Below, piece by piece: positions 1 through 64,000 of a stretch of 64,000 nucleotides of DNA. The notes below the pieces were generated by a model, which was given only the letters and a program-made list of their open reading frames with translations, was not told where the DNA came from and searched no databases. Where the stretch lies: NCBI GenBank assembly GCA_964394185.1, contig CAYMWM010000003.1, positions 1,193 to 65,192 of the forward strand. Reading direction: 5' to 3'. The stretch comes from an uncultured Smithella sp. Its GTDB lineage: Bacteria; Desulfobacterota; Syntrophia; Syntrophales; Smithellaceae. Position numbers and translations under genes: made by a program. How positions within the stretch are numbered: position 1 is the first letter of the stretch; every line of letters begins with the position of its first letter.

Positions 1-467
1 ATAATGGCCCGGTCAAGTATGGTCCGGTAAAAATTGAAGACCATGTTTGGCTGCCATGGAGAGTCTTTGTTCTGCCGGGAGTCACTATTGGCAGGCGTTC
101 CATTATAGGGGCAAATTCAACCGTTATCAATTCTATTCCCGCTTATACGATGGCGGCAGGTTGTCCCGCAAAGATTATGAAGTCAGGAGTTAATTTGGAA
201 ATGAGTCCTGAGGAGTTTAGAAAAAGAGTGGAAATTATTTTCTCGGAATATGAAAAATATTGTTTGAGGCTGGATGCAAGTGTACCCAAAGTTTTCCCTG
301 GTAATGCCTGTTTCTACAGATCTCATCTTGGTGAAAAACCACTGGCAACGGCTTTGATAAATATAGATATGAGCAATTATACTTGCCAGGCCGAAAAAGG
401 TATTGATCCATCAAACTTTTTGATGTTTTTGGTTAAATATGGGATTCGATTGGAGAGAATAAAATAA
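1..467 (+). CDS. Hexapeptide-repeat (left-handed beta-helix) sugar/acyl acetyltransferase, 5' end outside window
   Basis: Frame 3 is open from the window edge and runs into tracked ORF 150-467. The translation ...VWLPWRVFVLPGVTIGRRSIIGANSTVINSIPAYTMAAGCPAKI shows the hexapeptide periodicity of WbbJ/Maa-type acetyltransferases, followed by a ~95-aa non-repeat tail. Confidence 0.7.
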   Translation, partial: NGPVKYGPVKIEDHVWLPWRVFVLPGVTIGRRSIIGANSTVINSIPAYTMAAGCPAKIMKSGVNLEMSPEEFRKRVEIIFSEYEKYCLRLDASVPKVFPGNACFYRSHLGEKPLATALINIDMSNYTCQAEKGIDPSNFLMFLVKYGIRLERIK

Positions 468-574
468 AATTATTTTATCCACCGGCATTGATAAATTCTA
501 ATAAGTCTGTCTCGGTAAAAAAGTAAATTACTGAAGGAAATATAGCCTTGTATTATTAATATCAGGGTATCTCT

Positions 575-2236
575 ATGAAATTATCAGAATCATCTTCCCA
601 CAATACCGAATTACCTCAAACCGGATATTGTCGAAGAACAAGTTTGTTATCTGGCAGATTTAATGTCTTTGACCTGTTGGCAATAATCATCTGCCTGGCG
701 AGTTTTCTATGCAGTTTAACTGAATCGATTGTCAATAATGACAATCATCACTGGGGTGCCGCATATGTTGTGGCATTAGATTTGCGTAGAGGTGCTATCC
801 CATATTCAGAGGTGATTATCTTCTATGGATATCTGACAACCTGGCTTCACAGTGTCTCCTTGACACTTTTGGGAGAAAGGTTATTGAGTATCGGAGTTAT
901 CACGGGGTTATTCTATTCTTTTACATTATTTTTTTCATATCTGATTTTTCTCCGGTTTTTGAGAAAAAATATGGCGTTTTTTTCCCTACTGCTGCTTTTT
1001 CTGATTCATCCTTATATTATTTATCCGGGGCCTAATTACCTGGTTTATACTTTTCATCTGCTGGCATTGATTTTTTTTCTGCGATATCCCAAGGGGCGTT
1101 ATAATGGTTTACTTGCGGGATTTTTTCTGTGTCTGGCATTTCTTGCGCGTTTTACTTCCTTACAAGCAATTCTTCCTCCATTTGCCATCCTTCTTTTGTG
1201 TGATTTTTTTGCCGCCAAAGGAGAGAAGAAAAAAGCTATAGAAAAAATCTTCATAATCATTTCCGGCTTTATTATTCCGTTAACGTTGTTTCTTGCATAT
1301 CTTTTTATGAATTCAGCACTAAGTGCTTTCTTTTATGAAAATAAGATGCTCGCCATTACATGGGGAGGCATTGGAGATACCGATGTTTATTTAAATTTTT
1401 TAGCCTCCATACTTCAGATCGTGCCAAGTTATGCGTCTGATTTGCGTGGCAAACTTTTTACCATAATTTTGTTCGTCTGTTTATTGATCATAGTGAGGGA
1501 AGCCATCAGGAAAATATCCGGCGATTTTACGAAGTCGGTTTATGCCAACTACGATATCATGGCGGTATGCCTTGTTGCAATTTTCGGATATCTTAATTCC
1601 ATACATGTTTATGAAACCGCCCGGCTGGTTAATGGTGCGGCTTTAGGTGTCGGCATATGCACACTTCTTTTTTATGACTTATTTATGAAATTCCCAAAAC
1701 CTTTAAAATATATGCTGGTTTTGTTGGTTATCGGGCTGGTTCTGTTTTTATCATCCTCACTCTTTTTTGTAAGAACCACATCGGCTTATTACCCATGGAG
1801 ATCTGATGTTTTACTCCACAATGGCGTGTCTAATAAAACCATCGGAATATTTAAAGGCAAAATTTTGACTGAAGAGTTCAATAATTTTTATCAGGAAGCG
1901 TATGATGCAATCGCGCCTTTTAAAGAACATTGTGTCATTATCAATTACACACCTGATTGTGTGGCTTTGATTATGAATGACCTGCCGCGTGTCCAAATTT
2001 CCCCCATGCACTTTTCCTGGCTGGAAGACATGACCAAACAGGCAAAATTAATTGATGAATATAAGGCCGTCGTCCTTTCCTACAAACCGCTGGACTTCCC
2101 GGGTTATAATAATATTTTTAAAAAACAGTGGCCGGATGAGATACCGTGGTTAGGTGGAGGATATTTATTTATCTATGCGCCAAAGCAATATTCAGACAAT
2201 AAAAAAGATCTTCCTGTTCCCGTTGGTAAAAAGTAA
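575..2236 (+). CDS. Polytopic membrane protein, GT-C fold (ArnT/PMT-like) glycosyltransferase candidate with ~150-aa soluble C-terminal domain
   Basis: 553-aa ORF with roughly a dozen hydrophobic helices over the first ~400 aa and a hydrophilic C-terminus. It sits among glycosylation genes. The function is inferred from architecture and context only. Confidence 0.5.
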   Translation: MKLSESSSHNTELPQTGYCRRTSLLSGRFNVFDLLAIIICLASFLCSLTESIVNNDNHHWGAAYVVALDLRRGAIPYSEVIIFYGYLTTWLHSVSLTLLGERLLSIGVITGLFYSFTLFFSYLIFLRFLRKNMAFFSLLLLFLIHPYIIYPGPNYLVYTFHLLALIFFLRYPKGRYNGLLAGFFLCLAFLARFTSLQAILPPFAILLLCDFFAAKGEKKKAIEKIFIIISGFIIPLTLFLAYLFMNSALSAFFYENKMLAITWGGIGDTDVYLNFLASILQIVPSYASDLRGKLFTIILFVCLLIIVREAIRKISGDFTKSVYANYDIMAVCLVAIFGYLNSIHVYETARLVNGAALGVGICTLLFYDLFMKFPKPLKYMLVLLVIGLVLFLSSSLFFVRTTSAYYPWRSDVLLHNGVSNKTIGIFKGKILTEEFNNFYQEAYDAIAPFKEHCVIINYTPDCVALIMNDLPRVQISPMHFSWLEDMTKQAKLIDEYKAVVLSYKPLDFPGYNNIFKKQWPDEIPWLGGGYLFIYAPKQYSDNKKDLPVPVGKK

Positions 2237-2272
2237 TTATATTATTACAAAAATAGAGGCGCTTATTTTTTG

Positions 2273-3691
2273 ATGTCGAAGATATTATTAATTAAACCCA
2301 GATTTCTTGCCCCCGATTTCAAGACGATAACGCAGCCAATGGGACTGATGTATATCGCTGCCGCGTTGAAGCAGGTTGGCCATCAACCGAAAATTTACGA
2401 CTACTGCGGTGATCATAAAGACCTTCGTGCACTCAAGAATATCATTGCCGGGTGGAAACCTGATTTCATCGGCATCAGCATCATTGTAACCGAATTGGAG
2501 AATACAAAGGGAATTATGGAAATGATACGCCATCTGCTGCCGGACATTCCCGTGACATTCGGTGGGCCTTGGCCTTCGGTAAATCCGCAGGAAGCCATCG
2601 AGACCTTCGGCGCAGATTTTGTGGTTATCGGTGAAGGGGAACATGTATTTCCGGAACTGGTGGATGTGATAAACAAAGGACGTTCCCCAGAATCCGTCGG
2701 TGGAGTTGCATCCCTGGTCAAAGGAGAGGTGAAAATCAATCCGGGACGGACATTGACAGAAGAAGAACTGAATGCCCTTCCATTTCCGGCCTGGGACCTG
2801 CTGGATCACAGCCTGTACACGAAAATGCCTTCGGGAGCCGGTGTCGGATGCCGGCCCTATATGGCCATTGTCACTTCCCGCGGCTGTCCTTTCAGGTGTG
2901 CCTACTGCCACCGGACGATGGGCAAAGTTTTTAGAAAGAGGACAGCTCACTCGGTACTGGTGGAGATGGAAGAGCTTCACTTTAAGCACGGCTTCAGGGA
3001 GTTTGAGATTGTCGATGATTGTTTTAATCTGGACCGTGAAAGAATGTACGCAATTCTTAATGGCATTCGGGATAGACTTCCCTATGTTAAACTTCATTTC
3101 GGAAACGGTCTGCGGGCTGACATCCTTGAACCCGAAGACATGAAACTTTTCAGGCAGGCGGGGACTGTTTCTGCCGGTTTTGGCATAGAGACATCCAGCC
3201 CGCGGCTGCAAAAGATGATTCACAAGAATCTGAATATTAATAAGGCGGTTATTGCTATCAACGCGGCTGTCAAGGCCGGAATTTACACGTCCGGTTTCTT
3301 TATGTTCGGATTTCCGACAGAGTCTTACGAAGAGGCTTCTGCCACCGTTGAGTTTGCCGTTTGCTCCTCCCTGCACCGTGCATCATTCATGCTGGTTACA
3401 CCATTTAGCGGGACCGAACTTGCCGAAATGGCTGCGGACATCCTTAAAAACAGAAATGATGCAATTGACCCGAGAAAAATGACCTTTTTTACCAGCACAC
3501 TCAATGTTTCGGCAATGACGAACAGCGATTTACAGAAGGTTTTTCGGCAGGCCTACAGACGCTTTTATCTGAATCCCAAAAGATTATGGAATCTGGTCAT
3601 TAATCATCCGTATATCCTTTCGCTCCCGTGGTATGCGTTTATTGTATTGATCAATGCTCTGCCAATAAGGCGAAACCACACTGATTCATAG
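2273..3691 (+). CDS. Cobalamin-binding-domain (class B) radical SAM enzyme, paralogue 1 of 3
   Basis: N-terminal B12-like Rossmann segment (LLIKPRF..MGLMYIAAALKQVGHQPKIYDY) and the radical SAM motif SRGCPFRCAYCH (CxxxCxxC). The ATG at 2273 follows the TTG at 2270 used in the track. Confidence 0.9.
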   Translation: MSKILLIKPRFLAPDFKTITQPMGLMYIAAALKQVGHQPKIYDYCGDHKDLRALKNIIAGWKPDFIGISIIVTELENTKGIMEMIRHLLPDIPVTFGGPWPSVNPQEAIETFGADFVVIGEGEHVFPELVDVINKGRSPESVGGVASLVKGEVKINPGRTLTEEELNALPFPAWDLLDHSLYTKMPSGAGVGCRPYMAIVTSRGCPFRCAYCHRTMGKVFRKRTAHSVLVEMEELHFKHGFREFEIVDDCFNLDRERMYAILNGIRDRLPYVKLHFGNGLRADILEPEDMKLFRQAGTVSAGFGIETSSPRLQKMIHKNLNINKAVIAINAAVKAGIYTSGFFMFGFPTESYEEASATVEFAVCSSLHRASFMLVTPFSGTELAEMAADILKNRNDAIDPRKMTFFTSTLNVSAMTNSDLQKVFRQAYRRFYLNPKRLWNLVINHPYILSLPWYAFIVLINALPIRRNHTDS

Positions 3692-3785
3692 ATGTGAATG
3701 TCCTTCCTGGATCAATTGATGCATGCCATTAATGATCATAAACAAGTTACCCGATTTAAGAAAATATTTTCAGCTTAATATTACT

Positions 3786-3816
3786 TTGACACGCCTAATC
3801 ATTGTATATATATAAT
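3786..3816 (+). promoter_or_regulatory. Sigma70-like promoter candidate (TTGACA, then TATATA at 17 nt or TATAAT at 19 nt)
   Basis: TTGACA at 3786-3791, TATATA at 3809-3814 and TATAAT at 3811-3816. This places a predicted start within a few nt of the ATG at 3823. The surrounding DNA is AT-rich, so a chance match is possible. Confidence 0.3.
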
Positions 3817-3822
3817 TTTGCT

Positions 3823-5571
3823 ATGAAGGGGGAATATCTTATCGAGCAAAGCACAAAGGGCAGCACCTCTCCGGGAAAAAACAGTTACCTCGTGCTTTCC
3901 CTGGTGTTGTTCATGACGGCCCTCGTTTTTTCCGGCAGCATGAAGCTGGACTGGACTAACTGGGACGATGATTTGTACGTCTACAAAAATCCGGTTGTCA
4001 GAGAAGGAACGCTTAAAGAGGTTTTCACGACGTCTGGCGATTATAATATGTATGTCCCTCTGGTGATAGCGTCTTTCGCTCTGGAATGGAAACTGGTACA
4101 GGATAAACCTTTTCTTTATCACCTTGATAATTTGTTGCTGCATCTTTTCTGCACGGCGCTTGTGTTGCTGTTTTTTCGCAGGTTAGGGCTATCCGTTTGG
4201 TGGAGCGGGTTTGCCGCCATGCTTTTTGGCATCCATCCAATGCGGGTGGAAACAGTCGCGTGGGTTACCGAACGCAAGGAACTGCTCTGTACAGTCTTCT
4301 ATTTGGCATCACTGCTCTCTTATCTCCGCTATATAGATTCCGGCAAAATAAGGCATATGTTGATTTCCGGTCTTTTTTTTGCGCTCTCTATATTTTCTAA
4401 AACGGTGGCTCTGACACTGCCTTTCATCCTGGTGCTGCTGGACTGGTATTTTCGAAGAAAGTTTTGTCCGAAAGTTATCTTCGAGAAAATATTCTTTATT
4501 ATCGTAACCGTTGGCATAATGCTACCGCAATATTTTATTTTCAGTAAAACCAATCCCCCCAGTACCAGCCCTCAGGCAATCATGAATGCTTTTAATTATT
4601 TTGAACAAGCAGTCCTGGGTTGTTATGTTTATGCCATCTACATGCTGAAGTCCGTTATTCCATATACGTTGTCCGCGATGTATCCCATACCTGCTGCGCT
4701 TCGGACGGAGCACTGGATAGGCGCGGCCGTTGCCATATTTGCCGTCGGTGGCACACTAGCCAGGGCGCGCAAGGACAGATTTGCTGCCTTCGGTCTACTA
4801 TTCTTTTCTTTTAATATTGGTCTGCTCATTCTAGTTTCATTTTACCTGAGCGATTTTGCCTTCCTTAATGATCATTATTCCTATATCGCCTATATTGGCC
4901 TGTTCTTCGTCATTGCCTTGAGTCTGCAACGATTAACGGTTGAAATTTCTCCTGTCAGGATACCCGTGACGGGTTTTGCCGTTGGTCTGCTGGTCGTTTT
5001 GAGTTTTGTGACGATGAAATATATTCCCGTCTGGAAAAACAGCGAAACTCTCTGGACGCACGTTATTGAAAAATATCCGCGTCAATTTGCGACGGCTTAT
5101 TTAAACAGAGGCCACTACTGGTACGAAAACAATCGGCCGGACAAAGCACTGGAAGATTACAGCGCGGCAATCAAAATTAAAACGGCTTTTCCTGAGGCTC
5201 TGAAGAATCGGGCACTCATCTATCTGATAAAAAACGACTTGCCGAAAGCTCTTCAGGATTATAACCGATATCTTGAATTTATGCAGTCTTGCGATAATGG
5301 CAACAAAAGTGCCGAGCCCCGTATTTCCGATGCATTGGGCAACAGGGGGTTGATATATTACAGAATGGGACAATACTCCAAAGCGTTGATTGATTTGGAT
5401 TTGGCCATAAAACTCAATCCGTCGAATCCCACCAATTATTTCAACCGGGCTTCCGTCTATCAGAAAATCGGCCGCATCGCGGAAGCAAAAAGAGATGTAA
5501 GAAGAATCAGGCAAATGGGAGTCATCATTGATCCTGCGTTTGAAAAATTACTGAAGCTTAGCACGAAATGA
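3823..5571 (+). CDS. TMTC-like membrane glycosyltransferase (GT-C/PMT_2-type N-terminal domain) with C-terminal TPR repeats
   Basis: About 10 TM helices, then TPR-like repeats (YLNRGHYWYENNRPDKALEDYSAAIKI.., LGNRGLIYYRMGQYSKALIDLDLAIKLNP.., YFNRASVYQKIGRIAEA). The track ORF starts at 3802, but 3823 (MKGEY) lies just downstream of the promoter-like motif. Confidence 0.75.
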   Translation: MKGEYLIEQSTKGSTSPGKNSYLVLSLVLFMTALVFSGSMKLDWTNWDDDLYVYKNPVVREGTLKEVFTTSGDYNMYVPLVIASFALEWKLVQDKPFLYHLDNLLLHLFCTALVLLFFRRLGLSVWWSGFAAMLFGIHPMRVETVAWVTERKELLCTVFYLASLLSYLRYIDSGKIRHMLISGLFFALSIFSKTVALTLPFILVLLDWYFRRKFCPKVIFEKIFFIIVTVGIMLPQYFIFSKTNPPSTSPQAIMNAFNYFEQAVLGCYVYAIYMLKSVIPYTLSAMYPIPAALRTEHWIGAAVAIFAVGGTLARARKDRFAAFGLLFFSFNIGLLILVSFYLSDFAFLNDHYSYIAYIGLFFVIALSLQRLTVEISPVRIPVTGFAVGLLVVLSFVTMKYIPVWKNSETLWTHVIEKYPRQFATAYLNRGHYWYENNRPDKALEDYSAAIKIKTAFPEALKNRALIYLIKNDLPKALQDYNRYLEFMQSCDNGNKSAEPRISDALGNRGLIYYRMGQYSKALIDLDLAIKLNPSNPTNYFNRASVYQKIGRIAEAKRDVRRIRQMGVIIDPAFEKLLKLSTK

Positions 5572-6287
5572 TCATGGAAAAACTTTACATTGTAATGCCG
5601 GCCTATAACGAAGAAAATACAATAGCGACGGTTGTCGACGAATGGCATGCCGTTGCCGAAATGGTCGGCCATGGCAGTAAACTTGTCGTATTCAATGACG
5701 GCAGTAAGGACAGCACAGCAGGTATATTAGAAAAAATAAAAAATAAATATCCCCATCTCGTGATCATCAACAAAAAAAACTCCGGACACGGGCCAACATG
5801 CAGGCTTGCATATCAATATGCTGTTGATGAAAAAGCGGATTGGGTTTTTCAAACGGATTCCGATGGCCAGACAAAATCAGGTGAATTCGGGAATTTCTGG
5901 GAAAAAAGAAATCAATATGATTTTATTATCGGTCATCGCGTGAAACGGTCCGACAGCGTGGACCGGAGATTCATTTCACAAATTCTCAAACGGGTGCTGT
6001 TTATGATATTCAAGGTTACAGTGGCCGATGCCAACACTCCTTTCCGTTTGATGAAGGCTGAACGTCTGCGATATTATTTGCCATTAATTCCCAATGATTA
6101 TTTTCTATGTAACACGCTATTATCGGTACTGATTACAAAAAATAAGGAAAGAATTTTTTGGCAGGAGATTTCCTTTGCCCCGAGACTTTCCGGAATATCA
6201 TCAATTCCTCTGGCAAAATTCAGCAAACTGGCAATTAAATTGATACCGGAATTATATAAAATGAGAGACCTGAATCTTCCAAAATGA
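5568..6287 (+). CDS. Family 2 glycosyltransferase, Dpm1/ArnC-like polyprenyl-phosphate sugar synthase candidate
   Basis: IVMPAYNEENTI.. followed by FNDGSKDST and a DSDGQ motif, which is typical GT2 (GT-A) sequence. The start overlaps the previous stop (ATGA). Confidence 0.85.
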   Translation: MIMEKLYIVMPAYNEENTIATVVDEWHAVAEMVGHGSKLVVFNDGSKDSTAGILEKIKNKYPHLVIINKKNSGHGPTCRLAYQYAVDEKADWVFQTDSDGQTKSGEFGNFWEKRNQYDFIIGHRVKRSDSVDRRFISQILKRVLFMIFKVTVADANTPFRLMKAERLRYYLPLIPNDYFLCNTLLSVLITKNKERIFWQEISFAPRLSGISSIPLAKFSKLAIKLIPELYKMRDLNLPK

Positions 6288-7657
6288 AAATTGCACTGGT
6301 AAGACCCAATTACAGAAGCCATATCATAACGCCTCCGCTGGGGCTGGGTTATCTTTCCGCTTATCTGAAAAAGCACGGCATAAGCACTGTTATAATCGAC
6401 GGTCTGAAAGAAAATCTGAATTTACGCAGGATGATTAAAAGACTTCATGATTTGAAACCCGATGCCGTGGCCATCACCTGTCTTACCGCTTTTTACCAAC
6501 AAACCGTATTATTGTCGCGGGAACTTAAAAAAAATGGAATGACAACCATTATAGGTGGTCCGCATCCCACTTTTTTGCCCTACCAAACATTGGTTGAATC
6601 ACAGGCTGATTATGTCATCTGCGGAGAGGGAGAAATTCCACTTCTCGGTTTAATTAGGAACAATTTCTGCAATGATAATATTCAGGGTGTCTATTCCCTG
6701 GATAATCTAAAAGATGAAGGGCAGGCTGTTATAAAAGCAAAAATCGTGGAGAAACTGGATGTTTTACCCTTTCCCGATTGGGAGCAGATGAATCCTCATG
6801 ATTATCCTAAAGCCCCGCATGGCGCTATCATCAGGGGATTCCCGGTCGGTGTCATAGTGACCAGCCGCGGTTGTCCTTACGAGTGCACATTTTGCGCCGC
6901 GCCAAAATTTTGTGACAGAAAAATAAGATTCAGAACTCCTGAAAACGTTGTTGAGGAAATCGAGTATCTGATAAAGAATTTTAAAATCAGAGAAATCCAT
7001 TTTGAAGATGATAGTCTGACTTTCAATGCAGATAATGTAAAAAAGCTCTGCCGTTTATTGATAGAAAGAAAAATTAAAATTAATTGGGCTTGCCCCAATG
7101 GAATACGAGCGGATAATATCAGCCCGGAAATAATTCAATTAATGAAAAACAGCGGATGCTATTATTTCGCCTATGGCGTTGAATCCGCCAATCCTCAGAT
7201 TTTAAAAAAAATCAAGAAAAAGGAATCCATAGAAACCATTGAAAAAGCGATTGAGATGGCGGACAGGGCGGGAATATCCACTCAGGGATTTTTTATTTTT
7301 GGTCTGCCAGGAGAGACCAAAGAAACCATTGAAGAGAACATAAATTTTGCTCTGAGGTCAAGACTGTCGCGCGCTCAATTTATTATCCTCGATGTTTTAC
7401 CTGGTTCGGAATTATGGGACACCCTCAAGGGGGAATTTATTCCTAACTGGGAAAAGGAAAGTTACAGAGAACCGGAATGGCTGCCGGAGGGAATGACTAA
7501 AGATCAGTTGCTTGCGGCGCAGACGAGAGCCTTTAAAAAATTTTATTTAAGGCCGAAAATATTTCTTGAATTATTAAAATTAGTCGATCACAGACAAATT
7601 TCTTACCTCATTAGAAGATTTAAGATTTATGGATTAATAAAAAAAAGAACAATCTGA
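6284..7657 (+). CDS. Cobalamin-binding-domain (class B) radical SAM enzyme, divergent from the three close paralogues
   Basis: N-terminal B12-like domain (MKIALVRPNY..LGLGYLSAYLKKHGI) and SRGCPYECTFCA (CxxxCxxC). ATGA overlap with the upstream GT2 gene. Confidence 0.9.
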   Translation: MKIALVRPNYRSHIITPPLGLGYLSAYLKKHGISTVIIDGLKENLNLRRMIKRLHDLKPDAVAITCLTAFYQQTVLLSRELKKNGMTTIIGGPHPTFLPYQTLVESQADYVICGEGEIPLLGLIRNNFCNDNIQGVYSLDNLKDEGQAVIKAKIVEKLDVLPFPDWEQMNPHDYPKAPHGAIIRGFPVGVIVTSRGCPYECTFCAAPKFCDRKIRFRTPENVVEEIEYLIKNFKIREIHFEDDSLTFNADNVKKLCRLLIERKIKINWACPNGIRADNISPEIIQLMKNSGCYYFAYGVESANPQILKKIKKKESIETIEKAIEMADRAGISTQGFFIFGLPGETKETIEENINFALRSRLSRAQFIILDVLPGSELWDTLKGEFIPNWEKESYREPEWLPEGMTKDQLLAAQTRAFKKFYLRPKIFLELLKLVDHRQISYLIRRFKIYGLIKKRTI

Positions 7658-7809
7658 AAAATATGTCAATCACTTGTTTTATTATCAGGATTTGCTTTTA
7701 TTAACATCTGCGTATAAAATTTAAGCTTACCGCAAATGAACAGGTAAAAATAGTTCCAATTGCATGTGAGCTAATTTCTGCAAAAAGTTAAGGAGAATCT
7801 TTTGTATTC

Positions 7810-8865
7810 ATGAAAACAGCAATAAAAATGTTACAAGGGCTTATCCATGCCAAATACTTTTCCGCGCCATTCTATATGCATCTTTATGTTACGGAAAGGT
7901 GCAATCTCCAATGCAAAATGTGCAATATCTGGCAAAGAAAATCAAAAGATATGACTATGAAGGAAATAGAGCAGTACGCAGAAATCATGAAAGCGTTGAA
8001 AGTGCCCAATATAGTCGTAACCGGAGGAGAACCATTTCTTCATCCGGATATAATTGAAATTGTTAAATTATTGAATTTTTATGGATTTTCTTTAAGGCTA
8101 CAAACGAATGGAATTCTGGTTACAGAAGAAAAAATCAATGCCCTTGCCAAAGCCGGATTAAAAAATATTACTCTCTCACTGGATACACTGGATGAAGAAA
8201 AATTTGACTGGATTTGCAACTCAACAAGTCTTGTTCATAAAGTTGAAAAATCACTGGACATAGTGACCAAAAACATCGATGGTTTTGTTGTTGTTAATAC
8301 TGCCGTATCAAAAATTAATATTTCTGATCTGCCGATAATTGTTGAATTCGTTAATTCGAAAGGAGCCTACTCTTCCCTCATGCCTGTGCATCTGCGGCCG
8401 GACGAAAACATTCCTCACTTTTGTTACGGGTTTTGTAAAGAAATGCTTTTTTCGAAAAAGGATATTTCTGAAATAGAGAAATCCTATACTGAAATTTTGA
8501 GAATGAAGAAGAATGGATATAGAATAATTAATTCCAAAAAATATTTAGAGGCTTCTCTTGAATATTTAAGGACAGGCAATTATGCATGGAATTGTAGGGC
8601 CGGCGAAAGATTTTTTGTTGTGTATGCCGATGGCGGGATTGCTCCCTGTGACGCATTTCCTCCTTTATTCAATATAAAATCAAATTTCCCGGATCAATTC
8701 AGAAATCCCGAATATCGTGAAGGCGTCAGGCGCATAAGAGAGGGATGCAATGGCTGCATGTCGGCCTGTTGGCGCGAAACAAACCTGCTTATTGATGATT
8801 TTTCCACCAAGATGGAGCAAATGAGGCTTTATCTTAGAAAAATAACAGGCACCCATCATAAATAA
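7810..8865 (+). CDS. Radical SAM enzyme with C-terminal Cys-rich (SPASM/twitch-like) extension
   Basis: VTERCNLQCKMCN (CxxxCxxC), a GGEPF motif, and C-terminal CRAGERFFVVYADGGIAPCD plus CNGCMSACW. RBS AAGGAGAA lies upstream. Confidence 0.8.
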   Translation: MKTAIKMLQGLIHAKYFSAPFYMHLYVTERCNLQCKMCNIWQRKSKDMTMKEIEQYAEIMKALKVPNIVVTGGEPFLHPDIIEIVKLLNFYGFSLRLQTNGILVTEEKINALAKAGLKNITLSLDTLDEEKFDWICNSTSLVHKVEKSLDIVTKNIDGFVVVNTAVSKINISDLPIIVEFVNSKGAYSSLMPVHLRPDENIPHFCYGFCKEMLFSKKDISEIEKSYTEILRMKKNGYRIINSKKYLEASLEYLRTGNYAWNCRAGERFFVVYADGGIAPCDAFPPLFNIKSNFPDQFRNPEYREGVRRIREGCNGCMSACWRETNLLIDDFSTKMEQMRLYLRKITGTHHK

Positions 8866-8950
8866 ACAAGTTATATCTGGAAAAAGCTTAAATAATTTTC
8901 AAAGGTAAAACATCTCATCAAAAACGAAACAAGAAATAGACAATTGAAAT

Positions 8951-10198
8951 ATGACTGCAGAAATCCTTAAACATACGAAAAGTCTTTCGCCTCTTACTTT
9001 GAAAACAATTGATGCAAAAATCATTTTCGACGGCGAAAATGTTTGTATGGTTAAAAAGGATGAAGAAGGAAATGAATATAAATCCTTGATTGAAAAAGAT
9101 AAGGAACTATATCTGCTTTTTACAAGATTAACCGGTGACGCTTCTGTAAAAACGAAATTTATCTCCACTTATGCATCATCAAAATGCAACTTGAATTGTC
9201 AAGTATGTTATGAAAAATCGGGTAATAACAAGGAGATTAGCCTTGAAGAGATAAAAGAATTGTCGAAGAAATACAATAACTGCAGAATGGGCGTGACGGG
9301 AATGGAGCCTACCTGCAGAGAAGATATCTTTGACCTCATGGAAATCGTACGACATAATCACAGCCTTGTTACCAACGGGATAAAATTGGCATCTCTCGAA
9401 TATGTTCAAAAATTAAAACGCCATGGTTTAACAAGACTTTGTTTTTCTCTTAATGGCTTTGATGATGAAATTTACCGGAAAATAAATGGTGAAAATCTTC
9501 TTGATACAAAATTGAACGCACTTAAAAATATTGAGCTTGAAAAAATCGATACCCTGCTCTCGGCGACAATAGCAAGGGACATTAATGAAGATCAAATTCT
9601 GCCTTTGGTTGAATTTTGTTTTGAGCACCGTTCTTTTATCATTGGGCTTAGAATAAGAACAATGGTTCAAACTGGAAAATATCTGGATATAGAGCAAATG
9701 TGCATGTCCGAATTAATAGAACTGATTGCGGATTCACTGAATATCAACAAAACGGATATTATCAACGAATTCTGCTTTATTCAGGCATTTATCGAAAAAT
9801 TCAGTAAGATTCTGCCACAGGGGTTTAAGGATCATTACGGTTCCAAACTGTGCAGTTTTATTTTTAATATCCGGGAAAATGGCAACGGGAAATATTATTC
9901 CCCCGGTATTCATATTGACATAAATAGAATAAACAGGAGCATGTTCAAATCGGCTTATTTGTTTTATTATCTGTTTAAGGCATACGGTCCGTCATTATTA
10001 TTGGAAACGGTTCTGCATGTCCTGAATTTGCGCCGGTTTGTTGTGCAGAAAAATATCCTTAATATTTCTCTCAAATGCTGGCCTAATCTTTATAATATTG
10101 ATTTAGAGGAAATGGATAAATGCCCGCATGTATATTACAGAAATGGAGAAATGGAGAAATTCTGTATTTCCAATATTAAGAATTCTATGAAGAAATAA
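8951..10198 (+). CDS. Radical SAM enzyme, COG1964/Tes-like architecture (tentative)
   Basis: SSKCNLNCQVCYE (CxxxCxxC), TGMEPT, TNGIKL and CFSLNGFDDEIY..NG.. segments, preceded by a ~75-aa N-terminal domain. The family assignment comes from remembered motif patterns only. Confidence 0.7.
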   Translation: MTAEILKHTKSLSPLTLKTIDAKIIFDGENVCMVKKDEEGNEYKSLIEKDKELYLLFTRLTGDASVKTKFISTYASSKCNLNCQVCYEKSGNNKEISLEEIKELSKKYNNCRMGVTGMEPTCREDIFDLMEIVRHNHSLVTNGIKLASLEYVQKLKRHGLTRLCFSLNGFDDEIYRKINGENLLDTKLNALKNIELEKIDTLLSATIARDINEDQILPLVEFCFEHRSFIIGLRIRTMVQTGKYLDIEQMCMSELIELIADSLNINKTDIINEFCFIQAFIEKFSKILPQGFKDHYGSKLCSFIFNIRENGNGKYYSPGIHIDINRINRSMFKSAYLFYYLFKAYGPSLLLETVLHVLNLRRFVVQKNILNISLKCWPNLYNIDLEEMDKCPHVYYRNGEMEKFCISNIKNSMKK

Positions 10199-10334
10199 AT
10201 GTGAAAATAGAAAGATATTTAGATATAGATATTGAACATCAATCCTATTTGTTAACTCAGGGATAAGAATATATTTTTTGTAATAATTTCAATTTAAATT
10301 TATTGGCAGGGCTAAAATAAGGATTTTCATTCTA

Positions 10335-11747
10335 ATGTTGAAAATATTGCTGATAAAACCACAATTCTTTCTCTCTGAATCTCAGATGATTATGCAGCCG
10401 GTGGGGCTGATGTATATTGCTGCTGCATTAAAAAATGCCGGACATGAACCGAAGATTTATGACTATTGCAGCGACCATAGAGACCTACGTTTTCTCAAGA
10501 AAATTATCACCGGTTGGAAACCGGACTTTATCGGCATTAGCATCATTGTCACTGAGTTGGAGAACACAAAAAGAATCATGGGGATGATACGTCATCTGCT
10601 TCCGGATGTGCCTGTGACATTCGGCGGGCCATGGCCTTCGGTAAATCCTCGGGAAGCCATTAAGACTTTTGGCGCGGACTTCGTCGTTATAGGTGAAGGG
10701 GAGTATGTATTTCCCGAACTGATAAATGCCATAAATCATGGTCGGCCAACTGAATCCATACCGGGAATGGCATCTGAGGTTAATGGACAGATAAAAATCA
10801 ATTTGAGACAGCCATTAACCGAAGATGAACTGAATACCCTTCCGTTTCCGGCATGGGAACTTCTGGATCACAGTCTTTATGAGAAAAGGCCTTCAGGGGC
10901 CAGTGTCGGCTGCAGGCGGTACATGACAATCGTCACTTCTCGCGGCTGTCCTTTCAAATGTGTATACTGTCATCGGACATTGGGTAAGGTTTTTAGAAAG
11001 AGGACAACCGAGTCGGTCTTGTCTGAAATGGAAGAGCTCCGTTTCATACATGGATTCAGGGAATTTGAAATCGTTGATGATTGTTTCAATCTGGACCATG
11101 AAAGAATGTATGCAATTCTAACCGGCATTCGGGACCGGCTGGGCGATGTTAAACTGCATTTCCCAAATGGCCTGCGGGCAGACATACTTGAACCGGAAGA
11201 CATGAAACTTTTCAAACAGGCGGGGACCGTATCTGCCTGCTTCGCCATAGAAACACCCATCCCGAGGCTGCAAAAGATGATTCAAAAGAATTTGAATATC
11301 GATAAGGCAATGCTTGCTGTCAATGCGGCTGTAAAAGCCGGAATATACTCTTCCGGTTTCTTTATGATTGGATTCCCGACAGAGTCGTATGAGGAGGCTT
11401 CTGCTACCGTTGAATTTGCAGTCCGCTCCTCCCTGCACCGTGCATCATTCTATCTGGTTACACCATTTGCCGGGACCGAACTTGCAGAAATGGCTGCGGA
11501 TATTCTTAAGAACAGGCATGACAACATTAACCCGAGTTCAATGACCTTTTTTTCCAGCACGATTAATGTTTCGGCAATGCCGGACAGAGAATTACAGACA
11601 GTTTTTCGACGTGCTTACAGGCGCTTTTATATGAATCCCAAAAGACTATGGAATCTGCTCATTTATCATCCGCAAGTCTTTTCACTCCCAAGGTATGCGA
11701 TGTCCATGATGATCAGGACTCTGCCATTCAGGCGTTATACCGCCTGA
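10335..11747 (+). CDS. Cobalamin-binding-domain (class B) radical SAM enzyme, paralogue 2 of 3
   Basis: Collinear with 2273-3691 along its whole length, with long identical peptide runs such as WKPDFIGISIIVTELENTK and SYEEASATVEFAV. Motif SRGCPFKCVYCH. Confidence 0.9.
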   Translation: MLKILLIKPQFFLSESQMIMQPVGLMYIAAALKNAGHEPKIYDYCSDHRDLRFLKKIITGWKPDFIGISIIVTELENTKRIMGMIRHLLPDVPVTFGGPWPSVNPREAIKTFGADFVVIGEGEYVFPELINAINHGRPTESIPGMASEVNGQIKINLRQPLTEDELNTLPFPAWELLDHSLYEKRPSGASVGCRRYMTIVTSRGCPFKCVYCHRTLGKVFRKRTTESVLSEMEELRFIHGFREFEIVDDCFNLDHERMYAILTGIRDRLGDVKLHFPNGLRADILEPEDMKLFKQAGTVSACFAIETPIPRLQKMIQKNLNIDKAMLAVNAAVKAGIYSSGFFMIGFPTESYEEASATVEFAVRSSLHRASFYLVTPFAGTELAEMAADILKNRHDNINPSSMTFFSSTINVSAMPDRELQTVFRRAYRRFYMNPKRLWNLLIYHPQVFSLPRYAMSMMIRTLPFRRYTA

Positions 11748-11902
11748 TTAAAAAAATTAATTTTATGTAAGTATGCTATGCATTAATTCAGTTTAATGTT
11801 ATCAAGGCTGTAAATAAAATATTCATGAGACTCGTAACAATTTTTATGAATTTACGCAAAATGAAATAGCATTATTTAATTAAAGGAGGAGCTTTCTTTT
11901 CA

Positions 11903-13315
11903 ATGTCCAGGGTCCTGCTGATAAAACCCAGATTCCTTTTTCCGGTTTTTCTGTCCATAACGCACCCGATGGGACTTATGTATCTCGGAGCCGTACTCAA
12001 GATGGCCGGACATGAAACGAGAATTCACGACTGTGCCCTCGACGATAAAGATCTTCATATACTCAAACAGATAATTCAAGAATGGAAACCTGACTATATA
12101 GGCATCAGTGTTATTATTACCGAGCTGGAGATCACAAAAAGAATCGCGAAAATGATCCGTGAGATAATGCCTGATATTCCCATTATTTTCGGCGGTTCCT
12201 GGCCATCGGCCAATCCTGAAAAGGCAATCAAGACTTTCGGAGCTGATTTTGTTGTTCTGGGAGAAGGAGAACATGTGTTTCCGGGACTGATTAATGCCTT
12301 AAATAATGGCCGTTCCACTGAATCCATTCGGGGAATTGCTTCACTGGTTAACGGTCTTTTAAAAATTAATCAGGGGCGTTACCTGAGCGAGACCGAACTT
12401 GACGCTCTGCCGTTTCCTGCATGGGAACTCCTCGATCACAAACTCTACGCAAGAATGGATTCATTTGCCGTCATCGGCCGCAGGCCTTATATGACGATAT
12501 TCACTTCACGTGGCTGCCCATATAAGTGCGCTTACTGCCACAGGACGATGGGCAAGATCATCAGAAATAGATCGGCGGAGTCTGTTATTTCAGAAATGGA
12601 AGAACTTCGTTTCAAATATGGATTTAAAGAATTTGAGATTGTTGATGATTGTTTCAACTTTGATCGAAAAAGGATGTGCGTAATTCTCACTGGTATCAGA
12701 GACAGACTTGGTGATGCCAGATTGCATTTTCCGAACGGTTTAAGATCCGATATGCTCGAGCCGGAAGACATGACTCTTTTCAAGCAGGCAGGAACTGTTT
12801 CCGCCCATTTTGCCATTGAAACGTCCAGCCCGCGTCTGCAAAAGATGATTCACAAGAATTTGAATGTTGAAAAAGCCGTGAAGGTCATTCATGCGGCTGT
12901 CAAAGCGGGCATTTATTCGACCGGATTCTTCATGATCGGTTTCCCGACGGAAACTTATGAAGAGGCTTCCTCCACAGTGGAATTTGCCATCAATTTGCCT
13001 CTGCATAGAGCTTTCTTCTTTAATCCCGTACCATTTCCCGGAACAAAACTGGCTGAAATGGTTTCAGATGTATCTGAGAAAATAGATTGTGATTTCGATA
13101 TATACGATGCAAACTTTTTTACCAGAATAACCAACATTTCGGCTATGTCGGATGATGATTTACAAAGAATTTTCCGGCGAGCATATAGGCGCTTTTATCT
13201 GAATCCGAAAAGAATAATAAGACTGGTGGGCCATCATCCGAGCATTCTATCGCTTCCGTTTTATGCGTATCTGTTTTTAATCAGGATTTGGTCGAGGAAG
13301 CGAAGATCTCCCTGA
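11903..13315 (+). CDS. Cobalamin-binding-domain (class B) radical SAM enzyme, paralogue 3 of 3
   Basis: Same length class and collinear with 10335-11747. Motif SRGCPYKCAYCH. RBS AAAGGAGGAG lies upstream. Confidence 0.9.
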   Translation: MSRVLLIKPRFLFPVFLSITHPMGLMYLGAVLKMAGHETRIHDCALDDKDLHILKQIIQEWKPDYIGISVIITELEITKRIAKMIREIMPDIPIIFGGSWPSANPEKAIKTFGADFVVLGEGEHVFPGLINALNNGRSTESIRGIASLVNGLLKINQGRYLSETELDALPFPAWELLDHKLYARMDSFAVIGRRPYMTIFTSRGCPYKCAYCHRTMGKIIRNRSAESVISEMEELRFKYGFKEFEIVDDCFNFDRKRMCVILTGIRDRLGDARLHFPNGLRSDMLEPEDMTLFKQAGTVSAHFAIETSSPRLQKMIHKNLNVEKAVKVIHAAVKAGIYSTGFFMIGFPTETYEEASSTVEFAINLPLHRAFFFNPVPFPGTKLAEMVSDVSEKIDCDFDIYDANFFTRITNISAMSDDDLQRIFRRAYRRFYLNPKRIIRLVGHHPSILSLPFYAYLFLIRIWSRKRRSP

Positions 13316-13480
13316 GTTCAAAATAAATACTTTACAAAATCATCTTATTTCATAAAACAATTCAGGCTTTGAAAAAATTAATAAAGGTACGATTTTTTTA
13401 AAAACATTTTACATTTTGTTGCCCGGTATTGAATTAATTGATATACAAAAAGAGCTTCAATAATACAAAAGTGAAAAGCA

Positions 13481-14890
13481 ATGTCTAATCAAATCATTCA
13501 GGAAAAGAAGTCTCTGGGAGCCAAAGGGATTCTTTATTTATCGATACTGATCCCCTTCGCGTTGGTTTTTATATACACATGGGACACTTCAACCGATGTG
13601 GTTGGCAGCGATGACATGTATCTCATTAAAGGCGGATTCATTGAGAGTTACTTAAAAGGCACGTTTACTTTTGAAGAACTTTGGCGTCCCTTGAATGTGT
13701 CGAGAATGCTGGGTTATAATCTGCTACAGATTGCCAATATCGAATTGTCTTCCATGAATTCCAAAATTCTCGTTATGCTGATACCTTTTTTTATGCTGGC
13801 GTCTGCCATCCTAATTTATCAGGAATATCGTAAAAGTCTGATGTCGGAGCGTTCACCAAAATTTATTGCAACAACATTTGCTTTCCTTTCATTCATACTT
13901 TTCAATATTATCCAGTGGGAAGGACTTCTGGGTGATGCTGATTTGGTATATCAGTCATCCATGCCGTTCTTTATTGCCAGTTTCATCAGCATGGAGTTAT
14001 TCATTTTGAGGGGCAATTGGAAATACTTGCCGGCAACAATAATATTAATCCCTTTGGCGTTGCTAGTTTTTAATGGCAAGTTGTACGTATCTTTTATACC
14101 AACATTAGGTTCAATCCTTCTTTGTTATTTGCTGGTTTTTCGTTTCTGTTTGACGAAAGATTTCTGGTTCCGTATGCTCCTGATTAGTATTTTTATCGCT
14201 TTAATTACTTTTTTATACGTATTTGGATTCGACTTTAAATCGAATACCTCATATGATGCGGCTGTAATTTTCAACAGTCCCATGGATGTAGGCGAGTTTC
14301 TTCTTGCCGCTTTTGCATCAAGCGTTGTCGGCGCCGATGTTTTTTTCTCTTCCTCTTATCTTTCATTTAATGCAATTTTAATCATTGGAATTAGCCTTGT
14401 GCTTCTCTATTTTTTAGCTCTGGCACTATTCTTTAAATCGCGCATGTATGAAAAAACATATTTGCCGCTTTTTCTAATCGTGCAAACCTTCTTTTATCTG
14501 GGAATCATGATGCTTGGAAGGTATGAACTGGGGAAAGACGCGGGCATGGCCTCCCGTTACACCTGTGTCAGCATTTTCGGTATTGCGGCGATAGTATGGA
14601 TATTCATATTTGTACTGGTTCAGGCAAAGAAACCAAAAACATTATTGAAGAGCGCAATGATTGCAGGTTTCGTTATAATTTTTACAGGACTTCTTCTGAC
14701 CTCAATAGTCGTTTGGCATATCCAGCCCCAGCGGAAAGCTTTTTTAGCGAAGCGCAATGAGATTGCCATGCGCGTGGATACGGCCCCGCCGGAGGAACTT
14801 TATAAGTTTTTCCTGGAGAGTCCGGAGTTGGTCCGTGATTCGCTGCTTATTTTGAGGAAATACAAGTTGAACGCTTATCGTACAAAATAA
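13481..14890 (+). CDS. Polytopic integral membrane protein (glycan polymerase/GT-C-like candidate)
   Basis: 469-aa ORF that is hydrophobic almost throughout (at least 10 predicted helices), in glycan-biosynthesis context. I recognised no specific motif. Confidence 0.5.
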   Translation: MSNQIIQEKKSLGAKGILYLSILIPFALVFIYTWDTSTDVVGSDDMYLIKGGFIESYLKGTFTFEELWRPLNVSRMLGYNLLQIANIELSSMNSKILVMLIPFFMLASAILIYQEYRKSLMSERSPKFIATTFAFLSFILFNIIQWEGLLGDADLVYQSSMPFFIASFISMELFILRGNWKYLPATIILIPLALLVFNGKLYVSFIPTLGSILLCYLLVFRFCLTKDFWFRMLLISIFIALITFLYVFGFDFKSNTSYDAAVIFNSPMDVGEFLLAAFASSVVGADVFFSSSYLSFNAILIIGISLVLLYFLALALFFKSRMYEKTYLPLFLIVQTFFYLGIMMLGRYELGKDAGMASRYTCVSIFGIAAIVWIFIFVLVQAKKPKTLLKSAMIAGFVIIFTGLLLTSIVVWHIQPQRKAFLAKRNEIAMRVDTAPPEELYKFFLESPELVRDSLLILRKYKLNAYRTK

Positions 14891-14911
14891 AAAAAATAAT
14901 GGTATGACACT

Positions 14912-16234
14912 ATGAAAATAGGAATTATAGGCGGAGGCCTTTGCGGTATTGCATTAGCTTATTTTCTGCAGAAAAACGATAGCGTTAGCAGCATAGACAT
15001 TTTGGAAAAAGAAAACGAGCCGGGAGGTCTGTGCCGTTCATTTAATTTAAACGGATTGTTTTATGATATTGGCCCGCATGTCATTTTTTCCAAAGACAAT
15101 GTTGTGCTGGATTTAATGATCAATCTCCTTGGCGAGAATAAAAACAAAATCAAAAGGTCAAATAAAATATATTACAAAAAAAAATTTATAAAATACCCTT
15201 TTGAGAATAATTTATGCGCGCTTCCGGATGATGAGAAAAAAAATTGTCTCAATGCCTTTCTTAACAATCCTTATAAGAATGAAAAAGCGCCGAATCTGCA
15301 CCAGTTTTTTCTGAAAACTTTTGGAGAGGGCATTACCAATATTTATTTGAAGCCGTACAATGAGAAAATATGGAAATACAATCTTTCATTAATGGATACA
15401 AAAATAGCAGATCGGATTCCCCAAGCGCCTCAGGAAGACATTATTCAAGGTGCCGCCGGAGCATCAACAGAGGGATACTTTCATCAATTGTATTTTTATT
15501 ATCCCCAAAGGGGTGGAATCAACTCGTTAGTAGATGTTTTCGTTGATCAATTTAGTAACAAAGTGCAGGTTATCGTGGATAACAGTATCACCGCATTGCA
15601 AAAGATTGACAAGCAATGGGAAATAAAAACTGACAAGGGATTTAGTGGAGAATATGATTTCGTTATTTCCACGATACCGGTTCAAATATTAGCGAAAATT
15701 TATCAGTCAAATATTCCAAAGCAAATCATGGATTCGGTTAATTGTTTGAAATACAATTCCATTATGATTACAATCATCAATGTCAAAAAGGATAATCTCG
15801 TAAATAATTTTGCGGTCATGGTTCCGGATAAAAACATTATTTTTCACCGGGTGTCGAAGCTCAATTTTTTGGGAACAAACTATGGTACAAAGGATAATTC
15901 AACAAACTTGATGGTAGAGGTAACTCACGCTACAGATAGTCTGATTGATAAAATGAATCAACGTGAAGTGGAAGAAAAAATAGTCGAAGGATTGGAAAAT
16001 ACCGGATTTATCGATAAACGAGCAGATATTAATTTTTTGGATACAAAAAAATTCAAATATGCCTATGTTATTTACGATTTAGAGTATAAGAAAAATATGA
16101 GTTTGATCAGAAATTATTTCGATAAGCAGGGTATTAAGCTTTGCGGTAGATTTGGAGAATTTGAATATTTGAATATGGATGCCGTTATAAGGCATGCCAA
16201 AGATTTGAGTGACGAAATAGGAAAAAATATATAG
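14912..16234 (+). CDS. FAD/NAD(P)-binding oxidoreductase (amine-oxidase / UDP-galactopyranose-mutase-like fold)
   Basis: N-terminal dinucleotide-binding motif MKIGIIGGGLCGIALAYFL..EKE..GGLCRS followed by GPHVIF. Confidence 0.75.
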   Translation: MKIGIIGGGLCGIALAYFLQKNDSVSSIDILEKENEPGGLCRSFNLNGLFYDIGPHVIFSKDNVVLDLMINLLGENKNKIKRSNKIYYKKKFIKYPFENNLCALPDDEKKNCLNAFLNNPYKNEKAPNLHQFFLKTFGEGITNIYLKPYNEKIWKYNLSLMDTKIADRIPQAPQEDIIQGAAGASTEGYFHQLYFYYPQRGGINSLVDVFVDQFSNKVQVIVDNSITALQKIDKQWEIKTDKGFSGEYDFVISTIPVQILAKIYQSNIPKQIMDSVNCLKYNSIMITIINVKKDNLVNNFAVMVPDKNIIFHRVSKLNFLGTNYGTKDNSTNLMVEVTHATDSLIDKMNQREVEEKIVEGLENTGFIDKRADINFLDTKKFKYAYVIYDLEYKKNMSLIRNYFDKQGIKLCGRFGEFEYLNMDAVIRHAKDLSDEIGKNI

Positions 16235-16321
16235 GAAATATACCTTTAACCGGAGAGAGATTTGTTTCCGGACAGTGTTGATGGAATTATAATAAATTGA
16301 AGATAGTTTGAAGAGAATGTA

Positions 16322-17263
16322 ATGATGAAAACATTAATCACAGGCGGTGCCGGTTTTATCGGGAGCCATTTATCGGATCTGCTGGTGTCCCAATATTATA
16401 ATGTGGTGGCGCTGGATAATCTCTCTCTGGGAACAATGAAAAACATCGATCATTTGTCAAATCATAAGGAGTACTTATTCCTCAAAGAGGATTTACTGCA
16501 TCTTGATACATTAAAAGAAATATTTCATAAAAATAACTTTAACGCCGTTTTCCATTTGGCGGCCAATTCGGATATAGCCAACAGTGCAGATAATCCGGGA
16601 ATCGATTTAGATAATACTTTTATGACAACATGGAACGTTCTGGAATGCTGCCGGCTGTTTCATGTTAATCAGTTTATGTTTGCTTCGACATCCGCTGTCT
16701 ACGGAGAAACATCTCGGAAATTAACGGAAGAGTCAGGGCCCCTTTCTCCCGTATCCTATTATGGAGCGGGCAAGCTCGCATCGGAGGCCTTCATTTGCGC
16801 CTATTCTTTTATGAATAATATTCAGACATGGATTGTAAGGTTTCCCAATGTTGTGGGAGAAAGGGCTACTCATGGCGTTATTCATGATTTTATTGCCAAA
16901 CTGAAAACAAATCCCCGACAACTGGAAATATTGGGCGACGGAAACCAAAAAAAGCCTTACCTCTATGTCAGTGATTTGGTAGAAGCCATGCTCTTGATAT
17001 ATCAGGAAGCAAAAGACAGACTGAACTATTATAATGTTGGCGTGGAAGATCAGACATCGGTTACCGAGATTGCCGAAATCGCTTGTGAAGAAATGCACCT
17101 GGAAAATGTGAAATTAAAATATACCGGCGGCAGCGCAGGCTGGATGGGTGATGTCTCCCATTATCAATATGACCTGAATAAAATAAGTTCTCTGGGATGG
17201 AGAGCAAAATATTCATCCACGGAGGCCGTCCGTATGGCCGTTAGGAGAATTCTGAAGCAATGA
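16322..17263 (+). CDS. NAD-dependent nucleotide-sugar epimerase/dehydratase (extended SDR)
   Basis: TGGAGFIGSHL glycine motif, a YGAGK (YxxxK) catalytic motif and ~313 aa length. Confidence 0.85.
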   Translation: MMKTLITGGAGFIGSHLSDLLVSQYYNVVALDNLSLGTMKNIDHLSNHKEYLFLKEDLLHLDTLKEIFHKNNFNAVFHLAANSDIANSADNPGIDLDNTFMTTWNVLECCRLFHVNQFMFASTSAVYGETSRKLTEESGPLSPVSYYGAGKLASEAFICAYSFMNNIQTWIVRFPNVVGERATHGVIHDFIAKLKTNPRQLEILGDGNQKKPYLYVSDLVEAMLLIYQEAKDRLNYYNVGVEDQTSVTEIAEIACEEMHLENVKLKYTGGSAGWMGDVSHYQYDLNKISSLGWRAKYSSTEAVRMAVRRILKQ

Positions 17264-19176
17264 TAGCACTTATCCTCGCAGGCGGGAAAGGAACGAGACT
17301 GAAGGAAATTACACCGGACAACATGCCCAAGCCGCTGATAAGCATCGCGGGTAAACCTGTCCTGCAATATCAAATAGAGTTTCTGGCGAAAAATACAGTC
17401 CATGAGGTTATCATCAGTGTCGGTTACGGCGCAAAAGCAATCAAAAAATATTTCGGAGACGGTGAAAATTTTGGTATAAAGATAAAATATTCAGAAGAAT
17501 CCGAGCCGCTGGGTACCGGCGGCGCTTTTAAATATGCTGAATCACTTTTTAATAGTGCAAAAGATATTCTTGTTTTGTATGGAGATGTCATTTTCGATAT
17601 CGATTGGAACAGGTTTGTAAATTTCCATCATACCCATAGCGGTCTCGGCACATTGCTGGTTCATCCCAACGATCATCCTTTTGATAGTGATTTGCTGGAG
17701 ACCAATCATGTGAATAAAATAATAAGATTTATACCCAAACCGCATCCTGCCGATAGATATTATCAGAATCTGGTCAACGCCGGCATCTATATTCTGAAAC
17801 CGGAAATCGCCCGTTTTATAGCAAGTAAGCGAGAATCGGATTTCGGGCATGATGTTTTTCCGGCGCTGATGGCTGAGGGAAAAGAAATCTATGCCTACCG
17901 GACGTCGGAATATGTAAAGGATGTCGGATCGGTTCAAAGATACCAAGAAGTCCAGCGGGATATTCTAAGTGGAAAGGTCAATTGCAGAAATCTGATAAAC
18001 AGGCAAAAAGCGATATTTCTCGACAGAGATGGAGTTATTAACAAGGAAGTCAGTTATCTCTGCCGCCCCGATCAATTGGAACTGCTTAAAGATTCAGCCC
18101 GTGCCGTAAAAAAAATAAATGACTCGGATTACCTGGCCATCGTTGCAACCAACCAGTCCGCCGTAGCCCGGGGGCTTTGTTCGGAAGAAGATATTGCTGA
18201 AGTTAATAAAAAACTGGATGTGCTTTTAGGTGAGAAAAACGCTTTTTTGGATAGAATTTATTATTGTCCTCACCACCCGGATAAGGGATTTGAAGGGGAA
18301 AACAAACCATATAAAATGGAATGTGAATGCCGGAAACCCCAAACAGGCATGCTTAGGCAGGCCCGAAGCGATTTCAATATTGACGAAAAAGAATCTTTCC
18401 TGATTGGCGACACCACTTCTGATATTATGACGGGTGTGAACGCAGGCATTAAAACGATACTTGTCAGGACAGGCTATGCCGGAAAGGATCGCAAATATGA
18501 TTGCTGCCCCGATTTTATTTTTGAAAATCTTAGAGAAGCGGTAGATTTCATTATAGATGATTACGAAAAGTTAAGTACCCAAATAAATCACATAATATCT
18601 CCCCTCCTTAAAATCTCAAACAAACCATTCGTCATCTTAATAGGTGGGGTATCCCGTTCGGGAAAATCCACGATTGCCGGGATGCTGTCCCTTGTTTTTG
18701 CCAATCATGGGGTAAAGTCAATAACAGTGGGGCTGGACAACTGGCTTGTGGATTTGAAAAATCGCGAGGATTGGATGGGCGTGCGTGAACGGTATGACTA
18801 TTCGAAGATAGAAGAAGATATCAGAACGTTTCTTACCGGGCATGAGATTTATGTGCAAAAATATGACGCCCAAACCAGACAAAAAAGCAAAAGCACTGAC
18901 GTTATTAAATTTGATAATTATGAAGCAGTCATCATAGATGGTGTCGTAGCGCTGGACATTGCTTATCTTCGTGAAATTAGCGGTTTGAAGATATATGTGG
19001 ATATAAATGAAGAATTAAGAAAAAAGAGATTTAATGAGTTTTATCGCTACAAAGGATTAACCGGGAATGAAATTACAAAATTGTATGTGGAAAGACAAAC
19101 CGACGAATATTCCATCATTGTCGAAGGTAAAAAATATGCAGATCATATCTTTACTCTAAAGGGAGATGCCCCATGA
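17260..19176 (+). CDS. Three-domain fusion: sugar-1-phosphate nucleotidyltransferase (HddC-like) + D,D-heptose-1,7-bisphosphate phosphatase (GmhB-like HAD) + P-loop uridine-kinase/PRK-like domain
   Basis: LILAGGKGTRL..KPL (NTP transferase). FLDRDGVIN plus YYCPHHPD..CECRKPQTGM (GmhB DxDGT-type motif and Zn-binding Cys/His). GGVSRSGKST Walker A in the C-terminal ~185 aa. Confidence 0.8.
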   Translation: MIALILAGGKGTRLKEITPDNMPKPLISIAGKPVLQYQIEFLAKNTVHEVIISVGYGAKAIKKYFGDGENFGIKIKYSEESEPLGTGGAFKYAESLFNSAKDILVLYGDVIFDIDWNRFVNFHHTHSGLGTLLVHPNDHPFDSDLLETNHVNKIIRFIPKPHPADRYYQNLVNAGIYILKPEIARFIASKRESDFGHDVFPALMAEGKEIYAYRTSEYVKDVGSVQRYQEVQRDILSGKVNCRNLINRQKAIFLDRDGVINKEVSYLCRPDQLELLKDSARAVKKINDSDYLAIVATNQSAVARGLCSEEDIAEVNKKLDVLLGEKNAFLDRIYYCPHHPDKGFEGENKPYKMECECRKPQTGMLRQARSDFNIDEKESFLIGDTTSDIMTGVNAGIKTILVRTGYAGKDRKYDCCPDFIFENLREAVDFIIDDYEKLSTQINHIISPLLKISNKPFVILIGGVSRSGKSTIAGMLSLVFANHGVKSITVGLDNWLVDLKNREDWMGVRERYDYSKIEEDIRTFLTGHEIYVQKYDAQTRQKSKSTDVIKFDNYEAVIIDGVVALDIAYLREISGLKIYVDINEELRKKRFNEFYRYKGLTGNEITKLYVERQTDEYSIIVEGKKYADHIFTLKGDAP

Positions 19177-20162
19177 TCGGGACAAGAACTCCCTTTCGTG
19201 TAAGCTTTGCCGGCGGGGGAAGCGATTTGAAAGCATTTTATTCAAAACATCCCGGCTGTGTATTAAGCACGACCATCAACAAATACATGTTTATATTTGT
19301 TCACCCATTTTCGGATGATAGAATCCAGGTGAAATATTCCAGAACCGAACTGGTCAACAATATAGATGAAATCAAACATCCTATTGTCCGGGAAACGCTC
19401 AGGAGATTAGGCATTATCGGGATAGATATCAATTCCATAGCCGATATACCGGCAGGAACCGGGATAGGATCATCGGGGTCTTTTACTGTTGGCTTGTTAA
19501 ATGCTTTATATGCCTATTGCGGGAAGAAAACGGCAAAGGAATATCTGGCCGGGGAAGGCTGTGAAATTGAAATTGATATTCTGGGAGAACCCATCGGCAA
19601 GCAGGATCAATATGCAGCCGCCAATGGCGGGCTGAATTTAATCACATTCAACCCCGACGATACGGTCAGAGTTGAGCCGGTTATGATGCCTCTCGATAAA
19701 TATGATGAATTGGAAAATAATCTCCTGTTCTTTTATGTGGGAGGAGCAAGACCGGCTCGGGAAATATTAGCCGATCAGCAAAGACGAACTCTTTCTGACA
19801 AAAAAACTTTTGCCAATCTTAAAAGAATGACGGAACTGGCGGTAAATTTGAAAGACAGCCTGTCAGCCGGTAATTTGCAGGATGTGGGGCCTATACTCGA
19901 TGAAAGCTGGCGTCTGAAAAAAAAACTTTCGTTGAAAATTTCCGATAATAAGATAGATTATTATTATGATCTGGCAAAAAAAAACGGTGCTGATGGCGGA
20001 AAACTGCTGGGTGCAGGCAGCGGCGGTTTTTTGATGGTCTATTGTGAACAGGCGCATCAGATCAAATTGAGAAATTCATTAAAAGATTTGAGAGAATACC
20101 ATTTTAAATTCGACAGTCTGGGAACCAAAATTATCTATAATGACATGAATGATTTATGTTAA
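19173..20162 (+). CDS. hddA: GHMP-family sugar kinase, D-glycero-D-manno-heptose-7-phosphate kinase-like
   Basis: N-terminal RTPFRVSFAGGGSDL and GHMP motif PAGTGIGSSGSF. Overlaps the upstream fusion gene (ATGA). The symbol is tentative and rests on motif plus context. Confidence 0.7.
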   Translation: MIGTRTPFRVSFAGGGSDLKAFYSKHPGCVLSTTINKYMFIFVHPFSDDRIQVKYSRTELVNNIDEIKHPIVRETLRRLGIIGIDINSIADIPAGTGIGSSGSFTVGLLNALYAYCGKKTAKEYLAGEGCEIEIDILGEPIGKQDQYAAANGGLNLITFNPDDTVRVEPVMMPLDKYDELENNLLFFYVGGARPAREILADQQRRTLSDKKTFANLKRMTELAVNLKDSLSAGNLQDVGPILDESWRLKKKLSLKISDNKIDYYYDLAKKNGADGGKLLGAGSGGFLMVYCEQAHQIKLRNSLKDLREYHFKFDSLGTKIIYNDMNDLC

Positions 20163-20206
20163 CAGGCGGCGTTTCTTAAAGTTCAACTTCCCGTGACAAT
20201 ATAAAA

Positions 20207-20776
20207 ATGAATAATGATAAATTCTCAAAATTAAAACACGACAAGCTTGAACTGGGCTGCGGACAGAGGCCGACACCGGGGTATTTACATCAGGATATCA
20301 CCGGCCAGCCGGATGTGGACTTGGACTTTAACTGCCAGATATGGGAGATTCCTCTGCGGGAAAATACGCTCTCCGAGATCATTGCCCTGGCGTCAGTGGA
20401 ACATCTAAATTTCGCCGACTTCAGCAAGGCACTGAAACATATTTATAAACTTCTTGTGCCCGGCGGAATGTTCCTTTTTGACATTCCGGATATAAAAATA
20501 TGGAGCGAATATCTTTATGATATTACGCACGATATGCCGGGAAACTGCCCCTTTTCCAAAGAGCATGTCTTTGCGACTTTCTGGGGCTGGCAGCGATGGC
20601 CGGGAGACGAGCATAAATGCGCGTGGCTCAAAGATGATTTGTTCCGGCATCTCAGGGAAACCGGATTCAGCGAAATATTATTTGAAGATACTCAAATATT
20701 CACGTCCCGGGGAATTTTCAGGGATCGTTTTAATAATCCGGACAACGCGCACTTTTATATAAAAGCAATCAAATAA
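20207..20776 (+). CDS. Class I SAM-dependent methyltransferase
   Basis: LELGCGQRP (motif I) and LVPGGMFLFDIPD (post-II region). 189 aa. Confidence 0.7.
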   Translation: MNNDKFSKLKHDKLELGCGQRPTPGYLHQDITGQPDVDLDFNCQIWEIPLRENTLSEIIALASVEHLNFADFSKALKHIYKLLVPGGMFLFDIPDIKIWSEYLYDITHDMPGNCPFSKEHVFATFWGWQRWPGDEHKCAWLKDDLFRHLRETGFSEILFEDTQIFTSRGIFRDRFNNPDNAHFYIKAIK

Positions 20777-20802
20777 TCTGACCCGGGCCGGCGAAATAAA
20801 AT

Positions 20803-21558
20803 ATGAACAGTGAAATGACCAATATTTCGACTCATGATCCCGTTTCAATCATTATTACTGTTTACAATGAGGCAGATACCGTCGAGGATGAAATTATCAA
20901 TATCCATAATAAGATTCTATCCAAAATACCGGGGTCGGAACTTATCATCGCAGAAGACGGCAGTACCGATGGAACTCAGGAAATCATTTTAAAATATGTT
21001 CGTGATAATGGTGTCATTCATTCTTCCGGCACACAAAGGAAAGGATACGCAAAGGCTCTGAAAGATGCAATCATGATAGCTCAAAATCCATATGTTTTTT
21101 TCAGCGATACCGGCGGCAAATTCGATTTTGATGATTTTTGGGAGTTATACGATATCCGCGCAAAGTATTCACTTATCATTGGCGCAAGATCAAAGAGAAC
21201 CGATATACTATACCGCCGCATTCTGACTGCCGCTTACAATTTTATTTTGAGAAAATATTTTAATGTTTATCTGAAAGATTCCGACAGCGGTTTTCGAATT
21301 TATAAAAGAGAACTCATCAAAAAGATTGGTCATGAAACGTGGGTAAACACGGCTTTAATCGAATCTGAATTAACGTTAAGAGCCATATTCAGCGGAGGCA
21401 GAGTAGGTTATGTGCCGGTTGCTTATATGCAGCGGTCAGGCATATCAAGGGGCTTGCCCCCTCAAAATATTCTTAAGGTTATATTCGGTGTATTACATAA
21501 TTTCCCAAAATTGAAAAAAGTTCTTTTATCAGACGCTTATCCGAAAATGGCGGATTGA
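20803..21558 (+). CDS. Family 2 glycosyltransferase (second Dpm1-like enzyme)
   Basis: VSIIITVYNEADTV, AEDGSTDGT and a DTGG/DSD region. 251 aa. Confidence 0.85.
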   Translation: MNSEMTNISTHDPVSIIITVYNEADTVEDEIINIHNKILSKIPGSELIIAEDGSTDGTQEIILKYVRDNGVIHSSGTQRKGYAKALKDAIMIAQNPYVFFSDTGGKFDFDDFWELYDIRAKYSLIIGARSKRTDILYRRILTAAYNFILRKYFNVYLKDSDSGFRIYKRELIKKIGHETWVNTALIESELTLRAIFSGGRVGYVPVAYMQRSGISRGLPPQNILKVIFGVLHNFPKLKKVLLSDAYPKMAD

Positions 21559-21610
21559 ACTGTCATCAAGGTGCATCGTATTAAATTTGTAATTAAAAAA
21601 GAGGATTCTT

Positions 21611-22570
21611 ATGAAAAAATGTAACGGTTTTTATCAAATAATTTTTCTTCTGCTTATACTGGGCTTTTATGGCTGTAGCACGATAGATGTTTCCAGATAT
21701 CCCGATGGCATGAACTTTATCAAAGATGAACGTCTAAAAAAATCCGATACTTTGCCCGAAGTTCATTTTTCAATAATCAACACCGGAGAATTTCCTCAGA
21801 TTGAAGGTTTTTTAATCAGCAGCGGCAGCTGGTTCAAAAGGGTCAATGCCTTGTTGCCGTGTATTCTGGTGCAGCATCCCCGTGGAACAATACTTTATGA
21901 TACAGGCCTGGGAAATAACGCAGACAGGGATTTTCAGGAAGCCATGCCCTGGGGGACCCGATTTACGTTTCCATACAAGCCGATAGGCAGTGCGCGCACA
22001 CAAATGCAGATGTCCGGCAAAGTTAATCCTGACTCTATCAAGACGATTATCATGTCACATTTGCACTGGGATCATGCAAGCGGCATAGAAGATTTCCCCG
22101 ATGCTGAAATATGGACAACTCAGACAGACTATAATTATGCAATAAAGAAGATGGGCTTTGGATTCAGTCGCTCTGTGTTTGATAATAATAAGGTAAAATG
22201 GCGTTTCATAAATTTTCAAAACAAGCCCTATGAAAATTTTGATCAGAGCCTTGATGTATTCGGGGATGGAAGCATCGTGCTTATTCCATTGCCAGGTCAC
22301 ACGCCAAGCCTTACCGGCATGTTTGTCAATATGAAATCCGGTAAACGGGTTTTATTTATAAACGATGCATCATTGTTTTCGGATGATTTAAAAGTACCGG
22401 CCAAGGCCTGGATGGAAACACTTTTTGTTGATGATGATAAAAAACAAACCGAAGCCACCATTGCCCGGATTTACAGGCTGATGAAGCAATATCCTGATTT
22501 GGTCATCATCTCATCGCATGATGATGCGAATAAATTCACCGGTAAGCTTTTCCCAACATTTATAGAATAG
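21611..22570 (+). CDS. Metallo-beta-lactamase-fold hydrolase, predicted lipoprotein
   Basis: Signal peptide with lipobox (LLILGFYGC), HLHWDHASG (HxHxDH) and a downstream PGHTPS. Confidence 0.8.
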   Translation: MKKCNGFYQIIFLLLILGFYGCSTIDVSRYPDGMNFIKDERLKKSDTLPEVHFSIINTGEFPQIEGFLISSGSWFKRVNALLPCILVQHPRGTILYDTGLGNNADRDFQEAMPWGTRFTFPYKPIGSARTQMQMSGKVNPDSIKTIIMSHLHWDHASGIEDFPDAEIWTTQTDYNYAIKKMGFGFSRSVFDNNKVKWRFINFQNKPYENFDQSLDVFGDGSIVLIPLPGHTPSLTGMFVNMKSGKRVLFINDASLFSDDLKVPAKAWMETLFVDDDKKQTEATIARIYRLMKQYPDLVIISSHDDANKFTGKLFPTFIE

Positions 22571-22744
22571 GTTCTGCGGGGGGATCCGTAAGGTTATATT
22601 CAGGAACACTTTACTTTGAGATTCAGATTATCCTTGACCGAAATGCTATGGCAGTGAAAGACAAAATTATTTTGGCTATATCGGGGATTATTTGAGCCGA
22701 CTCTCAACTTTTCCTTTCTTCCGGAACATTTTTTGAAAAATTTC

Positions 22745-22776
22745 TTGACATAAATAATATTTTTGTTATTTATAAT
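22745..22776 (+). promoter_or_regulatory. Promoter-like element with embedded 8-bp inverted repeat (possible TetR operator)
   Basis: Consensus TTGACA at 22745-22750 and TATAAT at 22771-22776, but with a suboptimal 20-nt spacer. ATAAATAA (22750-22757) and TTATTTAT (22766-22773) form a perfect inverted repeat. Confidence 0.3.
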
Positions 22777-22996
22777 GACCATTCGATATAAAATACACAT
22801 ATTCATTTTCATCTGAGTAGCATCATTATTACGGTATTGGTACCGAAGTAGATTAAAGAGGTTCCGTTTGATGAATTCTTTAAATCATGATTGCATGCCC
22901 GCTTTTTTGATTCCTTTACCGTATTTTCACGGCACTGCCTTTGCTATGCGTTATTTCCAAAGATCGGGAAATTAAATTCCAGGAAAGGTGATCCCC

Positions 22997-23776
22997 ATGC
23001 CCAAGATTGTTAATCATGATGAATACCGGCAGGAACTGCTGGAGAAGTCTTTTCATTTATTTACCCGCAAGGGCTATACTAATATAAACATGAAAGAAAT
23101 TGCCGCTGAAATCGGTGTATCCACCGGTACTCTCTATCATTATTTCCCTTCCAAAGAAAATATGCTTGCCGAGATGATTTCCTGGATAGGCCAGGAAAAC
23201 ACCGAAGAATATATCAAACGAACAAGTTCGGTCGAAAGCATCAGCGACCGTTTTGATATGATTGTTGATTACTGGAAAGAAAAGGGCAAGCTGTATGAAT
23301 GCATCCTGCTTCTGGCCTTCGACATGTACCGCAATACGGATATTGAACACTGGAAACCGCTCTATGACGCTTTTGCTGAACGCTACACGGCCGGTATGTC
23401 GGAGAGGCTCAATATCTCCCGCCAGTTTGCCCGTTCCATATTCATTTATTTTCTCGGACTTTCCTTTCACGCCATTGCTACCGGCAGCGACACCGATGAA
23501 TACAACAGGCAAGTGGATTTCCTCGATGTCATATTCAGACCGTTGATTGTTGATGCCGGACAGGACATGGGTAAAGCGACTCGGAAATTCAGGGAAGTTT
23601 ACAGAACATTTCTCGCCAATTTGCCGGTTGTTAAAAAGGAAGCCATTGAAAAGACAATGGAAAATTCACAGACGGAAAAAACCGGAAAAAAGCTTAAAAA
23701 ATCCAAAACAAAAATAAATAAATCAGCATTGAACAAGTCGAATAAAAAACAATATTCGGTAAAGGAGGCACCATGA
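22997..23776 (+). CDS. TetR/AcrR-family transcriptional regulator with Lys-rich C-terminal tail
   Basis: N-terminal HTH LFTRKGYTNINMKEIAAEIGVSTGTLYHYFPSKE. The ATG at 22997 follows AGGAAAGG; the track ORF starts at GTG 22988. Confidence 0.85.
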   Translation: MPKIVNHDEYRQELLEKSFHLFTRKGYTNINMKEIAAEIGVSTGTLYHYFPSKENMLAEMISWIGQENTEEYIKRTSSVESISDRFDMIVDYWKEKGKLYECILLLAFDMYRNTDIEHWKPLYDAFAERYTAGMSERLNISRQFARSIFIYFLGLSFHAIATGSDTDEYNRQVDFLDVIFRPLIVDAGQDMGKATRKFREVYRTFLANLPVVKKEAIEKTMENSQTEKTGKKLKKSKTKINKSALNKSNKKQYSVKEAP

Positions 23777-25014
23777 ATAAAAGCCTGGATGAATTATTTG
23801 TTTACCCGAAGGAACTGGTTGATGAAGAATCGAAGCGGATTATTCATCTGGTCGGGCAATGGGCGAATAAGGAAATTATTTCCAAACGTCAGGAGTACCG
23901 GGAAAATTACGAAAAGCTCTTTATCGAAAAGAGAAAATCCCTTAATCTTGCTATTGGTTTACAGAGGCTGACTTTACCGGAGGAACATGGAGGCTTCGGC
24001 TGGAACAGTCCCGCTAATGCTCCCGGTATCGTTTCCATCCTTGCCGAAATCGGACGGGCGGATGCCGCTATAGGCGTTGTCTCCGCCGTCAAATATACTA
24101 TATTTGCTGCAATCAGCATGGCACCCCATCTGGATAAAAAGCTGTGCGATGCGCTGGCACCGATTTATTGCGCCGAAGAGTTAAAAACGCCTTCCCTCAT
24201 CCTGCCAGGTTCGGGTAATATCGGGCAGGATACATCCCTGTTTTTAGGCAGGTCGATTCTCGCCACGGCTGAACCGGAAGGAGAAGGTTATGCGGTCAAT
24301 GGAAAGAATCTCAGGCCTTTAAACAGCGGCGCCGTGGCCGACCTCTTTTGCGTGGTATGCGCGGACAAACTGGGCAGGCCGTGCATCGCTTTGGTTCCCG
24401 GCGATGATCCAAATATCATCCGTGGTAAAACGCTTCTGGAAACCGGTTTAAACGCCAGCGCCAATGCCGGTGTAAGTTTCAATAATGTCAGAATCCCCCA
24501 ACCCCATGTTATTGCCCGCGAAGGCGTCGTCGAAGAAATCTACACCTGGCTGAATTTATTGCTCGGCGGTGTAAGTGTCGGCGCCGGAATGAACTTTTTT
24601 GAAATAGTGAGCGACTGGTCGGAAACCAGAACGATCAAGGGCGGATATATGATGAAGGAAAATCCTCTCTGCGCTTCTGTCCTGGCCGATGTGGCCGACG
24701 AGATTTTTACCGCAAGACTGCTCCTTTACAATCTGGCGCACATTATGTCCAAGCCGGATGACTGGGGATACAGCGGCTCGCAGCGGGTCTATACCTTTGC
24801 GCAGATCATTGGTTCGCAGGTGCAGCAGAAAGTCATCAGGGCAATCAACAGAGGAATGGAACTGATGGGTTCAGCCGGCTATTCCAAAGAGTGGCACGTG
24901 GAAAAACACTGGCGTGACGTCAAAACCATCCAGTCGTACTTATGCGGAGTCGGCGCTGAGGCGCCGGTGAAAATGGATACCGCGCGGTTTTTCTTTGACT
25001 GCAAAGAGATTTAA
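23773..25014 (+). CDS. Acyl-CoA dehydrogenase-family protein lacking the canonical C-terminal YEG(T/S) catalytic-Glu motif
   Basis: ACAD-length protein ending ..EKHWRDVKTIQSYLCGVGAEAPVKMDTARFFF. Overlaps the TetR stop (ATGA). Confidence 0.8.
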   Translation: MNKSLDELFVYPKELVDEESKRIIHLVGQWANKEIISKRQEYRENYEKLFIEKRKSLNLAIGLQRLTLPEEHGGFGWNSPANAPGIVSILAEIGRADAAIGVVSAVKYTIFAAISMAPHLDKKLCDALAPIYCAEELKTPSLILPGSGNIGQDTSLFLGRSILATAEPEGEGYAVNGKNLRPLNSGAVADLFCVVCADKLGRPCIALVPGDDPNIIRGKTLLETGLNASANAGVSFNNVRIPQPHVIAREGVVEEIYTWLNLLLGGVSVGAGMNFFEIVSDWSETRTIKGGYMMKENPLCASVLADVADEIFTARLLLYNLAHIMSKPDDWGYSGSQRVYTFAQIIGSQVQQKVIRAINRGMELMGSAGYSKEWHVEKHWRDVKTIQSYLCGVGAEAPVKMDTARFFFDCKEI

Positions 25015-25030
25015 TAAGGAGGCCAACACG

Positions 25031-26311
25031 ATGAAAAACTTCGATGAATTCTCAAAACAGGAAGAATACATATCCCCAATGGATAAACACCTCCGTAGTG
25101 CGCTAAGAAACTGGGCAGACAAAGAAGTCATACCCTTCAGGCGTCAATACGATGAAGACTGGAAAGATCATCACATCATCGAACCGGCCTTTGACAAACT
25201 TATGGGAAACAAAGGTCTCGGAATTCAAAAAGCTTTATTCCCGCCGGAGCTAGGCGGTTGGGGAATCGGTCATTCCGATTACGCCTTCACGGTTGCCTGT
25301 GCGCTGGGAGAAGAGGTGGGAAGGGCGGATACCGCCATGGCTGTAGCTTTTATGGTTACTTACTGGCCTCTCACTACAATCCTTGTCGAGCCTCACGTCA
25401 ACTGGCGTCTGGCCAAAGAGTTCGCGCCGATGTTTTGCAATGCCGAAAAGGCGGTTTTCGCAGCCAATGCCATGACGGAGCCTCAGGGCGGAGCAGATAT
25501 CGAGAATATGGAGATATTAGGCGGCAAGACCATCCGTACCACTGCGCGCCTCGATGGTGACGAATGGGTACTCAACGGCCACAAACTCTGGCCGACCAAT
25601 ACCGGCGGTGTGGCCAAGCTCTTCTGCGTGCCCTGTACAACCAAACCAGGTTCAAACGATCCCAATGATTTTGCATTGATATTTGTACCCGCCGACGCCA
25701 AAGGAGTAACCCAGGGAGGAGCTTACGAAAAGGCCGGTATGGCCGCAGACAAGAACGGCGACATCTGGTTTGAAGATGTCAGGGTGCCCAGCTGGTACCG
25801 TGCTCATGGTCCGGGTATCGACGCGCAGGTCTTTCGCGAAATCATTCCATGGGGACTGGTGGGCAGCATGGGATTCCTGTGTGGCGCCATGTTCAATCTT
25901 TATGAAATTCTCTATGAATTTGTTTCGACAAGAACCTACAAAAACAGACCGTTAAAGGAGGACGATTGCATTGCCGGTATTATCGGCAGGATTGCCGGCG
26001 ACATTGATATCTGCCGGATTCTGTCCTATGAAGCTGCAAAAATGTGCGACAGGCGCAACAAACCTTACGGATATCCGATATATTCCGATGAGGTAGTTTG
26101 CAAGATGCGCAACCTCAAGGATTTCGTTTCCGATAGAGCGGTGGATATTTTCGGCAAGACCATGGACGTATTAGGTGCGTATGGAGCCGATCGGGATTAT
26201 GATATCGAAAAGCACTGGCGCGATATCAAAATCATTCAGTTATGGATGGGCGGCAAGCAACTCTGTCAGATGGAAGCAGCCCGGTATTTCTTCAATTGCA
26301 AGACATTATAG
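25031..26311 (+). CDS. Acyl-CoA dehydrogenase-family protein, paralogue of 23773-25014, also without the YEG(T/S) motif
   Basis: TEPQGGADI (ACAD signature-like) and C-terminal EKHWRDIKIIQLWMGGKQLCQMEAARYFF. The ATG at 25031 is preceded by AAGGAGG; the track ORF starts upstream at 24995. Confidence 0.8.
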   Translation: MKNFDEFSKQEEYISPMDKHLRSALRNWADKEVIPFRRQYDEDWKDHHIIEPAFDKLMGNKGLGIQKALFPPELGGWGIGHSDYAFTVACALGEEVGRADTAMAVAFMVTYWPLTTILVEPHVNWRLAKEFAPMFCNAEKAVFAANAMTEPQGGADIENMEILGGKTIRTTARLDGDEWVLNGHKLWPTNTGGVAKLFCVPCTTKPGSNDPNDFALIFVPADAKGVTQGGAYEKAGMAADKNGDIWFEDVRVPSWYRAHGPGIDAQVFREIIPWGLVGSMGFLCGAMFNLYEILYEFVSTRTYKNRPLKEDDCIAGIIGRIAGDIDICRILSYEAAKMCDRRNKPYGYPIYSDEVVCKMRNLKDFVSDRAVDIFGKTMDVLGAYGADRDYDIEKHWRDIKIIQLWMGGKQLCQMEAARYFFNCKTL

Positions 26312-26322
26312 GAGAGCAAATC

Positions 26323-26760
26323 ATGGAAGAAGCCAACAAGGGAGTCATTGACTTAACCGACAGAGTGCTTAAAGAACTTCTCAAAAAGCCCGGTTTTAAA
26401 GAAGGCGTCAGAACAGTGCTGCAGAATATTGATCCGGATTCCAGCCGCAGACTGGTCAGAACGATGATGTGGCAGGATCCGGAGTTTTTTCTCGGATTGC
26501 TCGGCGCAGTTCCCTCTATCGTTAATTCCCTTGCGCAGGGAACGGATGAAATGCTTACTCAGCTCAACGAAAAATTTTCTCCGCAGCTGCTTCATGATTT
26601 TATGAAGTCGATTTTTTTGTCGCTGGATAAAGATACACTGGAGAACATTGTCCGCAATGGAAAAATTCTGGCAACAAAATTATGGATTGTAGCGGAAGAA
26701 ACATACAATGAACAAAACGCAGCCAATAGCATTACGGGGGGAAAAGAACATGGAAAATAA
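26323..26760 (+). CDS. Hypothetical helical protein, member 1 of a local three-gene paralogue family
   Basis: The ATG at 26323 follows GGAGAG. Shares the pattern ..NIDPD..LV..MWQ(D/E)PE..L..LG(A/S)(V/I)P..VNS.. ..LNEKFS..LL.D.. with the next ORF. Confidence 0.6.
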   Translation: MEEANKGVIDLTDRVLKELLKKPGFKEGVRTVLQNIDPDSSRRLVRTMMWQDPEFFLGLLGAVPSIVNSLAQGTDEMLTQLNEKFSPQLLHDFMKSIFLSLDKDTLENIVRNGKILATKLWIVAEETYNEQNAANSITGGKEHGK

Positions 26761-27391
26761 CGCCGCAATGCCCGCCGCAGGCGGAGTAATGAAAGAAGTG
26801 TTGAGTACACCCTTTGTCAAAGATTTGATTCGCCTCAATCTGCAGAACATCAAACCGGAGAAAACGCATCCGCTCGTCAATACGCTTATCTGGCAGGAAC
26901 CGGAAGTTATTTTATCTGTTTTGGGTTCGATTCCTCCCGTTGTCAATTCCTGTACCGGCGCTCTGGCAGAAGCGGGAAAGCAACTCAATGAGAAATTTTC
27001 ATCGGAACTGCTCCGGGATTATGTCGGCAGCATTCTGAAGGATATCGATACGGAAGCATTGAAAGGTCTGGTTGAAGCTTATGTCGCTCTGGGGAAAAAT
27101 CTCTGGGACGCTTCCCCCGAATTCAGGGAGATGGTCGGCAAAGCATTAACTCAGGATGCACCGCCGCTCGTCGGCAAAGGAATCAGTTCGGCCTGTCGCT
27201 TTGTCAACGACGTCAGCAGGGAAGACCCGCAGGTGGTAAGCCGGTTTGTTTCGGATGTCGTGAAAAATATCGACGGCGAAGAATTTAAGGATGCGACCCA
27301 TACAATTGCCAACGCGTTTTTGGATCAGAAGCTGCATTTAATTTCCTGGACATGGCAGTTACTGCGCAAAAGAATGAAAAGAAGAAAGTAG
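26750..27391 (+). CDS. Hypothetical helical protein, member 2 of the local paralogue family
   Basis: Aligns with member 1 (LQNIKPEKTHPLVNTLIWQEPEVILSVLGSIPPVVNS..LNEKFSSELLRDY). The start at 26750 overlaps the member 1 stop by 11 nt. Confidence 0.6.
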   Translation: MENNAAMPAAGGVMKEVLSTPFVKDLIRLNLQNIKPEKTHPLVNTLIWQEPEVILSVLGSIPPVVNSCTGALAEAGKQLNEKFSSELLRDYVGSILKDIDTEALKGLVEAYVALGKNLWDASPEFREMVGKALTQDAPPLVGKGISSACRFVNDVSREDPQVVSRFVSDVVKNIDGEEFKDATHTIANAFLDQKLHLISWTWQLLRKRMKRRK

Positions 27392-27418
27392 TTATTAACA
27401 TGAATGGAGGCACGTTCC

Positions 27419-28651
27419 ATGAATGATGTTGAAAAACAGATTCAAACCGATCCCGCCGCCAAAGTAATAGGCGAAATTATCTGGAGATTTGCCAAAACAC
27501 CTCCGGCAAGAAATCTGGTTATGTCCGTTGTTCGTGCTGCGCTGAAGGACTGGTCGGGTGACAGCAGATTTAGGGAACACATATCAGCAAACCTGGAAAA
27601 GACCATTGATAATGTCCTTTCTCAGAGAGGAAATAACGAAAACAAAATTGCCGGAGATGCAAGTTACGCGGAAAGCCTTCGTCCAATTGTACGTGATTTG
27701 GTCGAAAACATTGATTTTGGCGAAATAAAGGAAGCAGCAGACTTTCACAAAGAAAACATCGGGGCCGCTGTCATGATGATCAATGAGGAGCTCTGGCGTT
27801 ATCCGGCCAAGGTCATTTGTTTGTTGTCACTGCTTCCTGCCGCCGCGAACATGACTGTGTCGGCGGCCAAGGAAACCCTGACGCCAATGAACAGGCTGGC
27901 GCCGGATCTGCTGGCCGATGTGGTTTTTTCTCTGGTTGATGATATTGACGGCAAAAATATCGGTGAACTGATTAATGAACTAAGTGAACTTGTTCGTAAA
28001 ATTCATACCGGCAGCACGCTTTTGGGCGAACCGGGCAAACCTCAGCTGCCCAACTCTTTAAATCGTCTGACAGGTGAAGTCATCAGCACGATTGATATCA
28101 ATCTGTTGCTGAAATCCAGAAAGCTTTTGGCGGAAATCAAGGAAGTCTCGCTGAAATCCTTCATTGACCAGCTGGAACTAAGCCCCGAACTTTCCAGTGA
28201 ATTTTTCCAGGATCATTTTCTTTCTATAGTGGCGTTTATCAGAAACTGGAGCCGCAAAGCCGACGCCTTTGAGCGTCTGTTTTCCGATGAAGACATTGCT
28301 CGTGAATTTGCTAAAGGTATGGGCGAGATTGACGCCCAGGAAGTGGCTAGTACGATCAGCATGTTGTGCGGCATTGTGAATCGTGTGCGTGCTGTTACGC
28401 CGGGTGTTATACGCAATACCCTGTCGCAGACGATAAACGCGATGGACGCGGACGAAGCCGGTGAGACGGTGCGCTGGCTTACCGAGGATATCGTGGAATC
28501 TCTTAAACCGGTGGCTTCCGAGGTACTGCCCCCTCTTATCAGAGGATTGGCGGACCTTTTAAGACCGGATCCCAACAATGGTTCCAAAGAAATTCAGGAA
28601 GCGCTTGCCTATTTTAATAACGCAATTGACGGGAAGGAGGCACCTGTATGA
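27419..28651 (+). CDS. Hypothetical helical repeat protein, member 3 (about three copies of the module)
   Basis: Contains the related segment NEELWRYPAKVICLLSLLPAAANM..MNRLAPDLLADVVFSLVDDIDGKNI and recurrent x-(I/M)-D-x3-(hydrophobic) motifs. The ATG at 27419 follows GGAGG. Confidence 0.6.
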   Translation: MNDVEKQIQTDPAAKVIGEIIWRFAKTPPARNLVMSVVRAALKDWSGDSRFREHISANLEKTIDNVLSQRGNNENKIAGDASYAESLRPIVRDLVENIDFGEIKEAADFHKENIGAAVMMINEELWRYPAKVICLLSLLPAAANMTVSAAKETLTPMNRLAPDLLADVVFSLVDDIDGKNIGELINELSELVRKIHTGSTLLGEPGKPQLPNSLNRLTGEVISTIDINLLLKSRKLLAEIKEVSLKSFIDQLELSPELSSEFFQDHFLSIVAFIRNWSRKADAFERLFSDEDIAREFAKGMGEIDAQEVASTISMLCGIVNRVRAVTPGVIRNTLSQTINAMDADEAGETVRWLTEDIVESLKPVASEVLPPLIRGLADLLRPDPNNGSKEIQEALAYFNNAIDGKEAPV

Positions 28652-29796
28652 TGAAGGAATTTATTGAGGCCTCCACGGCTCTCAACAACAAGCATGTAAA
28701 CCAGTGGAAGAAAAAAGGAAAAAAAGTTGTCGGTTATACCTGTTCCTATGTGCCCGATGAAATCTTTCACGCGGCGGGTATTCTGCCATTTAGAATCCGC
28801 GGATTCGGCGCTACCGAAAATACAATCGGGGACACATACTTTGGCCCCTTCATTTGCAGTCTTCCCAAGTGCATGCTGCAACTGGCCGGTGAAGGGAAAT
28901 TTAATTTTCTGGATGGCGCGATCATCACACCCGGTTGCGATTCAATGAGACGGCTCGATGAGTGCTGGCGCAAAGCCGGTAGTGATATGCCGGGTGTTAT
29001 ACCCCCATTCTTTTTTCATTACGGCGTTCCTCATAAGTATGAGGACTATACCATCAAGTGGTTTACGGATGAAACCAAGCGTCTGATTGCGGCGGTTCAA
29101 GAACATTTTAAAGTTGAAATAACCGAGGCTGATCTCAAGGAGTCCATCAGTGTTTATAATTACAGCAGAAAACTCCTTGAAAGATTTGACGCACTGCGCA
29201 CGATGGATAATCCGCCGTTCGGCGGCGGAGAAGCGCTAGCGGTCATTCTTGCCGGCACGACCATGCCCCGGGAGAATTACAACACCCTTTTGGGGAAATT
29301 CCTTGCCGATGCTCAAAAAGCTCCCGGAATAAAGGATCGTGTACGATTGATGCTTGTCGGCAGCGCCAATGATGACATCGGATTGGTTCGGGTGATGGAA
29401 GGATCAAAGGCGCTTGTGGTTGCCGATAATCTTTGTTTCGGGTCCCGTTTTTACACCGACCGGGTTGGCGAAGACGGCGATCCGGTTTTGGAACTGTCCA
29501 AACGCTATCTGGGGCACAATGATTGTCCCCGCATGTATGGCGATTATCAGAGAAGATTGAACATACTGGAACAGAAGGTCAAAAAAGCAAAAATTGACGG
29601 TATCGTTCTGCAGAACATCCGCTTCTGCGATCTTCACGGCGCGGAAAACGGCATCTTTGAACGGGACCTGGAAGCCAAAGGAATACCCTGCATGCGTCTC
29701 GAACGGGAATATGGTCCTTTGGTGGAGACGGGAAGAATGAAAATGCGCGTCGATGCTTTTATTGAGCGAATACAGCAGAGGAGGAAAGCAGCATGA
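28648..29796 (+). CDS. HGD-D family subunit, BcrC/BzdN/HgdB-like (small subunit) of an ATP-dependent reductase/dehydratase
   Basis: GYTCSYVPDEIFHAAGILPFRI (characteristic N-terminal C-x-Y-x-P-x-E motif) and conserved Cys in ITPGCDSMRRL and IRFCDLHG. 382 aa. Confidence 0.8.
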   Translation: MMKEFIEASTALNNKHVNQWKKKGKKVVGYTCSYVPDEIFHAAGILPFRIRGFGATENTIGDTYFGPFICSLPKCMLQLAGEGKFNFLDGAIITPGCDSMRRLDECWRKAGSDMPGVIPPFFFHYGVPHKYEDYTIKWFTDETKRLIAAVQEHFKVEITEADLKESISVYNYSRKLLERFDALRTMDNPPFGGGEALAVILAGTTMPRENYNTLLGKFLADAQKAPGIKDRVRLMLVGSANDDIGLVRVMEGSKALVVADNLCFGSRFYTDRVGEDGDPVLELSKRYLGHNDCPRMYGDYQRRLNILEQKVKKAKIDGIVLQNIRFCDLHGAENGIFERDLEAKGIPCMRLEREYGPLVETGRMKMRVDAFIERIQQRRKAA

Positions 29797-31199
29797 GAAA
29801 GGAAACCAGAGAATATAAATTTGACTGGATGATGTGGACCACCTTTGCGTCAGGTGCCAGATTGAAAAGCGGAACTCAAAAAGAATATAATGCGAGCTTG
29901 AAATATATTCCTTATTTCAGCCGGATTATCGATGTCCTGCTCAGTGCGGGAGAACCGGGCACGAAGTTTATCGAGATCTGCGCCAAGTACATGGAAAATC
30001 TGACTTTTGCGAAAGAGAAGGGTAAAAAGACAGCCGTCACAACCTTCTGTTTCTCACCCGCCATTTTTTACGCCATGGATATCGTGCCGATCTGCCTGGA
30101 AGTCCTCTCCGTGATGATGACTTTTGTCTATAAAAGAGGAACGGCTGAATTTTTGGATTATTGCAACGAAGCGGGCTTTACAGAAACATCCTGTTCTGCC
30201 CAGCGCGGTTCTATCGGCGCTTATCTGGCAGGTATCGGTACGGATGTGGACATGTTCGTGATGGATACGCCGGGGGTTTGTGATACCAACGCCAATGCTT
30301 TCTCTTTTGCCTCGGCTTATTTGAACAAACCATTCTTTCAACTGGATATGCCTCCGGATCTCACAGGGCAGCGTTCCAATGAATATCATCGTGAGGACTT
30401 TAAATCACTCATCTGCTTTTTGGAAGAACAGACAGGGAAAAAACTTGATTCTGAACGCTTGAGGGCAAGTCTTCGGGAACTCGCCAGACAGGATGAGATT
30501 ATTGCCGAACTGGAGGATCTGGCAAGAATGATACCGAATCCCCGGCCTGTTTCCTACAACCTGATGTTGTACGCTTCGCGGTTTCTTTTTGCCAGTATGC
30601 CGGAGTGTACAGAGGTGCTTGAAGCTATGTTAAAAGTCGCCAGGAAAAACGCCGCGAATAACATTTCCGGATTAAGCAGTGGAAAAGAAAAACTTCGGGC
30701 TTTTTTCTGCTACATCGACCATTACGCCCAGAACATGCAGTTCTGGAAGATGCTCGACGGCAATGGCATCTGCTATCAGGGCAATATCCTCAGTCATTTT
30801 TGGTCTCATAATTCGCCTTGTGTTGCTCATTATAATAAGGAAGAAGCGTCCTATACGATTGATACAAAAGATCTGGATTCGATGATTGACAGTCTGGGTA
30901 TGATCAATTCCCGCATGCCTATGATCAAATCCATCCGCGGACCCTACGACGCCCCCAATATGTGGCTGGAAGATACCCTGGGATTGGCGAAACTCTACAG
31001 CGCAGACCTTATTGTTTACAATGGAACACCGGGGTGCCGCAACACTTGGGGAATGGTGAAACTTCTGGCTCGCGATACCGAAAAGGCCGGCTATCCGACG
31101 TATATTATGTATGCCGACGCCTTTGATGAGCGCGTGCAGTCCTGGGAAGCGACAGAAGAACGGTTCATGGAATTTCTTAAGGTAAGGAGGCTTGTATAA
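29793..31199 (+). CDS. HGD-D family subunit, BcrB/BzdO/HgdA-like (large subunit)
   Basis: 468 aa. TFCFSPAIFYAMDIVPICLE, TSCSAQRG, PGVCDTNANAF and PGCRNTWG Cys-containing segments typical of the family. ATGA overlap upstream. Confidence 0.8.
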   Translation: MRKETREYKFDWMMWTTFASGARLKSGTQKEYNASLKYIPYFSRIIDVLLSAGEPGTKFIEICAKYMENLTFAKEKGKKTAVTTFCFSPAIFYAMDIVPICLEVLSVMMTFVYKRGTAEFLDYCNEAGFTETSCSAQRGSIGAYLAGIGTDVDMFVMDTPGVCDTNANAFSFASAYLNKPFFQLDMPPDLTGQRSNEYHREDFKSLICFLEEQTGKKLDSERLRASLRELARQDEIIAELEDLARMIPNPRPVSYNLMLYASRFLFASMPECTEVLEAMLKVARKNAANNISGLSSGKEKLRAFFCYIDHYAQNMQFWKMLDGNGICYQGNILSHFWSHNSPCVAHYNKEEASYTIDTKDLDSMIDSLGMINSRMPMIKSIRGPYDAPNMWLEDTLGLAKLYSADLIVYNGTPGCRNTWGMVKLLARDTEKAGYPTYIMYADAFDERVQSWEATEERFMEFLKVRRLV

Positions 31200-31990
31200 T
31201 GTTTGCAGCGGGATGCGATGTTGGTTCATTAACGTCCAAGGCCGTCATCATGAAGGACGGCAAGATCGTTGAATCCGTCATTATAAAATCAAAGGCACGA
31301 CCCTGGGAGTCGGCCGATGAGGTGATGAATATTGTACTATCGCGAGCCAACCTGACGATGCAGGATATCAAATACTGTGTCGGTACCGGCTACGGCCGCG
31401 ACAAGATATCTTTTATTAACGAGGCTGTCTCCGAGATTGCCTGCCACGGCATGGGAGCCCGCTGGCTGGTTCCATCCGTAAGAACGGTTATTGATATAGG
31501 TGGTCAGGACTGCAAGGCCCTGCGTCTGGATGACAAAGGCAATATGGTGAAGTTCATTACCAACGACAAATGCGCTTCGGGAACCGGACGGTTTCTCGAA
31601 GTGATGGCAAAAGTCATGCATCTGAATCTTGACGAACTGGGAGAGATGTCGGCGCGTTCCAGACAGCCCGTTACCTTTGCTTCGGCCTGTACGGTGTGGG
31701 CACAGGCTGACGTTATACAGCATTTGAATGACAAGGTGCCCATCGAAGACATTGCCGCCGGGGTCAATAACGCCATGGCCAGCCGTATGTCCACTCTCGC
31801 CAACAACATCGGTCTGGAGAGAGATGTGTGCATGACAGGCGGTGTAGCCAAAAACACTGGTGTGGTAAACGCGCTGGAAAAGCACCTTGGCATAAGGATT
31901 AAAAGGATTCGCCGCGAAGACCCGCAGCTTGCCGGCGCCATCGGCGCGGCGCTCTTTGCTGCGGAAAAAGCAAATGGAGGTGCTAAATGA
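31199..31990 (+). CDS. BcrAD/BadFG/HgdC-family (ASKHA) electron-activating ATPase, copy 1
   Basis: GCDVGSLTSKAV, IDIGGQDCK, DKCASGTGRFLE and TGGVAKN motifs. 263 aa. Confidence 0.85.
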   Translation: MFAAGCDVGSLTSKAVIMKDGKIVESVIIKSKARPWESADEVMNIVLSRANLTMQDIKYCVGTGYGRDKISFINEAVSEIACHGMGARWLVPSVRTVIDIGGQDCKALRLDDKGNMVKFITNDKCASGTGRFLEVMAKVMHLNLDELGEMSARSRQPVTFASACTVWAQADVIQHLNDKVPIEDIAAGVNNAMASRMSTLANNIGLERDVCMTGGVAKNTGVVNALEKHLGIRIKRIRREDPQLAGAIGAALFAAEKANGGAK

Positions 31991-32772
31991 TTACAGCGGG
32001 TTGTGATATCGGTTCTCTTACGGCCAAGGCCATTATTATGAAAGATGGAAAAATCATCGCCTCGGAAGTCATCCTTGCATCGGCTCAGCCTGAAAAATCG
32101 GCAACCGAAGTGATGAAACGTGCTATTGAAAAAGCCGGCATCAAAATGGAAGACATCGGATACTGCACGGGTACCGGCTACGGCCGTAAACACATCCCTT
32201 TCATGAATTCCGAAGAATCCGAAATTGCCTGCCATGCCAGAGGTGCGGTCTGGCAGGTACCTTCGGCTCGCACGGTGGTGGATATCGGCGGACAGGACGC
32301 CAAGGCTATCCGCGTGGATGAAAAAGGGAATGTCGAACGTTATGTTTACAACGACAAATGTGCTTCGGGCACAGGACGGTTCCTGGAGATTATCGCTGAT
32401 GCGTTGGACATTAAGCTGGAAGATTTGGGTTCCCTATCGGAAAAGGCAAAGGAAAAACTGACCCTTTCCAATCAATGCGTGGTTTTTGCTGAAACGGAAA
32501 TTATTTCCCTGGTGAACGATGGAAAAGAAATTGCCGACATTATCAATGCCCTGCATCAGGCCGTTGCCAACCGGGCGGCGTCATTGGCCAGAGGTATTCT
32601 TGTCGAGCCCGATGCCGTTATGACGGGCGGTGTAGCGAAAAATTCCGGCATGTTCGCGGCACTGGAAAGGGCTCTGGGTGTGAAACTGCACAAAGTGGAG
32701 AATCCCCAGATAAACGGGGCTCTGGGAGCGGCTCTTTTTGCAGCCGATAAAGTAAACGGTTCAGGGAAGTAG
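31987..32772 (+). CDS. BcrAD/BadFG/HgdC-family (ASKHA) electron-activating ATPase, copy 2
   Basis: GCDIGSLTAKAI, DIGGQDAK, DKCASGTGRFLE and TGGVAKN. 261 aa. ATGA overlap with copy 1. Confidence 0.85.
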   Translation: MITAGCDIGSLTAKAIIMKDGKIIASEVILASAQPEKSATEVMKRAIEKAGIKMEDIGYCTGTGYGRKHIPFMNSEESEIACHARGAVWQVPSARTVVDIGGQDAKAIRVDEKGNVERYVYNDKCASGTGRFLEIIADALDIKLEDLGSLSEKAKEKLTLSNQCVVFAETEIISLVNDGKEIADIINALHQAVANRAASLARGILVEPDAVMTGGVAKNSGMFAALERALGVKLHKVENPQINGALGAALFAADKVNGSGK

Positions 32773-32778
32773 GGGAAA

Positions 32779-33513
32779 ATGGAGCTTTTTGGAGAAACCC
32801 TCTCAGATATCAGAAAGTATATGGCGGGGAAAAACAGTGAGGCACGGGTTATAGAAGCGCAAAAAAATGCCTGGCCCCCGGGCGGGGGCAGAAATGTGGT
32901 TTTATCGGACGATATGGCGCTAGAATTGGGAAATCCCCAGATGAATTCCGTCTCCTGCCTGATATGGACACAAAATGCCGGTTTTGTTCATGACGGGAGA
33001 ATCAGTCTTATCGGTCCGGATATAAAAGAAAGCAGCGGGAAGAGTCTGCCCTTCGGGAAGATTGTTCTTGCCGAGGTTAGCGGATTTGATGAAGAGACGA
33101 CCTACGATAAATATAAGGAAATGGAAACCGTGCGATACGCTCTCGATCTTAAAGGATACATGATCAGGGCGGTATCGCAGTATCAGAGGGAATGGAGCCG
33201 AATCAGCAGGGAAGCCGTTCAAAAAGGTTTTTCCTTTGAAATCCTGGCCGGTTCTTTGAGAAATGAATATTTAAAGAAGGATTATATTCATGCCGTTGAA
33301 TTTATTTTTGTGACATCTAGCGCCGGTGATGTCGGTGAACTTCAGGAAATCACGAAAAACGTGGGCCGTAAGGTCAGCGCCCTCAACAAGATGTTAAGTG
33401 AAATGGATACCGATTGCGATGAGTGTGAGTACAACGATGTTTGTGATGAAGTCGATGAACTCAAAGGCATGAAAAAAAAGCGTGATGAAAAAAGGATAGG
33501 AACAAATGGATAA
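32779..33513 (+). CDS. Truncated acetyl-CoA synthase (AcsB/CdhC)-like protein lacking the Ni-binding A-cluster domain
   Basis: LIGPDIKESSGKSLPFGKIVL and EWSRISREAVQKGFSFE resemble the central GPD(I/L)..LPFG and W.RVSKD.A.K segments of ACS as I remember them. The protein ends at DCDECEYNDVCDE. Needs HMM confirmation. Confidence 0.55.
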   Translation: MELFGETLSDIRKYMAGKNSEARVIEAQKNAWPPGGGRNVVLSDDMALELGNPQMNSVSCLIWTQNAGFVHDGRISLIGPDIKESSGKSLPFGKIVLAEVSGFDEETTYDKYKEMETVRYALDLKGYMIRAVSQYQREWSRISREAVQKGFSFEILAGSLRNEYLKKDYIHAVEFIFVTSSAGDVGELQEITKNVGRKVSALNKMLSEMDTDCDECEYNDVCDEVDELKGMKKKRDEKRIGTNG

Positions 33514-34276
33514 AAAAACAAAGACGATAGCATTATGCGGAAAGGGCGGCGTGGGCAAAACATCTGTGTCGGCGCTGATGATCAAGGACCTTGCCCAAAG
33601 AAAAGACATCAAGGTGCTGGCCATAGATGCCGATCCGGCTGTGGGCCTCTGTACGGCGTTGGGCATACAAATCAGAAAGACCGTGGATGATATAAGAAAC
33701 GATTTAATCAAATCGATTAAAAAAGGAGAGGGGCAGGACAAAGCGGCCACGCTGAACATGCTCGATTACGAACTCTTTGATGCCCTGACGGAATTTAATA
33801 ATGTCGGATTGCTGGCGATCGGCAGGCCGGAATCCGAGGGTTGCTTCTGCAAGGTTAACTCTCTTTTAAAGGATATCATCCAGGATCTGGCGAAAAATTT
33901 CGATGTAGTTTTAATTGACGGGGAAGCCGGCGTCGAGCAGATCAACAGAAGAGTGATGAAAACAGTGGATCACCTGATTATGATATCCGATACATCAGCC
34001 AAAGGTGTGAATGTTGCCAACACCATCAAACATCTGGCCCAGGATAATAAGGCCGTGAATTATAAAAGCATCGGGATGATTTTGAACCGCGTTAGAGATG
34101 AACGTGAAGTTAAGGACATCGGAAAGAATACCTCCATTAATATTTTAGGCTGGCTGTCTGAAGACAACCTGATCAGGGAATTCGATTTTCACGGCAGGTC
34201 ATTTCTGGATTTTCCTGACGAAGCCGGTGCCAGCAAAACCGTAAAACAAATTATACAGGATTTGCAGATTAATTAG
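33506..34276 (+). CDS. CooC/AcsF-type MinD-family metal-insertion ATPase
   Basis: Deviant Walker A CGKGGVGKTS, IDADP, and a CxC motif in GRPESEGCFCKVNSLL, as in CooC nickel chaperones. The start overlaps the upstream stop by 8 nt. Confidence 0.75.
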   Translation: MDKKTKTIALCGKGGVGKTSVSALMIKDLAQRKDIKVLAIDADPAVGLCTALGIQIRKTVDDIRNDLIKSIKKGEGQDKAATLNMLDYELFDALTEFNNVGLLAIGRPESEGCFCKVNSLLKDIIQDLAKNFDVVLIDGEAGVEQINRRVMKTVDHLIMISDTSAKGVNVANTIKHLAQDNKAVNYKSIGMILNRVRDEREVKDIGKNTSINILGWLSEDNLIREFDFHGRSFLDFPDEAGASKTVKQIIQDLQIN

Positions 34277-34294
34277 TCAAAGAGAGAATGCGTC

Positions 34295-35128
34295 ATGAAT
34301 ATTGCGGTGGTATATTTTTCGCAAACAGGCCAGACCCTGAAAGTTGCTGAAGCGATGGCGGAAAATCTGCGTGAAAAAAAGCATACGGTAAAGGTTTTGC
34401 CAATGCGGAAAGTAAAACCTGCCGATATTGCAATATGTGACTTGCTGGGCGTGGGATCTCCCTGCTTCGAGAGTCAGGCTCCGACACCGGTTCTTGACTG
34501 GCTTGGTAAGTGGCCTGCTCTTAACGATAAACCTGTTTTTGTCTTTGCAACTTCGGGCGGAGCGCCAGGCCGTGTTCTTTATGATCTTAACAGGGTGTTG
34601 CGCGTCAAGGGCGCCAGAGTCATCGGCGGGTTTATGAGCCGTGGTACCGTGCATCATCCTGCACCCTGCCTGATCGGTCGCCTGCCGAACCGCCCCAATT
34701 CCGAAGATTTGGCACAAGCCCGTGCCTTTGCTTCGGCAGTGGATAAATATATGCAGTCTTGCAGTACGGGCGTCATGTCGGAGAGCCGTCCGGACGCGCT
34801 CAAACCCATGTGGGGTTATTTTCACCTGATAGGTCTTGTCACGAAACCGTTCCTGCTGCGCATGGTACTTCCCAAACCAAAGGTGGATAAGAACCTATGC
34901 AATCAATGCGGGCTTTGCGCGAAAGAATGTCCGGTGAACAGCCTGACCCTTAAGCCGTATCCGGTACTGAATAGCCACTGCATCCGCTGTTATCACTGCC
35001 AGAATATCTGTCCGCAAAATGCCCTGAGTGAATCGTGGTGGTATGGAAATCTGGTTATATGGTTCCTTTATAACACAATCTTTTCCCGTCTTTTCGGGGA
35101 TCTGAAGCCGGGAGAAAGTATTTACTGA
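34295..35128 (+). CDS. Flavodoxin-like domain fused to 2x[4Fe-4S] ferredoxin domain, with hydrophobic C-terminal helix
   Basis: MNIAVVYFSQTGQT (flavodoxin FMN-loop motif), CNQCGLCAKECP and CIRCYHCQNICP, and the C-terminal WWYGNLVIWFLYNTIFSRLF. Confidence 0.8.
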   Translation: MNIAVVYFSQTGQTLKVAEAMAENLREKKHTVKVLPMRKVKPADIAICDLLGVGSPCFESQAPTPVLDWLGKWPALNDKPVFVFATSGGAPGRVLYDLNRVLRVKGARVIGGFMSRGTVHHPAPCLIGRLPNRPNSEDLAQARAFASAVDKYMQSCSTGVMSESRPDALKPMWGYFHLIGLVTKPFLLRMVLPKPKVDKNLCNQCGLCAKECPVNSLTLKPYPVLNSHCIRCYHCQNICPQNALSESWWYGNLVIWFLYNTIFSRLFGDLKPGESIY

Positions 35129-35162
35129 TAGGACAGCAGTAGAACAAAGAAGGGGGATCAAT

Positions 35163-36299
35163 ATGGCAACATCCGGAAAAACCATGAAGGTATTTGAAGA
35201 ACTTTTGGAAAGTCCGCAGAATCGTCTGGTTGAACAGGCTCTACAGGATGGACGCATACCCATTGCCTATTCATGTTCTTATGTTCCCGAAGCCCTGCTT
35301 ATGGCGGACAAACTTTTTCCCGTACGTCTGCACACGCCCGGTGTCGCAGGCACCGAAATTGCGGACAACTATCTTTCCAGCCTCACTTGTTCTTATACCC
35401 GCAGCCTGCTGGAATTTACTATGGATGATCGTTTCGATCAAATTAAAGGCTGGGTATTCGTACCCGCCTGCATTCATATGCAGAGGCTCTATGACAATCT
35501 GGAATATCTGAAACATCCGGTTTTCAATCATGTGCTGGATGTGCCGCGGAAAGTGAATAAGGACACACTGGAATGGATGGCCGAAGAACTGAAAATTCTG
35601 GCGGATAAACTTGCCGCGCATTTCGGCGTGGACATGAGCGATGATTCAATCAAAAGAGCTATTCGTCAATGGAACGACTTTGCCGCTGCCGTCCAGTCTA
35701 TCGGTGAGTTGCGTAAAAAACCAAATCCGCCCGTAACCGGCACGGAATTTCATCAAATGGTAATGGCCGCGCTGGCCTCGCCCAAGGACCTTATTTTACC
35801 GGTTATCTCCAATCTCAAAAAAGAACTGGATGAGCGGGAAGGCATCAAGAAATACCGGGCGCGTCTGATGATTGTCGGCGGTCATCTGCACGATCCGGAT
35901 TTCATCAAAATCATCGAATCACAGGGTGGCTTGGTTGTGGCGGACCGTTTCTGTACTGGGACGATTCCCGGCTTTAAAACCATAGGACTTAACGGAGGCA
36001 ACCCGTACAAGACTCTGGCTGAATATGCCTTCGACAAAACACTTTGCCCGCGGATGATGGAGGAATTCGACCGTCGGCTGAACATGATTATCGATACCGT
36101 AAAAGAATACAAGGTGGATGGTGTGGTGTTGGAGATCATCAAATTCTGCGATCTCTGGGGAGTGGATTCCATGCCGCTGGTAACCGCTTTGCGCGAGACG
36201 GGCATCCCGGTGCTCAAATTGGAGCGGGAATACCGGCTCGGCGGGGAAGGTCAACTGCGCACACGCGTGCAGGCTTTTATCGAAAGCATGGGTAAATAA
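35163..36299 (+). CDS. HGD-D family small (BcrC/HgdB-like) subunit, second set
   Basis: AYSCSYVPEALLMADKLFPVRL N-terminal motif, FVPACIHMQRL and IKFCDLWG. 378 aa. Confidence 0.8.
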   Translation: MATSGKTMKVFEELLESPQNRLVEQALQDGRIPIAYSCSYVPEALLMADKLFPVRLHTPGVAGTEIADNYLSSLTCSYTRSLLEFTMDDRFDQIKGWVFVPACIHMQRLYDNLEYLKHPVFNHVLDVPRKVNKDTLEWMAEELKILADKLAAHFGVDMSDDSIKRAIRQWNDFAAAVQSIGELRKKPNPPVTGTEFHQMVMAALASPKDLILPVISNLKKELDEREGIKKYRARLMIVGGHLHDPDFIKIIESQGGLVVADRFCTGTIPGFKTIGLNGGNPYKTLAEYAFDKTLCPRMMEEFDRRLNMIIDTVKEYKVDGVVLEIIKFCDLWGVDSMPLVTALRETGIPVLKLEREYRLGGEGQLRTRVQAFIESMGK

Positions 36300-36316
36300 T
36301 TTGATAAGGAGAATGC

Positions 36317-37831
36317 ATGAAACTCAATACGGTTATTGATAATACCAAAGCCAAAATGATGGATTTGCCATTCATTACAAAGAGATTTCTTCGAAACTCC
36401 TGGGCCGGATACCTTTTTCGCGGACCGAATCCCCGCGATGCGGCTGTTTTTATAAAATACTGGATTATGAACTGGGCGGCTATTTTCTACTGGATTGGCG
36501 AATCTATAATTAAACTGGGCCCTGTCGGATTCACCCGCGCGCTGATTAAAAATCCCTGGATACTGATTTTGCTCAGGGTCAATGGCGCCTCCAACCGTAT
36601 GGTGCTCGGTCGAACCGGCATGTATCACGATTCCATCTGTCTGACCATGCATACCATTTGTCTGGGCGTAATCGATCAACTGCGCCAGATGCTGTTTGAT
36701 CCCGAGCGCCTGGTTGTCTTCGAGGATCTCGTTCCCTATGATATCGGACGGGCTATGGGATTGAACTGTTACCTGCTCGAACTGATGGGTATTGTTTTGC
36801 CCATTCTCTATTCCGATGCTTCCTTGCCGTACATCGATGAAGCGGAAAACTCGGGTATGAATCCCGATGCCTGCAGTTTACCCAAGGCCACCGTGGGCAT
36901 GGTCATCAAGGGTCATATGCCCAAAGGGGTGGCCATGGTAAGTTCCAACATGCCCTGCGACGCGGGGGCTGCCTCCTATGCCTTCATCGAGCGCGCCTTT
37001 AATGTTCCCACCTACCGGGTGGACGCGCCTTATTTTTTCTACAACGAACGGGCGGAAAAGCTGTTTGGCAAGGATATTGACGGCATGATTGCCTGGCTGG
37101 AGGAACATACCCCCGGACGCATGGACTGGGATGAAATGCGCAAAATCTGTGAAGGCCGCAACCGCATGCTGGAAATGGAGACGGAGCTCTGGGAAATGAT
37201 TAGAGTCAAACCCGCGCCGCTGGCCTGCGAGGCGGTGTGGTTGAGCCACATCTGGCATTTCAATGTCACGGCTGGTTATCACCGGTCGGTCAAATTTTAT
37301 GAAAAGCTCCTAAAAATGGCGCGCAGAAATTATGAAAATAAAATTTCCGCCACAAAAAATGAGAGATATCGGGCGGTGCTCTGGAACCCGCCGTTTCTCC
37401 ATTTCAGCGATATTTTCAACTGGGTAGAACGCACCTACGGTGTAGTTCTTATCAATGACAGCATGACTTACAATCATCATGGTCCCATCGATACGACCTC
37501 GAAGGAAACCATGATCAGGGATTGGGGCAGGACCGTCATGCAGGGGCCCATGGTTCGCCATACGCGCGGACCGGCTGAGAACTATCTGGACGATATTTTC
37601 CGCATGTATGAGCAGTTCAGTCTCGATATGGTCTGGGTAGCCAACCATGTGGGGTGTAAAGGCGGTCAGGCCATGAACGGCATCCTGCGGGAGCGGTGCC
37701 GCGCCAAAGGCATTCCCCTGCTCATTCTGGATTACGACCTCTCCGATCGAAGGATCGTATCGCATGACAACATGATGAAGCAGGTGGATTTCTTTATGGA
37801 AAACGTCATGAAGGCAAATCGCCTGAATTAA
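36317..37831 (+). CDS. HGD-D family large subunit with ~110-aa hydrophobic N-terminal extension (copy A)
   Basis: 504 aa. DACSLPKATVG, SNMPCDAGAASY and VANHVGCKGGQA conserved Cys segments. About three-quarters of aligned positions look identical to 40071-41591 by eye. Confidence 0.8.
   Translation: MKLNTVIDNTKAKMMDLPFITKRFLRNSWAGYLFRGPNPRDAAVFIKYWIMNWAAIFYWIGESIIKLGPVGFTRALIKNPWILILLRVNGASNRMVLGRTGMYHDSICLTMHTICLGVIDQLRQMLFDPERLVVFEDLVPYDIGRAMGLNCYLLELMGIVLPILYSDASLPYIDEAENSGMNPDACSLPKATVGMVIKGHMPKGVAMVSSNMPCDAGAASYAFIERAFNVPTYRVDAPYFFYNERAEKLFGKDIDGMIAWLEEHTPGRMDWDEMRKICEGRNRMLEMETELWEMIRVKPAPLACEAVWLSHIWHFNVTAGYHRSVKFYEKLLKMARRNYENKISATKNERYRAVLWNPPFLHFSDIFNWVERTYGVVLINDSMTYNHHGPIDTTSKETMIRDWGRTVMQGPMVRHTRGPAENYLDDIFRMYEQFSLDMVWVANHVGCKGGQAMNGILRERCRAKGIPLLILDYDLSDRRIVSHDNMMKQVDFFMENVMKANRLN
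37538..37818 (+). repeat. Near-identical 281-nt tract shared with 41295-41575 (3' ends of the duplicated HGD-D genes)
   Basis: Gap-free collinear alignment at offset 3757. It includes a 41-nt run of perfect identity (cggtgccgcgccaaaggcattcccctgctcattctggatta), so synonymous sites are conserved. Confidence 0.85.
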
Positions 37832-37847
37832 AGATAGAGGAGTTACA

Positions 37848-39158
37848 ATGGGTCACATTGCTGCCAAGGACATATTTCGCCGGGTTGGAGATAAACTGGA
37901 TAGCCTCCATGTCCGATGCTCGTGGAATGATGATCTCAAGGCATTGTTGAAGGCGCTCTTTACCGAAGAAGAGGCCGAAATTTTTGTCAAGATGCCTTAT
38001 GTGTTTTCGGACTTGAATCGCATAAGCAAGATTACCAGATTGCCAAGAGAGCATACTCGGCAATTACTTAATAGCTTATGCAGCAAGGGGCTCGTCGTAG
38101 ATATCTGGATTAACGACCGCTATCATTATATGCCCTCGCCCATGATCATCGGCGTGTTTGAATTCACCATGATGCGAACAGGCAAAGACGCCAAACCCGC
38201 AGAATGGGGACCGCTGTTTTATCGAGTGCTCGAGAACAAAGAGAGTTTCTACCATCCCAATGCGGGAGCAGATCAGGTTATGTCACCGGCGAGAGTCTAT
38301 CTTCATGATGAATCTGTCCTGCCGGATGAATACACGCGCATATTGGACTACGAATCGGCCACACACATCATAGATACATCCTCGAAATGCGCTATAGGTA
38401 TCTGTTCCTGCCGTCATGAAAAATTGCATGCGGGCGTAAAAAAATGCGACCTGCCTCTAGAAACCTGCGCCAGTTTCGGTTGGGCTGCCGATTACCTCGT
38501 CCGCCATAAAATGGCGCGCGAGGTTACGAAAGAACAGATGAAGGATAATATGGCCCTATCCCGTGAAAAAGGTCTGGTCTTTTGCGGCGACAATGTCCGG
38601 CGCAATGTAACCTTTATCTGTCAATGCTGTTCCTGCTGCTGCAACCTGTTGCTGGGAGTTAACCGGCACGGCTACCCCAATACGCTTGTGACATCAAGCT
38701 TCATCGCCACGGTGGATGAAGCTGCATGCACGGGCTGCACCAAATGTTACAAGGCCTGTCCGGTAGAGGCCATTGAAATAATTGAAAAGCAAGCTTCCGC
38801 CAAACCCCGCAAACTGGCTGTCGTCAAAGAAGATTTGTGTCTCGGATGCGGCGTATGCACAATGCAATGTGCCCAAAAGGCTATTAAAATGGAAAAAAGA
38901 CCGGAGCGCTACATTCATCCGGAAACGACTTTTGAGCGGGTGTTGCTGCAATGCCTGGAGCGGGGCACGCTGCAAAACCAGATATTCGACAATCCCGAGA
39001 GCCTTTCTCAGGAATTCATGCGTGGTTTGATTAAAGGGTTCATGAAACTTGTACCCGCCAAACAGATTGAGATGAATAAAACATTACGATCCAGTTTTCT
39101 GGCTTTGGGCGGAATGGTCATCAGCCTGAAGAACAAAAGCTGGATCAAGGAACTTTAA
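37848..39158 (+). CDS. Cys-rich Fe-S protein: N-terminal winged-helix-like region, CxxxCxC and CxCCxCCC motifs, plus 2x[4Fe-4S] ferredoxin motifs (copy A)
   Basis: CAIGICSCRHEKLHAG..C..C, FICQCCSCCCNLL, CTGCTKCYKACP and CLGCGVCTMQC. 436 aa. Confidence 0.75.
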   Translation: MGHIAAKDIFRRVGDKLDSLHVRCSWNDDLKALLKALFTEEEAEIFVKMPYVFSDLNRISKITRLPREHTRQLLNSLCSKGLVVDIWINDRYHYMPSPMIIGVFEFTMMRTGKDAKPAEWGPLFYRVLENKESFYHPNAGADQVMSPARVYLHDESVLPDEYTRILDYESATHIIDTSSKCAIGICSCRHEKLHAGVKKCDLPLETCASFGWAADYLVRHKMAREVTKEQMKDNMALSREKGLVFCGDNVRRNVTFICQCCSCCCNLLLGVNRHGYPNTLVTSSFIATVDEAACTGCTKCYKACPVEAIEIIEKQASAKPRKLAVVKEDLCLGCGVCTMQCAQKAIKMEKRPERYIHPETTFERVLLQCLERGTLQNQIFDNPESLSQEFMRGLIKGFMKLVPAKQIEMNKTLRSSFLALGGMVISLKNKSWIKEL

Positions 39159-39181
39159 ATAAATACATGAAGGAGATTGAC

Positions 39182-39973
39182 ATGACGAAGAAATATTACG
39201 GCGGCTGCGATGTCGGCTCCACAACCGGCAAAGCGGTCATTCTTGATGAAAGCGGCAACATGGTTTCCAGCGCCATCGTTCCCAGTGAAATTGATCCGGA
39301 ATTGACCTCTGTATTGGCTCTGGAGAAGGCCTGCGCAATGGTGGATGGCTTAAAAAGCTACAAAGAGCTGGCTTATCTTGTGGGTACGGGCTACGGGCGG
39401 AATGAGGTCTCTTTTGCCAACGAAAATATTTCTGAGATCAGCTGCCACGCCATGGGGACTTTTTCCTGCGCGCCTTTAGTCAAAACTATTGTGGATATCG
39501 GCGGGCAGGATGTAAAAACGATTTCCTTAAACGGCGATGGTTCGGTGCTGGAATTTGCCATGAACGATAAATGTGCCGCCGGTACAGGAAGATTCTTCGA
39601 GGCCATGAGCCGTATCTTCCGGATGGATCTCAATGAATTTTCATCGCTGTCTTTGAAGGCCAACAAGATTATTCCGGTTACCGCCCAGTGCAGTGTCTTC
39701 GCGGAGAGTGAGGTCATCAGTCTGCTGGCGCGCCGCAATCCTCCCGAAGAAGTAGCAGCAGGAATTCAGGCGGCGGTTTCCAAGCGCTGCTTCACATTGC
39801 TCAAACGAATCGGTATGCAGCCTCTGGTGACCGTGACGGGTGGATGCGCCAAAAGCAAGGGACTGATTAAATCATTGACCAAAGTCATTGGCATGGAAGT
39901 GACGCCTCTGCCGGTAGATCCCCAGATAATTGGCGCACTGGGAGCTGCTGTATTTGCCCGACGCCGGCAGTGA
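39182..39973 (+). CDS. BcrAD/BadFG/HgdC-family (ASKHA) activator ATPase, copy 3
   Basis: GCDVGSTTGKAV, DIGGQDVK, DKCAAGTGRFFE and TGGCAKS. The ATG at 39182 follows AAGGAG; the track start is 39167. Confidence 0.85.
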   Translation: MTKKYYGGCDVGSTTGKAVILDESGNMVSSAIVPSEIDPELTSVLALEKACAMVDGLKSYKELAYLVGTGYGRNEVSFANENISEISCHAMGTFSCAPLVKTIVDIGGQDVKTISLNGDGSVLEFAMNDKCAAGTGRFFEAMSRIFRMDLNEFSSLSLKANKIIPVTAQCSVFAESEVISLLARRNPPEEVAAGIQAAVSKRCFTLLKRIGMQPLVTVTGGCAKSKGLIKSLTKVIGMEVTPLPVDPQIIGALGAAVFARRRQ

Positions 39974-40070
39974 ATATAGTAGTTGATAATTTTGGTGCTT
40001 TAAAAATTAAATTGGAAAAGAGGCCAGTCTTATTCGGAAGCAGGAACAACGTATTTATGGTGAGTCTTAC

Positions 40071-41591
40071 GTGAAGTTTAATACTGCCATTGACGACACC
40101 ATGACCAATATCTTGCGCCTGCCGGATTACGTGAAGGGTTTCCTGAAGCGATCGCTCATCGGATATCTTTTCAGTGCGTCGCATCCGCGGGATGTGCTTG
40201 TTTTTACAAAATATTGGATCCTAAACTGGGTGGCAATTTTGCATTGGATAGGGCAGTCCATCTTTAAACTCGGTCCCATCGTCCTTGGCCGCGCTTTGAT
40301 TAAGCATCCGTGGATATTGATTTTACTTCGTGTCAATGGCCTCACCAATCGTGTGGCGCGCGGTAAAACCGGTGTGTATCATGATGCGCTTTGTCTGATT
40401 GTTCACACCATTTGTTTGGGCGTTATTGAAGAATTGCGCAACATGCTGTTTGATGCGGAGCATTTGGTCATTTTCGAAGATCTTGTCCCTTATGATATCG
40501 GCAGGGGCATGGGTTTAAATTGTTACATGCCTGAACTGTGGGGTATTATCCTGCCCATTCTAACATCCGAGGCCACCTTGAAATATATTGATGAAGCTGA
40601 AAACTCGGGTATGAATCCCGACGCGTGCAGTCTGCCTAAGGCCACGGTGGGAATGGTTCTCAAAGGTCATGTTCCCAAAGGCATTGCCATGGTCTGTTCC
40701 AATATGCCCTGTGACGCTGGCGCTGCTTCCTACTCGGTCATTCAACGCGCGTTTGGCAATATACCGGCCTACCGGTTGGACGCGCCTTATAATTTTTACA
40801 ATGAGCGCGCGGAAGAGTTTTTTGCCAGAGATGTCATGGGCATGATCTCCTGGTTGGAGAAACACACTCCCGGACGGATGGATTGGGGTCGGATGCGAGA
40901 GATATTCCAGGGACGCAACCGCATGCTGGAGCTTGAGACGGAACTTTGGGAAATGAACCGGATCAGACCGGCTCCTCTGGCGGGTGCCGCGGTCTGGTTG
41001 AGTCACTTGTGGCATTTCAATGTCTCGGCCGGGAGTCCGGCATCGGTGCGATACTATGAAAAGCTGGTTAAACTGGCACGCAAAAATTATGAAAATAAAA
41101 TTCCTGCCACAAAGAATGAACGATACCGGGCGGTGCTCTGGAACCCGCCTTTTATGCATTTCAGTGATATTTTCAACTGGGCTGAACAGAAGTATGGCGT
41201 TTTAATAATCAACGACAGCATGACCTACAATCACCATGAACCCATTGACACAACGTCACCGGAAACCATGATAAAAGGCTGGGCCAGGACTATCATGCAG
41301 GGTCCTATGGTGCGTCACACACGCGGACCGGCTGAAAATTATCTCGATGATATTTTCCGAATGGTCGAGCAGTTCAGTCTCGATATGGTCTGGGTTGCCA
41401 ACCATGTGGGGTGCAAGGGCGGTCAGGCTATGAACGGTATCCTGCGGGAACGGTGCCGCGCCAAAGGCATTCCCCTGCTCATTCTGGATTATGACCTCTC
41501 CGATCAAAGGATCGTATCGCACGACAACATGATGCGGCAGGTGGATTTTTTTATGGAAAACATCATGAAGGCAAAGTGTATCGATAAGTAA
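40071..41591 (+). CDS. HGD-D family large subunit with hydrophobic N-terminal extension (copy B, no adjacent small subunit)
   Basis: GTG start. 506 aa. Collinear with 36317-37831, and the last ~90 aa are nearly identical. Confidence 0.8.
   Translation: MKFNTAIDDTMTNILRLPDYVKGFLKRSLIGYLFSASHPRDVLVFTKYWILNWVAILHWIGQSIFKLGPIVLGRALIKHPWILILLRVNGLTNRVARGKTGVYHDALCLIVHTICLGVIEELRNMLFDAEHLVIFEDLVPYDIGRGMGLNCYMPELWGIILPILTSEATLKYIDEAENSGMNPDACSLPKATVGMVLKGHVPKGIAMVCSNMPCDAGAASYSVIQRAFGNIPAYRLDAPYNFYNERAEEFFARDVMGMISWLEKHTPGRMDWGRMREIFQGRNRMLELETELWEMNRIRPAPLAGAAVWLSHLWHFNVSAGSPASVRYYEKLVKLARKNYENKIPATKNERYRAVLWNPPFMHFSDIFNWAEQKYGVLIINDSMTYNHHEPIDTTSPETMIKGWARTIMQGPMVRHTRGPAENYLDDIFRMVEQFSLDMVWVANHVGCKGGQAMNGILRERCRAKGIPLLILDYDLSDQRIVSHDNMMRQVDFFMENIMKAKCIDK
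41295..41575 (+). repeat. Partner copy of the 37538-37818 tract
   Basis: Same alignment as above. Confidence 0.85.
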
Positions 41592-41622
41592 GGTTGTTTT
41601 TATTTCATGAGGCATAGGAGAC

Positions 41623-42939
41623 ATGCGTATGCATATGGCCACTAAAAAGACAGCTTATCATAAGCTGGGGGAAAAGATAGACAACCTGCATGTAAAATCA
41701 CCCTGGAATGAAACATGGCATCATATCCTTAAGGAGTTATACACCATTGAGGAGGCTGATGTGGTGGTCGGGATGCCCTATACTCTTTCAACACTGGAAA
41801 GAATATCGCAGATAACCGGAATTGAGGGCACCAGACTTCAGAACATTCTGGAGAGCTTGTGCAGAAAAGGGCTTGTTATGGATGTATGGAATGTGGATCA
41901 CGGCCGGTACTATTATCTGCCCTGGCCTATAGCCATAGGGATTTTCGAATTTACCATGATGAGGACCGATAGAGATCTCAACAAGAAGAAAATAGCGGAA
42001 CTCTTTCACGAATACTTCGGTTCCGTGCACGCTGCTAATTTTTCAAACGATGAAAAAATTTCAGCGCTACGCGTCATTCCCGTTGAAGAATCTATATCCA
42101 ACGGCAATCATACGGTGTTTTTCAATTACGAAAAAGCCACATCGATCATCGAAAGTTCGGATAAGTATGCCATCGGCCTTTGCTCCTGCCGGAACGAAAA
42201 ACTGCATGCTGGAGCCGGGACTTGCGATGCGCCTATGGATTCCTGCAGCCTCTTGGGGATTGGTGCGGATTACGGGATCAGAAATAAACTCGCCAGGCAG
42301 GTCACGAAATCTGAAATGCTGGATAACTTAGCCCGGTCAAAAGAATATGGTCTGGTATTCTGTGCCGTCAACACTCAAAAGAATCCGGTGGCCATCTGCC
42401 ACTGCTGCAAGTGCTGCTGCAACTTTTTAGGCGGATTGACCAAATACGGATATCAGAATTGCGTCGTTACATCCAATTTCATTTGCCGGATCGATGTCGA
42501 CAAGTGCAAAGGATGCGGTCGATGCGTTAACGCATGTCCGGTCAATGCTTTGAGTATGGTGTCGGCAAATGATCCTCGGAACATGAAAAAGAAAATATGC
42601 CTGCTCAATACGAAAATATGCGTGGGCTGCGGTGTTTGTGTAAACAAATGTGTCGGCAAGGCCATTGAGATGATACCGCGGGAGAACAGGGTTATTCATC
42701 CGGAGTCTCTTTTCGAAGTGATTATGATGGCGGCACTTGAACGCGGCACCCTGCAGAACCAACTGTTTGATAATCCATTGAGCATAACGCAGCATTACAT
42801 GAGAACCTTTGTCGGGGCGTTTCTGAAGCTTGAATCGATCAAACAGGTTTTTATGAGCAATCTTTTCCGATCCATATTCTTATCATCGGCAAGGGGAATT
42901 GCCAGAATGCAGGGCAAGCGTTGGATGCTGGATCTATAA
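41623..42939 (+). CDS. Cys-rich Fe-S protein (copy B), paralogue of 37848-39158
   Basis: YAIGLCSCRNEKLHAG, ICHCCKCCCNFL, CKGCGRCVNACP and CVGCGVCVNKC. The start could be 41623, 41629 or 41635 (MRMHM). Confidence 0.75.
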   Translation: MRMHMATKKTAYHKLGEKIDNLHVKSPWNETWHHILKELYTIEEADVVVGMPYTLSTLERISQITGIEGTRLQNILESLCRKGLVMDVWNVDHGRYYYLPWPIAIGIFEFTMMRTDRDLNKKKIAELFHEYFGSVHAANFSNDEKISALRVIPVEESISNGNHTVFFNYEKATSIIESSDKYAIGLCSCRNEKLHAGAGTCDAPMDSCSLLGIGADYGIRNKLARQVTKSEMLDNLARSKEYGLVFCAVNTQKNPVAICHCCKCCCNFLGGLTKYGYQNCVVTSNFICRIDVDKCKGCGRCVNACPVNALSMVSANDPRNMKKKICLLNTKICVGCGVCVNKCVGKAIEMIPRENRVIHPESLFEVIMMAALERGTLQNQLFDNPLSITQHYMRTFVGAFLKLESIKQVFMSNLFRSIFLSSARGIARMQGKRWMLDL

Positions 42940-43195
42940 AGCTAGGAGAACTTTTTCATTAAGCGAAAAAATAGACTTTCTATATCGTCAATAACCAGCC
43001 ACAATCATTAAGCATTGGAGTTGAAAATAAAAAAATTGACAAAAAGTATTAAAATTTTTTACAAGGAGATCATTTAAAAGGAAGAAAGAAGGCATTGCTG
43101 CAAATCGATGAACAACTGGTAGCCATCAGAGGCTCAATTTTACAGAGGGAAGTAAAAATACAGGGGAAAAATTAGTTTCTAGCAAGGATGATTAA

Positions 43196-43606
43196 ATGAT
43201 GAAAAAAATCAGTACAGATTTTTGGGAGAAAATGTTTTTTATCGGCGCTTTGTGGAATATCGGCATCGGCCTTAGCGGTCTCTTATTCTATGATTTCAGC
43301 ATGAAGATGCTTTTCGGAGAGCAGGCGGCAACGGCCAATTTTCTGACCCTGTTTTTTTTCCGGTTCTTTATGATTGCGGTGATTATCTTTGGTGTTGGTT
43401 ATTATATCGTCTCCCGTGATCTTAACACCAATCGGGCCGTTGTGTGGCTGGGGCTTGCGGCAAAACTCATCATCTTTTTTACCTTCGTTTATTACTATAT
43501 TTTGGGACAAGCTACCTGGTTTTCCGTGTTTGGCTGTTCAGGCGACTTCGCCTTTTCCATTTTGTTTATAATCTTTCTTTACCAGACAAAAGAAGGCGTT
43601 CAATAA
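43196..43606 (+). CDS. Small integral membrane protein (about 4 TM helices), unknown function
   Basis: 136-aa hydrophobic ORF after a 256-nt intergenic gap. I recognised no motif. Confidence 0.5.
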   Translation: MMKKISTDFWEKMFFIGALWNIGIGLSGLLFYDFSMKMLFGEQAATANFLTLFFFRFFMIAVIIFGVGYYIVSRDLNTNRAVVWLGLAAKLIIFFTFVYYYILGQATWFSVFGCSGDFAFSILFIIFLYQTKEGVQ

Positions 43607-43631
43607 TTTTTAATAGGATAAGAGGCGAACA

Positions 43632-44381
43632 ATGGCAAAAAAACCGATAGATAATCTCTCCCGGCTGTATACGTATAAAGAGGGTATGGAATGGAATCCT
43701 GTGGAAAAGGTCATCATGGAGCGGCGCAGTATCCGGAATTTCAAAAAACAGCCGGTTCCCGACAATATGATCAGAAGAATTCTTGAGGCCGGGAGATTCG
43801 CACCTACGGCGGGTAACGCCCAGCCCTGGAAATTCGTTGTCATCAAGGATCAGGCGCTGATTGCGGAAATGGAAAAAGAAACAATCAAATTCAGTAAATT
43901 GCTCATGTGGTTTGTTGATTATAATCGCAATGCCTTCCGGAGCGTATTTCTTGCTCCTTATACAAAGTTTATGACGCGGTTGATGCCCAATAAGCTTCAT
44001 CCCATCCCTTTCAACCTGCTCCAGCAGATAGCGGCGGAAAAAACACCGGTTTACCACAATGCTCCGGTGATGATCCTGCTGATGATAGATAAAAGGGGCG
44101 TCGGCAATCCTGTTTTGGATACGGGAATCTGCGGACAGAACATGGTTCTGGCTGCCCACAGTTTGGGCTTGGGAACCTGCTGGGTCGGCATGATAACCGT
44201 ATTGATGATGAATCCCCTTTGGCGGAAAAAATTGGGAGTAGCCTCTCCTTATGAACTTACCGATTGTCTTGTTTTAGGCTGGCCCAAAGGCGATTATGAC
44301 GGCGAGGTGGAAAGAGAGGTCCAATTGGTTGAGTGGATTGATGAAAACGGAGTAAAAAGAATAGAGAGTCAGGGAGTTTGA
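43632..44381 (+). CDS. Nitroreductase-family flavoprotein
   Basis: RRSIRNFKKQPVP....ILEAGRFAPTAGNAQPWKFVVI is the classic nitroreductase N-terminal signature. Confidence 0.8.
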   Translation: MAKKPIDNLSRLYTYKEGMEWNPVEKVIMERRSIRNFKKQPVPDNMIRRILEAGRFAPTAGNAQPWKFVVIKDQALIAEMEKETIKFSKLLMWFVDYNRNAFRSVFLAPYTKFMTRLMPNKLHPIPFNLLQQIAAEKTPVYHNAPVMILLMIDKRGVGNPVLDTGICGQNMVLAAHSLGLGTCWVGMITVLMMNPLWRKKLGVASPYELTDCLVLGWPKGDYDGEVEREVQLVEWIDENGVKRIESQGV

Positions 44382-44737
44382 TTGATATGTTAAATTTGGC
44401 ACTGGGTAAAAAAAATAAGATACCGAATTATTTCAAAGAGAATCAAATGACTTACGGCATTGTAATGTTCGATCCGAAGGCGTGCACGGGTTGCGGGATT
44501 TGCGTCTCCCTTTGTCCGGCGCGGGGCTTGATTCTTGCCAGAAGATCCGAAGATTCCAAAAAGAAAATTCCGTTGATGATACAGCCGGCACTGGGAATAT
44601 CGCTGTGCATGGCCTGCGGAGATTGCCGGGCTGCCTGTCCCGAAAATGCCATCAGCATAAAGCAGGGATTCAATACCAGGTTCTTTTACCGAAAGTTGTC
44701 TCAAAAACCGGACATGACCGGGCCTAAGAAATATTAG
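44378..44737 (+). CDS. 2x[4Fe-4S] ferredoxin
   Basis: CTGCGICVSLCP and CMACGDCRAACP. 119 aa. ATGA-type overlap with the nitroreductase gene. Confidence 0.8.
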   Translation: MIDMLNLALGKKNKIPNYFKENQMTYGIVMFDPKACTGCGICVSLCPARGLILARRSEDSKKKIPLMIQPALGISLCMACGDCRAACPENAISIKQGFNTRFFYRKLSQKPDMTGPKKY

Positions 44738-44763
44738 TTTTGCAACAAGGAGGAAGTAAATCA

Positions 44764-46155
44764 TTGAAGCCGACCCCTAAACCTTTCGAATATCTCAAGT
44801 GGAGCGCTGATTTCCTGAATCTGGGCTATTACGTCAGTGTTTTCCCCTCTCTGGCTTACTGGTCGATGAAGTTAACCAGGCCTCTCTATGTTCAGGGGGA
44901 GAATTTTTTTAACCGCAAGGTGCGCTGGTCGTTTCTCACCATGGGTGCCGGCGTTGCTCCACCTGAAGACATTCGTGCCTACCGTTATGGAGTAAGGGCT
45001 TTTGTTGATAATTTTAAAAATGCCATGAAGGCGAATGAGGATGGCAAGCCGGTTGTGTGGGTCGAATGGATACTGTCCTCCGAAATCGTCGGGGCCTTCG
45101 ATGCTGTAGCTTTCAACCCGGAAACGCTCAGCGTGTTCGGAAATATGTCCGGTAAGGACATACCGTCTATGTTGATAGAAGAAGCGGAAAGCAGAGGGTT
45201 TGCTTCCGAATATTGTTCTGCCATCAAAGTCACGGCGGGAGCCTACATGCTGGGACAAAGCCCGCAGCCTGCGGCAATAGTTGCAGGCTCTCATCCCTGT
45301 GATACGAATGTTTCCGCATATCAGAGTATTGCCCATCTTACGGGAGCACCGGTCTATTATTTTGATGCCCCCTACTGGAGGGACGAGGATTCCTATAATT
45401 ACTACGAAACAAGAATGTGGGATCTTGTCGCCTTTTTGGAAAAAAATCTTCACCAGAAAATCGACTGGGACAGGCTCAAGCAGATTGTGGATAATGAAAA
45501 CAAATTTAATTTTTATCTGCACGAAATCTGTGAGATGATGCGGGCCGTTCCTGCCCCGGCCAGCATGATTACGCTTGTTTTTGCCTGGATCGTGCGGGAA
45601 ATAGGTATCGGTGATTCCAACGGAACCGAGATGGCCAGACTCATGTATGAAAACACCAAAGACCGTTACAAAAACGGCAGGGGTGTTGTCAAAAAGGAAA
45701 ACATTCGCGTCTTATGGTGGAATCCGCCCATCGCTTTTTTCAGCTATGTTTTTAAGTGGATGGAAGATGAGTTTGGTGCCGTTGTTGTCAAAGATTTTAT
45801 TGGCGATGTTCAGGTGCCCCAGATTGATACCTCCACGGAAAAAACCATGATTCGCGGATTGGCGGAGAACCATCTCTTTCTGGCAATGGCCAGACAATGC
45901 CGTGGACCGGTGGAATTCATTATCGAGGAGTTGGAGCAGGCCATCGAAGAATATTCGCCAGACTGCCTGATTTTTGCCGGACACGCGGGTTGCAAACATG
46001 GCTGGGGCGTTATCGGCATTATCAAGGATGTACTGAAAAAGCGGGGCCTGCCGTCTTTATTTATGAACATGGACATCATGGATCAGAGGCACGCCACAGA
46101 AGATGATATCAAAGGCTGGATAAGGGAATTTTTCAGGAGCAATGGATTCGCATGA
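44764..46155 (+). CDS. HGD-D family large (HgdA/BcrB-like) subunit, third set
   Basis: EYCSAIKVTAG, SHPCDTNVSAY and GHAGCKHGWG Cys segments. The TTG at 44764 follows AAGGAGGA; the track uses the TTG at 44740. Confidence 0.75.
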   Translation: MKPTPKPFEYLKWSADFLNLGYYVSVFPSLAYWSMKLTRPLYVQGENFFNRKVRWSFLTMGAGVAPPEDIRAYRYGVRAFVDNFKNAMKANEDGKPVVWVEWILSSEIVGAFDAVAFNPETLSVFGNMSGKDIPSMLIEEAESRGFASEYCSAIKVTAGAYMLGQSPQPAAIVAGSHPCDTNVSAYQSIAHLTGAPVYYFDAPYWRDEDSYNYYETRMWDLVAFLEKNLHQKIDWDRLKQIVDNENKFNFYLHEICEMMRAVPAPASMITLVFAWIVREIGIGDSNGTEMARLMYENTKDRYKNGRGVVKKENIRVLWWNPPIAFFSYVFKWMEDEFGAVVVKDFIGDVQVPQIDTSTEKTMIRGLAENHLFLAMARQCRGPVEFIIEELEQAIEEYSPDCLIFAGHAGCKHGWGVIGIIKDVLKKRGLPSLFMNMDIMDQRHATEDDIKGWIREFFRSNGFA

Positions 46156-47339
46156 AAACAATACTTGATAAAACAAAAGAAATCTCCTCTTCGACTTCCA
46201 ACCATTATCTGGACGAAGCCAAAAAACAGGGAAAGGGCATTATCGGATATTTTTGCTCTTATATGCCTGAAGAAATCATTCATGCCGCCGGATTTATTCC
46301 GTACCGCATGCGCGCGGTGAAAAGCAAGGGAACAACGAAAGCTGACGCTTATTATTCTTCAATCAATTGTACCTTTGTCAAACATTGCTTCAATAAGGCA
46401 TTAAACGGCGAATTTGATTTTCTTGACGGCGTGGTTTTTCTCAACGGCTGCGATCATTCCCGGCGTATGTATGATAACTGGCGTTATGCCGGAATCAGAC
46501 ATTCATTCCTGCATATGTTTTTTGTGCCTCATGTTATCAGCGATAGTGCTTATGAACATTTCACTCTTGAGTGCAAAAAGCTCAAGTCATCTCTGGAAAA
46601 TCATTTTAAGGTGTCCATTAGCGACGATACACTCAGGAAATCAATCGGTCTTTATAACGAGAAGCGGCGGCTTTTGACGGAGATTTATGCCTTGAGAAAG
46701 AAAAAAGATGTTCCCGCCAAAGCCAGCGAGATTTTGGGCGTTTTACTGGCAATCACGGCGGTACCTCTCGAACTGGCCTTAGAAATACTGACAGAAGTAA
46801 AAGATTTTCTTAAAGGGCGTGTCGTTTCCAAACCCGGGGAACCACGTCTTTTTCTCTCAGGAGGTTGTATCGAGGAGATAGAGCATCTGGAACTCATCGA
46901 AGATTGCGGCGCTTCCATTGTGGCCGATAACATCTGCCTGGGCACGCGTCATTTTCTGGGTGAAGTGGAGCTGGAAGGAGATCCCTGGCAGGCTGTCGCT
47001 CATCGATACTTAAATCATCTTTCCTGCCCGCGAATGATGGGCGAATTTAACCGGAGATTTGATTATTTAATGAATATTAAAGATGAATACAGCATTGATG
47101 GCATCATCATTGAAAAATTGAAGTTTTGTGATTTATGGGGAGGGGAAATATATCTCTATCGCGCAGAATCAAAAAACAAAAATATTCCTTTGCTGTTCAT
47201 GGAGAGGGAAGTATATGGAGGCGGCACCGGACAGATCAAAACAAGGGTACAGGCTTTTCTGGAAAAGATTAAGAATAAGCAAACGACGGATGAGAGTTTA
47301 GTTCAGGCGGCCGGAGCTGATTATAGACCAAAATTATGA
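46152..47339 (+). CDS. HGD-D family small (HgdB/BcrC-like) subunit, third set
   Basis: GYFCSYMPEEIIHAAGFIPYRM N-terminal motif, LNGCDHSRRM and LKFCDLWG. 395 aa. Confidence 0.8.
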   Translation: MKTILDKTKEISSSTSNHYLDEAKKQGKGIIGYFCSYMPEEIIHAAGFIPYRMRAVKSKGTTKADAYYSSINCTFVKHCFNKALNGEFDFLDGVVFLNGCDHSRRMYDNWRYAGIRHSFLHMFFVPHVISDSAYEHFTLECKKLKSSLENHFKVSISDDTLRKSIGLYNEKRRLLTEIYALRKKKDVPAKASEILGVLLAITAVPLELALEILTEVKDFLKGRVVSKPGEPRLFLSGGCIEEIEHLELIEDCGASIVADNICLGTRHFLGEVELEGDPWQAVAHRYLNHLSCPRMMGEFNRRFDYLMNIKDEYSIDGIIIEKLKFCDLWGGEIYLYRAESKNKNIPLLFMEREVYGGGTGQIKTRVQAFLEKIKNKQTTDESLVQAAGADYRPKL

Positions 47340-47359
47340 AGTAAATAAGGAAGGAAATT

Positions 47360-48724
47360 ATGAACAAAGCAGGAAGTGATTACGAATACATAATCGTCGG
47401 TACGGGACCCGGAGGCGGTCCTGTGGCCAGAGAGTTAGCCAGAGCGGGCAAAAAAGTGCTCATGGTGGAAAAAGGAGATTACCACAAAAAGTTTCTTGGT
47501 CTTCCCTTTGGTATCCGATTATTGGAACGTTATATGCTTTTTGCAAGGTCCTTGGAAGGCGTAATTATCGAGCGCGGCATTACGGTCGGCGGTTCTTCCA
47601 TGGTTTACCAGTCCAACGTCATGGAACCTCCCAAAAAGTTGATAGACAATATGGGAATAGATTTCAGCCCGGAGGCAAAGGAACTCAAAAGTGAAATCGG
47701 TGTCGAGGTCCTGCCGGAGCGCTTTTACCGGAACAACAAGGGGCTGTCCCGGATGCTGGAAGCGGCCGAAAAGATGGGTATACCCTTCCGGGAGCAGGAA
47801 AAATTCGTTCATGCCGATAAGTGCAAACTGGGCTGCGACTGGTGCATGCTGGGTTGTCCGGAAAATGCCCGCTGGACAACAAGAGAGCATGTGGAAGAGG
47901 CAAAGTCATACGGCGCCGGACTCATTTATAATTCGCCCGTCCACAATGTCCTTTTTAATGCTGGTAAAACAAAGGCAACCGGGGTGCAGTTGAGTAACGG
48001 TACCGTCATCAACGGTGATAACGTCATTCTCGCCGCCGGAGGAATCGGTTCTCCGGCCATTCTCTTAAGATCGGGAATAAAAAAATTGGGAACACAGGAC
48101 GTAGGGACGAGATTCTTCATGGATCCCATGAACATCATGCTGGGTTACAGTAAAGATCCTGACGGTGGATTGTGGGGGATACAGACCTTCACGCACGCCA
48201 TTGAATCTATGGCTCAGAGCGAAGGCTTTATGATCGGGAACTGTTCCGCCTTCGGAACATGGACGGTTTTATCTTTCTTCCGCTTGAAAACAGCAAAAGA
48301 AAATCTGCCCAAATTCCCTATCATGAGAAGGGGGATGGGATTATTTCTGAAACTCTCCGACGAAGCGCGCGGTCAGATTTATCCAAATGAAAAAACCAGC
48401 AAGCCGTTCACGGAAGTCGATGAGAAGAAGCTGAAGAAAGGAACGGATATTATGCGGGAGATCATTATAAAATCGGGTGGTGATCCCAAAACGATTTCCA
48501 TTCTCAAGTGGGCAGGCGGTCATCCCGGCGGGACGCTTGCTATGGGGCAGGCGGTCAACAGGGATTTCTCAACCGAGATTGAGAATCTCTATGTCTGCGA
48601 CGGCAGCACCATGCCCGTGTCGCCCGGCGCTCCGCCTTCGCTTTCCATTTGTTCCATGTCAAAGCTTCTGGGAAAGATGCTTTTGGGCAAGGTGAAGGCT
48701 GAAGAACGGTTCGTAAATAAATAA
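47360..48724 (+). CDS. GMC-family FAD-dependent oxidoreductase
   Basis: YIIVGTGPGGGPVARELA..KVLMVEKG (FAD ADP-binding motif) and C-terminal LYVCDGSTMPVSPGAPPSLSI, typical of the GMC C-terminal domain. Confidence 0.8.
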   Translation: MNKAGSDYEYIIVGTGPGGGPVARELARAGKKVLMVEKGDYHKKFLGLPFGIRLLERYMLFARSLEGVIIERGITVGGSSMVYQSNVMEPPKKLIDNMGIDFSPEAKELKSEIGVEVLPERFYRNNKGLSRMLEAAEKMGIPFREQEKFVHADKCKLGCDWCMLGCPENARWTTREHVEEAKSYGAGLIYNSPVHNVLFNAGKTKATGVQLSNGTVINGDNVILAAGGIGSPAILLRSGIKKLGTQDVGTRFFMDPMNIMLGYSKDPDGGLWGIQTFTHAIESMAQSEGFMIGNCSAFGTWTVLSFFRLKTAKENLPKFPIMRRGMGLFLKLSDEARGQIYPNEKTSKPFTEVDEKKLKKGTDIMREIIIKSGGDPKTISILKWAGGHPGGTLAMGQAVNRDFSTEIENLYVCDGSTMPVSPGAPPSLSICSMSKLLGKMLLGKVKAEERFVNK

Positions 48725-48919
48725 CGACAATTCCTTTAAGGGGATTAACTTTCTGATATACGGAAAAGTTCTAAGAAAGTTCTTAAAGAGCATTTTAGCC
48801 CGAATGTTGTTCATATTGAAAAACTGAGCAAGGAAAAGGAGTAAATCAATAGTATTTTGTTGACATAATTATTTTCATCCTGTAGCGTCGACAATAATCA
48901 TTATTAAAAAAGAGAAACA

Positions 48920-49309
48920 ATGGCTGAAAATCACGGAGAAGAAAAGCCTTACAAAATCAAGTTTGAACAGCGTGAAGGCTACGTGTACGCTTACGGTCAG
49001 GCGAAACAGGATAGTTTTGACACGTCACTTGGCTTCTGGATGGATATAGCGGCATATTGTAAAGAAAACCATGTTTCCAGAGTGCTTGTCGAGGAAGATT
49101 TCGGGACGGACAACTCGATGATGGATACTTATGAAATTATGATTCAGGGACAAAAGATTGGCTTTATTGGTGTAAAGGTAGCCTTTGTAGATCGTCATCC
49201 CAATCACATGGACACTAATCTGTTTGCCGAAACTGTGGCCCTGAATCGCGGTCTCATAGCTAAAGTGTTTTCCAACATCAAAGAAGCCGAAAAATGGCTC
49301 CTTTCATAA
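48920..49309 (+). CDS. Hypothetical protein (129 aa)
   Basis: Stand-alone ORF with its own intergenic regions. No motif recognised. Confidence 0.45.
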   Translation: MAENHGEEKPYKIKFEQREGYVYAYGQAKQDSFDTSLGFWMDIAAYCKENHVSRVLVEEDFGTDNSMMDTYEIMIQGQKIGFIGVKVAFVDRHPNHMDTNLFAETVALNRGLIAKVFSNIKEAEKWLLS

Positions 49310-49380
49310 ATCAATCGTAATTAATCAATTTTTTGTTCAGTCAGAATAATTCTTTTATGTTAAGAGTATAAAAGCTTTCA

Positions 49381-50148
49381 TTATTCCTGCGGTTGTTTGG
49401 CAGTTAATGGAACGCTGTTCTGAACCAGCTTGCCGCGGGCAACCTGGCGTTGTGCTATCAGGATTGCCCGATATTTCTCCACATCCATGGCTGTATTTTT
49501 ATCGGAGTTTATCAGAAAATCCATCAGCAATTTTTTTTTGATGGCAATGAATTGTTCCATATCTTCTTTGTTGACGCATTCCAAGTATATACGGAGTATA
49601 TTTCTTCGCAGAGGTCTCGATGAATTAAATATGAGCATCAGTACCGTGTTGTTGACTGCAGCGGCAATAAGATCCTGCTCATCCAGCCAAAGTTCAATAA
49701 GTTTTTCTTTATCGTCAAAACTGTTTATTTCGATATCCATCAGGTCGGACATGGCCTTAAGGTCGCGGGATGAAGCACGCTGGGCGGCCAGTTTCAGCAT
49801 TTCGGGGAACAAAATAATCCACCATTCCCATACTTCATCAATCATGAACATATCCATATCGATGTCTTTGCCCTGTTCTGATTTATTATGGGAGAAAAGA
49901 ACACGCAAGAAATCAATGCCGGCGTGTTTTAAAAAATCCTTTACATAGATTCCGTCTCCGGGACGTATATCCAGCAATTCCATTGCCTCCAGTTGCTTTA
50001 GCGCCACGCGTAAAGATGTCCTGTCCACATTCATGGAATTGGAAAGTTCCCGTTCTGACTGGAGTTTTTCACCTGGCTGGAGTTTGCGCAGAAAAATATC
50101 ACGCATGAGGACTGTTGAGACCTTCTGGTGGGTTTGCTTATTAGCCAT
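49381..50148 (-). CDS. GntR-family (FadR/FCD-type) transcriptional regulator
   Basis: N-terminal wHTH LQPGEKLQSERELSNSMNVDRTSLRVALKQLEAMELLDIRPGDGIYV and an all-helical C-terminal domain. Divergent from the thiolase operon. Confidence 0.85.
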   Translation of the reverse strand: MANKQTHQKVSTVLMRDIFLRKLQPGEKLQSERELSNSMNVDRTSLRVALKQLEAMELLDIRPGDGIYVKDFLKHAGIDFLRVLFSHNKSEQGKDIDMDMFMIDEVWEWWIILFPEMLKLAAQRASSRDLKAMSDLMDIEINSFDDKEKLIELWLDEQDLIAAAVNNTVLMLIFNSSRPLRRNILRIYLECVNKEDMEQFIAIKKKLLMDFLINSDKNTAMDVEKYRAILIAQRQVARGKLVQNSVPLTAKQPQE

Positions 50149-50208
50149 TGATATTAAAATCCTCCGGATAAGATATTAAACCAGTAATGTCATTATTTAG
50201 TTATTTTC

Positions 50209-50237
50209 TTGACAAAATCAAGTAAAATATGTATAAA
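50209..50237 (+). promoter_or_regulatory. Near-consensus sigma70-type promoter for the thiolase operon
   Basis: TTGACA (50209-50214), a 17-nt spacer, then TATAAA (50232-50237). Confidence 0.45.
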
Positions 50238-50238
50238 C

Positions 50239-50249
50239 TGGTTAAACCA
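50239..50249. promoter_or_regulatory. Palindrome TGGTTaAACCA, candidate GntR/FadR-type operator
   Basis: Perfect 5+1+5 palindrome immediately downstream of the -10 hexamer. An inverted partial copy AAACCAGT lies at 50178-50185. Confidence 0.4.
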
Positions 50250-50292
50250 ATACGGTGAATAGATAAGACCAAATAATGTGGGGTTCAATTTT

Positions 50293-51699
50293 ATGAGAGA
50301 TGTATATGTTATAGGTGCTCATACTATCAAATTTGGAAAGTATTTTGATAAGAGCATTAAAGATCTTGCTGCCGATACGGTCATTCCCTGCCTGACAGAT
50401 GCCAATCTTGAAAAAAAAGATATACAGGCTCTCTGGTTTTCCAATTCCGCCTGGGGATATTATAAAAGTCAGGATTGTATCAGGGCACAATGTGCTCTCC
50501 GTCCCATCGGAGTAGAAGCCATTCCCATGACTAATGTGGAAAACGCCTGCGCCGGAGGTTCTACGGCTTTTCATCATGCATGGATGGGTGTTGCCAGTGG
50601 TCTTTATGACATTACCATGGCCGTGGGTGCCGAGAAAATCAACCATCCCAATAAAATGAAAATCTTTGCAGGATTTTTAACGGGTCTGGATATCGAGAAC
50701 ATCGGTAACAATATCGACAGTATGACTACTTTCTTCATGACGGATGAAGACAAAAAAAATATGCAGGAATGTGTGGCGAAATATTCGGCTCAAGTAAAGA
50801 AAGAAAAGGGTAAAAAGAAAAGGAAACAATCCTTTAAGGAAAAATTGGATGAATATTACAATATGTTTACTGTGTACATTCACCTGAAGGATAATCTGGG
50901 CAATGAAACGGTCAGCAAGCTGCGCAAAATGATGGGAGGCGGAGATCATTCTCCCTTCATGGATGTCTATGCTTACGCGGCGCGGCAGCACATGAAAAAA
51001 TTCGGTTCTACTTTCGAACAACTGGGTATTATAGCTTCTAAAAACCATTTCCATTCTTCACTTAATCCCAACGCTCAGTATAATTTCCTCGTTTCTCTGG
51101 AACAGGTGCTGGCCGACCGGATGGTCAGCTGGCCATTTACAAGGGCGATGTGCGCGCCAATCGGGGACGGTGCCGCGTCGGCAATTCTTTGTGATGGAGA
51201 AACGGTAAAAAAGTTGGGGCTAACGTCGCAGGCGGTCAAGGTGCGCGCGTCTATTCTCGGTTCAGGACGTGCACGCTCTTTCGATGATATTGATATCGGT
51301 GAACGTTTGAGCAAAATAGCTTATGAGAAGGCTGGGCTTGGTCCGCAGGACATGCATTTTGCCGAAGTGCATGACGCGACCGCTTATGGCGAACTTCATC
51401 AGTCGGAGGCTTTGGGTTTCTGCAAGGAAGGTGAAGGAGGAATCTTTGCTGAAAGTGGTGCGACGAAGCTTGGCGGCAAGGTTCCGATTAACATCAGCGG
51501 CGGGCTGGAATCGCGCGGCCATCCTATCGGAGCTTCGGGACTGGCGCAGATTCACGAGCTGGTTACACAGCTTCGCGGCAATGCCGGTTCCCGGCAGGTG
51601 CAGAGGGCGAAAATCGCGATAGCCGAAAACGGCGGCGGAGCACTGGGACAGGAAGAAGCCGCAATGTGCATCCATATCCTGGAGGCTCCTTCGAAGTAA
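50293..51699 (+). CDS. SCP-x/Ltp-type thiolase-family protein
   Basis: NVENACAGGSTAF (nucleophilic Cys region), HDATAYGE and GHPIGASGL..ENGGGA C-terminal motifs. The ATG at 50293 (MRDVYVIG); the track ORF starts at GTG 50278. Confidence 0.85.
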   Translation: MRDVYVIGAHTIKFGKYFDKSIKDLAADTVIPCLTDANLEKKDIQALWFSNSAWGYYKSQDCIRAQCALRPIGVEAIPMTNVENACAGGSTAFHHAWMGVASGLYDITMAVGAEKINHPNKMKIFAGFLTGLDIENIGNNIDSMTTFFMTDEDKKNMQECVAKYSAQVKKEKGKKKRKQSFKEKLDEYYNMFTVYIHLKDNLGNETVSKLRKMMGGGDHSPFMDVYAYAARQHMKKFGSTFEQLGIIASKNHFHSSLNPNAQYNFLVSLEQVLADRMVSWPFTRAMCAPIGDGAASAILCDGETVKKLGLTSQAVKVRASILGSGRARSFDDIDIGERLSKIAYEKAGLGPQDMHFAEVHDATAYGELHQSEALGFCKEGEGGIFAESGATKLGGKVPINISGGLESRGHPIGASGLAQIHELVTQLRGNAGSRQVQRAKIAIAENGGGALGQEEAAMCIHILEAPSK

Positions 51700-51756
51700 T
51701 TATTTTCAATTATTGGGGAGGATAGAGCCATCGAAAGAAGCAGTTTACAACGAGGT

Positions 51757-53475
51757 TTGAGGATTGCCGAAATAGGCAAGGATGTTTTAAAAACTTTTGG
51801 CAGATTCGTCAAAGAGGAAATTTCCCGTGGTACTTTGATGAAAAATCTTGAAGGGCTCAGCAGGGTTAAAATACCTGTGGATATGTCTTGGGCGGCGCTC
51901 CTTGAAGAGCGCGCCGCTCAGTTTCCGGATAAAACATTCCTGCTTTATGAAAATGAACGCTTTACCTACAGCCAGATGGATCAGAACGCCAACAAAGTGG
52001 CGAATCTGATAAAGTCTTTCGGCGGCGTTCAGGGCAAGGGTATCGGCATTTTCATGAAAAACTCTCCCCGTTATCTGGATGTATTCTTCGGAGTTCAGAA
52101 AATTGGTATGTATGTGGTGCCGCTTAATCCCGAACTGAAGGGTGATGGCCTGCAGTATGTCATTGACCACAGCGATGTGGAATTCCTTGTCGTGGACGGT
52201 GAGCTGTTTGAAACACTGGAAGCCGTGAAGAAAAACCTCCCCAAGTTGAGACATGTATTCGTTAATGATTGTGAACCGGGTACCAAAGATATAAAAGTTC
52301 CCTTCGGAATAAAAAAATTAAGCGCTGCCAGGGAATATCCTGGCACCAATCCGGGTGTTGGTTACAATCTCGAAGATAAGTGCCTCATTATGTACACCTC
52401 GGGAACAACCGGAAGAGCCAAAGGCGTGGTCTACCGTTACGGCCGTTCCAGTGTGAAGAAGCTATCGTTGCTCTCCGGCCTGTTTGTCAAATCCGATGAT
52501 GTTTACTATACGGCCATGCAGCTATGCCACGGCAACGCCATGTTCCTGACGGTGACATTTTCATTGGCCGGTGGCAGTACGGTTGCGCTGGCGCGTAAAT
52601 TTTCCGCCAGCCGTTTCTGGGAAGACATACGCTGCTACAACGTTACCATATTTAATGTCATCGGTTCCATGGTGCCGATCCTGATGAAGCAGCCGCCCGG
52701 TCCCCTGGATTCGCAAAATCATGTACGTTGCGTCATTTCGGCCGCCTGTCCCGCCGATATGTGGGAAGCCTTTGAAAAGAGATTCGGCCTGACAATTTAT
52801 GAAGGTTATGGAGCGGTGGACGGGGGCGGCAAGGTGATTATGAATATCGGTACCGGACCCGTGGGTTCCATTGGCAAACCGTCGAAGAGTATCGGTGAAA
52901 TCCGTCTCATTGATTCCCATGGGAAGGATGTGAAAAAAGGGGAGCCCGGAGAACTTGTCTTTGTCCTCGGAAACAAAAAGAAAAATTCGGAAAAGAAAAA
53001 TGAATCCGGTGATGGAGTCGAATATTACAAAAACGAGCAGGCGACCGGTGAAAAGAACAAGGATGGCTTTCTTTACACAGGAGATCTCCTGCGTAGCGAT
53101 GAAAAAGGATATCTTTACTTTGTCGGCCGGAATACCGAAAGTATGCGCAAAGGCGGTGAGAATGTCAGCGCTTTTGAAGTGGAACATGTGATTATGGATC
53201 ATCCAGCAGTAGAAGAGGTTGCCGTTTACGCGGTGCCTTCCGAAATGGCTGAAGATGAAATCATGGCTTCCATCAAACTGGTAGAGGGGATGACACTGGA
53301 TCCCAAAGAGCTGATGGCCTTTCTCAAAGACCGTCTGGCCAAGTATGCCGTGCCACGCTATATTCGCTTTGTTACAGAATTTCCCATGACCAATTCCTTC
53401 AGGGTCGTGAAAAAAGAACTCGAAAAAATCGGCGTTACGCCGGACACTTTTGACGCTCAGAAAAACAAGGGGTAA
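51757..53475 (+). CDS. AMP-forming acyl-CoA synthetase/ligase (ANL superfamily)
   Basis: IMYTSGTTGRAKGV (AMP-binding P-loop), YGAVDGG, YTGDL and a GGENVS region. The start is TTG 51757 or ATG 51838. Confidence 0.85.
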   Translation: MRIAEIGKDVLKTFGRFVKEEISRGTLMKNLEGLSRVKIPVDMSWAALLEERAAQFPDKTFLLYENERFTYSQMDQNANKVANLIKSFGGVQGKGIGIFMKNSPRYLDVFFGVQKIGMYVVPLNPELKGDGLQYVIDHSDVEFLVVDGELFETLEAVKKNLPKLRHVFVNDCEPGTKDIKVPFGIKKLSAAREYPGTNPGVGYNLEDKCLIMYTSGTTGRAKGVVYRYGRSSVKKLSLLSGLFVKSDDVYYTAMQLCHGNAMFLTVTFSLAGGSTVALARKFSASRFWEDIRCYNVTIFNVIGSMVPILMKQPPGPLDSQNHVRCVISAACPADMWEAFEKRFGLTIYEGYGAVDGGGKVIMNIGTGPVGSIGKPSKSIGEIRLIDSHGKDVKKGEPGELVFVLGNKKKNSEKKNESGDGVEYYKNEQATGEKNKDGFLYTGDLLRSDEKGYLYFVGRNTESMRKGGENVSAFEVEHVIMDHPAVEEVAVYAVPSEMAEDEIMASIKLVEGMTLDPKELMAFLKDRLAKYAVPRYIRFVTEFPMTNSFRVVKKELEKIGVTPDTFDAQKNKG

Positions 53476-53581
53476 GAGGCTCCGGCGTTTTACCCCCTGA
53501 ATATATGAAGCTATTCCTTTAATTTAATTATAAGCAGTTTTGATTTCGAATAAAGCATTAGTATATCCAAAGGGAGGATGC

Positions 53582-55069
53582 ATGATATCGCCAAAGGAGA
53601 ACCAATCTTTATTGGAACGGGAACCGCGTTTTGAGGACAGCTTTTGCAGTGTTCAGGCCACGCCCAGGATTCCCAAAATTCAGCTCAGCCATGCCCGCAG
53701 GTTTAATGATGAAGTAGTCAGGCCCTTGGCGTTAAAAACCGATCTCACGACCTTTGAAGATCCGGAATACCTTCCCTGGGATCTGGTGAAGAAAGCGAAT
53801 GAGTGGGGTTTCTATACCATGTTCATTCCCAAATTATTCGGCGGTCAGGGATGGAGTCTGCCAAGTCATGCTTATGTGATTGAAGAGTTGTCCTCGGCCT
53901 GTGTGGGCATTGCCAATGTAATCTTTGTTCACTATCTTGGTTTTATGACCTGTCTGGCATCCTGGAACGTGCCGCTTGTCAACAGAATATGCCGCGATGT
54001 GGCCGAAGGACAGCGCACAGGCAATCCCTGCCTCATCACTCTGGCTATCACCGAACCCGGAGCAGGCACTGATGTGGAGGAAGTGGAACTGGTTGACCGC
54101 GGCAAGGTGACCTGTTATGCCGAAAAGGTCAAGGGAGGCTATGTTGTCAACGGCAGCAAGATCTTTATCTCCATGGGACATGTCTCCACCTGGCATGCTC
54201 TTGTAGCCTACACCGATCTGAAAAAACCTTCGGAAAATACGGTAATCCTGGCAGTCAAAACAGGAACAAAGGGATTTAAGTTCGGCAAGCACGAAGACAA
54301 GATGGGTCAGCGGGCATGTCCGGCCAGTGAATTGATTTTTGAAGATTGTTTTATTCCCGATGATTGTGTGTTGTGTGATTCCCGTGACATACCGGACTCG
54401 AAGATACGAAAAACAGCGGATCTGGTAAACCAGATCATCCATTATGTCGTGGAAGTCACCCGCGCCTCGGTGGGTGCTTTTGGAACCGGGGTTGCACGTG
54501 GAGCCTTTGAACATGCTCTTCAGTATGCCGGAGAAACAGAAATTGACGGGAAACTTCTTGTCAACCATGAATGGGCGCAGATCATGCTGGCCGAAATGTA
54601 TAAGAATGTTATTGCGGGACGGCTCGCTTATGTTGAGGCCAATTATTCCAACAGTCTGAAAGGAGGAATTTTTAATTTCCTTCAAATGAAGCCGCTATAC
54701 TATTATCTCAAATACATTCCACAGTTCGTCATCGATATATTTTTTGTTCCTTTCTATAAATTTAAATTAGTGGATTCGCTGATGCGTCAGATTTATGTGG
54801 AAGGGCAATCCATTCAAGCTCAGCACCGATGCTCCGGATGGTCGTCCATTGCCAAGTTTTTCGGTACCGATATGGGCATGAAAAACTCTCAGATGGCGCT
54901 GGAAATGATGGGGCAGGCGGGATTGAGGCACGAACGCGGCGCGGAAAAGATTCTGCGTGACGCCAAACTGCTGCAAATCTACGAAGGTACCAACCAGTTA
55001 AATAGACTCAATCTTTTTAATTGCCTGATCGCGCGTTGTGTACCACAGGCTCGCGTATTCGAAGAATAG
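53582..55069 (+). CDS. Acyl-CoA dehydrogenase with canonical catalytic motif
   Basis: TEPGAGTDV and C-terminal RDAKLLQIYEGTNQLNRL (catalytic Glu present). The ATG at 53582 follows GGGAGG. Confidence 0.85.
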   Translation: MISPKENQSLLEREPRFEDSFCSVQATPRIPKIQLSHARRFNDEVVRPLALKTDLTTFEDPEYLPWDLVKKANEWGFYTMFIPKLFGGQGWSLPSHAYVIEELSSACVGIANVIFVHYLGFMTCLASWNVPLVNRICRDVAEGQRTGNPCLITLAITEPGAGTDVEEVELVDRGKVTCYAEKVKGGYVVNGSKIFISMGHVSTWHALVAYTDLKKPSENTVILAVKTGTKGFKFGKHEDKMGQRACPASELIFEDCFIPDDCVLCDSRDIPDSKIRKTADLVNQIIHYVVEVTRASVGAFGTGVARGAFEHALQYAGETEIDGKLLVNHEWAQIMLAEMYKNVIAGRLAYVEANYSNSLKGGIFNFLQMKPLYYYLKYIPQFVIDIFFVPFYKFKLVDSLMRQIYVEGQSIQAQHRCSGWSSIAKFFGTDMGMKNSQMALEMMGQAGLRHERGAEKILRDAKLLQIYEGTNQLNRLNLFNCLIARCVPQARVFEE

Positions 55070-55081
55070 GAGGAAACAAGA

Positions 55082-56203
55082 ATGCTGACGACAGTAAAAT
55101 GCGAACTCAAATCCTTTGAAGATCTGGCGCACAGTTTCGCTGCCAAAGAGCTTGCCGCCAACAGGGAAGAACACGACCGCTATCCTTTTGGCCCTTTCTT
55201 TGAATCCGTTTTAGCCAAAGCCTACGAAGTTGGATTGCTGGGGGCCACGCTGCCCGAAGAATGCGGCGGTATCGGCCAGGACATCAGCGCCCTGTGCGTT
55301 ATCCTCGATTATATCAGCGTGGCTGATGCAAGCCTTAGCGGAATTATTTTTACCAACGCCCTGTCTCAGGAAATCATACTGGCGTCGGGAAATAAAGATT
55401 TGCTTGCCAATATTACTGGAAAAGCAACCGACGCGAAGGCAGCGCTTATTGCCTGTACATCTTTTGCAAACCCTTCTGAAAGCGCAATTCCACTGGAGGC
55501 TGTCGCAATCAAAGACAGCTATAGTCTCAATGGTAGAATTGAATATGTAGTTCTGGGCGATATTTCCGGTCATGCAGTTGTCCCGGCTAAAATCAGAGGG
55601 AAAGAAGGCTATTCGTTCTTCCTCATCAATCTTGCGGATAAGGGAGTCAACAAGAGCCAGCCTGTTTTCAGTTTAGGATTGCACGCCTGTCCGGTTGTTG
55701 ATTTGAATCTGTCGGAAGTTACCGGCACGCTGGTGGGTAAGGAAGGAGACGGTGCAAAGTATTTTGGTCACGCATCCGATCGGATGCACTCAGCCGTTGC
55801 TGCCATTCAGTGCGGAATCATGAAAGGTTCTTTTCACGAAGCCCTCGATTATAGTCAGCAGCGCTGTCAGGGGGGCAGAGAGATTATCAAATGGTCGGGA
55901 TTGAGGATGCTGTTGGGTCAGATGGCCGTGCAGGTGAAAATTGCCGAAATGGTAGTGTCGGAGGCGGCCATGGCGGTGGAGAATAAGGAGAATCAGTGGA
56001 ACCTTTACTCCAGGGCGGCGGCACTTCACCTGTCGGAACTGGCCTGCAAGTTGACGGCGGACGGCATACAGTGTCTGGGCGGGAACGGCTACATGAAGGA
56101 TTACAGTCAGGAGAAACGGTTCCGGGATGCTAAACATGTGCAGGCACTGCTCGGATTGGCTCCCATGCGCAAACTGTCCATGATTAAGGATATGTTGACA
56201 TAA
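55082..56203 (+). CDS. Acyl-CoA dehydrogenase-like protein lacking the catalytic YEG motif (possible non-catalytic partner subunit)
   Basis: ACAD-like length and N-terminal region, with C-terminal RDAKHVQALLGLAPMRKL in place of IYEGT. Confidence 0.75.
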   Translation: MLTTVKCELKSFEDLAHSFAAKELAANREEHDRYPFGPFFESVLAKAYEVGLLGATLPEECGGIGQDISALCVILDYISVADASLSGIIFTNALSQEIILASGNKDLLANITGKATDAKAALIACTSFANPSESAIPLEAVAIKDSYSLNGRIEYVVLGDISGHAVVPAKIRGKEGYSFFLINLADKGVNKSQPVFSLGLHACPVVDLNLSEVTGTLVGKEGDGAKYFGHASDRMHSAVAAIQCGIMKGSFHEALDYSQQRCQGGREIIKWSGLRMLLGQMAVQVKIAEMVVSEAAMAVENKENQWNLYSRAAALHLSELACKLTADGIQCLGGNGYMKDYSQEKRFRDAKHVQALLGLAPMRKLSMIKDMLT

Positions 56204-56252
56204 AGAATTACGATAGTCCTACCCCCCCCCAATGTCGGTAGGTAACCGAAGG

Positions 56253-56300
56253 ATGCTCCCGATGGAGCCTCAAGGCTTTATCGGGAGCATTCCGATTATT
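56253..56300 (+). terminator. Rho-independent terminator candidate
   Basis: Perfect 11-bp stem ATGCTCCCGAT (56253-56263) / ATCGGGAGCAT (56280-56290) with a 16-nt loop, followed by a moderately T-rich tail. It lies 50 nt after the ACAD-like stop. Confidence 0.4.
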
Positions 56301-56341
56301 TAGAAATTAATAAATTCGTAAAAATTGAAAGAGGAATATCA

Positions 56342-57220
56342 ATGGACCTGAACAAAAAATATCCCGAAAAAAGAGTGGTTATTACCGGCGCGGGCAGCGG
56401 TTTGGGGAGGGCTTTGGCGCTCGAGTTTGCCAGGAGAGGGTGGAAAATAGCTATCGCCGAAATCAATGATGAAAGGGCTAAAGAATCGGCGGGAATGGTG
56501 AAAAAAGAAGGAGGAACTCCACTTACTATTCACTGTGACGTAACAAAGCCGGAAGATTTCGAAAATGTTCTGAAAGTAGTTGAAAAGGAATGGAAAGGCG
56601 TGGATATCCTGATTAACAATGCCGGAGTCGCCTCGGCGGGATGGTTCGAAAAGATTCCTTTGGAAAAATGGGACTGGATTATCGGAATTAATCTGATGAG
56701 TATTATTTACGGGTGCCGCACGTTTATCCGCTATTTCAAGGAATCCGGGAAGGGCGGATATCTTGTCAATGTGGCATCCAATGCCGGTATTGCATCGCTT
56801 CCCGAGATGGTTAGTTATAATACGACGAAAGCCGCAGTCATATCGCTTTCCGAAACCCTGAAGATTGAACTGTCCAAAATCAATGTCGGCGTTTCCGTCG
56901 TCTGTCCTACTTTTTTCAAAACGAACCTGATGGATCAATTCACTTCGCCGGATGAACGCCAGCGGAATATGGCCAATACTTTTTTTGGTAACGCGAAAAG
57001 TACATCCGAACAGGTCGCCATGCACACCATCCAATCCATTGAGAAGAACCGCCTGTATGTTTTGACGCAGAAAGACGGCAGAAATATGTGGATGCTGAAA
57101 CGCCTTACTCCGGAAACATATTTTAAGGTATTCTGTTTTCTGTACAAAAAGGGAATCTTTGAAAAGCATCTGGCAACATTATTAAAGATAATGAATATCG
57201 CAGTGCCGAGATTGAAGTAA
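56342..57220 (+). CDS. Short-chain dehydrogenase/reductase (classical SDR)
   Basis: VVITGAGSGLGRALA (TGxxxGxG), NNAG and YNTTK (YxxxK). Confidence 0.85.
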   Translation: MDLNKKYPEKRVVITGAGSGLGRALALEFARRGWKIAIAEINDERAKESAGMVKKEGGTPLTIHCDVTKPEDFENVLKVVEKEWKGVDILINNAGVASAGWFEKIPLEKWDWIIGINLMSIIYGCRTFIRYFKESGKGGYLVNVASNAGIASLPEMVSYNTTKAAVISLSETLKIELSKINVGVSVVCPTFFKTNLMDQFTSPDERQRNMANTFFGNAKSTSEQVAMHTIQSIEKNRLYVLTQKDGRNMWMLKRLTPETYFKVFCFLYKKGIFEKHLATLLKIMNIAVPRLK

Positions 57221-57427
57221 TTATATAAAAACTGTTTCAAAAATATTTTAAAAGATTTGAAGAATCCATTCATTGCAAACCGATTTGATTTTTTATTAAA
57301 TTACTGTATTATTTCAAAAATAAGATTAATCTTAGTCGTTTCATCGTATAAGACCTGAAGTGTAATGAGAGAAGTACAAAGAAATAACAGTTAATCAAAC
57401 AAATTTTTACCGGGGAAATCTTATTCA

Positions 57428-59101
57428 ATGGGAGTAGCCGGAGACATTGTCATTATCGTCATGTCCGCACTGATAGGCGGTCTTATCGCACAGGCTCTCA
57501 AGCAGCCGCTGATTCTTGGCTATATATTGGCTGGGGTATTGGTCGGTCCTCATACCGGTGGTATCACGGTTTCCGAAGTGCATAATATCGAAAAACTGGC
57601 GGAGATTGGTGTTGCGCTCCTGCTTTTTGCTTTGGGTCTCGAGTTTTCCTTCCGGGAGTTAAAACCGGTACGCGCGATAGCTCTTCTCGGTACCCCGGTG
57701 CAGATCGCTTTAACAATGCTCTATGGATTCGGCATCGGTTGGATTTTGGGCTGGTCCTGGACTTCTTCCGTCTGGTTTGGTGCTCTGATTTCGTTGTCCA
57801 GTACGATGGTCATGATAAAAACGCTGGAAAAACAGGGTATGATGGGCACGCTGTCTAGCCGTGTGATGATAGGCGTTTTGATTGTTCAGGATCTGGCGAT
57901 TGTCCCCATGCTGATTATCCTGCCGCAATTAAACAATATCCAAAGCGGCGTTTCGATACTGTTAATAGCAGCCGTCAAGGCGGCCGTCTTTCTTCTCGTC
58001 ATGATTTTAATCGGCACAAAGATTATTCCCGGTCTGATGCGATATATAGCGAACTGGAATTCACGGGAACTGTTTCTTATAACAACGACCGCCATTGGTC
58101 TCGGTATCGGTTACGGCACCTATGTTTTCGGTCTTTCATTTGCCTTCGGCGCCTTTGTGGCCGGTATACTTTTGAGTGAATCGGATTACGGCTATCAGGC
58201 TTTAAGCGACATCATTCCATTAAGAGACGTTTTTAGTTTATTGTTTTTTACTTCCATCGGCATGCTGCTGGATATTGATTTTCTGTTTGCCAATTGGACA
58301 ACGATATTGTCAATCGTCGTGCTTGTCATGCTGGGCAAGGCGTTGATTTTTGCCGTTTTAAGCAGATCATTCGGCTATCGGAATGTTATTCCGTTGGCGA
58401 TGGGATTGGGGCTTTCTCAGGTTGGTGAATTTTCTTTTATTCTGGGCCGGGTCGGTGTGAGCACAAAATCTATATCCGCGGAATTTTACACCCTGGTCCT
58501 GACCATGTCCATTATAACCATATTGCTGACACCTTTTGTATCAGGGCTTACATCTCCGCTTTATGCTTTTGCCCGGCGCTGGATTAAACCGCTGAAACTG
58601 GCGCCCATTCATTTTCCCAAAAGTGGTTTAAAAGATCATATCGTTATTGCCGGCGGGGGGCGCGTGGGCATGTACATTGCCAATGTCTTACACCATATGA
58701 GCATACCCTTTGTGATTCTGGAATATAATTCCCGCCGTGTTCATGATGTTAAATCAAGCGGTTTTCCTATCATCTTCGGAGATGCAGGAAAGGAAGTAAT
58801 CCTGCAAGCCGCTGACTTGAAGAGAGCAAAGCTCTTGCTGATAACAACGCCCGTGGCGGTTATTTCTTTAGGAATTGTTTCGCAGGCACAGAAAATAAAC
58901 CCTGATATTCAAATTATTGCCCGGGCGGAAGGAACCCAACAGATGAAAGAACTTTATAAAAAAGGCGTGACTTATGTCGTGCAGCCGGAATTTGAAGCCA
59001 GCCTGGAAATCATCAACCAGACGTTACTTAATCTAGGCATTCCCGCCGAACAACTCAAAGAGCTTACCGAAGATGCCCGTCAGAAACTAAACCGGCCTTG
59101 A
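57428..59101 (+). CDS. CPA2-family cation:proton antiporter with C-terminal TrkA-N (RCK) domain (Kef-like)
   Basis: About 12 TM helices (Na_H exchanger-like), then the Rossmann motif [18 protein letters not shown]. Confidence 0.85.
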
Positions 59102-59289
59102 TAAATTTAAAGGCCGGAACTCATGTTATTCTAATCCATAATAATTCATTTGAGTTTATTTTAATTGACATTGAAAGGTGATTTGATTATAGACTTTCAG
59201 TCCCACATCTATCCCTAAAATTTATTTAATAACTTAAAAGGTATTCATGCGGCAATGTTGATAATTATTTTAACTACAGGAGCCTTATC

Positions 59290-61404
59290 ATGAAAAAAAT
59301 AGTTCGAATTATTCTAGTGCTATTGCTTGTCTCTTCAATCTTTACCTCATGCAGCGAAAATAACAGCACCACGAATACGAATGATGCAAAAGCCATTACC
59401 TCATTCTCTTTTACTAATCCGGCAGCATCGGCTACCATTGATGAAAATGCAAAGACCGTTTCCATTACAGTACCGCATAACACAGACGTGACTGCATTAA
59501 CAGCGACATACACAACAACAGGCGCGAAAGTACAGGTTGGTTCGGTTGCTCAAGCAAGCGGAACAACCCCGATTGATTTTACTAATCCGGTATCATACGT
59601 TGTAACAGCCGCAGATGGCTCAACCGCAACTTATACCGTTACGGTGACGGTGGCATCTGATTCCGCAAAAGCCATTACTGCGTTTTCAATTACCAATCCG
59701 GCGGTATCCGGGACCATAAATGAGGAAACCAAGACAATACTCATAACCGTTCCCTATAAAACAAATGTAACTGCATTGTTCGCATCGTTTATTACGACGG
59801 GGGCAAGCGTACAGGTCGGTTCGACAGTTCAAGTAAGCGGGACAACCACCAATGATTTTACCAATGCGGTTTTATACGTCGTATCGGCCGCGGATGGCTC
59901 CACTGCAACCTATACCGTGACAGTGGCAGAGGCTTCTGATTCAGCGAAAGCCATTACTGAATTTTCGTTTACGAATCCAATCGTATCGGGAGTGGTCAAT
60001 GAAGAAGCAAAGACGATTTCCGTTACGGTACCATACAAAACAAATGTGACTGCCTTGTACGCGAAATTTACTACAACTGGCATCAGAGTGCAGGTGGGAT
60101 CAATCGTTCAGGAAAGCCGGCGAGCGTACAACGACTTTACTAATCCTGTATTGTATGTCGTAACAGCCGCTGACGGTACAAAAGCCACATATACCGTAAC
60201 GGTAACCGTGGGCCTTAATCCTGCAAAGGTTATCACAGTCTTCTCATTTGCCAATCCGGCAGTGACAGGGATTATCAACGAAAGTTCAAAGACCATTTCT
60301 CTAACCGTGCCCGGCGGGACGGATTTAACTTCATTAATTGCATCATTTGCAACAACGGGAGTAAGTGTAAAAGTCGGTTCCACTGTCCAGGTGAGCGGAA
60401 CAACACCCAACAATTTCACAACCCCGGTTATCTACACAGTCACCGCCGAAAATGGCTCGACGGCAAATTATGCGGTTACGGTTACGCTTGCATTTCAACC
60501 AAATTATGTAAGCCTGCAAAGCGATTCCGGAGATTTCATAGGTCAGGGGAAAAAATACTATTACACACAGGCCAATTCTATAATTAAAATAAGTGCCTCT
60601 AGCGGTCGTCTTTCAGTCAGTGTTACCGGAGATGAGGATTGGAGGGGTGATTTCCGGGTGCCGAATAGCCTCAGTCAACTTCAGACCGGTTACTATGGAA
60701 ATTTTGAAGGATACCCGTTCCATGATCCCGCTCTGGGCGGACTTGAATGGTGGGGTGATGGGAGAGGTTGCAATCGTCTTAGTGGATGGTTTTCTATCGA
60801 TAATGTAACCTATTCCAACGGAAATCTAACCGCAATTGATTTGCGTTTTGAACAGAATTGCGAATGCGGCTCCACAACGCTTCATGGCCGGATTCACTGG
60901 TCGTCAAGTGATACAACATCACCCCCGGGTCCGATTAATCCTCCTCCGGCCGGTTTGTGGCAACCGTTATCCGGATCCACACCATCGAGCGGAAATTATA
61001 TCTATTTAATAAGTGATGCTGGAGACTACATCGGTCAGGGACAGACATACACCTATACACCGGCCAATGCTACGATTACCGTCAGCGCCACGGGAAATCA
61101 TCTTACAACCAGCATTTCTGTAAACGGGAATTGGTGGTGGGGTGATTTCCAAACTATGAGTTTTTTAAGCCAGCTTCTACTGGGCTACTATGGGAATCTC
61201 CAACGCAGTCCATTTCATAATCCAACGCGTGGCGGCCTTAGCTGGGACGGTTTTGGCCGGGGGTGTAATACTCTCACCGGCTGGTTTGTCGTCGATAATG
61301 TCACATATAGCAGTGGTGCTCTTACAGCAATTGATCTGCGTTTCGAGCAGCATTGCGAGGGCGGAACTACCGCTCTTCGCGGTCAAATTCACTGGGTAAA
61401 ATAA
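59290..61404 (+). CDS. Surface/periplasmic lipoprotein with four 93-aa beta-sandwich-like repeats and two ~135-aa C-terminal repeats
   Basis: Lipobox SSIFTSC at the N-terminus. The internal repeats were read directly from the translation. Confidence 0.8.
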   Translation: MKKIVRIILVLLLVSSIFTSCSENNSTTNTNDAKAITSFSFTNPAASATIDENAKTVSITVPHNTDVTALTATYTTTGAKVQVGSVAQASGTTPIDFTNPVSYVVTAADGSTATYTVTVTVASDSAKAITAFSITNPAVSGTINEETKTILITVPYKTNVTALFASFITTGASVQVGSTVQVSGTTTNDFTNAVLYVVSAADGSTATYTVTVAEASDSAKAITEFSFTNPIVSGVVNEEAKTISVTVPYKTNVTALYAKFTTTGIRVQVGSIVQESRRAYNDFTNPVLYVVTAADGTKATYTVTVTVGLNPAKVITVFSFANPAVTGIINESSKTISLTVPGGTDLTSLIASFATTGVSVKVGSTVQVSGTTPNNFTTPVIYTVTAENGSTANYAVTVTLAFQPNYVSLQSDSGDFIGQGKKYYYTQANSIIKISASSGRLSVSVTGDEDWRGDFRVPNSLSQLQTGYYGNFEGYPFHDPALGGLEWWGDGRGCNRLSGWFSIDNVTYSNGNLTAIDLRFEQNCECGSTTLHGRIHWSSSDTTSPPGPINPPPAGLWQPLSGSTPSSGNYIYLISDAGDYIGQGQTYTYTPANATITVSATGNHLTTSISVNGNWWWGDFQTMSFLSQLLLGYYGNLQRSPFHNPTRGGLSWDGFGRGCNTLTGWFVVDNVTYSSGALTAIDLRFEQHCEGGTTALRGQIHWVK
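59386..60501 (+). repeat. 4 x 279-nt in-frame tandem repeat (93 aa each) inside the lipoprotein gene
   Basis: Each unit starts AK(A/V)IT.FS(F/I).NP and ends ..DG(S/T).A.Y(T/A)VTV.. . The units have exactly equal length. Confidence 0.85.
60502..61401 (+). repeat. 2 x diverged repeat of a ~135-aa domain, separated by a Pro/Ser-rich linker
   Basis: NYVSLQSDSGDFIGQG..GRGCNRLSGWFSIDNVTYSNGNLTAIDLRFEQNCE..HGRIHW versus NYIYLISDAGDYIGQG..GRGCNTLTGWFVVDNVTYSSGALTAIDLRFEQHCE..RGQIHW. Confidence 0.8.
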
Positions 61405-61495
61405 TATACGATAATATGTTTAGTATAGTATTAGAAGCGCAGATCGATTAGATATAATGGAGATAACAGTTAAACGAGGGCTTACTTAAAATTTA

Positions 61496-63160
61496 TTAGA
61501 CAATATCTGCAAGATTTTTTAAACCGGCTGCGGGGTTTGTCCGGAAGTGGAAGCGGATGATTCTTCTTTTAGCTTCTGTTAAAGCCTGCCAGTCGCCCTG
61601 AGCCTGGAAGGCTTTAAGCGTGCCGAAGGAAAGGGAAGATTTTTCTTCGCCGGGATTGTCTGGAATATCTATATCCGAAGAATAATCCTGCGTCAGTTGA
61701 ATAAACAAGCCATTGCCGGAGTCGCCTTTATGCAACTGGCCGGTGGAATGCAAATAACGCGGGCCATAACCGCAGGTCACCGGCAAAAGATACTTTTGAG
61801 AGATGGCTTTCCGCAAGCGGCTTATCGCCTCGTCAACTTCCGGCGAGGGGCTTAAGTATACCTGCAAACAAATATAGTCACCGGATGTTCCCTGTTTTAA
61901 AAAGTTTGCCAACACTTCGGCGGGATTTGCACCGCTGATATTGCCGAAGATTTCTCCCTGTTCAAATATCAGCGCGGGCTTTTGATTTTTCGTGCTGTTT
62001 TTCTGATAATCAGTAATCATGGCGCGGGTATGTTTCTTGGTTGCTTCAACATCCGGCTGATCAAAGGGATTAACACCCAGAAAATGCGAAGCAACAGCCG
62101 TGGCCATCTCCCAGATAAACATTTGTGTACCCAAATCATAATCGTTCTTAATCTCAATTGTAATGACAGGATGCCCCGCTTTTATCAAAGATTCTTTTTG
62201 AGGCAATATGATGTTGTCTTTATTTTTAAAAATGACAAATGTACAGTCCTTTCCATTAACCGTATTTTCCGCAAGCGGTTCATCCAAAACCGGCAGAATT
62301 CCTTTTCCTTCCTTGCCGGTGCTCTCCGCTATCAATTGTTCCAGCCAATCGCCGAAAACTCTCCATTGTGGCGGCAGGACAAAAGTCAGCTTGTCGCGTC
62401 CGACCTGAGCCAGTATTCCCAGAGCTGCTCCCAGAGAGGCACCCGTTGTGATGAGTTCTTCCTTGTGTGAACAGATTCGCTCCAGTAATTGTCTTACATC
62501 AATACCTGTAAAAGCGGCCGGTACTATACCGGTTATGGAAAGAGCCGAATAACGTCCGCCGATATCGGATTTGCTGAAAAAAGTGTAATGCGCCGATAAA
62601 CTTTCAGCGGTTTTAACCAGAGGGCTGCCTTCATCCGTAATAAATATAAAATGACTTCCCGCGCTTTTTCCGGAATTTTTATAACATAAATTATAAAAGT
62701 ACTTTAAAAGAGAATTTATCTCCAGTGTCGTGCCCGATTTGGAAGAGACCAAAAAAAGAGTATTTCCAAGATCAAGATTTTGGGCGACGGTGGAAATAGA
62801 AACCGGATCGGTGGTGTCCAGTATATGGAGCTTGGGATAGCCGGTTTTACGGCCAAAGATTTTGCTGAATACTTCGGGAGCTAGAGAAGAACCGCCTATT
62901 CCCAGCAAAACAACATCACGAAAACTCTTTCCCCTTAACGGCTCAAAAATGGCGAGAATGTAGTTAACCTTTTCCAGGGTTTCCTCGGTAATATCAAGCC
63001 AGCCCAACCGGTTAACGATTTCATTCGGCGCGGGTTTCCAGACTGTATAATCTTTTGCCTTGATGCGCTCAATTAGATTATCTTTACGCATTTTTTCCCA
63101 GCCGCCGTTTACGGCGCTTTGGTATTCTCCAAGAGAACAATCAATGCGTATATCGTTCAT
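61496..63160 (-). CDS. pgi: Glucose-6-phosphate isomerase
   Basis: LLGIGGSSLAPEV and SKSGTTLE (SIS-domain PGI signatures). 554 aa. Lies 11 nt downstream of tkt on the - strand. Confidence 0.8.
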   Translation of the reverse strand: MNDIRIDCSLGEYQSAVNGGWEKMRKDNLIERIKAKDYTVWKPAPNEIVNRLGWLDITEETLEKVNYILAIFEPLRGKSFRDVVLLGIGGSSLAPEVFSKIFGRKTGYPKLHILDTTDPVSISTVAQNLDLGNTLFLVSSKSGTTLEINSLLKYFYNLCYKNSGKSAGSHFIFITDEGSPLVKTAESLSAHYTFFSKSDIGGRYSALSITGIVPAAFTGIDVRQLLERICSHKEELITTGASLGAALGILAQVGRDKLTFVLPPQWRVFGDWLEQLIAESTGKEGKGILPVLDEPLAENTVNGKDCTFVIFKNKDNIILPQKESLIKAGHPVITIEIKNDYDLGTQMFIWEMATAVASHFLGVNPFDQPDVEATKKHTRAMITDYQKNSTKNQKPALIFEQGEIFGNISGANPAEVLANFLKQGTSGDYICLQVYLSPSPEVDEAISRLRKAISQKYLLPVTCGYGPRYLHSTGQLHKGDSGNGLFIQLTQDYSSDIDIPDNPGEEKSSLSFGTLKAFQAQGDWQALTEAKRRIIRFHFRTNPAAGLKNLADIV

Positions 63161-63171
63161 TTTATTCCCCT

Positions 63172-64000
63172 CTAGTTACGATGCAGTAAATCCCAGGCTT
63201 CCGCGATAATACGGTCGACGGTGAAACCGAATTTTTCATAAAGAACCGGTCCGGGGGCTGAAGCGCCGAATGTCTCCATGCCGATAACTTTCCCGGAAAG
63301 ACCTACATAATGTTCCCATCCCAGCTTGATACCCGCTTCCACGGCAATCCTGACGGTTACTGCGGGCGGTAAAACACTGTCGCGGTATTCGCGCGGCTGG
63401 CGGTCGAATACTTCCCAACTGGGAAGCGAGACGACTCTTGTCTTTGTTCCGCTTTCCGCAAGTTTACGGGCAGCGGTAAGCGTAAGTGCCACTTCCGAAC
63501 CTGTTGCTATTAAAATCAATTCTGGATTGGGAAAAGATTCCCAAAGAATGTAGCCGCCCCGTTTTGTTCCGGAAGCAGAACCGCATATGTTTCTATCCAG
63601 CACCGGCAGATTCTGTCGGCTTAAAACAAGAGTGGTCGGGCCGCTTGTATTGGATATAGCCATTTTCCAGGCTTCCAGTGTTTCATTGGCATCGCCGGGA
63701 CGGATAACAATCATGTTGGGTACCTGGCGCAGGTTCATAATCTGCTCAACGGGCTGATGAGTCGGGCCGTCTTCCCCAACGCCGATACTATCATGCGTGA
63801 AAACAAAAACAGCGCGCAAACCCATCAATGCGGCCAGCCGCATGGGAGGACGCATATAATCGGCAAAAGTCATGAATGTTGCTGTGTAAGGAATAATTCC
63901 TCCGTGAAGGGCAAGACCAACAGCAACGGAGCCCATGGCGTGTTCCCGCACGCCGAAATGGATGTTGCGCCCTTCATAACCCCAGGGACCGCCAACCATA
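63172..64000 (-). CDS. tkt: Transketolase, C-terminal ~275 aa (5' end outside window)
   Basis: GRNIHFGVREHAMGSVAVGLALHGGIIPYTATFMTFADYMRPPMRLAAL and HDSIGVGEDGPTHQPVEQ are hallmark transketolase pyrimidine-binding-domain sequences. Confidence 0.9.
   Translation of the reverse strand, partial: MVGGPWGYEGRNIHFGVREHAMGSVAVGLALHGGIIPYTATFMTFADYMRPPMRLAALMGLRAVFVFTHDSIGVGEDGPTHQPVEQIMNLRQVPNMIVIRPGDANETLEAWKMAISNTSGPTTLVLSRQNLPVLDRNICGSASGTKRGGYILWESFPNPELILIATGSEVALTLTAARKLAESGTKTRVVSLPSWEVFDRQPREYRDSVLPPAVTVRIAVEAGIKLGWEHYVGLSGKVIGMETFGASAPGPVLYEKFGFTVDRIIAEAWDLLHRN

What the first reader, a model, noticed from the sequence alone, without database searches (positions are those of the whole stretch)
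2273..13315. Six radical SAM genes (four with cobalamin-binding domains) embedded in a glycosylation island
Within 11 kb there are class B radical SAM genes at 2273, 6284, 10335 and 11903, a SPASM/twitch-like radical SAM gene at 7810 and another radical SAM gene at 8951. They are interleaved with a GT-C/TPR membrane glycosyltransferase and a Dpm1-like GT2. More GT-C-like proteins, GDP-heptose genes, an epimerase, a flavoprotein and a methyltransferase flank them. I found no convincing short precursor-peptide ORF in any intergenic gap (468-574, 3692-3822, 7658-7809, 8866-8950, 10199-10334, 11748-11902, 13316-13480). A RiPP cluster is therefore unlikely. Class B enzymes typically methylate or rearrange unactivated carbons. 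This number of them in a glycan or lipid-linked pathway implies heavy C-methylation or C-C chemistry on a sugar, polyprenyl or lipid moiety. I do not recognise that combination from characterised loci.
Basis: partly seen in the sequence, partly recalled or inferred. Interest (0 to 1): 0.75.

Follow-up and report, generated by a model that had tools for sequence, protein, structure and literature searches.

The report
Radical-SAM-tailored membrane glycosylation island
A low-GC gene island of an uncultured Syntrophales-type bacterium packs six radical-SAM enzymes, one of them a shortened relative of the archaeal tetraether-lipid synthase, next to membrane glycosyltransferases, and this conserved combination has no characterised counterpart.

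Summary
Six intact radical SAM (rSAM) genes lie on the + strand within 11 kb. Four have an N-terminal B12-binding domain; three of these (2270, 10335, 11903) are close paralogues and 6284 is a separate family. One (7810) is twitch/SPASM-like. The last (8951) is a full-length structural homologue of the archaeal tetraether synthase Tes/GDGT-MAS, a "mini-Tes".

They are interleaved with a TMTC-like GT-C/TPR protein, a Dpm1/ArnC-like GT2 and two further polytopic membrane proteins. Sugar-activation genes follow.

The core order is syntenic in another Syntrophaceae MAG. Sub-modules recur in many Syntrophales contigs and, in other combinations, in other phyla. No gap holds a conserved small ORF, and no rSAM reaches the cut-off of any curated functional family. 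RiPP and housekeeping readings are therefore disfavoured.

The best reading (about 0.4) is inferred from context. The rSAM set tailors a polyprenyl-phosphate-linked sugar donor or glycolipid at the cytoplasmic face, and the GT-C enzymes then use it in the periplasm. Rivals are nucleotide-sugar tailoring and tailoring of a lipid tail as in archaeal GDGT modification.

I rate it a new variant of known kinds, with interest about 0.65.

The parts
3..467 (+). C-terminal part of a hexapeptide-repeat (LbH) acyltransferase; the gene runs off the window start
   Evidence: The frame is open to base 3. Full-length 288-312-aa orthologues with a weak Hexapep hit sit at the same place in L002, L007 and L061.
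575..2236 (+). 553-aa polytopic membrane protein (about 10-11 TM plus a C-terminal soluble part), probable PMT_2/GT-C-like transferase
   Evidence: Hydropathy. No Pfam hit of its own. Its 60%-identical L007 orthologue hits PMT_2 at E 3e-5, 24.7 bits against gathering score 26.1. It lies upstream of an A-family rSAM in L007 and L061.
2270..3691 (+). rSAM 'A': cobalamin-domain radical SAM, A-family paralogue 1 (ATG at 2273)
   Evidence: B12-binding 1.5e-22 and Radical_SAM 3.4e-19. CxxxCxxC present; 77.5% identical to E and 65% to F. C-terminal hydrophobic segment at 448-466.
3802..5571 (+). TMTC-like GT-C membrane glycosyltransferase with C-terminal TPR domain (public gene call starts at 3823)
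   Evidence: TPR families strong, PMT_2 weak (E 1.3e-3). Invariant NWDD in loop 1 and HPxRVExVAWxxERK. AF2 model pLDDT 88, all-helical TM bundle plus TPR. Directly follows an A-family rSAM in the window, L002, L007 and L061.
5568..6287 (+). Soluble 239-aa GT2, Dpm1/ArnC/PpgS/AglJ-like (polyprenyl-phosphate sugar synthase type)
   Evidence: Glycos_transf_2 3e-14. Best NCBIfam hits are ArnC, PgfS, PpgS and AglJ, all below cut-off. 65% orthologue at the same position in L007.
6284..7657 (+). rSAM 'B': cobalamin-domain radical SAM of a second family
   Evidence: Radical_SAM 6.8e-29 and B12-binding 1.7e-18. About 30% identical to A, E and F. Best PDB match is MgmA/QCMT 9CCB, E 8e-22. 75% orthologue in L007.
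7810..8865 (+). rSAM 'C': MoaA/Tes-core-like radical SAM with a twitch/partial-SPASM C-terminal cysteine set
   Evidence: Radical_SAM 5.9e-28; SPASM 0.0059 and DUF3463 0.0025, both sub-threshold. Cys at 262, 280, 313, 316 and 320. 72% orthologue in L007.
8951..10198 (+). rSAM 'D': 'mini-Tes', a 415-aa full-length homologue of archaeal tetraether synthase Tes/GDGT-MAS that lacks its N-terminal cluster domain
   Evidence: AF2 pLDDT 92.7. Foldseek 7tol E 1.6e-28, TMq 0.79; next best 0.43 or less. Family profile against 7tol gives E 4.6e-67 over residues 6-417. NCBIfam Tes 84 bits against cut-off 450.
10335..11747 (+). rSAM 'E': A-family paralogue 2
   Evidence: B12-binding 2.7e-24 and Radical_SAM 5.4e-18. 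More than 120 clusters at 65-85% identity, named Syntrophaceae or Smithella where named.
11903..13315 (+). rSAM 'F': A-family paralogue 3
   Evidence: B12-binding 4.5e-25 and Radical_SAM 8.9e-21. 63-65% identical to A and E.
13481..14890 (+). 469-aa polytopic membrane protein (11-13 TM); GT-C-like or Wzy-like, unassigned
   Evidence: Hydropathy. No Pfam, NCBIfam or PDB hit. A 53% homologue sits downstream of an A-family rSAM in L062.
14912..16234 (+). FAD flavoprotein of the amine-oxidase/PPO/CrtI superfamily
   Evidence: Amino_oxidase 9e-15 and NAD_binding_8 1.6e-13. PRK07208-type 157 bits, below cut-off. A CrtI-family flavoprotein sits in the related Omnitrophota operon L068.
16322..17263 (+). 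SDR NDP-sugar epimerase/4,6-dehydratase
   Evidence: GDP_Man_Dehyd 5e-55 and Epimerase 3e-52. RmlB- and GalE-like, below cut-offs.
17260..19176 (+). Three-domain fusion: sugar-1-P nucleotidyltransferase, GmhB-like HAD phosphatase and P-loop kinase
   Evidence: NTP_transferase 5.5e-41, Hydrolase_like, PRK. GmhB 163.6 bits against 178; HddC 110 against 300.
19173..20162 (+). GHMP sugar kinase, HddA-like
   Evidence: GHMP_kinases_N and _C. HddA 156 bits against cut-off 600.
20207..20776 (+). Small class I SAM methyltransferase (weak)
   Evidence: Methyltransf_11 2.4e-4. A similar 189-aa methyltransferase sits next to a GT2 in L003.
20803..21558 (+). Second short GT2, Dol-P-hexose transferase/AglJ-like
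   Evidence: Glycos_transf_2 6.6e-17. NCBIfam DPhHxTase 50 bits and AglJ 50 bits, below cut-off.
21611..22570 (+). Metallo-beta-lactamase-fold hydrolase at the island's 3' edge
   Evidence: Lactamase_B 3.4e-16. MBL proteins also flank the module in L061 and L067. GC rises from about 0.40 to about 0.49 after 24 kb.

Best explanation
The island encodes an envelope glycosylation system of the 'polyprenyl-phosphate sugar donor plus GT-C transferase' type, to which a radical-SAM tailoring set has been added.

**Proposed course; every step is inferred.**
1. The 16.3-20.2 kb genes make a nucleotide sugar.
2. The short GT2 enzymes (5568, 20803) load a sugar onto polyprenyl phosphate.
3. The six rSAM enzymes tailor this membrane-bound intermediate at the cytoplasmic face:
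   - the three A-family paralogues and B, by cobalamin-dependent C-methylation or rearrangement;
   - C, by twitch-type oxidation, epimerisation or decarboxylation;
   - D, by Tes-like C-C bond formation that uses a C-terminal auxiliary cluster.
4. The LbH acyltransferase, the flavoprotein and the methyltransferase add further modifications.
5. The product is flipped across the membrane.
6. The GT-C proteins (575, 3802 and perhaps 13481) transfer it to a periplasmic acceptor. The periplasmic TPR domain of 3802 points to a protein acceptor, as in TMTC/PMT O-mannosylation.

Duplication of the A-family next to each GT-C-like gene suggests one tailored donor per transferase, or iterative methylation.
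For: **Shown by tools.**
- Domain content and intact cluster motifs of all six rSAMs.
- A-family rSAM and the 3802-type GT-C/TPR gene are immediate neighbours in four independent contigs: the window, L002, L007 and L061. The LbH and 575-type genes lie upstream.
- The full order LbH - 575 - A - A - GT-C/TPR - GT2 - B - C - D - D is conserved at 53-75% identity in Syntrophaceae MAG L007.
- Hits from the three family searches repeatedly report the same longest-contig length. Examples are 4631, 6470, 9258, 7764, 8349, 9264 and 26014 bp for A with GT-C, and 4984, 7397, 7827, 10370, 12450 and 27846 bp for A with D. I take this as a proxy for linkage within a few kb.
- L064 holds a compact module: GT2 plus PMT_2, then 2 B12-rSAMs, a mini-Tes and a TPP enzyme. 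Housekeeping genes flank it and it has no nucleotide-sugar genes.
- L065 has a PMT_2 fused to a GtrA flippase domain beside a mini-Tes.
- 3802 has the TMTC hallmarks: a DD motif in the first loop, an HP motif, about 11 TM and a C-terminal TPR (features from PMC7801869).
- D matches Tes over its full length and keeps three Cys columns of the Tes C-terminal domain.
- The window's 23 kb hold no Wzx, no ABC exporter and no initiating phosphoglycosyltransferase. A Wzy-like role for the unassigned 13481 protein is not excluded.

**From the literature.**
- Tes binds isoprenoid lipids in hydrophobic pockets. It uses the C-terminal cluster to hold the first radical (PMC13459092).
- rSAM enzymes that act on a lipid-bound sugar exist: HpnJ and Cds.

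**Inference.** rSAM enzymes need cytoplasmic reductant and SAM, while GT-C catalysis is periplasmic. The lipid-linked donor is the simplest object that both could share.
Against: - No substrate, product or activity is shown.
- The GT-C fold of 3802 was not confirmed. The Foldseek output was filled with TPR matches, PMT_2 is below the gathering score, and profile comparisons with PMT_2 proteins were insignificant.
- 13481 has no detectable family.
- No GtrA-type flippase was found in the window.
- The rSAMs have no predicted membrane segment, apart from a weak C-terminal hydrophobic stretch in A.
- Partners of the mini-Tes in other phyla fit tailoring of an isoprenoid or alkyl chain as well as tailoring of a sugar. 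These partners are a CrtI-family flavoprotein, a CMAS/GPP-C-methyltransferase-like methyltransferase and an ALS-like TPP enzyme.
- In L003 the A-family sits with methyltransferases, AsnB and a TPP enzyme, and no GT-C lies within 10 kb.
Confidence: 0.4

Rival explanations
1. Nucleotide-sugar tailoring. The rSAM enzymes work in the cytosol on NDP-activated sugars made by the 16.3-20.2 kb genes. They make C-methyl, branched-chain, deoxy or epimerised sugars, as GenK, AprD4, BtrN and DesII do in aminoglycoside and macrolide pathways. Ordinary glycosyltransferases then incorporate these sugars.
For: - Sugar-activation genes are in the same island.
- AprD4 (6fd2) is among the best PDB sequence matches of A/E/F and B.
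- BlsE and DesII appear among the structural and sequence matches of C and D.
- An ALS-like TPP enzyme accompanies the mini-Tes in other lineages. From my own knowledge, this is the enzyme type of the branched-sugar synthase YerE.
- None of the rSAMs is predicted to be membrane-integral.
Against: - The rSAM genes are interleaved with the GT-C and GT2 genes, not with the sugar-nucleotide genes.
- The compact L064 module has rSAMs, GT2 and GT-C but no sugar-nucleotide genes.
- D's only close structural relative binds lipids.
- All similarities to sugar-acting rSAMs are weak core matches.
Confidence: 0.2
2. Lipid-tail tailoring, a bacterial counterpart of the archaeal GDGT toolkit (Tes, Gms, Grs, Gmm). 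The mini-Tes couples hydrocarbon chains, and the B12-rSAMs methylate unactivated carbons of an alkyl or isoprenoid chain. The chain could belong to a membrane-spanning or branched lipid, a glycolipid anchor or the polyprenol itself. The glycosyltransferases only add head groups.
For: - D is a full-length Tes homologue that retains the C-terminal Cys triad.
- In archaea, gms, grs and a B12-rSAM methylase (gmm) are neighbours (PMC13459092).
- The top NCBIfam hit of A and E is the ladderane-lipid B12-rSAM model; HpnJ and HpnR also hit. All are below cut-off.
- Recurrent partners elsewhere include a CrtI-family flavoprotein and a CMAS/GPP-C-methyltransferase-like methyltransferase.
- L062 carries PlsY, ketoacyl-synthase, dehydratase and thioesterase genes about 5 kb from an A-family gene.
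- Bacterial Tes homologues, including some in Desulfobacterota, are known bioinformatically but are untested (PMC11868695).
Against: - The window's island has no fatty-acid, ether-lipid (Ger/PlsA) or Mss genes.
- The context is a variable, low-GC, glycan-type island.
- D lacks two of the four Tes metal sites and scores 84 against 450 bits on the Tes model.
- The TPP carboligase partner has no obvious role on a hydrocarbon chain.
Confidence: 0.2
3. Peptide or protein modification. The rSAM enzymes modify a ribosomal peptide or a surface protein encoded elsewhere, perhaps the very glycoprotein that the GT-C enzymes glycosylate. Under this reading the TPR domain recognises that protein substrate.
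For: - The nearest solved structure to A/E/F and B is MgmA/QCMT, which methylates a protein.
- ApyD and RiPP C-methyltransferase models are among the weak NCBIfam hits.
- SPASM/twitch enzymes are often peptide maturases.
Against: - No precursor-like ORF lies in any gap, and none is conserved across loci.
- The small genes in related loci are a GT2 remnant and an ACP.
- No peptidase, leader-recognition or exporter gene was seen.
- In a TMTC-type topology the TPR domain would be periplasmic, away from the cytoplasmic rSAMs (PMC7801869).
Confidence: 0.07
4. Accidental clustering of housekeeping rSAM genes (MoaA, BchE/HemN-like and the like) in a glycan island.
For: Automatic annotations of homologues read 'BchE', 'YgiQ' or 'MoaA'.
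Against: - Every hit is far below its curated cut-off. Examples are BchE 133-177 against 481 bits and MoaA 104 against 284 bits.
- Order and content are conserved in L007.
- Three of the genes are paralogues.
Confidence: 0.02

Closest known systems
Tetraether synthase Tes / GDGT-MAS (MJ0619, PDB 7TOL)
   Same: - D (8951-10198) shares the fold over its whole length: TMq 0.79 and profile E 4.6e-67.
- It shares the rSAM cluster motif.
- Three Cys columns of the C-terminal domain are shared. In Tes that domain holds the auxiliary cluster used for C(sp3)-C(sp3) coupling.
   Different: - D is about 85-110 residues shorter than Tes.
- It lacks the N-terminal [4Fe-4S] motif.
- It has lost the Cys/His ligands of the rubredoxin-like ribbon.
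- It scores 84 bits against the 450-bit Tes cut-off.
- It is bacterial and sits among glycosyltransferases, not lipid genes.
Three-component periplasmic glycosylation systems (GtrA/GtrB/GtrC, ArnC/ArnT, Ppm1/PMT type); named from my own knowledge
   Same: - A short GT2 of the polyprenyl-phosphate sugar synthase type lies next to polytopic GT-C-like proteins.
- A related locus has PMT_2 fused to a GtrA domain.
   Different: - No flippase gene was found in the window.
- No known system of this kind has radical SAM enzymes, let alone six.
TMTC1-4 / PMT protein O-mannosyltransferases (GT-C)
   Same: 3802 has a cytoplasmic N-terminus, a DD motif in the first extracytoplasmic loop, an HP motif, about 11 TM helices and a C-terminal TPR domain (PMC7801869).
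   Different: - No DUF1736 hit, and PMT_2 is below the gathering score.
- It is bacterial.
- The acceptor is unknown.
HpnI/HpnK/HpnJ (hopanoid cyclitol ether) and calditol synthase Cds
   Same: They are precedents for a glycosyltransferase followed by an rSAM enzyme that remodels the sugar while it is attached to a lipid. HpnJ carries a B12-binding domain (PMC13459092).
   Different: - HpnJ model scores are 115-150 bits against a 578-bit cut-off.
- The island has no hopanoid or GDGT genes.
- Those systems use one rSAM, not six.
Cobalamin-dependent rSAM methylases of lipids and proteins (Gmm, HpnP/HpnR, MgmA/QCMT 9CCB)
   Same: A/E/F and B share the compact architecture of about 450-470 aa with B12 and rSAM domains. 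MgmA is their best solved relative.
   Different: - Matches are remote (E 1e-13 to 8e-22, under 30% identity).
- No curated family cut-off is met.
- Methylase activity, as opposed to rearrangement, is not established.

Membership tests
Class B (cobalamin-dependent) radical SAM | N-terminal B12-binding domain followed by a radical SAM core with CxxxCxxC | tested here: met
   A, B, E and F hit PF02310 (E 1e-18 to 1e-25) and PF04055, and the motif is present.
Class B (cobalamin-dependent) radical SAM | Membership of a characterised subfamily (BchE, HpnJ, HpnR, MgmA, PhpK, ladderane, ApyD, TsrM) | tested here: not met
   The best hits reach 133-177 bits against cut-offs of 360-750 bits.
Class B (cobalamin-dependent) radical SAM | Cobalamin binding and methyl transfer to an unactivated carbon | not testable with these tools
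   This needs biochemistry.
SPASM/twitch radical SAM | C-terminal auxiliary-cluster cysteine motif (CX9-15GX4C ... CX2CX5CX3C) | tested here: inconclusive
   C has C262-X17-C280 with GG, and C313-X2-C316-X3-C320. Pfam SPASM scores 17.3 bits against a 21.5-bit cut-off.
Tetraether synthase Tes/GDGT-MAS | Full-length fold and sequence-profile similarity | tested here: met
   Foldseek 7tol E 1.6e-28, TMq 0.79. Profile E 4.6e-67 over D 6-417.
Tetraether synthase Tes/GDGT-MAS | C-terminal auxiliary [4Fe-4S] cluster ligands | tested here: met
   C301, C391 and C405 are near-invariant in the family and align with Tes Cys columns. That these are the ligands is inferred.
Tetraether synthase Tes/GDGT-MAS | N-terminal [4Fe-4S] domain and rubredoxin-like Fe site (3Cys+His each) | tested here: not met
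   D has a single CX3CX2C motif. The ribbon Cys are replaced (TKSLSP...), although distant family members keep them (Tes domains).
Tetraether synthase Tes/GDGT-MAS | Curated family score (NF045702) | tested here: not met
   84 bits against a cut-off of 450.
Tetraether synthase Tes/GDGT-MAS | Couples terminal carbons of two lipid chains | not testable with these tools
   This needs lipid assays.
GT-C glycosyltransferase, TMTC/PMT type (3802-5571) | Polytopic N-terminal domain with an acidic DD/DE motif in the first extracytoplasmic loop | tested here: met
   W54-D55-D56 are invariant in 32 homologues. The AF2 model shows a helical bundle.
GT-C glycosyltransferase, TMTC/PMT type (3802-5571) | C-terminal TPR domain | tested here: met
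   TPR_1 7e-25 and others. Foldseek matches OGT and CTPR structures.
GT-C glycosyltransferase, TMTC/PMT type (3802-5571) | Significant match to a GT-C family model or solved GT-C structure | tested here: inconclusive
   - PMT_2 scores 19.4 bits against 26.1.
- 6 of 32 relatives hit PMT_2 at E up to 0.01.
- No PDB sequence hit.
- hhalign probability is below 1%.
- The Foldseek list was swamped by TPR matches.
- No DUF1736 hit.
GT-C glycosyltransferase (575-2236 and 13481-14890) | Match to a GT-C family model | tested here: inconclusive
   For 575, only its L007 orthologue hits PMT_2, at E 3e-5. For 13481 there is none; a 23%-identical relative hits at E 1e-3.
Three-component periplasmic glycosylation system | Polyprenyl-phosphate sugar synthase GT2, flippase and GT-C transferase together | tested here: inconclusive
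   A GT2 of the ArnC/PpgS/AglJ type (below cut-offs) and a GT-C-like gene are adjacent. No GtrA-type gene is in the window. A GtrA-PMT_2 fusion occurs in L065.
RiPP biosynthetic cluster | Precursor peptide gene near the maturases, conserved across loci | tested here: not met
   No gap ORF exceeds about 30 aa, and none is conserved by blastn or tblastx. Small genes in relatives are a GT2 remnant and an ACP.
GDP-D-glycero-D-manno-heptose pathway | GmhA, HddA, GmhB and HddC | tested here: inconclusive
   HddA-like scores 156 against 600 bits, HddC-like 110 against 300 and GmhB 164 against 178. No SIS-domain GmhA is in the island.

The most novel reading that the evidence does not exclude
The mini-Tes and the B12-rSAM array are the bacterial counterpart of the archaeal GDGT-tailoring toolkit. 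They would carry out radical C-C coupling and C-methylation on the isoprenoid or alkyl part of a membrane-anchored glycoconjugate. Candidates are the polyprenyl carrier itself, a glycolipid anchor, or a branched or membrane-spanning lipid. This would identify Syntrophales of anoxic peat, wetland and digester habitats as makers of an unknown class of radical-tailored lipids. It could also offer candidate enzymes for the still unassigned extra methylations of bacterial branched tetraether-type lipids.
Probability: 0.15. Interest if true: 0.88.

Novelty: new variant of a known kind. Interest (0 to 1): 0.65.

Why it matters
Most class B radical SAM enzymes have no known function. Bacterial relatives of the tetraether synthase have been detected only by bioinformatics.

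This locus gives both a concrete, conserved genetic context: a GT-C-based envelope glycosylation module in Syntrophales, key syntrophs of methanogenic habitats.

If the rSAM set tailors a lipid-linked sugar donor, that would be a new layer of bacterial glycan diversification: radical C-methylation or C-C chemistry at the polyprenyl-phosphate stage. If it acts on the lipid part, it bears on who makes branched or cross-linked lipids in anoxic environments and with which enzymes.

Either way the compact modules are small enough for heterologous expression. L064 has seven genes and the window's core has about ten.

Tried and rejected
**GT-C fold tests.**
- Foldseek of the full-length 3802 model returned only TPR matches in the listed top 50, so the TM-domain fold stayed untested.
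- Profile searches of the 3802 TM domain, the 575 family and the 13481 family against PDB sequences found nothing.
- hhalign against a small PMT_2 alignment was insignificant.

**Signals in the DNA.**
- The promoter/terminator scan was not above shuffles (66 against 55.5 +/- 7.9) and gave no operon boundaries.
- Rfam found no riboswitch, cobalamin or other, and no other RNA.

**Wider searches.**
- The genome-contig scan with protein E returned only two close loci, because it depends on exact peptide patterns.
- Literature searches for B12-rSAM with glycosyltransferase, O-antigen or Syntrophales context found no description of such a locus.
- The TrsS search was uninformative.

**Ideas dropped.**
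- The 105-aa ORF at 150-467 as a candidate precursor. It is the tail of an acyltransferase.
- Orthology subgroups of the A-family tied to the neighbouring membrane gene. The identity matrix is flat at 63-77%.

Full report
**1. The observation**

Bases 1-23,000 form a single + strand run of genes. Their GC content is 0.35-0.45, against 0.45-0.52 for the rest of the window.

Pfam confirms B12-binding plus Radical_SAM in four proteins: 2270/2273-3691 (A), 6284-7657 (B), 10335-11747 (E) and 11903-13315 (F). It confirms Radical_SAM alone in 7810-8865 (C) and 8951-10198 (D). All six carry CxxxCxxC.

A, E and F are paralogues, 63-78% identical. B is only about 30% identical to them.

C has a sub-threshold SPASM/DUF3463 signal. 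Its C-terminus has five cysteines arranged CX17C ... CX2CX3C.

The neighbours are as follows.
- A TPR protein with a weak PMT_2 hit (3802-5571) and a soluble GT2 (5568-6287).
- Two Pfam-less polytopic membrane proteins (575-2236 and 13481-14890).
- A flavoprotein and an SDR epimerase/dehydratase.
- A nucleotidyltransferase/GmhB-like/kinase fusion and a GHMP kinase.
- A weak methyltransferase, a second GT2 and an MBL hydrolase.

The heptose assignment rests on hits below every curated cut-off, and no GmhA is present.

**2. No precursor peptide, and no housekeeping function**

- The gaps are AT-rich. Their longest ORFs are about 30 aa, and only the same genome (L001) matches them by blastn or tblastx.
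- The 105-aa ORF at 150-467 is the end of a hexapeptide acyltransferase that runs off the window start.
- Small genes called in related loci are a truncated GT2 remnant (L002) and an ACP-like protein (L062).
- None of the six rSAMs comes near an NCBIfam equivalog cut-off. Examples are BchE at 177 bits or less against 481, MoaA at 104 against 284 and Tes at 84 against 450.

**3. Conservation**

Protein E has more than 120 cluster representatives at 65-85% identity. Where they are named, the names are Syntrophaceae, Smithella or 'Deltaproteobacteria'. The host is therefore a Syntrophales-type MAG; no name was retrievable.

- **L007.** This Syntrophaceae MAG has the order LbH - 575-type - A - A - GT-C/TPR - GT2 - B - C - D - D, at 53-75% identity.
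- **L061 and L002.** Both have LbH, an A-family gene and GT-C/TPR; L061 also has the 575-type gene. Both add a second unit of B12-rSAM, a 195-aa protein and a 482-aa weak PMT_2 protein.
- **L062.** An A-family gene is followed by an ACP, a 194-aa protein and a 13481-type membrane protein.
- **L005 and L063.** Five to seven B12-rSAM genes stand in tandem beside PMT_2 and TPR membrane proteins.
- **Short contigs.** Hits from the three family searches often report the same longest-contig length, some as small as 4.6-9 kb. I take this as a proxy for tight linkage.
- **Paralogue relationships.** The A-family identity matrix is flat at 63-77%. The paralogues therefore do not sort by neighbouring gene.

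**4. The GT-C/TPR protein**

Its TM domain has an invariant NWDD just after the first TM helix. It also has an invariant HPxRVExVAWxxERK block.

The AF2 model (pLDDT 88) is an all-helical membrane bundle followed by TPR repeats.

These are the published TMTC hallmarks: a DD motif in loop 1, an 'AVHPIHT'-type segment, 11 TM helices and a luminal C-terminal TPR domain (PMC7801869).

Formal family evidence is weak.
- PMT_2 scores 19.4 bits against a gathering score of 26.1, and 6 of 32 relatives hit it.
- There is no PDB sequence hit.
- The Foldseek list was filled by TPR proteins.

For the 575 family, the L007 orthologue hits PMT_2 at E 3e-5. For 13481, nothing convincing was found.

**5. The mini-Tes**

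- D's best PDB sequence match is GDGT-MAS (7tol).
- A 38-sequence alignment gave an AF2 model with pLDDT 92.7.
- The model's top Foldseek hits are 7tol and 7tom: E 1.6e-28, TMq 0.79, 474 aligned columns. No other structure exceeds 0.43.
- The family profile matches 7tol at E 4.6e-67 over D residues 6-417.

Tes has four metal sites: a rubredoxin-like Fe, an N-terminal cluster, the rSAM cluster and a C-terminal cluster. The C-terminal cluster is proposed to hold the first substrate radical during C(sp3)-C(sp3) coupling (PMC13459092).

D keeps the rSAM motif. It also keeps three near-invariant Cys (301, 391, 405) that align with Tes Cys columns in the C-terminal domain. It lacks the N-terminal cluster motif, and in this clade it has lost the ribbon Cys.

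The short Tes-like family is large: 1033 clusters at 50% identity score E <= 1e-30.

**6. Context of the mini-Tes elsewhere**

- **L064.** GT2 and PMT_2, then two B12-rSAMs, a mini-Tes and an ALS-like TPP enzyme, flanked by housekeeping genes.
- **L065.** A GtrA-PMT_2 fusion, a polysaccharide deacetylase, a CMAS-type methyltransferase, a mini-Tes and a TPP enzyme.
- **L003/L004.** A SPASM rSAM, a mini-Tes, a TPP enzyme, a CMAS-type methyltransferase, an A-family gene and further B12-rSAMs.
- **L068 (Omnitrophota).** Three B12-rSAMs, two mini-Tes, a CrtI-family flavoprotein, a methyltransferase, a TPP enzyme and a sulfatase/rSAM fusion.
- **L067.** A mini-Tes, a SPASM rSAM, a B12-rSAM and a TPR/MBL protein.

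The rSAM trio of B12 type, SPASM type and mini-Tes is therefore a recurrent toolkit. It is often, but not always, next to GT2 and GT-C genes.

**7. Mechanism (inferred)**

rSAM enzymes need cytoplasmic SAM and reductant, whereas GT-C enzymes act on the outer face of the membrane with polyprenyl-phosphate-linked donors. Their tight and repeated adjacency is most simply explained if they share the lipid-linked donor or glycolipid.

Under this model the donor is made by the short GT2. The rSAM set, the acyltransferase, the flavoprotein and the methyltransferase tailor it. It is then flipped and transferred.

Precedents for rSAM chemistry on a lipid-bound sugar are HpnJ and Cds. A Tes-type fold is built to hold isoprenoid lipids.

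I give this model 0.4. The rivals are:
- nucleotide-sugar tailoring, 0.2;
- lipid-tail tailoring in the manner of the archaeal GDGT toolkit, 0.2;
- peptide or protein modification, 0.07;
- accidental clustering, 0.02.

**8. Novelty**

In the held literature I found no description of rSAM enzymes within a GT-C or three-component glycosylation system, nor of this Syntrophales island. Bacterial Tes homologues are reported only from genome screens (PMC11868695).

The parts belong to known superfamilies. The combination and the short Tes-like family in this context are uncharacterised. I therefore rate it 'new variant of a known kind', with interest 0.65.

Noticed in passing
window 23773-56203: Downstream of a TetR gene there is a long + strand run of genes:
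- acyl-CoA dehydrogenases;
- at least four pairs of HGD-D family proteins (2-hydroxyacyl-CoA dehydratase / benzoyl-CoA-reductase-like);
- two proteins of about 436 aa with ferredoxin domains;
- a GMC oxidoreductase, a thiolase-like protein and an acyl-CoA ligase.

It looks like a paralogue-rich aromatic or alicyclic acyl-CoA pathway.
   Followed up: partly
window 1-23000 against 24000-64000: The island's GC is 0.35-0.45 and the rest of the window is 0.45-0.52. This fits a horizontally exchanged or hypervariable surface-glycan locus.
   Followed up: no
L003 6112-9895; L064 10001-12966; L065 8816-12966; L066 7613-12180; L068 9111-12990: In several phyla the mini-Tes gene abuts or overlaps a 565-580-aa acetolactate-synthase-like TPP enzyme. 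A CMAS/GPP-C-methyltransferase-like methyltransferase is usually alongside. This conserved triad is absent from the window itself.
   Followed up: partly
L068 12987-14600: An Omnitrophota gene fuses an N-terminal sulfatase-family domain to a BchE/PhpK-like radical SAM region. It lies directly after the TPP enzyme.
   Followed up: no
L063 10001-21259 and L005 10001-17738: Seven (L063) and five (L005) B12-binding radical SAM genes stand head-to-tail. Upstream are a PMT_2 protein, a TPR membrane protein, an ATP-grasp protein and an epimerase.
   Followed up: partly
L002 13314-13430: The 38-aa gene called after the GT-C/TPR gene is the N-terminal remnant of the Dpm1-like GT2, 71% identical to window 5574-5675. 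The GT2 is therefore truncated or lost in that genome.
   Followed up: yes
L062 3774-4590 and 10973-13719: An ACP-like 75-aa protein and a 194-aa protein follow the A-family rSAM. PlsY, dehydratase, thioesterase and ketoacyl-synthase genes lie about 5 kb away.
   Followed up: no
window 59290-61404: A 704-aa protein with DUF5018 repeats, probably a surface protein, lies outside the island. It was not examined as a possible glycosylation acceptor.
   Followed up: no
window 1-64000: No Rfam family reaches its gathering score anywhere in the 64 kb. That includes tRNA, riboswitches and cobalamin elements.
   Followed up: yes

Follow-up and report, generated by a model that had tools for sequence, protein, structure and literature searches.

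A conserved gene island of an uncultured Smithella predicted to encode a new subfamily of Bzd-type ATP-dependent iron-sulfur reductases

Results

A cluster of 25 genes in an uncultured Smithella sp. appears to be a TetR-controlled catabolic island encoding ATP-dependent Fe-S reductases of Bzd type that form a new subfamily and would act on a CoA thioester, a reading which, judged from gene content and conserved residues, we regard as somewhat probable. The cluster is widely conserved and has never been studied, and the three or four ATP-powered Fe-S reductases that it seems to encode merit biochemical follow-up. It occupies positions 22988-48724 (+ strand) of the window, the 64,000-nucleotide stretch of contig CAYMWM010000003.1 that was analysed. 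Open reading frame listing and Pfam/NCBIfam scans confirmed that its genes share one orientation and are tightly packed, with the HGD-D, ATPase, ferredoxin, ACAD, nitroreductase and GMC content described in the original prediction. The translational coupling proposed there is borne out by 4-nt ATGA/TTGA overlaps at six junctions (23773, 28648, 29793, 31987, 44378 and 46152), together with overlaps of 1 nt at 31199 and 8 nt at 33506; the widest intergenic gaps are 97, 256 and 195 nt. The same scans recovered the expected seven HGD-D genes (PF06050) as three small/large pairs plus one orphan large subunit (small: 28648, 35163, 46152; large: 29793, 36317, 40071, 44740) and three PF01869 BcrAD/HgdC-type ATPase genes (31199, 31987, 39167). 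The fourth large-subunit gene, that of pair 3, had been placed at 44764; the gene is real, but its start is ambiguous, either TTG at 44740 or TTG at 44764. The genes are as follows.

22988-23776, +: TetR-family regulator (PF00440, E 9e-16; probable start ATG 22997)
23773-26311, +: ACAD-like gene pair, 23773-25014 and 24995/25031-26311 (Pfam)
26242-28651, +: three helical proteins of ~145, 214 and 410 aa (likely starts 26323, 26750, 27419)
28648-31199, +: HGD-D pair 1, small (382 aa) and large (468 aa) subunits (Pfam, Cys alignment, conservation)
31199-32772, +: two adjacent BcrAD/HgdC-type ATPases, 263 and 261 aa (PF01869; TIGR00241 above cut-off)
32779-33513, +: ACS middle-domain (A2) protein, 244 aa (PF03598)
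33506-34276, +: CooC/AcsF-type P-loop ATPase with a CXC motif (Cys113, Cys115)
34295-35128, +: flavodoxin-ferredoxin fusion, EFR1 family (NF038196, 100 bits against a cut-off of 75; Pfam)
35163-37831, +: HGD-D pair 2, small (378 aa) and large (504 aa) subunits (Pfam/NCBIfam, Cys alignment)
37848-39158, +: 436-aa Fe-S protein with 23 Cys (ferredoxin the only recognised domain)
39167-39973, +: third BcrAD/HgdC-type ATPase, 268 aa (PF01869, NCBIfam, bridging Cys alignment)
40071-42939, +: duplicate module, extra large subunit (506 aa) and second Fe-S protein (438 aa)
43196-44737, +: small four-helix membrane protein, nitroreductase-family flavoprotein (gene at 43632) and 2x[4Fe-4S] ferredoxin (gene at 44378)
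44740-47339, +: HGD-D pair 3, large (471 aa) then small (395 aa) subunit
47360-48724, +: short GMC-family FAD oxidoreductase (Pfam)
49381-50148, -: GntR/FCD regulator, divergent from the downstream block (Pfam)
50278-57220, +: beta-oxidation-like block of SCP-x-type thiolase, AMP-forming acyl-CoA ligase, two ACADs (509 and 373 aa) and SDR (Pfam, NCBIfam)

Although every gene listed in the original prediction was confirmed, the ACS-like (CdhC/ACS) and CooC-like genes had been overlooked. Likewise, the genes up to the earlier boundary at 48724 are real, but the functional island runs past the divergent GntR gene to ~57220, since the thiolase/ligase/ACAD/SDR set downstream also flanks the ACS-like/CooC/HGD-D module in other genomes (loci L070 and L091). 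Upstream lie several B12-radical SAM genes, and glycosyltransferase genes are also found in the neighbourhood; in other genomes the radical-SAM block does not accompany the module.

A genome scan anchored on the large subunit of pair 2 (504 aa, 36317) showed that the core gene order recurs at 75 genome loci; it also recurs at 80 metagenome loci, and this conservation far exceeds chance. It is found in more than 100 metagenomic contigs of Smithellaceae, Desulfomonilia, Desulfobacterales and Spirochaetota; cultured carriers are all but absent. In other lineages too, the ACAD pair, ligase, thiolase, SDR, nitroreductase, ferredoxin and GMC genes are found beside the module (L005, L019, L070, L090, L091). 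The upstream ACAD pair keeps synteny with the core at L005, L019 and L027, and the membrane protein/nitroreductase/ferredoxin trio stands beside the module in L014, L026, L070 and L090. A TetR gene, which in the island overlaps the following gene by ATGA, is found ahead of the module in Spirochaetota and Smithellaceae loci as well, and a GMC gene flanks it in Spirochaetota and other loci. By eye, a 650-aa gene resembling aldehyde:ferredoxin oxidoreductase neighbours the module in 11 Desulfobacterales loci, and in three Spirochaetota loci a minimal module stands near glpA-like and glpB-like genes. No characterised counterpart of the island gene order was found in the literature and no protein reached an NCBIfam equivalog cut-off for Bcr, Bzd, Had or DCCP, in agreement with the earlier statement that the order fits no characterised cluster. 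Synteny in Desulfobacterota, suggested as a check in the original prediction, does exist, but because it is confined almost wholly to uncultured organisms, it does not speak against the novelty of the cluster.

The proposal of HGD-D/BCR-superfamily enzymes served by ASKHA ATPases and dedicated ferredoxins is supported, and the cluster ligands expected for ATP-driven electron injection are all conserved. The BzdO [4Fe-4S] ligands Cys95, Cys128 and Cys380 have counterparts in all four large subunits (Cys134/163/415 in pair 1, Cys186/214/447 in pair 2, Cys159/187/418 in pair 3), and these are invariant in 47-65 homologs. Six Cys in each of the three small subunits, BzdN-like in pair 1, align with the [8Fe-9S] double-cubane ligands of BzdN and DCCP, while HadC lacks two of the six in the alignment (cluster roles as given in PMC11971306). 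The small subunit of pair 2 has exactly six Cys, every one invariant, and its large partner carries an N-terminal extension of ~150 aa. The large subunit at 40071 is 76% identical to 36317, the two genes sharing 93% identity over the last 150 nt against 59-83% across the remainder, and second large subunits in tandem are also seen at several other loci. Pair 3 orthologs in L090 and L022 carry two ATPases of their own.

Since six-Cys small and three-Cys large subunits are conserved, the HGD-D enzymes would be built like Bzd-type class I aryl-CoA reductases. The original prediction had given dehydratase, reductase and DCCP equal weight; the superfamily was right, but with six Cys in the small subunits the reductase/double-cubane type is the more likely, and in build the enzymes seem closer to Bzd-type reductases than to dehydratases. 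Function transfer is nevertheless weak, because HGD-D scores fall far below curated cut-offs (at best 201 bits, for double_cubane, against 350) and the large subunits reach only ~35-59 bits against solved relatives, compared with 101-204 bits for the small subunits. Moreover, BzdO His131, the catalytic acid/base, is replaced by Gly in the 36317/40071 family and by Asn in 29793 and 44740; a chemistry other than Birch-type ring reduction is therefore possible.

These last observations bear on a reading of the enzymes as true dearomatising aryl-CoA reductases, with benzoyl-CoA or substituted or polycyclic aryl-CoA esters as substrates, which is how such genes are auto-annotated in metagenomes and which we consider unlikely. 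Among solved structures, BzdNO (Aromatoleum sp. CIB; PDB 8S02) is closest to the small subunits and the 504-aa large subunit, and the stretch 28648-32772 shares with bzdNOPQ its domains and N-O-P-Q gene order, that is, an HGD-D heterodimer with two ASKHA ATPases, a six-Cys [8Fe-9S] subunit, an open-site three-Cys [4Fe-4S] subunit and a dedicated ferredoxin gene nearby. Homologs are named bcrB and bcrC in Syntrophaceae MAGs, the 650-aa oxidoreductase-like gene could point the same way, and the ATP-dependent tetrahydronaphthoyl-CoA reductase shows that class I-type enzymes can serve strict anaerobes. That reductase, however, is reported to be 70-78% identical to class I BCRs, unlike the island proteins, which score 26-151 bits with the bzdN, bzdO, bcrB and bcrC models (cut-offs 421-487). 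A Syntrophaceae MAG carrying such "bcr" genes lacked the remainder of the benzoyl-CoA pathway, and the island likewise contains no lower-pathway, dienoyl-CoA hydratase or ring-hydrolase genes. Its CoA ligase scores 170 bits against a benzoate-CoA ligase cut-off of 375 but 405 bits with a generic acyl-CoA ligase model; models for long-chain and other acyl-CoA ligases also outscore the benzoate one. With His131 replaced as well, the aromatic substrate suggested originally, polycyclic or substituted, finds no support. The island further differs from bzdNOPQ in its conserved ACS-like, CooC-like, 410-aa helical and 436-aa Fe-S proteins, and in having strict anaerobes as hosts. These hosts are low-energy syntrophs and degraders of fatty acids or hydrocarbons.

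Radical 2-hydroxyacyl-CoA (or similar) dehydratases, in which ATP serves only catalytically, to inject one recycling electron, and the enoyl-CoA products go on to reduction or oxidation by ACADs in the manner of the had, fld and lcd operons, are also rather unlikely. The HadBC/HadI, HgdAB/HgdC, FldBC/FldI and LcdAB/LcdC systems belong to the same superfamily, and clostridial dehydratase operons (had, fld) contain ACAD genes, as does the island. Pair 2 has their alpha/beta-plus-single-activator arrangement, the residue at the His131 position is small in the 36317 family (compare Ala in HadB), the small-subunit profile has HadC as its runner-up in the PDB (194 bits, the top match reaching 204), and catalytic use of ATP would suit energy-limited syntrophs. 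Against this, all three small subunits keep the six-Cys set that HadC has lost, pair 1 has two ATPase genes in the manner of reductases, HadB/HadC equivalog scores are 29-150 bits for cut-offs of 700-750, and domain scans of the island revealed no CoA-transferase or 2-hydroxyacid dehydrogenase gene.

Highly improbable, in our view, is that there is no thioester pathway at all and that the genes form a DCCP-like small-molecule reductase set or a PlsA/Ger-like lipid-modifying system, the latter perhaps indicated by the radical-SAM and glycosyltransferase neighbours. The double_cubane model leads the NCBIfam matches of six of the seven HGD-D proteins, its scores (36-201 bits) lying under its cut-off, and DCCP/DCCP-R of Carboxydothermus hydrogenoformans (PDB 6ENO, 7YYL) has in common with the island the six-Cys [8Fe-9S] signature and an ASKHA ATPase as partner. 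DCCP is, however, a one-gene homodimer with the double cubane as active site, whereas the island has heterodimers in which the double-cubane subunit is paired with a distinct three-Cys, putatively catalytic subunit. Plasmalogen synthase (PlsA/PlsR) and glycerol ester reductase (Ger) are likewise built from HGD-D and BcrAD_BadFG domains for difficult reductions or eliminations in anaerobes, and the B12-radical SAM genes and the glp-like neighbours in Spirochaetota would fit lipid chemistry. Yet PlsA and Ger are single fused DUF2229 proteins acting on membrane lipids, while the island encodes separate subunits in a context of CoA metabolism; it is with ACADs, CoA ligase and thiolase that the module is syntenic, and not with the radical-SAM block.

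Discussion

The reading as Bzd-type reductases acting on a CoA thioester can be laid out as a pathway. From context, the AMP-forming CoA ligase would activate a carboxylic acid, perhaps derived from an alcohol or aldehyde oxidised by the GMC oxidoreductase, or made in some relatives by the putative AOR-type enzyme recognised by eye. Low-potential electrons would come from ferredoxins, the flavodoxin-ferredoxin fusion and the Cys-rich Fe-S proteins. The Fe-S paralogs at 37848 and 41623 (45% identical) have 23 Cys apiece, at least 17 of them invariant across the family, and the 436-aa member shows the motifs CxC...C...C, CxCCxCCC and two copies of CxxCxxCxxxC. Family knowledge and conserved Cys suggest ASKHA ATPase dimers, each bridged by a [4Fe-4S] cluster, as the next electron acceptors. 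ATPases 31199 and 31987, which are 52% identical and both contain the bridging Cys (125, 164), probably form a BzdPQ-like heterodimer, and 39167, whose gene follows that of the 504-aa large subunit in 61 loci, would be a homodimer and the predicted single-gene activator of pair 2. ATP hydrolysis would push electrons into the small-subunit double cubane and on to the open-site [4Fe-4S] cluster of the large subunit, where radical reduction of the thioester may occur; the ligands for these presumed cofactors are conserved. Four distinct large subunits could reflect several substrate specificities or successive steps, and two of them probably share one small subunit.

Products may be handled in a beta-oxidation-like manner by ACAD heteromers, SDR and thiolase. 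The upstream ACAD-like proteins are 29% identical to each other; the first shows no Pfam middle-domain match and the second is complete, and together they are probably a heteromeric ACAD. Their best NCBIfam matches, cyclohexane-1-carbonyl-CoA and glutaryl-CoA dehydrogenases, are both far below cut-off. The conserved ACAD pairs, CoA ligase and thiolase fit the CoA-thioester chemistry that had been proposed. Several points speak against the reductase reading: three or four reductases consuming ATP stoichiometrically would sit uneasily with the narrow energy margins on which syntrophs live, facultative anaerobes are the typical owners of class I BCRs (PMC11971306, PMC10936416), the layout of pair 2 is that of dehydratases, and an enoyl-CoA hydratase was not found in the island.

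The ACS-middle-domain protein and the CooC-type ATPase would be fixed accessories of the four-subunit enzyme, and their association with it is seen across genomes: the CooC-like gene lies directly downstream of the ACS-like gene in 59 of 61 loci, with an ATPase upstream of the latter in 39 of 41 and an HGD-D gene in 28 of 30. The 244-aa protein aligns to ACS residues 334-484, and ACS structures are the only matches (E 1e-10) of its AlphaFold model (pLDDT 78), which shares the middle-domain fold of ACS/CdhC. Its C-terminal tail (C213-x2-C216-x5-C222), kept in 57 of 58 locus homologs and 124 of 127 family representatives, sits where the first A-cluster ligands, Cys506/509/518, would fall, but the protein lacks the N-terminal domain and almost the entire A-cluster domain, including the Cys-Gly-Cys nickel site. 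The ATPase has the deviant Walker A and CXC metal motif of the nickel-insertion ATPases CooC/AcsF; its top PDB match is CooC1 (3kje), with the CXC motifs in register, and Cys113/Cys115 are invariant in 57 of 57 homologs. Unlike in known ACS/CooC systems, no CODH or corrinoid protein genes lie near the pair, which is always embedded in HGD-D/ATPase operons. Maturation, metal delivery or a CoA-binding Fe-S subunit is the most likely role.

The three helical proteins, with zero Pfam or NCBIfam matches, are part of the conserved core. The first two (g04 and g05) share 39% identity; the 410-aa protein is predicted to be all-alpha (model pLDDT 71, no Foldseek match), and in 37 loci its gene immediately precedes the first HGD-D pair.

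Gene organization of the predicted reductase island

ORF mapping combined with Pfam and NCBIfam scans showed an unbroken run of genes on the + strand between 22988 and 48724, in which three pairs of HGD-D genes (BzdN/BzdO-type Fe-S subunits, small and large) alternate with activators and electron carriers. The genes, with positions in the window, are as follows.

22988, +: TetR regulator, first gene of the run
after the TetR gene, +: two ACAD-like genes
after the ACAD-like genes, +: three genes without a family match
28648 and 29793, +: HGD-D pair 1, small then large subunit
31199 and 31987, +: two BcrAD-type ATPases
32779-33513, +: CdhC-like (ACS-like) gene
33506-34276, +: CooC/MinD-type ATPase
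34295, +: flavodoxin-ferredoxin fusion, EFR1 family
35163 and 36317, +: HGD-D pair 2, small then large subunit
37848, +: 436-aa protein with 23 Cys
39167, +: third ATPase
40071, +: extra HGD-D large subunit
41623, +: second Cys-rich protein
between the 41623 and 44740 genes, +: four-helix membrane protein, nitroreductase and 2x[4Fe-4S] ferredoxin
44740 and 46152, +: HGD-D pair 3, large then small subunit
47360, +: GMC oxidoreductase, last gene of the run
past a divergent GntR gene, to 57220, +: SCP-x-type thiolase, AMP-forming CoA ligase, two further ACADs and SDR

The co-oriented island from TetR to GMC oxidoreductase put forward in the original prediction was borne out by this map, and the gene overlaps listed there proved real when the junctions were checked. 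Its gene inventory also stood as described, but the CdhC-like/CooC-like pair had been overlooked.

Scans for promoters, terminators and operators returned one long hairpin, with the remainder not above chance. A hairpin with a 19-bp stem at 56251-56292, between the last ACAD and SDR genes, is the sole strong terminator-like structure of the island. A structure search with the 410-aa helical protein gave no match, family searches with the Cys-rich 436-aa protein recognised nothing beyond a ferredoxin domain, and the extensions of the large subunits contain no convincing transmembrane segment. The G+C content is 35-45% upstream (1-24000) and 46-52% across the reductase island (24000-42000), a step that may reflect either a different origin or the codon and amino-acid bias of Fe-S enzymes.

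Cluster ligands and class of the predicted reductase subunits

In the class I enzyme BzdNO, BzdN holds an [8Fe-9S] double cubane by six Cys, and BzdO carries a [4Fe-4S]-OH2 cluster on Cys95, Cys128 and Cys380, where Glu65 and His131 form an acid/base pair beside the Fe-bound water; dehydratases have lost the double cubane, and HadB has Ala at the His131 position (PMC11971306). Profile alignment placed the six Cys common to the three window small subunits on the six Cys of BzdN and DCCP, including the equivalents of Cys38 and Cys264, which are missing from HadC. The 35163 family has no Cys besides these six, each of which is invariant in 64-65 of 65 homologs. Alignment of the 504-aa family profile with BzdO (8S02_A) brought Cys186, Cys214 and Cys447 of the large subunit 36317 onto Cys95, Cys128 and Cys380; equivalent Cys motifs occur in each of the three remaining large subunits, and the ATPases retain both [4Fe-4S]-bridging Cys. 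Because all three sets of ligands are kept, the island enzymes appear to have a Bzd-type reductase architecture, with a double-cubane electron store and an open-site [4Fe-4S] cluster. Pair 1 shares even the bzdNOPQ gene order, since 28648, 29793, 31199 and 31987 are contiguous and overlapping, and encode the small HGD-D subunit, the large HGD-D subunit and two ASKHA ATPases.

The active-site residues are less similar to those of BzdO. His131 is replaced by an invariant Gly217 (or the neighbouring Ala216) in the 36317 family and, by Cys+3 offset, by Asn in 29793 and 44740, while the alignment of 36317 to BzdO ends short of Glu65. Moreover, 35163, 36317 and 39167 have the alpha/beta plus single-activator layout of 2-hydroxyacyl-CoA dehydratases, which is kept in 61 loci. 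A dehydratase-like mode of pair 2, with catalytic use of ATP, is kept alive because a stoichiometric ATP cost would be heavy for syntrophs and is a real objection to a reductase. On the other side, the ligands of the double cubane that dehydratases have lost are retained, and scans of the island found no CoA-transferase domain, a mark of dehydratase operons.

The large subunits 36317 (504 aa) and 40071 (506 aa) are 76% identical with near-identical 3' ends, and tandem second large subunits are common in other genomes, which suggests that both work as alternative catalytic subunits with 35163 as their common small subunit. The last ~150 nt of these paralogous genes (37666-37831 and 41420-41591) are 93% identical, compared with 59-83% elsewhere in the genes, a difference that suggests a recent gene conversion event at their 3' ends.

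Comparison with characterised families

None of the proteins reached an NCBIfam equivalog cut-off for Bcr, Bzd, Had or DCCP. Top scores were 151 bits for bzdN (cut-off 454), 59 for bzdO (449), 36 for bcrB (487), 145 for bcrC (421) and 206 for bzdQ (380); the HadB and HadC equivalogs gave 29-150 bits (cut-offs 750 and 700), the DCCP model NF040772 gave 36-201 bits (cut-off 350), and the large subunits scored only ~35-59 bits against BzdO, MbdO, DCCP and HadB. DCCP is also a homodimer of one gene, whereas the window genes form unlike pairs, even though the six-Cys motif is common to both. Tetrahydronaphthoyl-CoA reductase has a reported identity of 70-78% to class I BCRs, and for this reason the window proteins do not correspond to that enzyme. 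With scores far under the cut-offs and only distant similarity to solved structures, orthology to canonical BCR, tetrahydronaphthoyl-CoA reductase, Had or DCCP was rejected. The PlsA/Ger lipid enzymes were rejected on architecture, since they combine two BcrAD domains, DUF2229 and HGD-D segments in one polypeptide (PMC13159169), whereas the window genes are separate and Pfam scans gave no DUF2229 match. We classify the island as machinery of the BCR/HAD/DCCP superfamily in a new subunit composition.

The original prediction could map the gene order to no characterised cluster, and searches of open-access full texts found none with a matching order. They turned up neither the island nor an association of HGD-D, ACS-like and CooC proteins, and nothing relevant on a link to Smithella/Syntrophaceae or strain TL4; as only open-access papers were covered, absence there is not proof. 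Papers on limonene and phenanthrene were set aside because their enzymes are unrelated to the island.

An ACS-like protein and a CooC-type ATPase accompany the predicted reductase

The 244-aa product of 32779-33513 aligns by HMM with residues 334-484 of Moorella ACS. Its AlphaFold model (pLDDT 78) gave 23 Foldseek matches at E <= 0.001, every one of them an ACS chain, the best with an E of 1e-10 and ~175-200 residues aligned, so that the protein is predicted to have the fold of the ACS middle (A2) domain. A C-terminal C213-x2-C216-x5-C222 motif is found in 57 of 58 locus homologs and in 124 of 127 full-length representatives of the ACS-like family. Judging from alignment offsets and ACS residue numbering, these Cys presumably occupy the place of the first three A-cluster ligands of ACS (Cys506, Cys509 and Cys518). 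Complete ACS, however, is a protein of ~700 aa with four Cys for the [4Fe-4S] cluster and a Cys-Gly-Cys nickel site, unlike the 244-aa window protein with its three conserved Cys. At E <= 1e-30 the family falls into 196 clusters (50% identity), and the best-scoring 150 of the 196 representatives are mostly ~240 aa long.

The ATPase encoded at 33506-34276 is closest to CooC1 (3kje), with both the deviant Walker A motif GKGGVGKT and the CXC metal motif aligned, and its Cys113 and Cys115 are invariant (57/57 homologs). Window family scans found no nickel transporter or CODH near the pair, and the window holds no riboswitch or other RNA element pointing to a ligand or metal.

Metagenomes scanned independently, with the ACS-like protein as anchor, gave 80 loci with identity down to 37%. 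The CooC-like gene lies directly 3' of the ACS-like gene in 59 of 61 loci, and upstream of it an ATPase is found in 39 of 41 and an HGD-D gene in 28 of 30; a second HGD-D enzyme follows downstream in 14 of 29. Since these neighbours recur across metagenome loci, the ACS-like/CooC pair is a fixed accessory of the four-subunit enzyme, its candidate roles being maturation, metal delivery or that of an Fe-S subunit that binds CoA. We also advance, as an improbable proposal, that the ACS-derived protein and the CooC-type ATPase might be integral to a new kind of ATP-dependent reductase, in which CooC would install a nickel or heterometallic Fe-S site, or the ACS fragment would handle CoA as an Fe-S subunit and deliver the thioester. 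If true, this would connect ACS/CODH-type metallocluster biology with the BCR/HAD/DCCP superfamily for the first time, and the enzyme could be the key one in an anaerobic pathway widespread in syntrophic Smithellaceae, Desulfomonilia, Desulfobacterales and Spirochaetota.

Distribution and conserved gene order

Proteins identical to those of the window occur in one 65.9-kb NCBI contig and in Logan contigs of SRR8925758 and SRR8925742, and the closest relatives, at 84-86% identity, come from Smithella MAGs. With the 504-aa large subunit as anchor, a genome scan gave 75 loci, of which 74 lie in MAGs and one in 'Deltaproteobacteria bacterium TL4' (locus L070); they represent Smithella/Smithellaceae, Syntrophaceae, Desulfomonilia, several Desulfobacterales families, Spirochaetota/Leptospirales and one Bacillota. 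When the window proteins were mapped on them, a conserved order emerged, with the 410-aa helical protein, small and large subunit, two ATPases, ACS-like and CooC-like protein, followed by (flavodoxin-ferredoxin), small subunit, 504-aa large subunit, (second large subunit), (Cys-rich Fe-S protein) and ATPase. In three Smithellaceae loci (L005, L019, L027) this block is followed by an ACAD pair and two short helical proteins, and in loci L022 and L090 the orthologs of pair 3 have two ATPases of their own. In strain TL4 the ACS-like/CooC/pair-2/ATPase module occurs with a CoA ligase, nitroreductase, ferredoxin and two amine-oxidase-type flavoproteins, as well as an SDR, two ACADs and a thiolase, and in L091 a downstream thiolase and ligase are linked to the ACS-like/CooC module too.

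The two TL4 flavoproteins (3146-6962 of L070) are of the amine-oxidase/phytoene-desaturase type, 615-627 aa long, and lie between the ferredoxin and ACS-like genes; one has a Tat-like signal and a rubredoxin-like insert. In three Spirochaetota loci (L048-L050), neighbours of the module resemble glpA and glpB (anaerobic glycerol-3-phosphate dehydrogenase), by eye only.

ATP-driven Fe-S reductases carry out the most difficult reductions known in anaerobic metabolism, and to our knowledge only a handful (Bcr/Bzd/Mbd, Had/Hgd/Fld/Lcd and DCCP) have been studied, nearly all from cultured organisms. The cluster is a large, coherent and uncharacterised branch of these enzymes, in which an ACS-derived protein and a CooC-type chaperone come together with the double-cubane architecture. 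It occurs in >100 contigs, whose sources are digesters, peat, groundwater, sediments and hydrocarbon sites, and nearly all of these lack a cultured carrier. The island is a concrete target for heterologous expression and clearly of interest to enzymologists who study anaerobic radical and Fe-S systems, its mechanism being one proposed from sequence.

Pathway context and possible substrates

CoA chemistry is supported by the presence of two ACAD pairs, a CoA ligase, an SCP-x-type thiolase and an SDR. In each ACAD pair one member has no middle-domain match, and the CoA ligase scored 405 bits against a generic ATP-dependent acyl-CoA ligase and 170 against the benzoate-CoA ligase family (cut-off 375). 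The thiolase (50278-51699, 473 aa) exceeds its family models by ~85 residues, with a Lys-rich insertion at ~130-225, and its DUF35 partner gene is absent.

GMC oxidoreductases recur beside the module in other loci, and in 11 Desulfobacterales loci (the L032-L047, L068, L073 set) a 650-aa aldehyde:ferredoxin oxidoreductase-like gene, identified by eye only, follows the third ATPase; together these give a hint of an alcohol or aldehyde precursor.

The aromatic CoA-thioester that the original prediction named as a possibility may be the substrate but has no support. The window genes that were scanned include no crotonase-family member, nor are genes of the lower benzoyl-CoA pathway (dienoyl-CoA hydratase, hydroxyacyl-CoA dehydrogenase, ring hydrolase) co-located there, and a Syntrophaceae MAG with auto-annotated 'bcr' genes lacks the rest of the pathway. 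These absences, the loss of His131 and the lifestyle of the hosts, which are syntrophs and fatty-acid/hydrocarbon degraders, leave it without support. As the cluster shows, an automatic annotation as "benzoyl-CoA reductase" in Syntrophales MAGs is not to be taken as evidence for aromatic degradation. Other, speculative ideas for the substrate were propionate dismutation by Smithella, 2-hydroxy or isoprenoid fatty acids, steroids and alicyclic acids.

Other genes of the window

A separate co-oriented block lies upstream (2270-16234), with four B12-binding radical SAM genes, of which 2270, 10335 and 11903 are 63-78% identical and 6284 is more distant, two more radical SAM genes, a TPR protein, a GT2 glycosyltransferase, an amine-oxidase-type flavoprotein and a 469-aa membrane protein without a Pfam match. 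Its function may lie in the modification of lipids or glycoconjugates; a part for it in the reductase system was rejected because it is not syntenic with the module in other genomes. Between 16322 and 22570 are sugar-nucleotide genes, coding for an NAD-dependent epimerase/dehydratase, a fused nucleotidyltransferase-HAD-kinase, a GHMP kinase and a GT2 protein, and a metallo-beta-lactamase-fold protein is encoded directly upstream of the TetR gene. Past the island, a 704-aa DUF5018-domain protein (59290-61404) adjoins a Na+/H+ exchanger; DUF5018 is mostly known from surface proteins of Bacteroidota.

Follow-up and report, generated by a model that had tools for sequence, protein, structure and literature searches.

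Three consecutive genes on the forward strand, here called A, B and C, lie between a pair of ACAD-like flavoprotein genes and a Bzd-type reductase/dehydratase block in the window, i.e. the whole stretch of 64,000 nucleotides from an uncultured Smithella sp. that was analysed. The features are the following:

23773..26311, + strand: ACAD-like pair (ACAD1 23773-25014, ACAD2 24995-26311) with Pfam ACAD domains; putative partners of A and B
26323..26760, + strand: protein A, 145 aa, predicted half-module of a new helical family; partner of B, linked to the ACAD pair
26750..27391, + strand: protein B, 213 aa, predicted full module plus C-terminal tail
27329..27388, + strand: C-terminal tail of B, Trp/Arg/Lys-rich, ..LHLISWTWQLLRKRMKRRK
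27404..28651, + strand: protein C, 415 aa (410 aa from 27419 more likely), predicted reduced N-terminal module plus expanded core module
28648..32772, + strand: Bzd-type reductase/dehydratase block of HGD-D small (s1), HGD-D large (l1) and two BcrAD-type ATPases (Pfam HGD-D, BcrAD_BadFG); putative partner of C

The coordinates that a first-pass annotation had given for the three open reading frames were confirmed. For A, the start at 26323, with GGAGAG upstream, is preferred over a longer frame from 26242, and several orthologues can begin solely at the equivalent Met. B starts at 26750, overlapping the end of A by 11 nt, and its 213 aa are the length of most of its orthologues among the matches listed. 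The frame of C opens at 27404 (415 aa); the alternative start at 27419 has GGAGG 9-13 nt upstream and gives 410 aa, the commoner length among homologues, and the stop of C overlaps the s1 start by 4 nt. With dN/dS at 0.07-0.15 across the three (A 0.07-0.15, B 0.10-0.13) and conservation across several phyla, all three are genuine genes that evolve under purifying selection.

A modular family of helical proteins

The clear alignment of A with B that had been noticed by eye is borne out by BLASTP (39% identity over 122 aa, E 7e-29). B and C share 27% identity over 93 aa (E 6e-7), and A versus C is insignificant by the same method; with profile HMMs, however, C matches A at 3.4e-8 and B at 1.8e-12, and B matches A at 1e-34 and C at 2.6e-15. 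The related core proposed for C likewise emerges when the B profile is compared with the C profile by hhalign (probability 97.1%, E 6e-11), in an alignment that is collinear (B 40-190 with C 118-358). Against the other proteins of the window the B and C HMMs reach a best E of 0.18, and E 0.4 or worse for every HGD-D and BcrAD protein. Kinship to the hydrophobic N-terminal extensions of other HGD-D large subunits was also considered, and rejected by HMMs.

A long form of C exists, the N-terminal region of which also matches the B profile (probability 98.6%, E 6.5e-16). As judged from these profiles, the family is a repeated 'B-like' module of roughly 150-200 residues, with A as half a module, B as one module followed by a conserved Trp/Arg/Lys tail, and long C as two modules in tandem. 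The module core reads W-x-x-P-(E/A)-x-hydrophobic(6)-P-x-x-x-N, then (N/x)-x-x-x-P-x-L-L-x-D and an I-D-x-x-x helix cap; it lines up across all three proteins and recurs in the N-terminal module of long C. The short form of C (400-435 aa), to which the protein of the window belongs, occurs mostly with A/B, long C (about 490 aa) mostly with a GMC oxidoreductase. That A/B substitute for the N-terminal module missing from short C was rejected as a rule, six loci pairing A/B with a C of 468-488 aa.

The first-pass annotation did not recognise the family, and no curated family, PDB or fold match was found for A, B or C. In Pfam-A and NCBIfam their best scores are 12-14 bits, below the curated cut-offs of 25-425, with no Pfam match to PF06050 or PF01869, and 36 diverse members of the C family gave just four unrelated single matches to curated families (E 1e-4 to 6e-3). 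One HGD-D annotation (P0228) was discarded as an artificial fusion of C with the downstream s1, by frameshift or mis-assembly, and not a true domain architecture. Profile searches of PDB sequences gave a best E of 0.047-0.066. The AF2 model of C has 19 helices and is of moderate confidence (pLDDT 73, pTM 0.57); Foldseek with this model (pLDDT 73) returned best E values of 4.2 in the PDB (TM 0.11 or less) and 1.5 in BFVD, and no significant structural match to HEAT/ARM/TPR, 14-3-3, saposin or apolipoprotein-like folds. The weak, non-significant PDB matches (E above 4) include saposin-type lipid binders. A natural A-B fusion (L065) was modelled at pLDDT 38.7, too low for the model to be of use, from a shallow alignment with only 4 sequences in the A half; MAFFT could not align sequences of A alone and of B alone each to its own half of the fusion at the same time. 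Searches of the literature on Smithella genomics, class I BCR structure, the thn operon and limonene enrichment turned up no report of proteins of this kind. A, B and C belong to an undescribed all-helical family.

Conserved residues and motifs

The seven 'xID' motifs quoted earlier for A, B and C were all recovered; shuffled sequences would be expected to contain the pattern 0.58 times, whereas the real ones have it 8 times, a contrast that is indicative only, as the pattern was set after the fact. Several Asp residues of these motifs (D99, D305, D343) rank with the most strongly conserved positions in the family. Four motifs of the C subfamily are kept family-wide (DFGE, YPAK, PDLLxD, RKxHTGSxLxGExG), all four of them in the window's C, and the invariant polar residues of C cluster in loops (D99-F-G-E, P129-x-K131, P162-D-x-x-x-D167, R193, G198-S). 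The strictly conserved polar loops DFGE, YPAK and HTGSxLxGExG are also compatible with ligand binding or catalysis.

Cysteines number none in A, two in B and two in C, none of them conserved across the wider family. The absence of Cys motifs noted at first thus holds and extends to any Cys or His pattern conserved in the wider family, so that A, B and C are probably without a metal cofactor. Metal or cluster binding through C134, C317, H196 and H266, which are (near-)invariant in close homologues, was considered and rejected, the cysteines and H266 not being conserved family-wide.

The N-termini of A, B and C are polar, and the most hydrophobic 19-residue stretch of each (Kyte-Doolittle 1.4-1.8) is the conserved core motif with its central Pro. 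Almost every B orthologue has a comparable tail, as do the A-B fusions and distant 226-aa B-like proteins. Its helical hydrophobic moment is only 0.24-0.33, i.e. it is no classical amphipathic helix; it may be a tether to a membrane or an acidic surface.

Distribution and genomic partners

The family comprises 381 clusters among 1.84 billion proteins, with 174 homologues of B that, among the matches listed, are all hypothetical proteins. The analysis covered 80 genomic loci, every one of them from an uncultured anaerobe and together spanning several phyla; these loci represent related genomes and are not independent, so the counts and correlations given here overstate statistical weight. The reductase subfamily together with C is found in Smithella, other Syntrophales, Spirochaetota, Bacillota, Myxococcota and Desulfobacterales, in uncultured organisms only, and C of Smithella and of Spirochaetota are 55% identical.

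The association with HGD-D/BcrAD genes, which had been proposed as a test, is very strong: C lies directly upstream of s1 in 79 of the 80 loci, with a 4-bp stop/start overlap in 53 of these 79. When 301 genomes of the phylum were sampled, an s1 homologue of at least 49% identity and a full C turned up in the same 8 genomes, and where the best s1 homologue reaches at most 43% there is no C, save one contig-end fragment (in G212). The window's own genome, with at least three s-type paralogues, has a single C. Identity of C correlates with that of s1, l1 and ATPase (r 0.92-0.97); in distant loci C has a median of 35% identity to the window, versus 53-66% for the catalytic and ATPase subunits, an evolutionary rate that looks accessory-like. 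By comparative genomics, C specifically accompanies one subfamily of ATP-driven Fe-S reductases/dehydratases of the Bzd type, consisting of small and large HGD-D proteins and two BcrAD ATPases. A metallochaperone ATPase of the CooC type and an ACS-fragment protein are usually encoded in the neighbourhood as well.

A/B were found only with orthologues of the ACAD-like pair (25/25 loci), with which their identity correlates (r 0.84-0.96), and four genomes carry natural A-B fusions of 360 aa (L060, L062, L065, L093). ACAD1 has no middle-domain Pfam match and is the faster diverging of the two (median identity 56%, against 80% for ACAD2). Relative to the window, the ACADs of six other Smithella loci are 83-92% identical and A/B 69-86%, but C only 31-32% and s1 56-60%, a natural module swap. 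In some loci a TetR gene stands between B and C and parts the two blocks. Synteny, the A-B fusions, the intervening TetR gene and the separately tracking divergence therefore speak for two partnerships, in the second of which A and B probably act as one unit, as companions of the heteromeric ACAD-like flavoprotein pair. The original proposal of one enzyme system for the trio thus survives in its strong conserved association with HGD-D/BcrAD genes, but not as a single unit, since C pairs with the reductase block and A/B with the ACAD pair. Moreover, many loci combine the reductase block with long C and a GMC oxidoreductase in the absence of A/B, and so bridging to an ACAD cannot be the universal role of C.

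Comparison with known enzyme systems

Among solved structures, s1 is closest to BzdN (8s02_B, E 5e-40), the beta subunit of a 2-hydroxyacyl-CoA dehydratase (3o3m_B) and MbdN (9g87). By contrast, l1 is very divergent: its best PDB matches are a 'Dehydratase family protein' (7yyl/6eno, E 1.5e-8) and the alpha subunit of 2-hydroxyisocaproyl-CoA dehydratase, and no BzdO-type large-subunit chain passed E 0.001. With class I benzoyl-CoA reductase of the Bzd type (BzdNOPQ; BzdNO structures 8S02/8S1T/8S2R), of which BzdN is the best solved match of s1, the window shares the order of small HGD-D, large HGD-D and two BcrAD ATPases; it differs in the divergence of l1 and in a helical protein translationally coupled ahead of s1. 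The described Bzd, Bcr and Mbd enzymes consist of four subunits or two transient dimers, without a helical fifth protein (PMC11971306).

Like 2-hydroxyacyl-CoA dehydratase operons of the hadAIBC-acdB-etfBA type, the window encodes an HGD-D enzyme and an ACAD together, and 3o3m_B is the second-best solved match of s1. In those operons the two enzymes serve consecutive steps on one CoA ester, with one activator ATPase, a homomeric ACAD with Etf and, to our knowledge, no helical proteins, whereas the window has two ATPases, a heteromeric ACAD-like pair, A/B/C and no Etf among its annotated genes. Heteromeric (alpha2beta2) ACADs of the FadE26-FadE27 type belong to steroid side-chain degradation. 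The window resembles these in two adjacent paralogous ACAD genes, one of them (ACAD1) more degenerate; we know of no helical partner proteins for ACADs of this type, from which the window's putatively heteromeric pair with A/B differs.

Possible functions

Taken together, A, B and C may be cofactor-less, all-helical proteins that are dedicated to a two-part enzyme system as accessory or adaptor subunits and do not act as free-standing enzymes, a reading to which we give about even weight. The partnerships themselves come from comparative genomics; for the mode of action, we infer that the modules of A, B and C, being homologous to each other, would associate with one another and so could dock the flavoprotein onto the reductase. 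Such an adaptor or scaffold would bring together two consecutive steps on one CoA ester, and the Trp/Arg/Lys tail of B may hold the assembly on a membrane or an acidic protein surface. A bolder and rather doubtful extension is that the helical adaptor joins a flavin dehydrogenase (the ACAD pair, or GMC where C is long) and the Bzd-type Fe-S reductase in one supercomplex, possibly membrane-tethered.

Alternatively, though we consider this unlikely, C and A/B could be assembly or maturation chaperones that transiently bind the cofactor-free enzymes and aid insertion of Fe-S clusters or FAD, resembling gamma/NafY-type nitrogenase proteins and working with the downstream CdhC-fragment and CooC genes. 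The usual presence of the CooC-type ATPase and the ACS-fragment protein would suit such a role, as would the lack of cofactor motifs in A/B/C and the complex [8Fe-9S] and [4Fe-4S] clusters of Bzd-type enzymes, but the Bzd and HAD enzymes that have been characterised mature with no protein of this sort (PMC11971306). The low-confidence A/B model could mean folding only on binding, although the underlying alignment is also shallow. Translational coupling of C to s1 from the first operon position suggests, however, that equal amounts are made, and A/B track a flavoprotein pair that by Pfam is without Fe-S clusters.

A role as binding or carrier proteins, with helical bundles that would take up the acyl part of a lipophilic CoA ester or free acid and pass it between membrane, flavoprotein and reductase, seems distinctly unlikely. 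The conserved hydrophobic core segment with its central Pro in each protein and the Trp- and base-rich tail of B are consistent with it; the host lineages are mostly fatty-acid or hydrocarbon degraders, and heteromeric ACAD pairs of the mycobacterial FadE26-27 type take bulky substrates. The Foldseek matches to saposin-type proteins that would fit this role are insignificant, however, no lipid-binding family was matched, and a carrier would need neither a one-to-one link with one enzyme subfamily nor separate co-evolution with two enzymes. Finally, it is very improbable that C catalyses a reaction of its own without a cofactor, for instance as a new isomerase, hydratase or lyase for the step immediately preceding or following the reductase, with A and B as degenerate non-catalytic relatives: its invariant polar residues do cluster in loop motifs, and it is far better conserved between Smithella and Spirochaetota than a typical linker protein, but it resembles no enzyme fold or family and diverges at about double the rate of the enzymes encoded next to it, and A and B are equally constrained without having the C-specific HTGS loop.

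Both class I benzoyl-CoA reductases and 2-hydroxyacyl-CoA dehydratases serve as models of radical enzymes and have been described as four-subunit or two-dimer systems. In the loci analysed here, a whole reductase subfamily is consistently accompanied by an extra helical protein of no known fold, and a heteromeric ACAD by a related pair. If A/B/C are true subunits or adaptors, expressing or annotating these enzymes without them may fail, and a supercomplex, if it exists, would be a new class I BCR/HAD architecture in which one bulky CoA ester undergoes an oxidation coupled to a radical reduction or dehydration driven by ATP. In genomes, A/B/C also mark with precision an as yet uncharacterised anaerobic pathway of syntrophic hydrocarbon and fatty-acid degraders. 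In the case of such a supercomplex, related B-like modules would serve other flavoenzyme complexes as well, e.g. GlcDEF-like ones; a distant B-like protein heads a separate flavoenzyme operon of this kind (GlcD/F/E-like).

A modular family of helical proteins

The proteins A, B and C, all-helical and paralogous to one another, are encoded by successive plus-strand ORFs, which are flanked by two ACAD-like genes (ACAD1 and ACAD2) and by an HGD-D gene pair (small subunit s1, large subunit l1):

26323-26760, +, A, 145 aa
26750-27391, +, B, 213 aa, 11-nt overlap with A
27404-28651, +, C, 415 aa from the first start, 410 aa from 27419

For C, the start at 27419 has a better ribosome-binding site than that at 27404, and 410 aa is the commoner length among homologues; its stop overlaps the ATG of s1 by 4 nt. 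Since dN/dS against orthologues is 0.07-0.15, A, B and C are real genes under purifying selection.

By BLASTP, A and B share 39% identity over 122 residues (E 7e-29) and B and C share 27% over 93 residues (E 6e-7), while A against C is not significant. Profile HMMs, however, connect all three: the B HMM finds A (1e-34) and C (2.6e-15), and the C HMM finds B (1.8e-12) and A (3.4e-8). Against all other proteins of the window, neither profile gives a match below E 0.18. The 'xID' motifs that the first-pass annotation had quoted as shared by the three proteins are all present, with eight occurrences against 0.58 expected in shuffles for a pattern defined post hoc. Their Asp residues are among the best-conserved positions, and in the AF2 model of C the motifs lie at helix–helix junctions.

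In hhalign, B 40-190 is collinear with the core of C (118-358; probability 97.1%), with two insertions in C. Moreover, the extra N-terminal region of long C, i.e. the forms of about 490 aa in other genomes, constitutes a further B-like module (probability 98.6%, E 6.5e-16). The family is therefore made up of one repeated module:

A: half a module
B: one module plus a tail
C of the window: a reduced plus an expanded module
Long C: two tandem modules

In nearly all B orthologues the C-terminus is a tail with many Trp, Arg and Lys residues (SWTWQLLRKRMKRRK and variants). Four motifs, DFGE, YPAK, PDLLxD and RKxHTGSxLxGExG, are kept across the wider C family, whereas cysteines seemingly invariant in close relatives are not, and thus nothing points to a metal or nucleotide cofactor.

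Neither A, B and C searched against Pfam and NCBIfam nor profile searches against PDB sequences gave a match, and 36 diverse C-family members gave nothing consistent in Pfam. The AF2 model of C (66-sequence alignment) has 19 helices, with mean pLDDT 73, pTM 0.57 and pLDDT 73-90 in the core (residues ~110-400); with this model, Foldseek found no match in PDB (best E 4.2) or BFVD (best E 1.5).

C is tied to one reductase subfamily

All comparative counts rest on MAGs, simple ORF calling and BLAST labelling. Annotation against the window proteins covered 85 loci, 83 of them with a C gene. Where at least 900 bp of downstream sequence is available, C is directly followed, on its own strand, by an s1 orthologue in 79 of 80 loci, with a 4-bp overlap in 53 of the 79. 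Beyond s1 come the genes for l1 and two BcrAD ATPases, usually with CdhC-fragment and CooC genes after them. Upstream of C, a GMC oxidoreductase gene, often with a TetR gene, is found in 36/61 loci and ACAD1-ACAD2-A-B in 20/61. Unlike most other lineages, where it lies directly 5' of C, the window has its GMC oxidoreductase gene (47360-48724) about 19 kb downstream, beyond another HGD-D pair (44740-47339).

From the phylum, 301 genomes were sampled evenly. Eight of them have an s1 homologue of at least 49% identity, and these are exactly the eight with a full C; about 30 whose best s1 homologue is at or below 43% have none, save for a contig-end fragment in one (G212). The window's genome contains at least three s-type paralogues and a single C. 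C is therefore specific to one enzyme subfamily rather than a general HGD-D accessory. The nearest solved relatives of s1 are, about equally close, BzdN, a 2-hydroxyacyl-CoA dehydratase beta subunit (3o3m_B) and MbdN.

In the database protein P0228 (543 aa, annotated PF06050), a frameshift has joined a long C to the downstream s1; the fusion is an artefact but still confirms their adjacency. In several other genomes, s1-type homologues, e.g. G115:C34:203770-204885 (-), are each interrupted by one in-frame stop codon (TGA in G115 and G072, TAA or TAG in others), which could reflect selenocysteine, pseudogenes or assembly errors.

A and B are tied to the ACAD pair

Wherever A/B occur (25 loci), ACAD1/2 orthologues lie alongside (25/25). 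B is present in five of the eight sampled genomes with a full C, four genomes encode A and B as a single 360-aa fusion protein, and several loci have a TetR gene between ACAD1-ACAD2-A-B and the block beginning with C-s1. ACAD1 (23773-25014) gives no Pfam match to the middle domain of ACADs and is much faster to diverge than ACAD2 (24995-26311), with a median identity in distant loci of 56% versus 80%, a pattern like that of the degenerate subunit in heteromeric ACADs.

Six other Smithella loci (L069, L071, L073, L074, L077 and L082) have ACADs 83-92% and A/B 69-86% identical to those of the window, but C only 31-32%, s1 56-60% and l1 51-52%, which suggests that a block was replaced or that paralogous operons recombined. 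In these MAGs the neighbouring C-s1-l1-ATPase block is deeply divergent, overall 31-64% identical, and its large-subunit gene is present twice (s1 l1 l1). Across loci, A/B identity follows ACAD1/2 (Pearson 0.84-0.96) and only weakly s1/l1 (0.37-0.57), whereas for C the close correlation is with s1, l1 and the ATPase (0.92-0.97), that with the ACADs being weak (0.48-0.52); because the loci are mutually related, these are descriptive contrasts, not statistical tests. C also evolves faster than the adjoining enzymes (median identity in distant loci: C 35%, s1 58%, first ATPase 66%), as is typical of accessory subunits.

Possible roles

A, B and C are thus paralogous and modular, belong to no known family or fold and have two highly specific gene partnerships. 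Among characterised enzymes, Bzd-type class I BCRs and HADs lack such a helical component (PMC11971306), in contrast to the window's system with its A, B and C; literature searches on Smithella genomes turned up no mention of the cluster. We consider it an evenly balanced proposition that the three are dedicated accessory subunits. In the mechanism that we prefer, C would bind the reductase core and A-B the ACAD heteromer, and contacts between the homologous modules would draw the two enzymes together, while B's tail might be a tether to the membrane or an acidic surface. Taken as a full bridge, this preferred mechanism nevertheless seems doubtful. That the proteins are maturation chaperones is unlikely, that they carry hydrophobic substrates rather improbable, and a new cofactor-free enzyme would be a real surprise.

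Distribution and a distant B-like protein

When the whole library (1.84 billion representatives) was searched with the profile, just 381 clusters reached E 1e-3. A relative of C is encoded by 87 stretches of GTDB species genomes, of which 80 were kept:

Hosts of the 80 kept C loci: Smithella and other Syntrophales, Spirochaetota/Leptospirales, Bacillota (Syntrophomonadaceae), Myxococcota, Desulfobacterales, Pseudomonadota, Omnitrophota

All 80 are MAGs, with no cultured isolate among them, and hence this species set offers no laboratory organism for genetics of the C family. The window's own genome has one A-B-C trio.

The B profile also matches (E 1e-11 to 2e-7) a protein of 226-255 aa from a different family within the phylum, the matched part being the C-terminal half of B, including the W-plus-basic tail:

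L104:8692-9459 (-), distant B-like protein
L105:42-722, distant B-like protein
L106:8001-8681, distant B-like protein

This protein has just 15 homologues in a set of 5.8 billion proteins. Its gene opens a GlcD/GlcF/GlcE-like FAD-oxidase operon, divergent from TetR-FixC-FixX-EtfAB, so that B-like modules go with two or more types of multi-subunit flavoenzyme.
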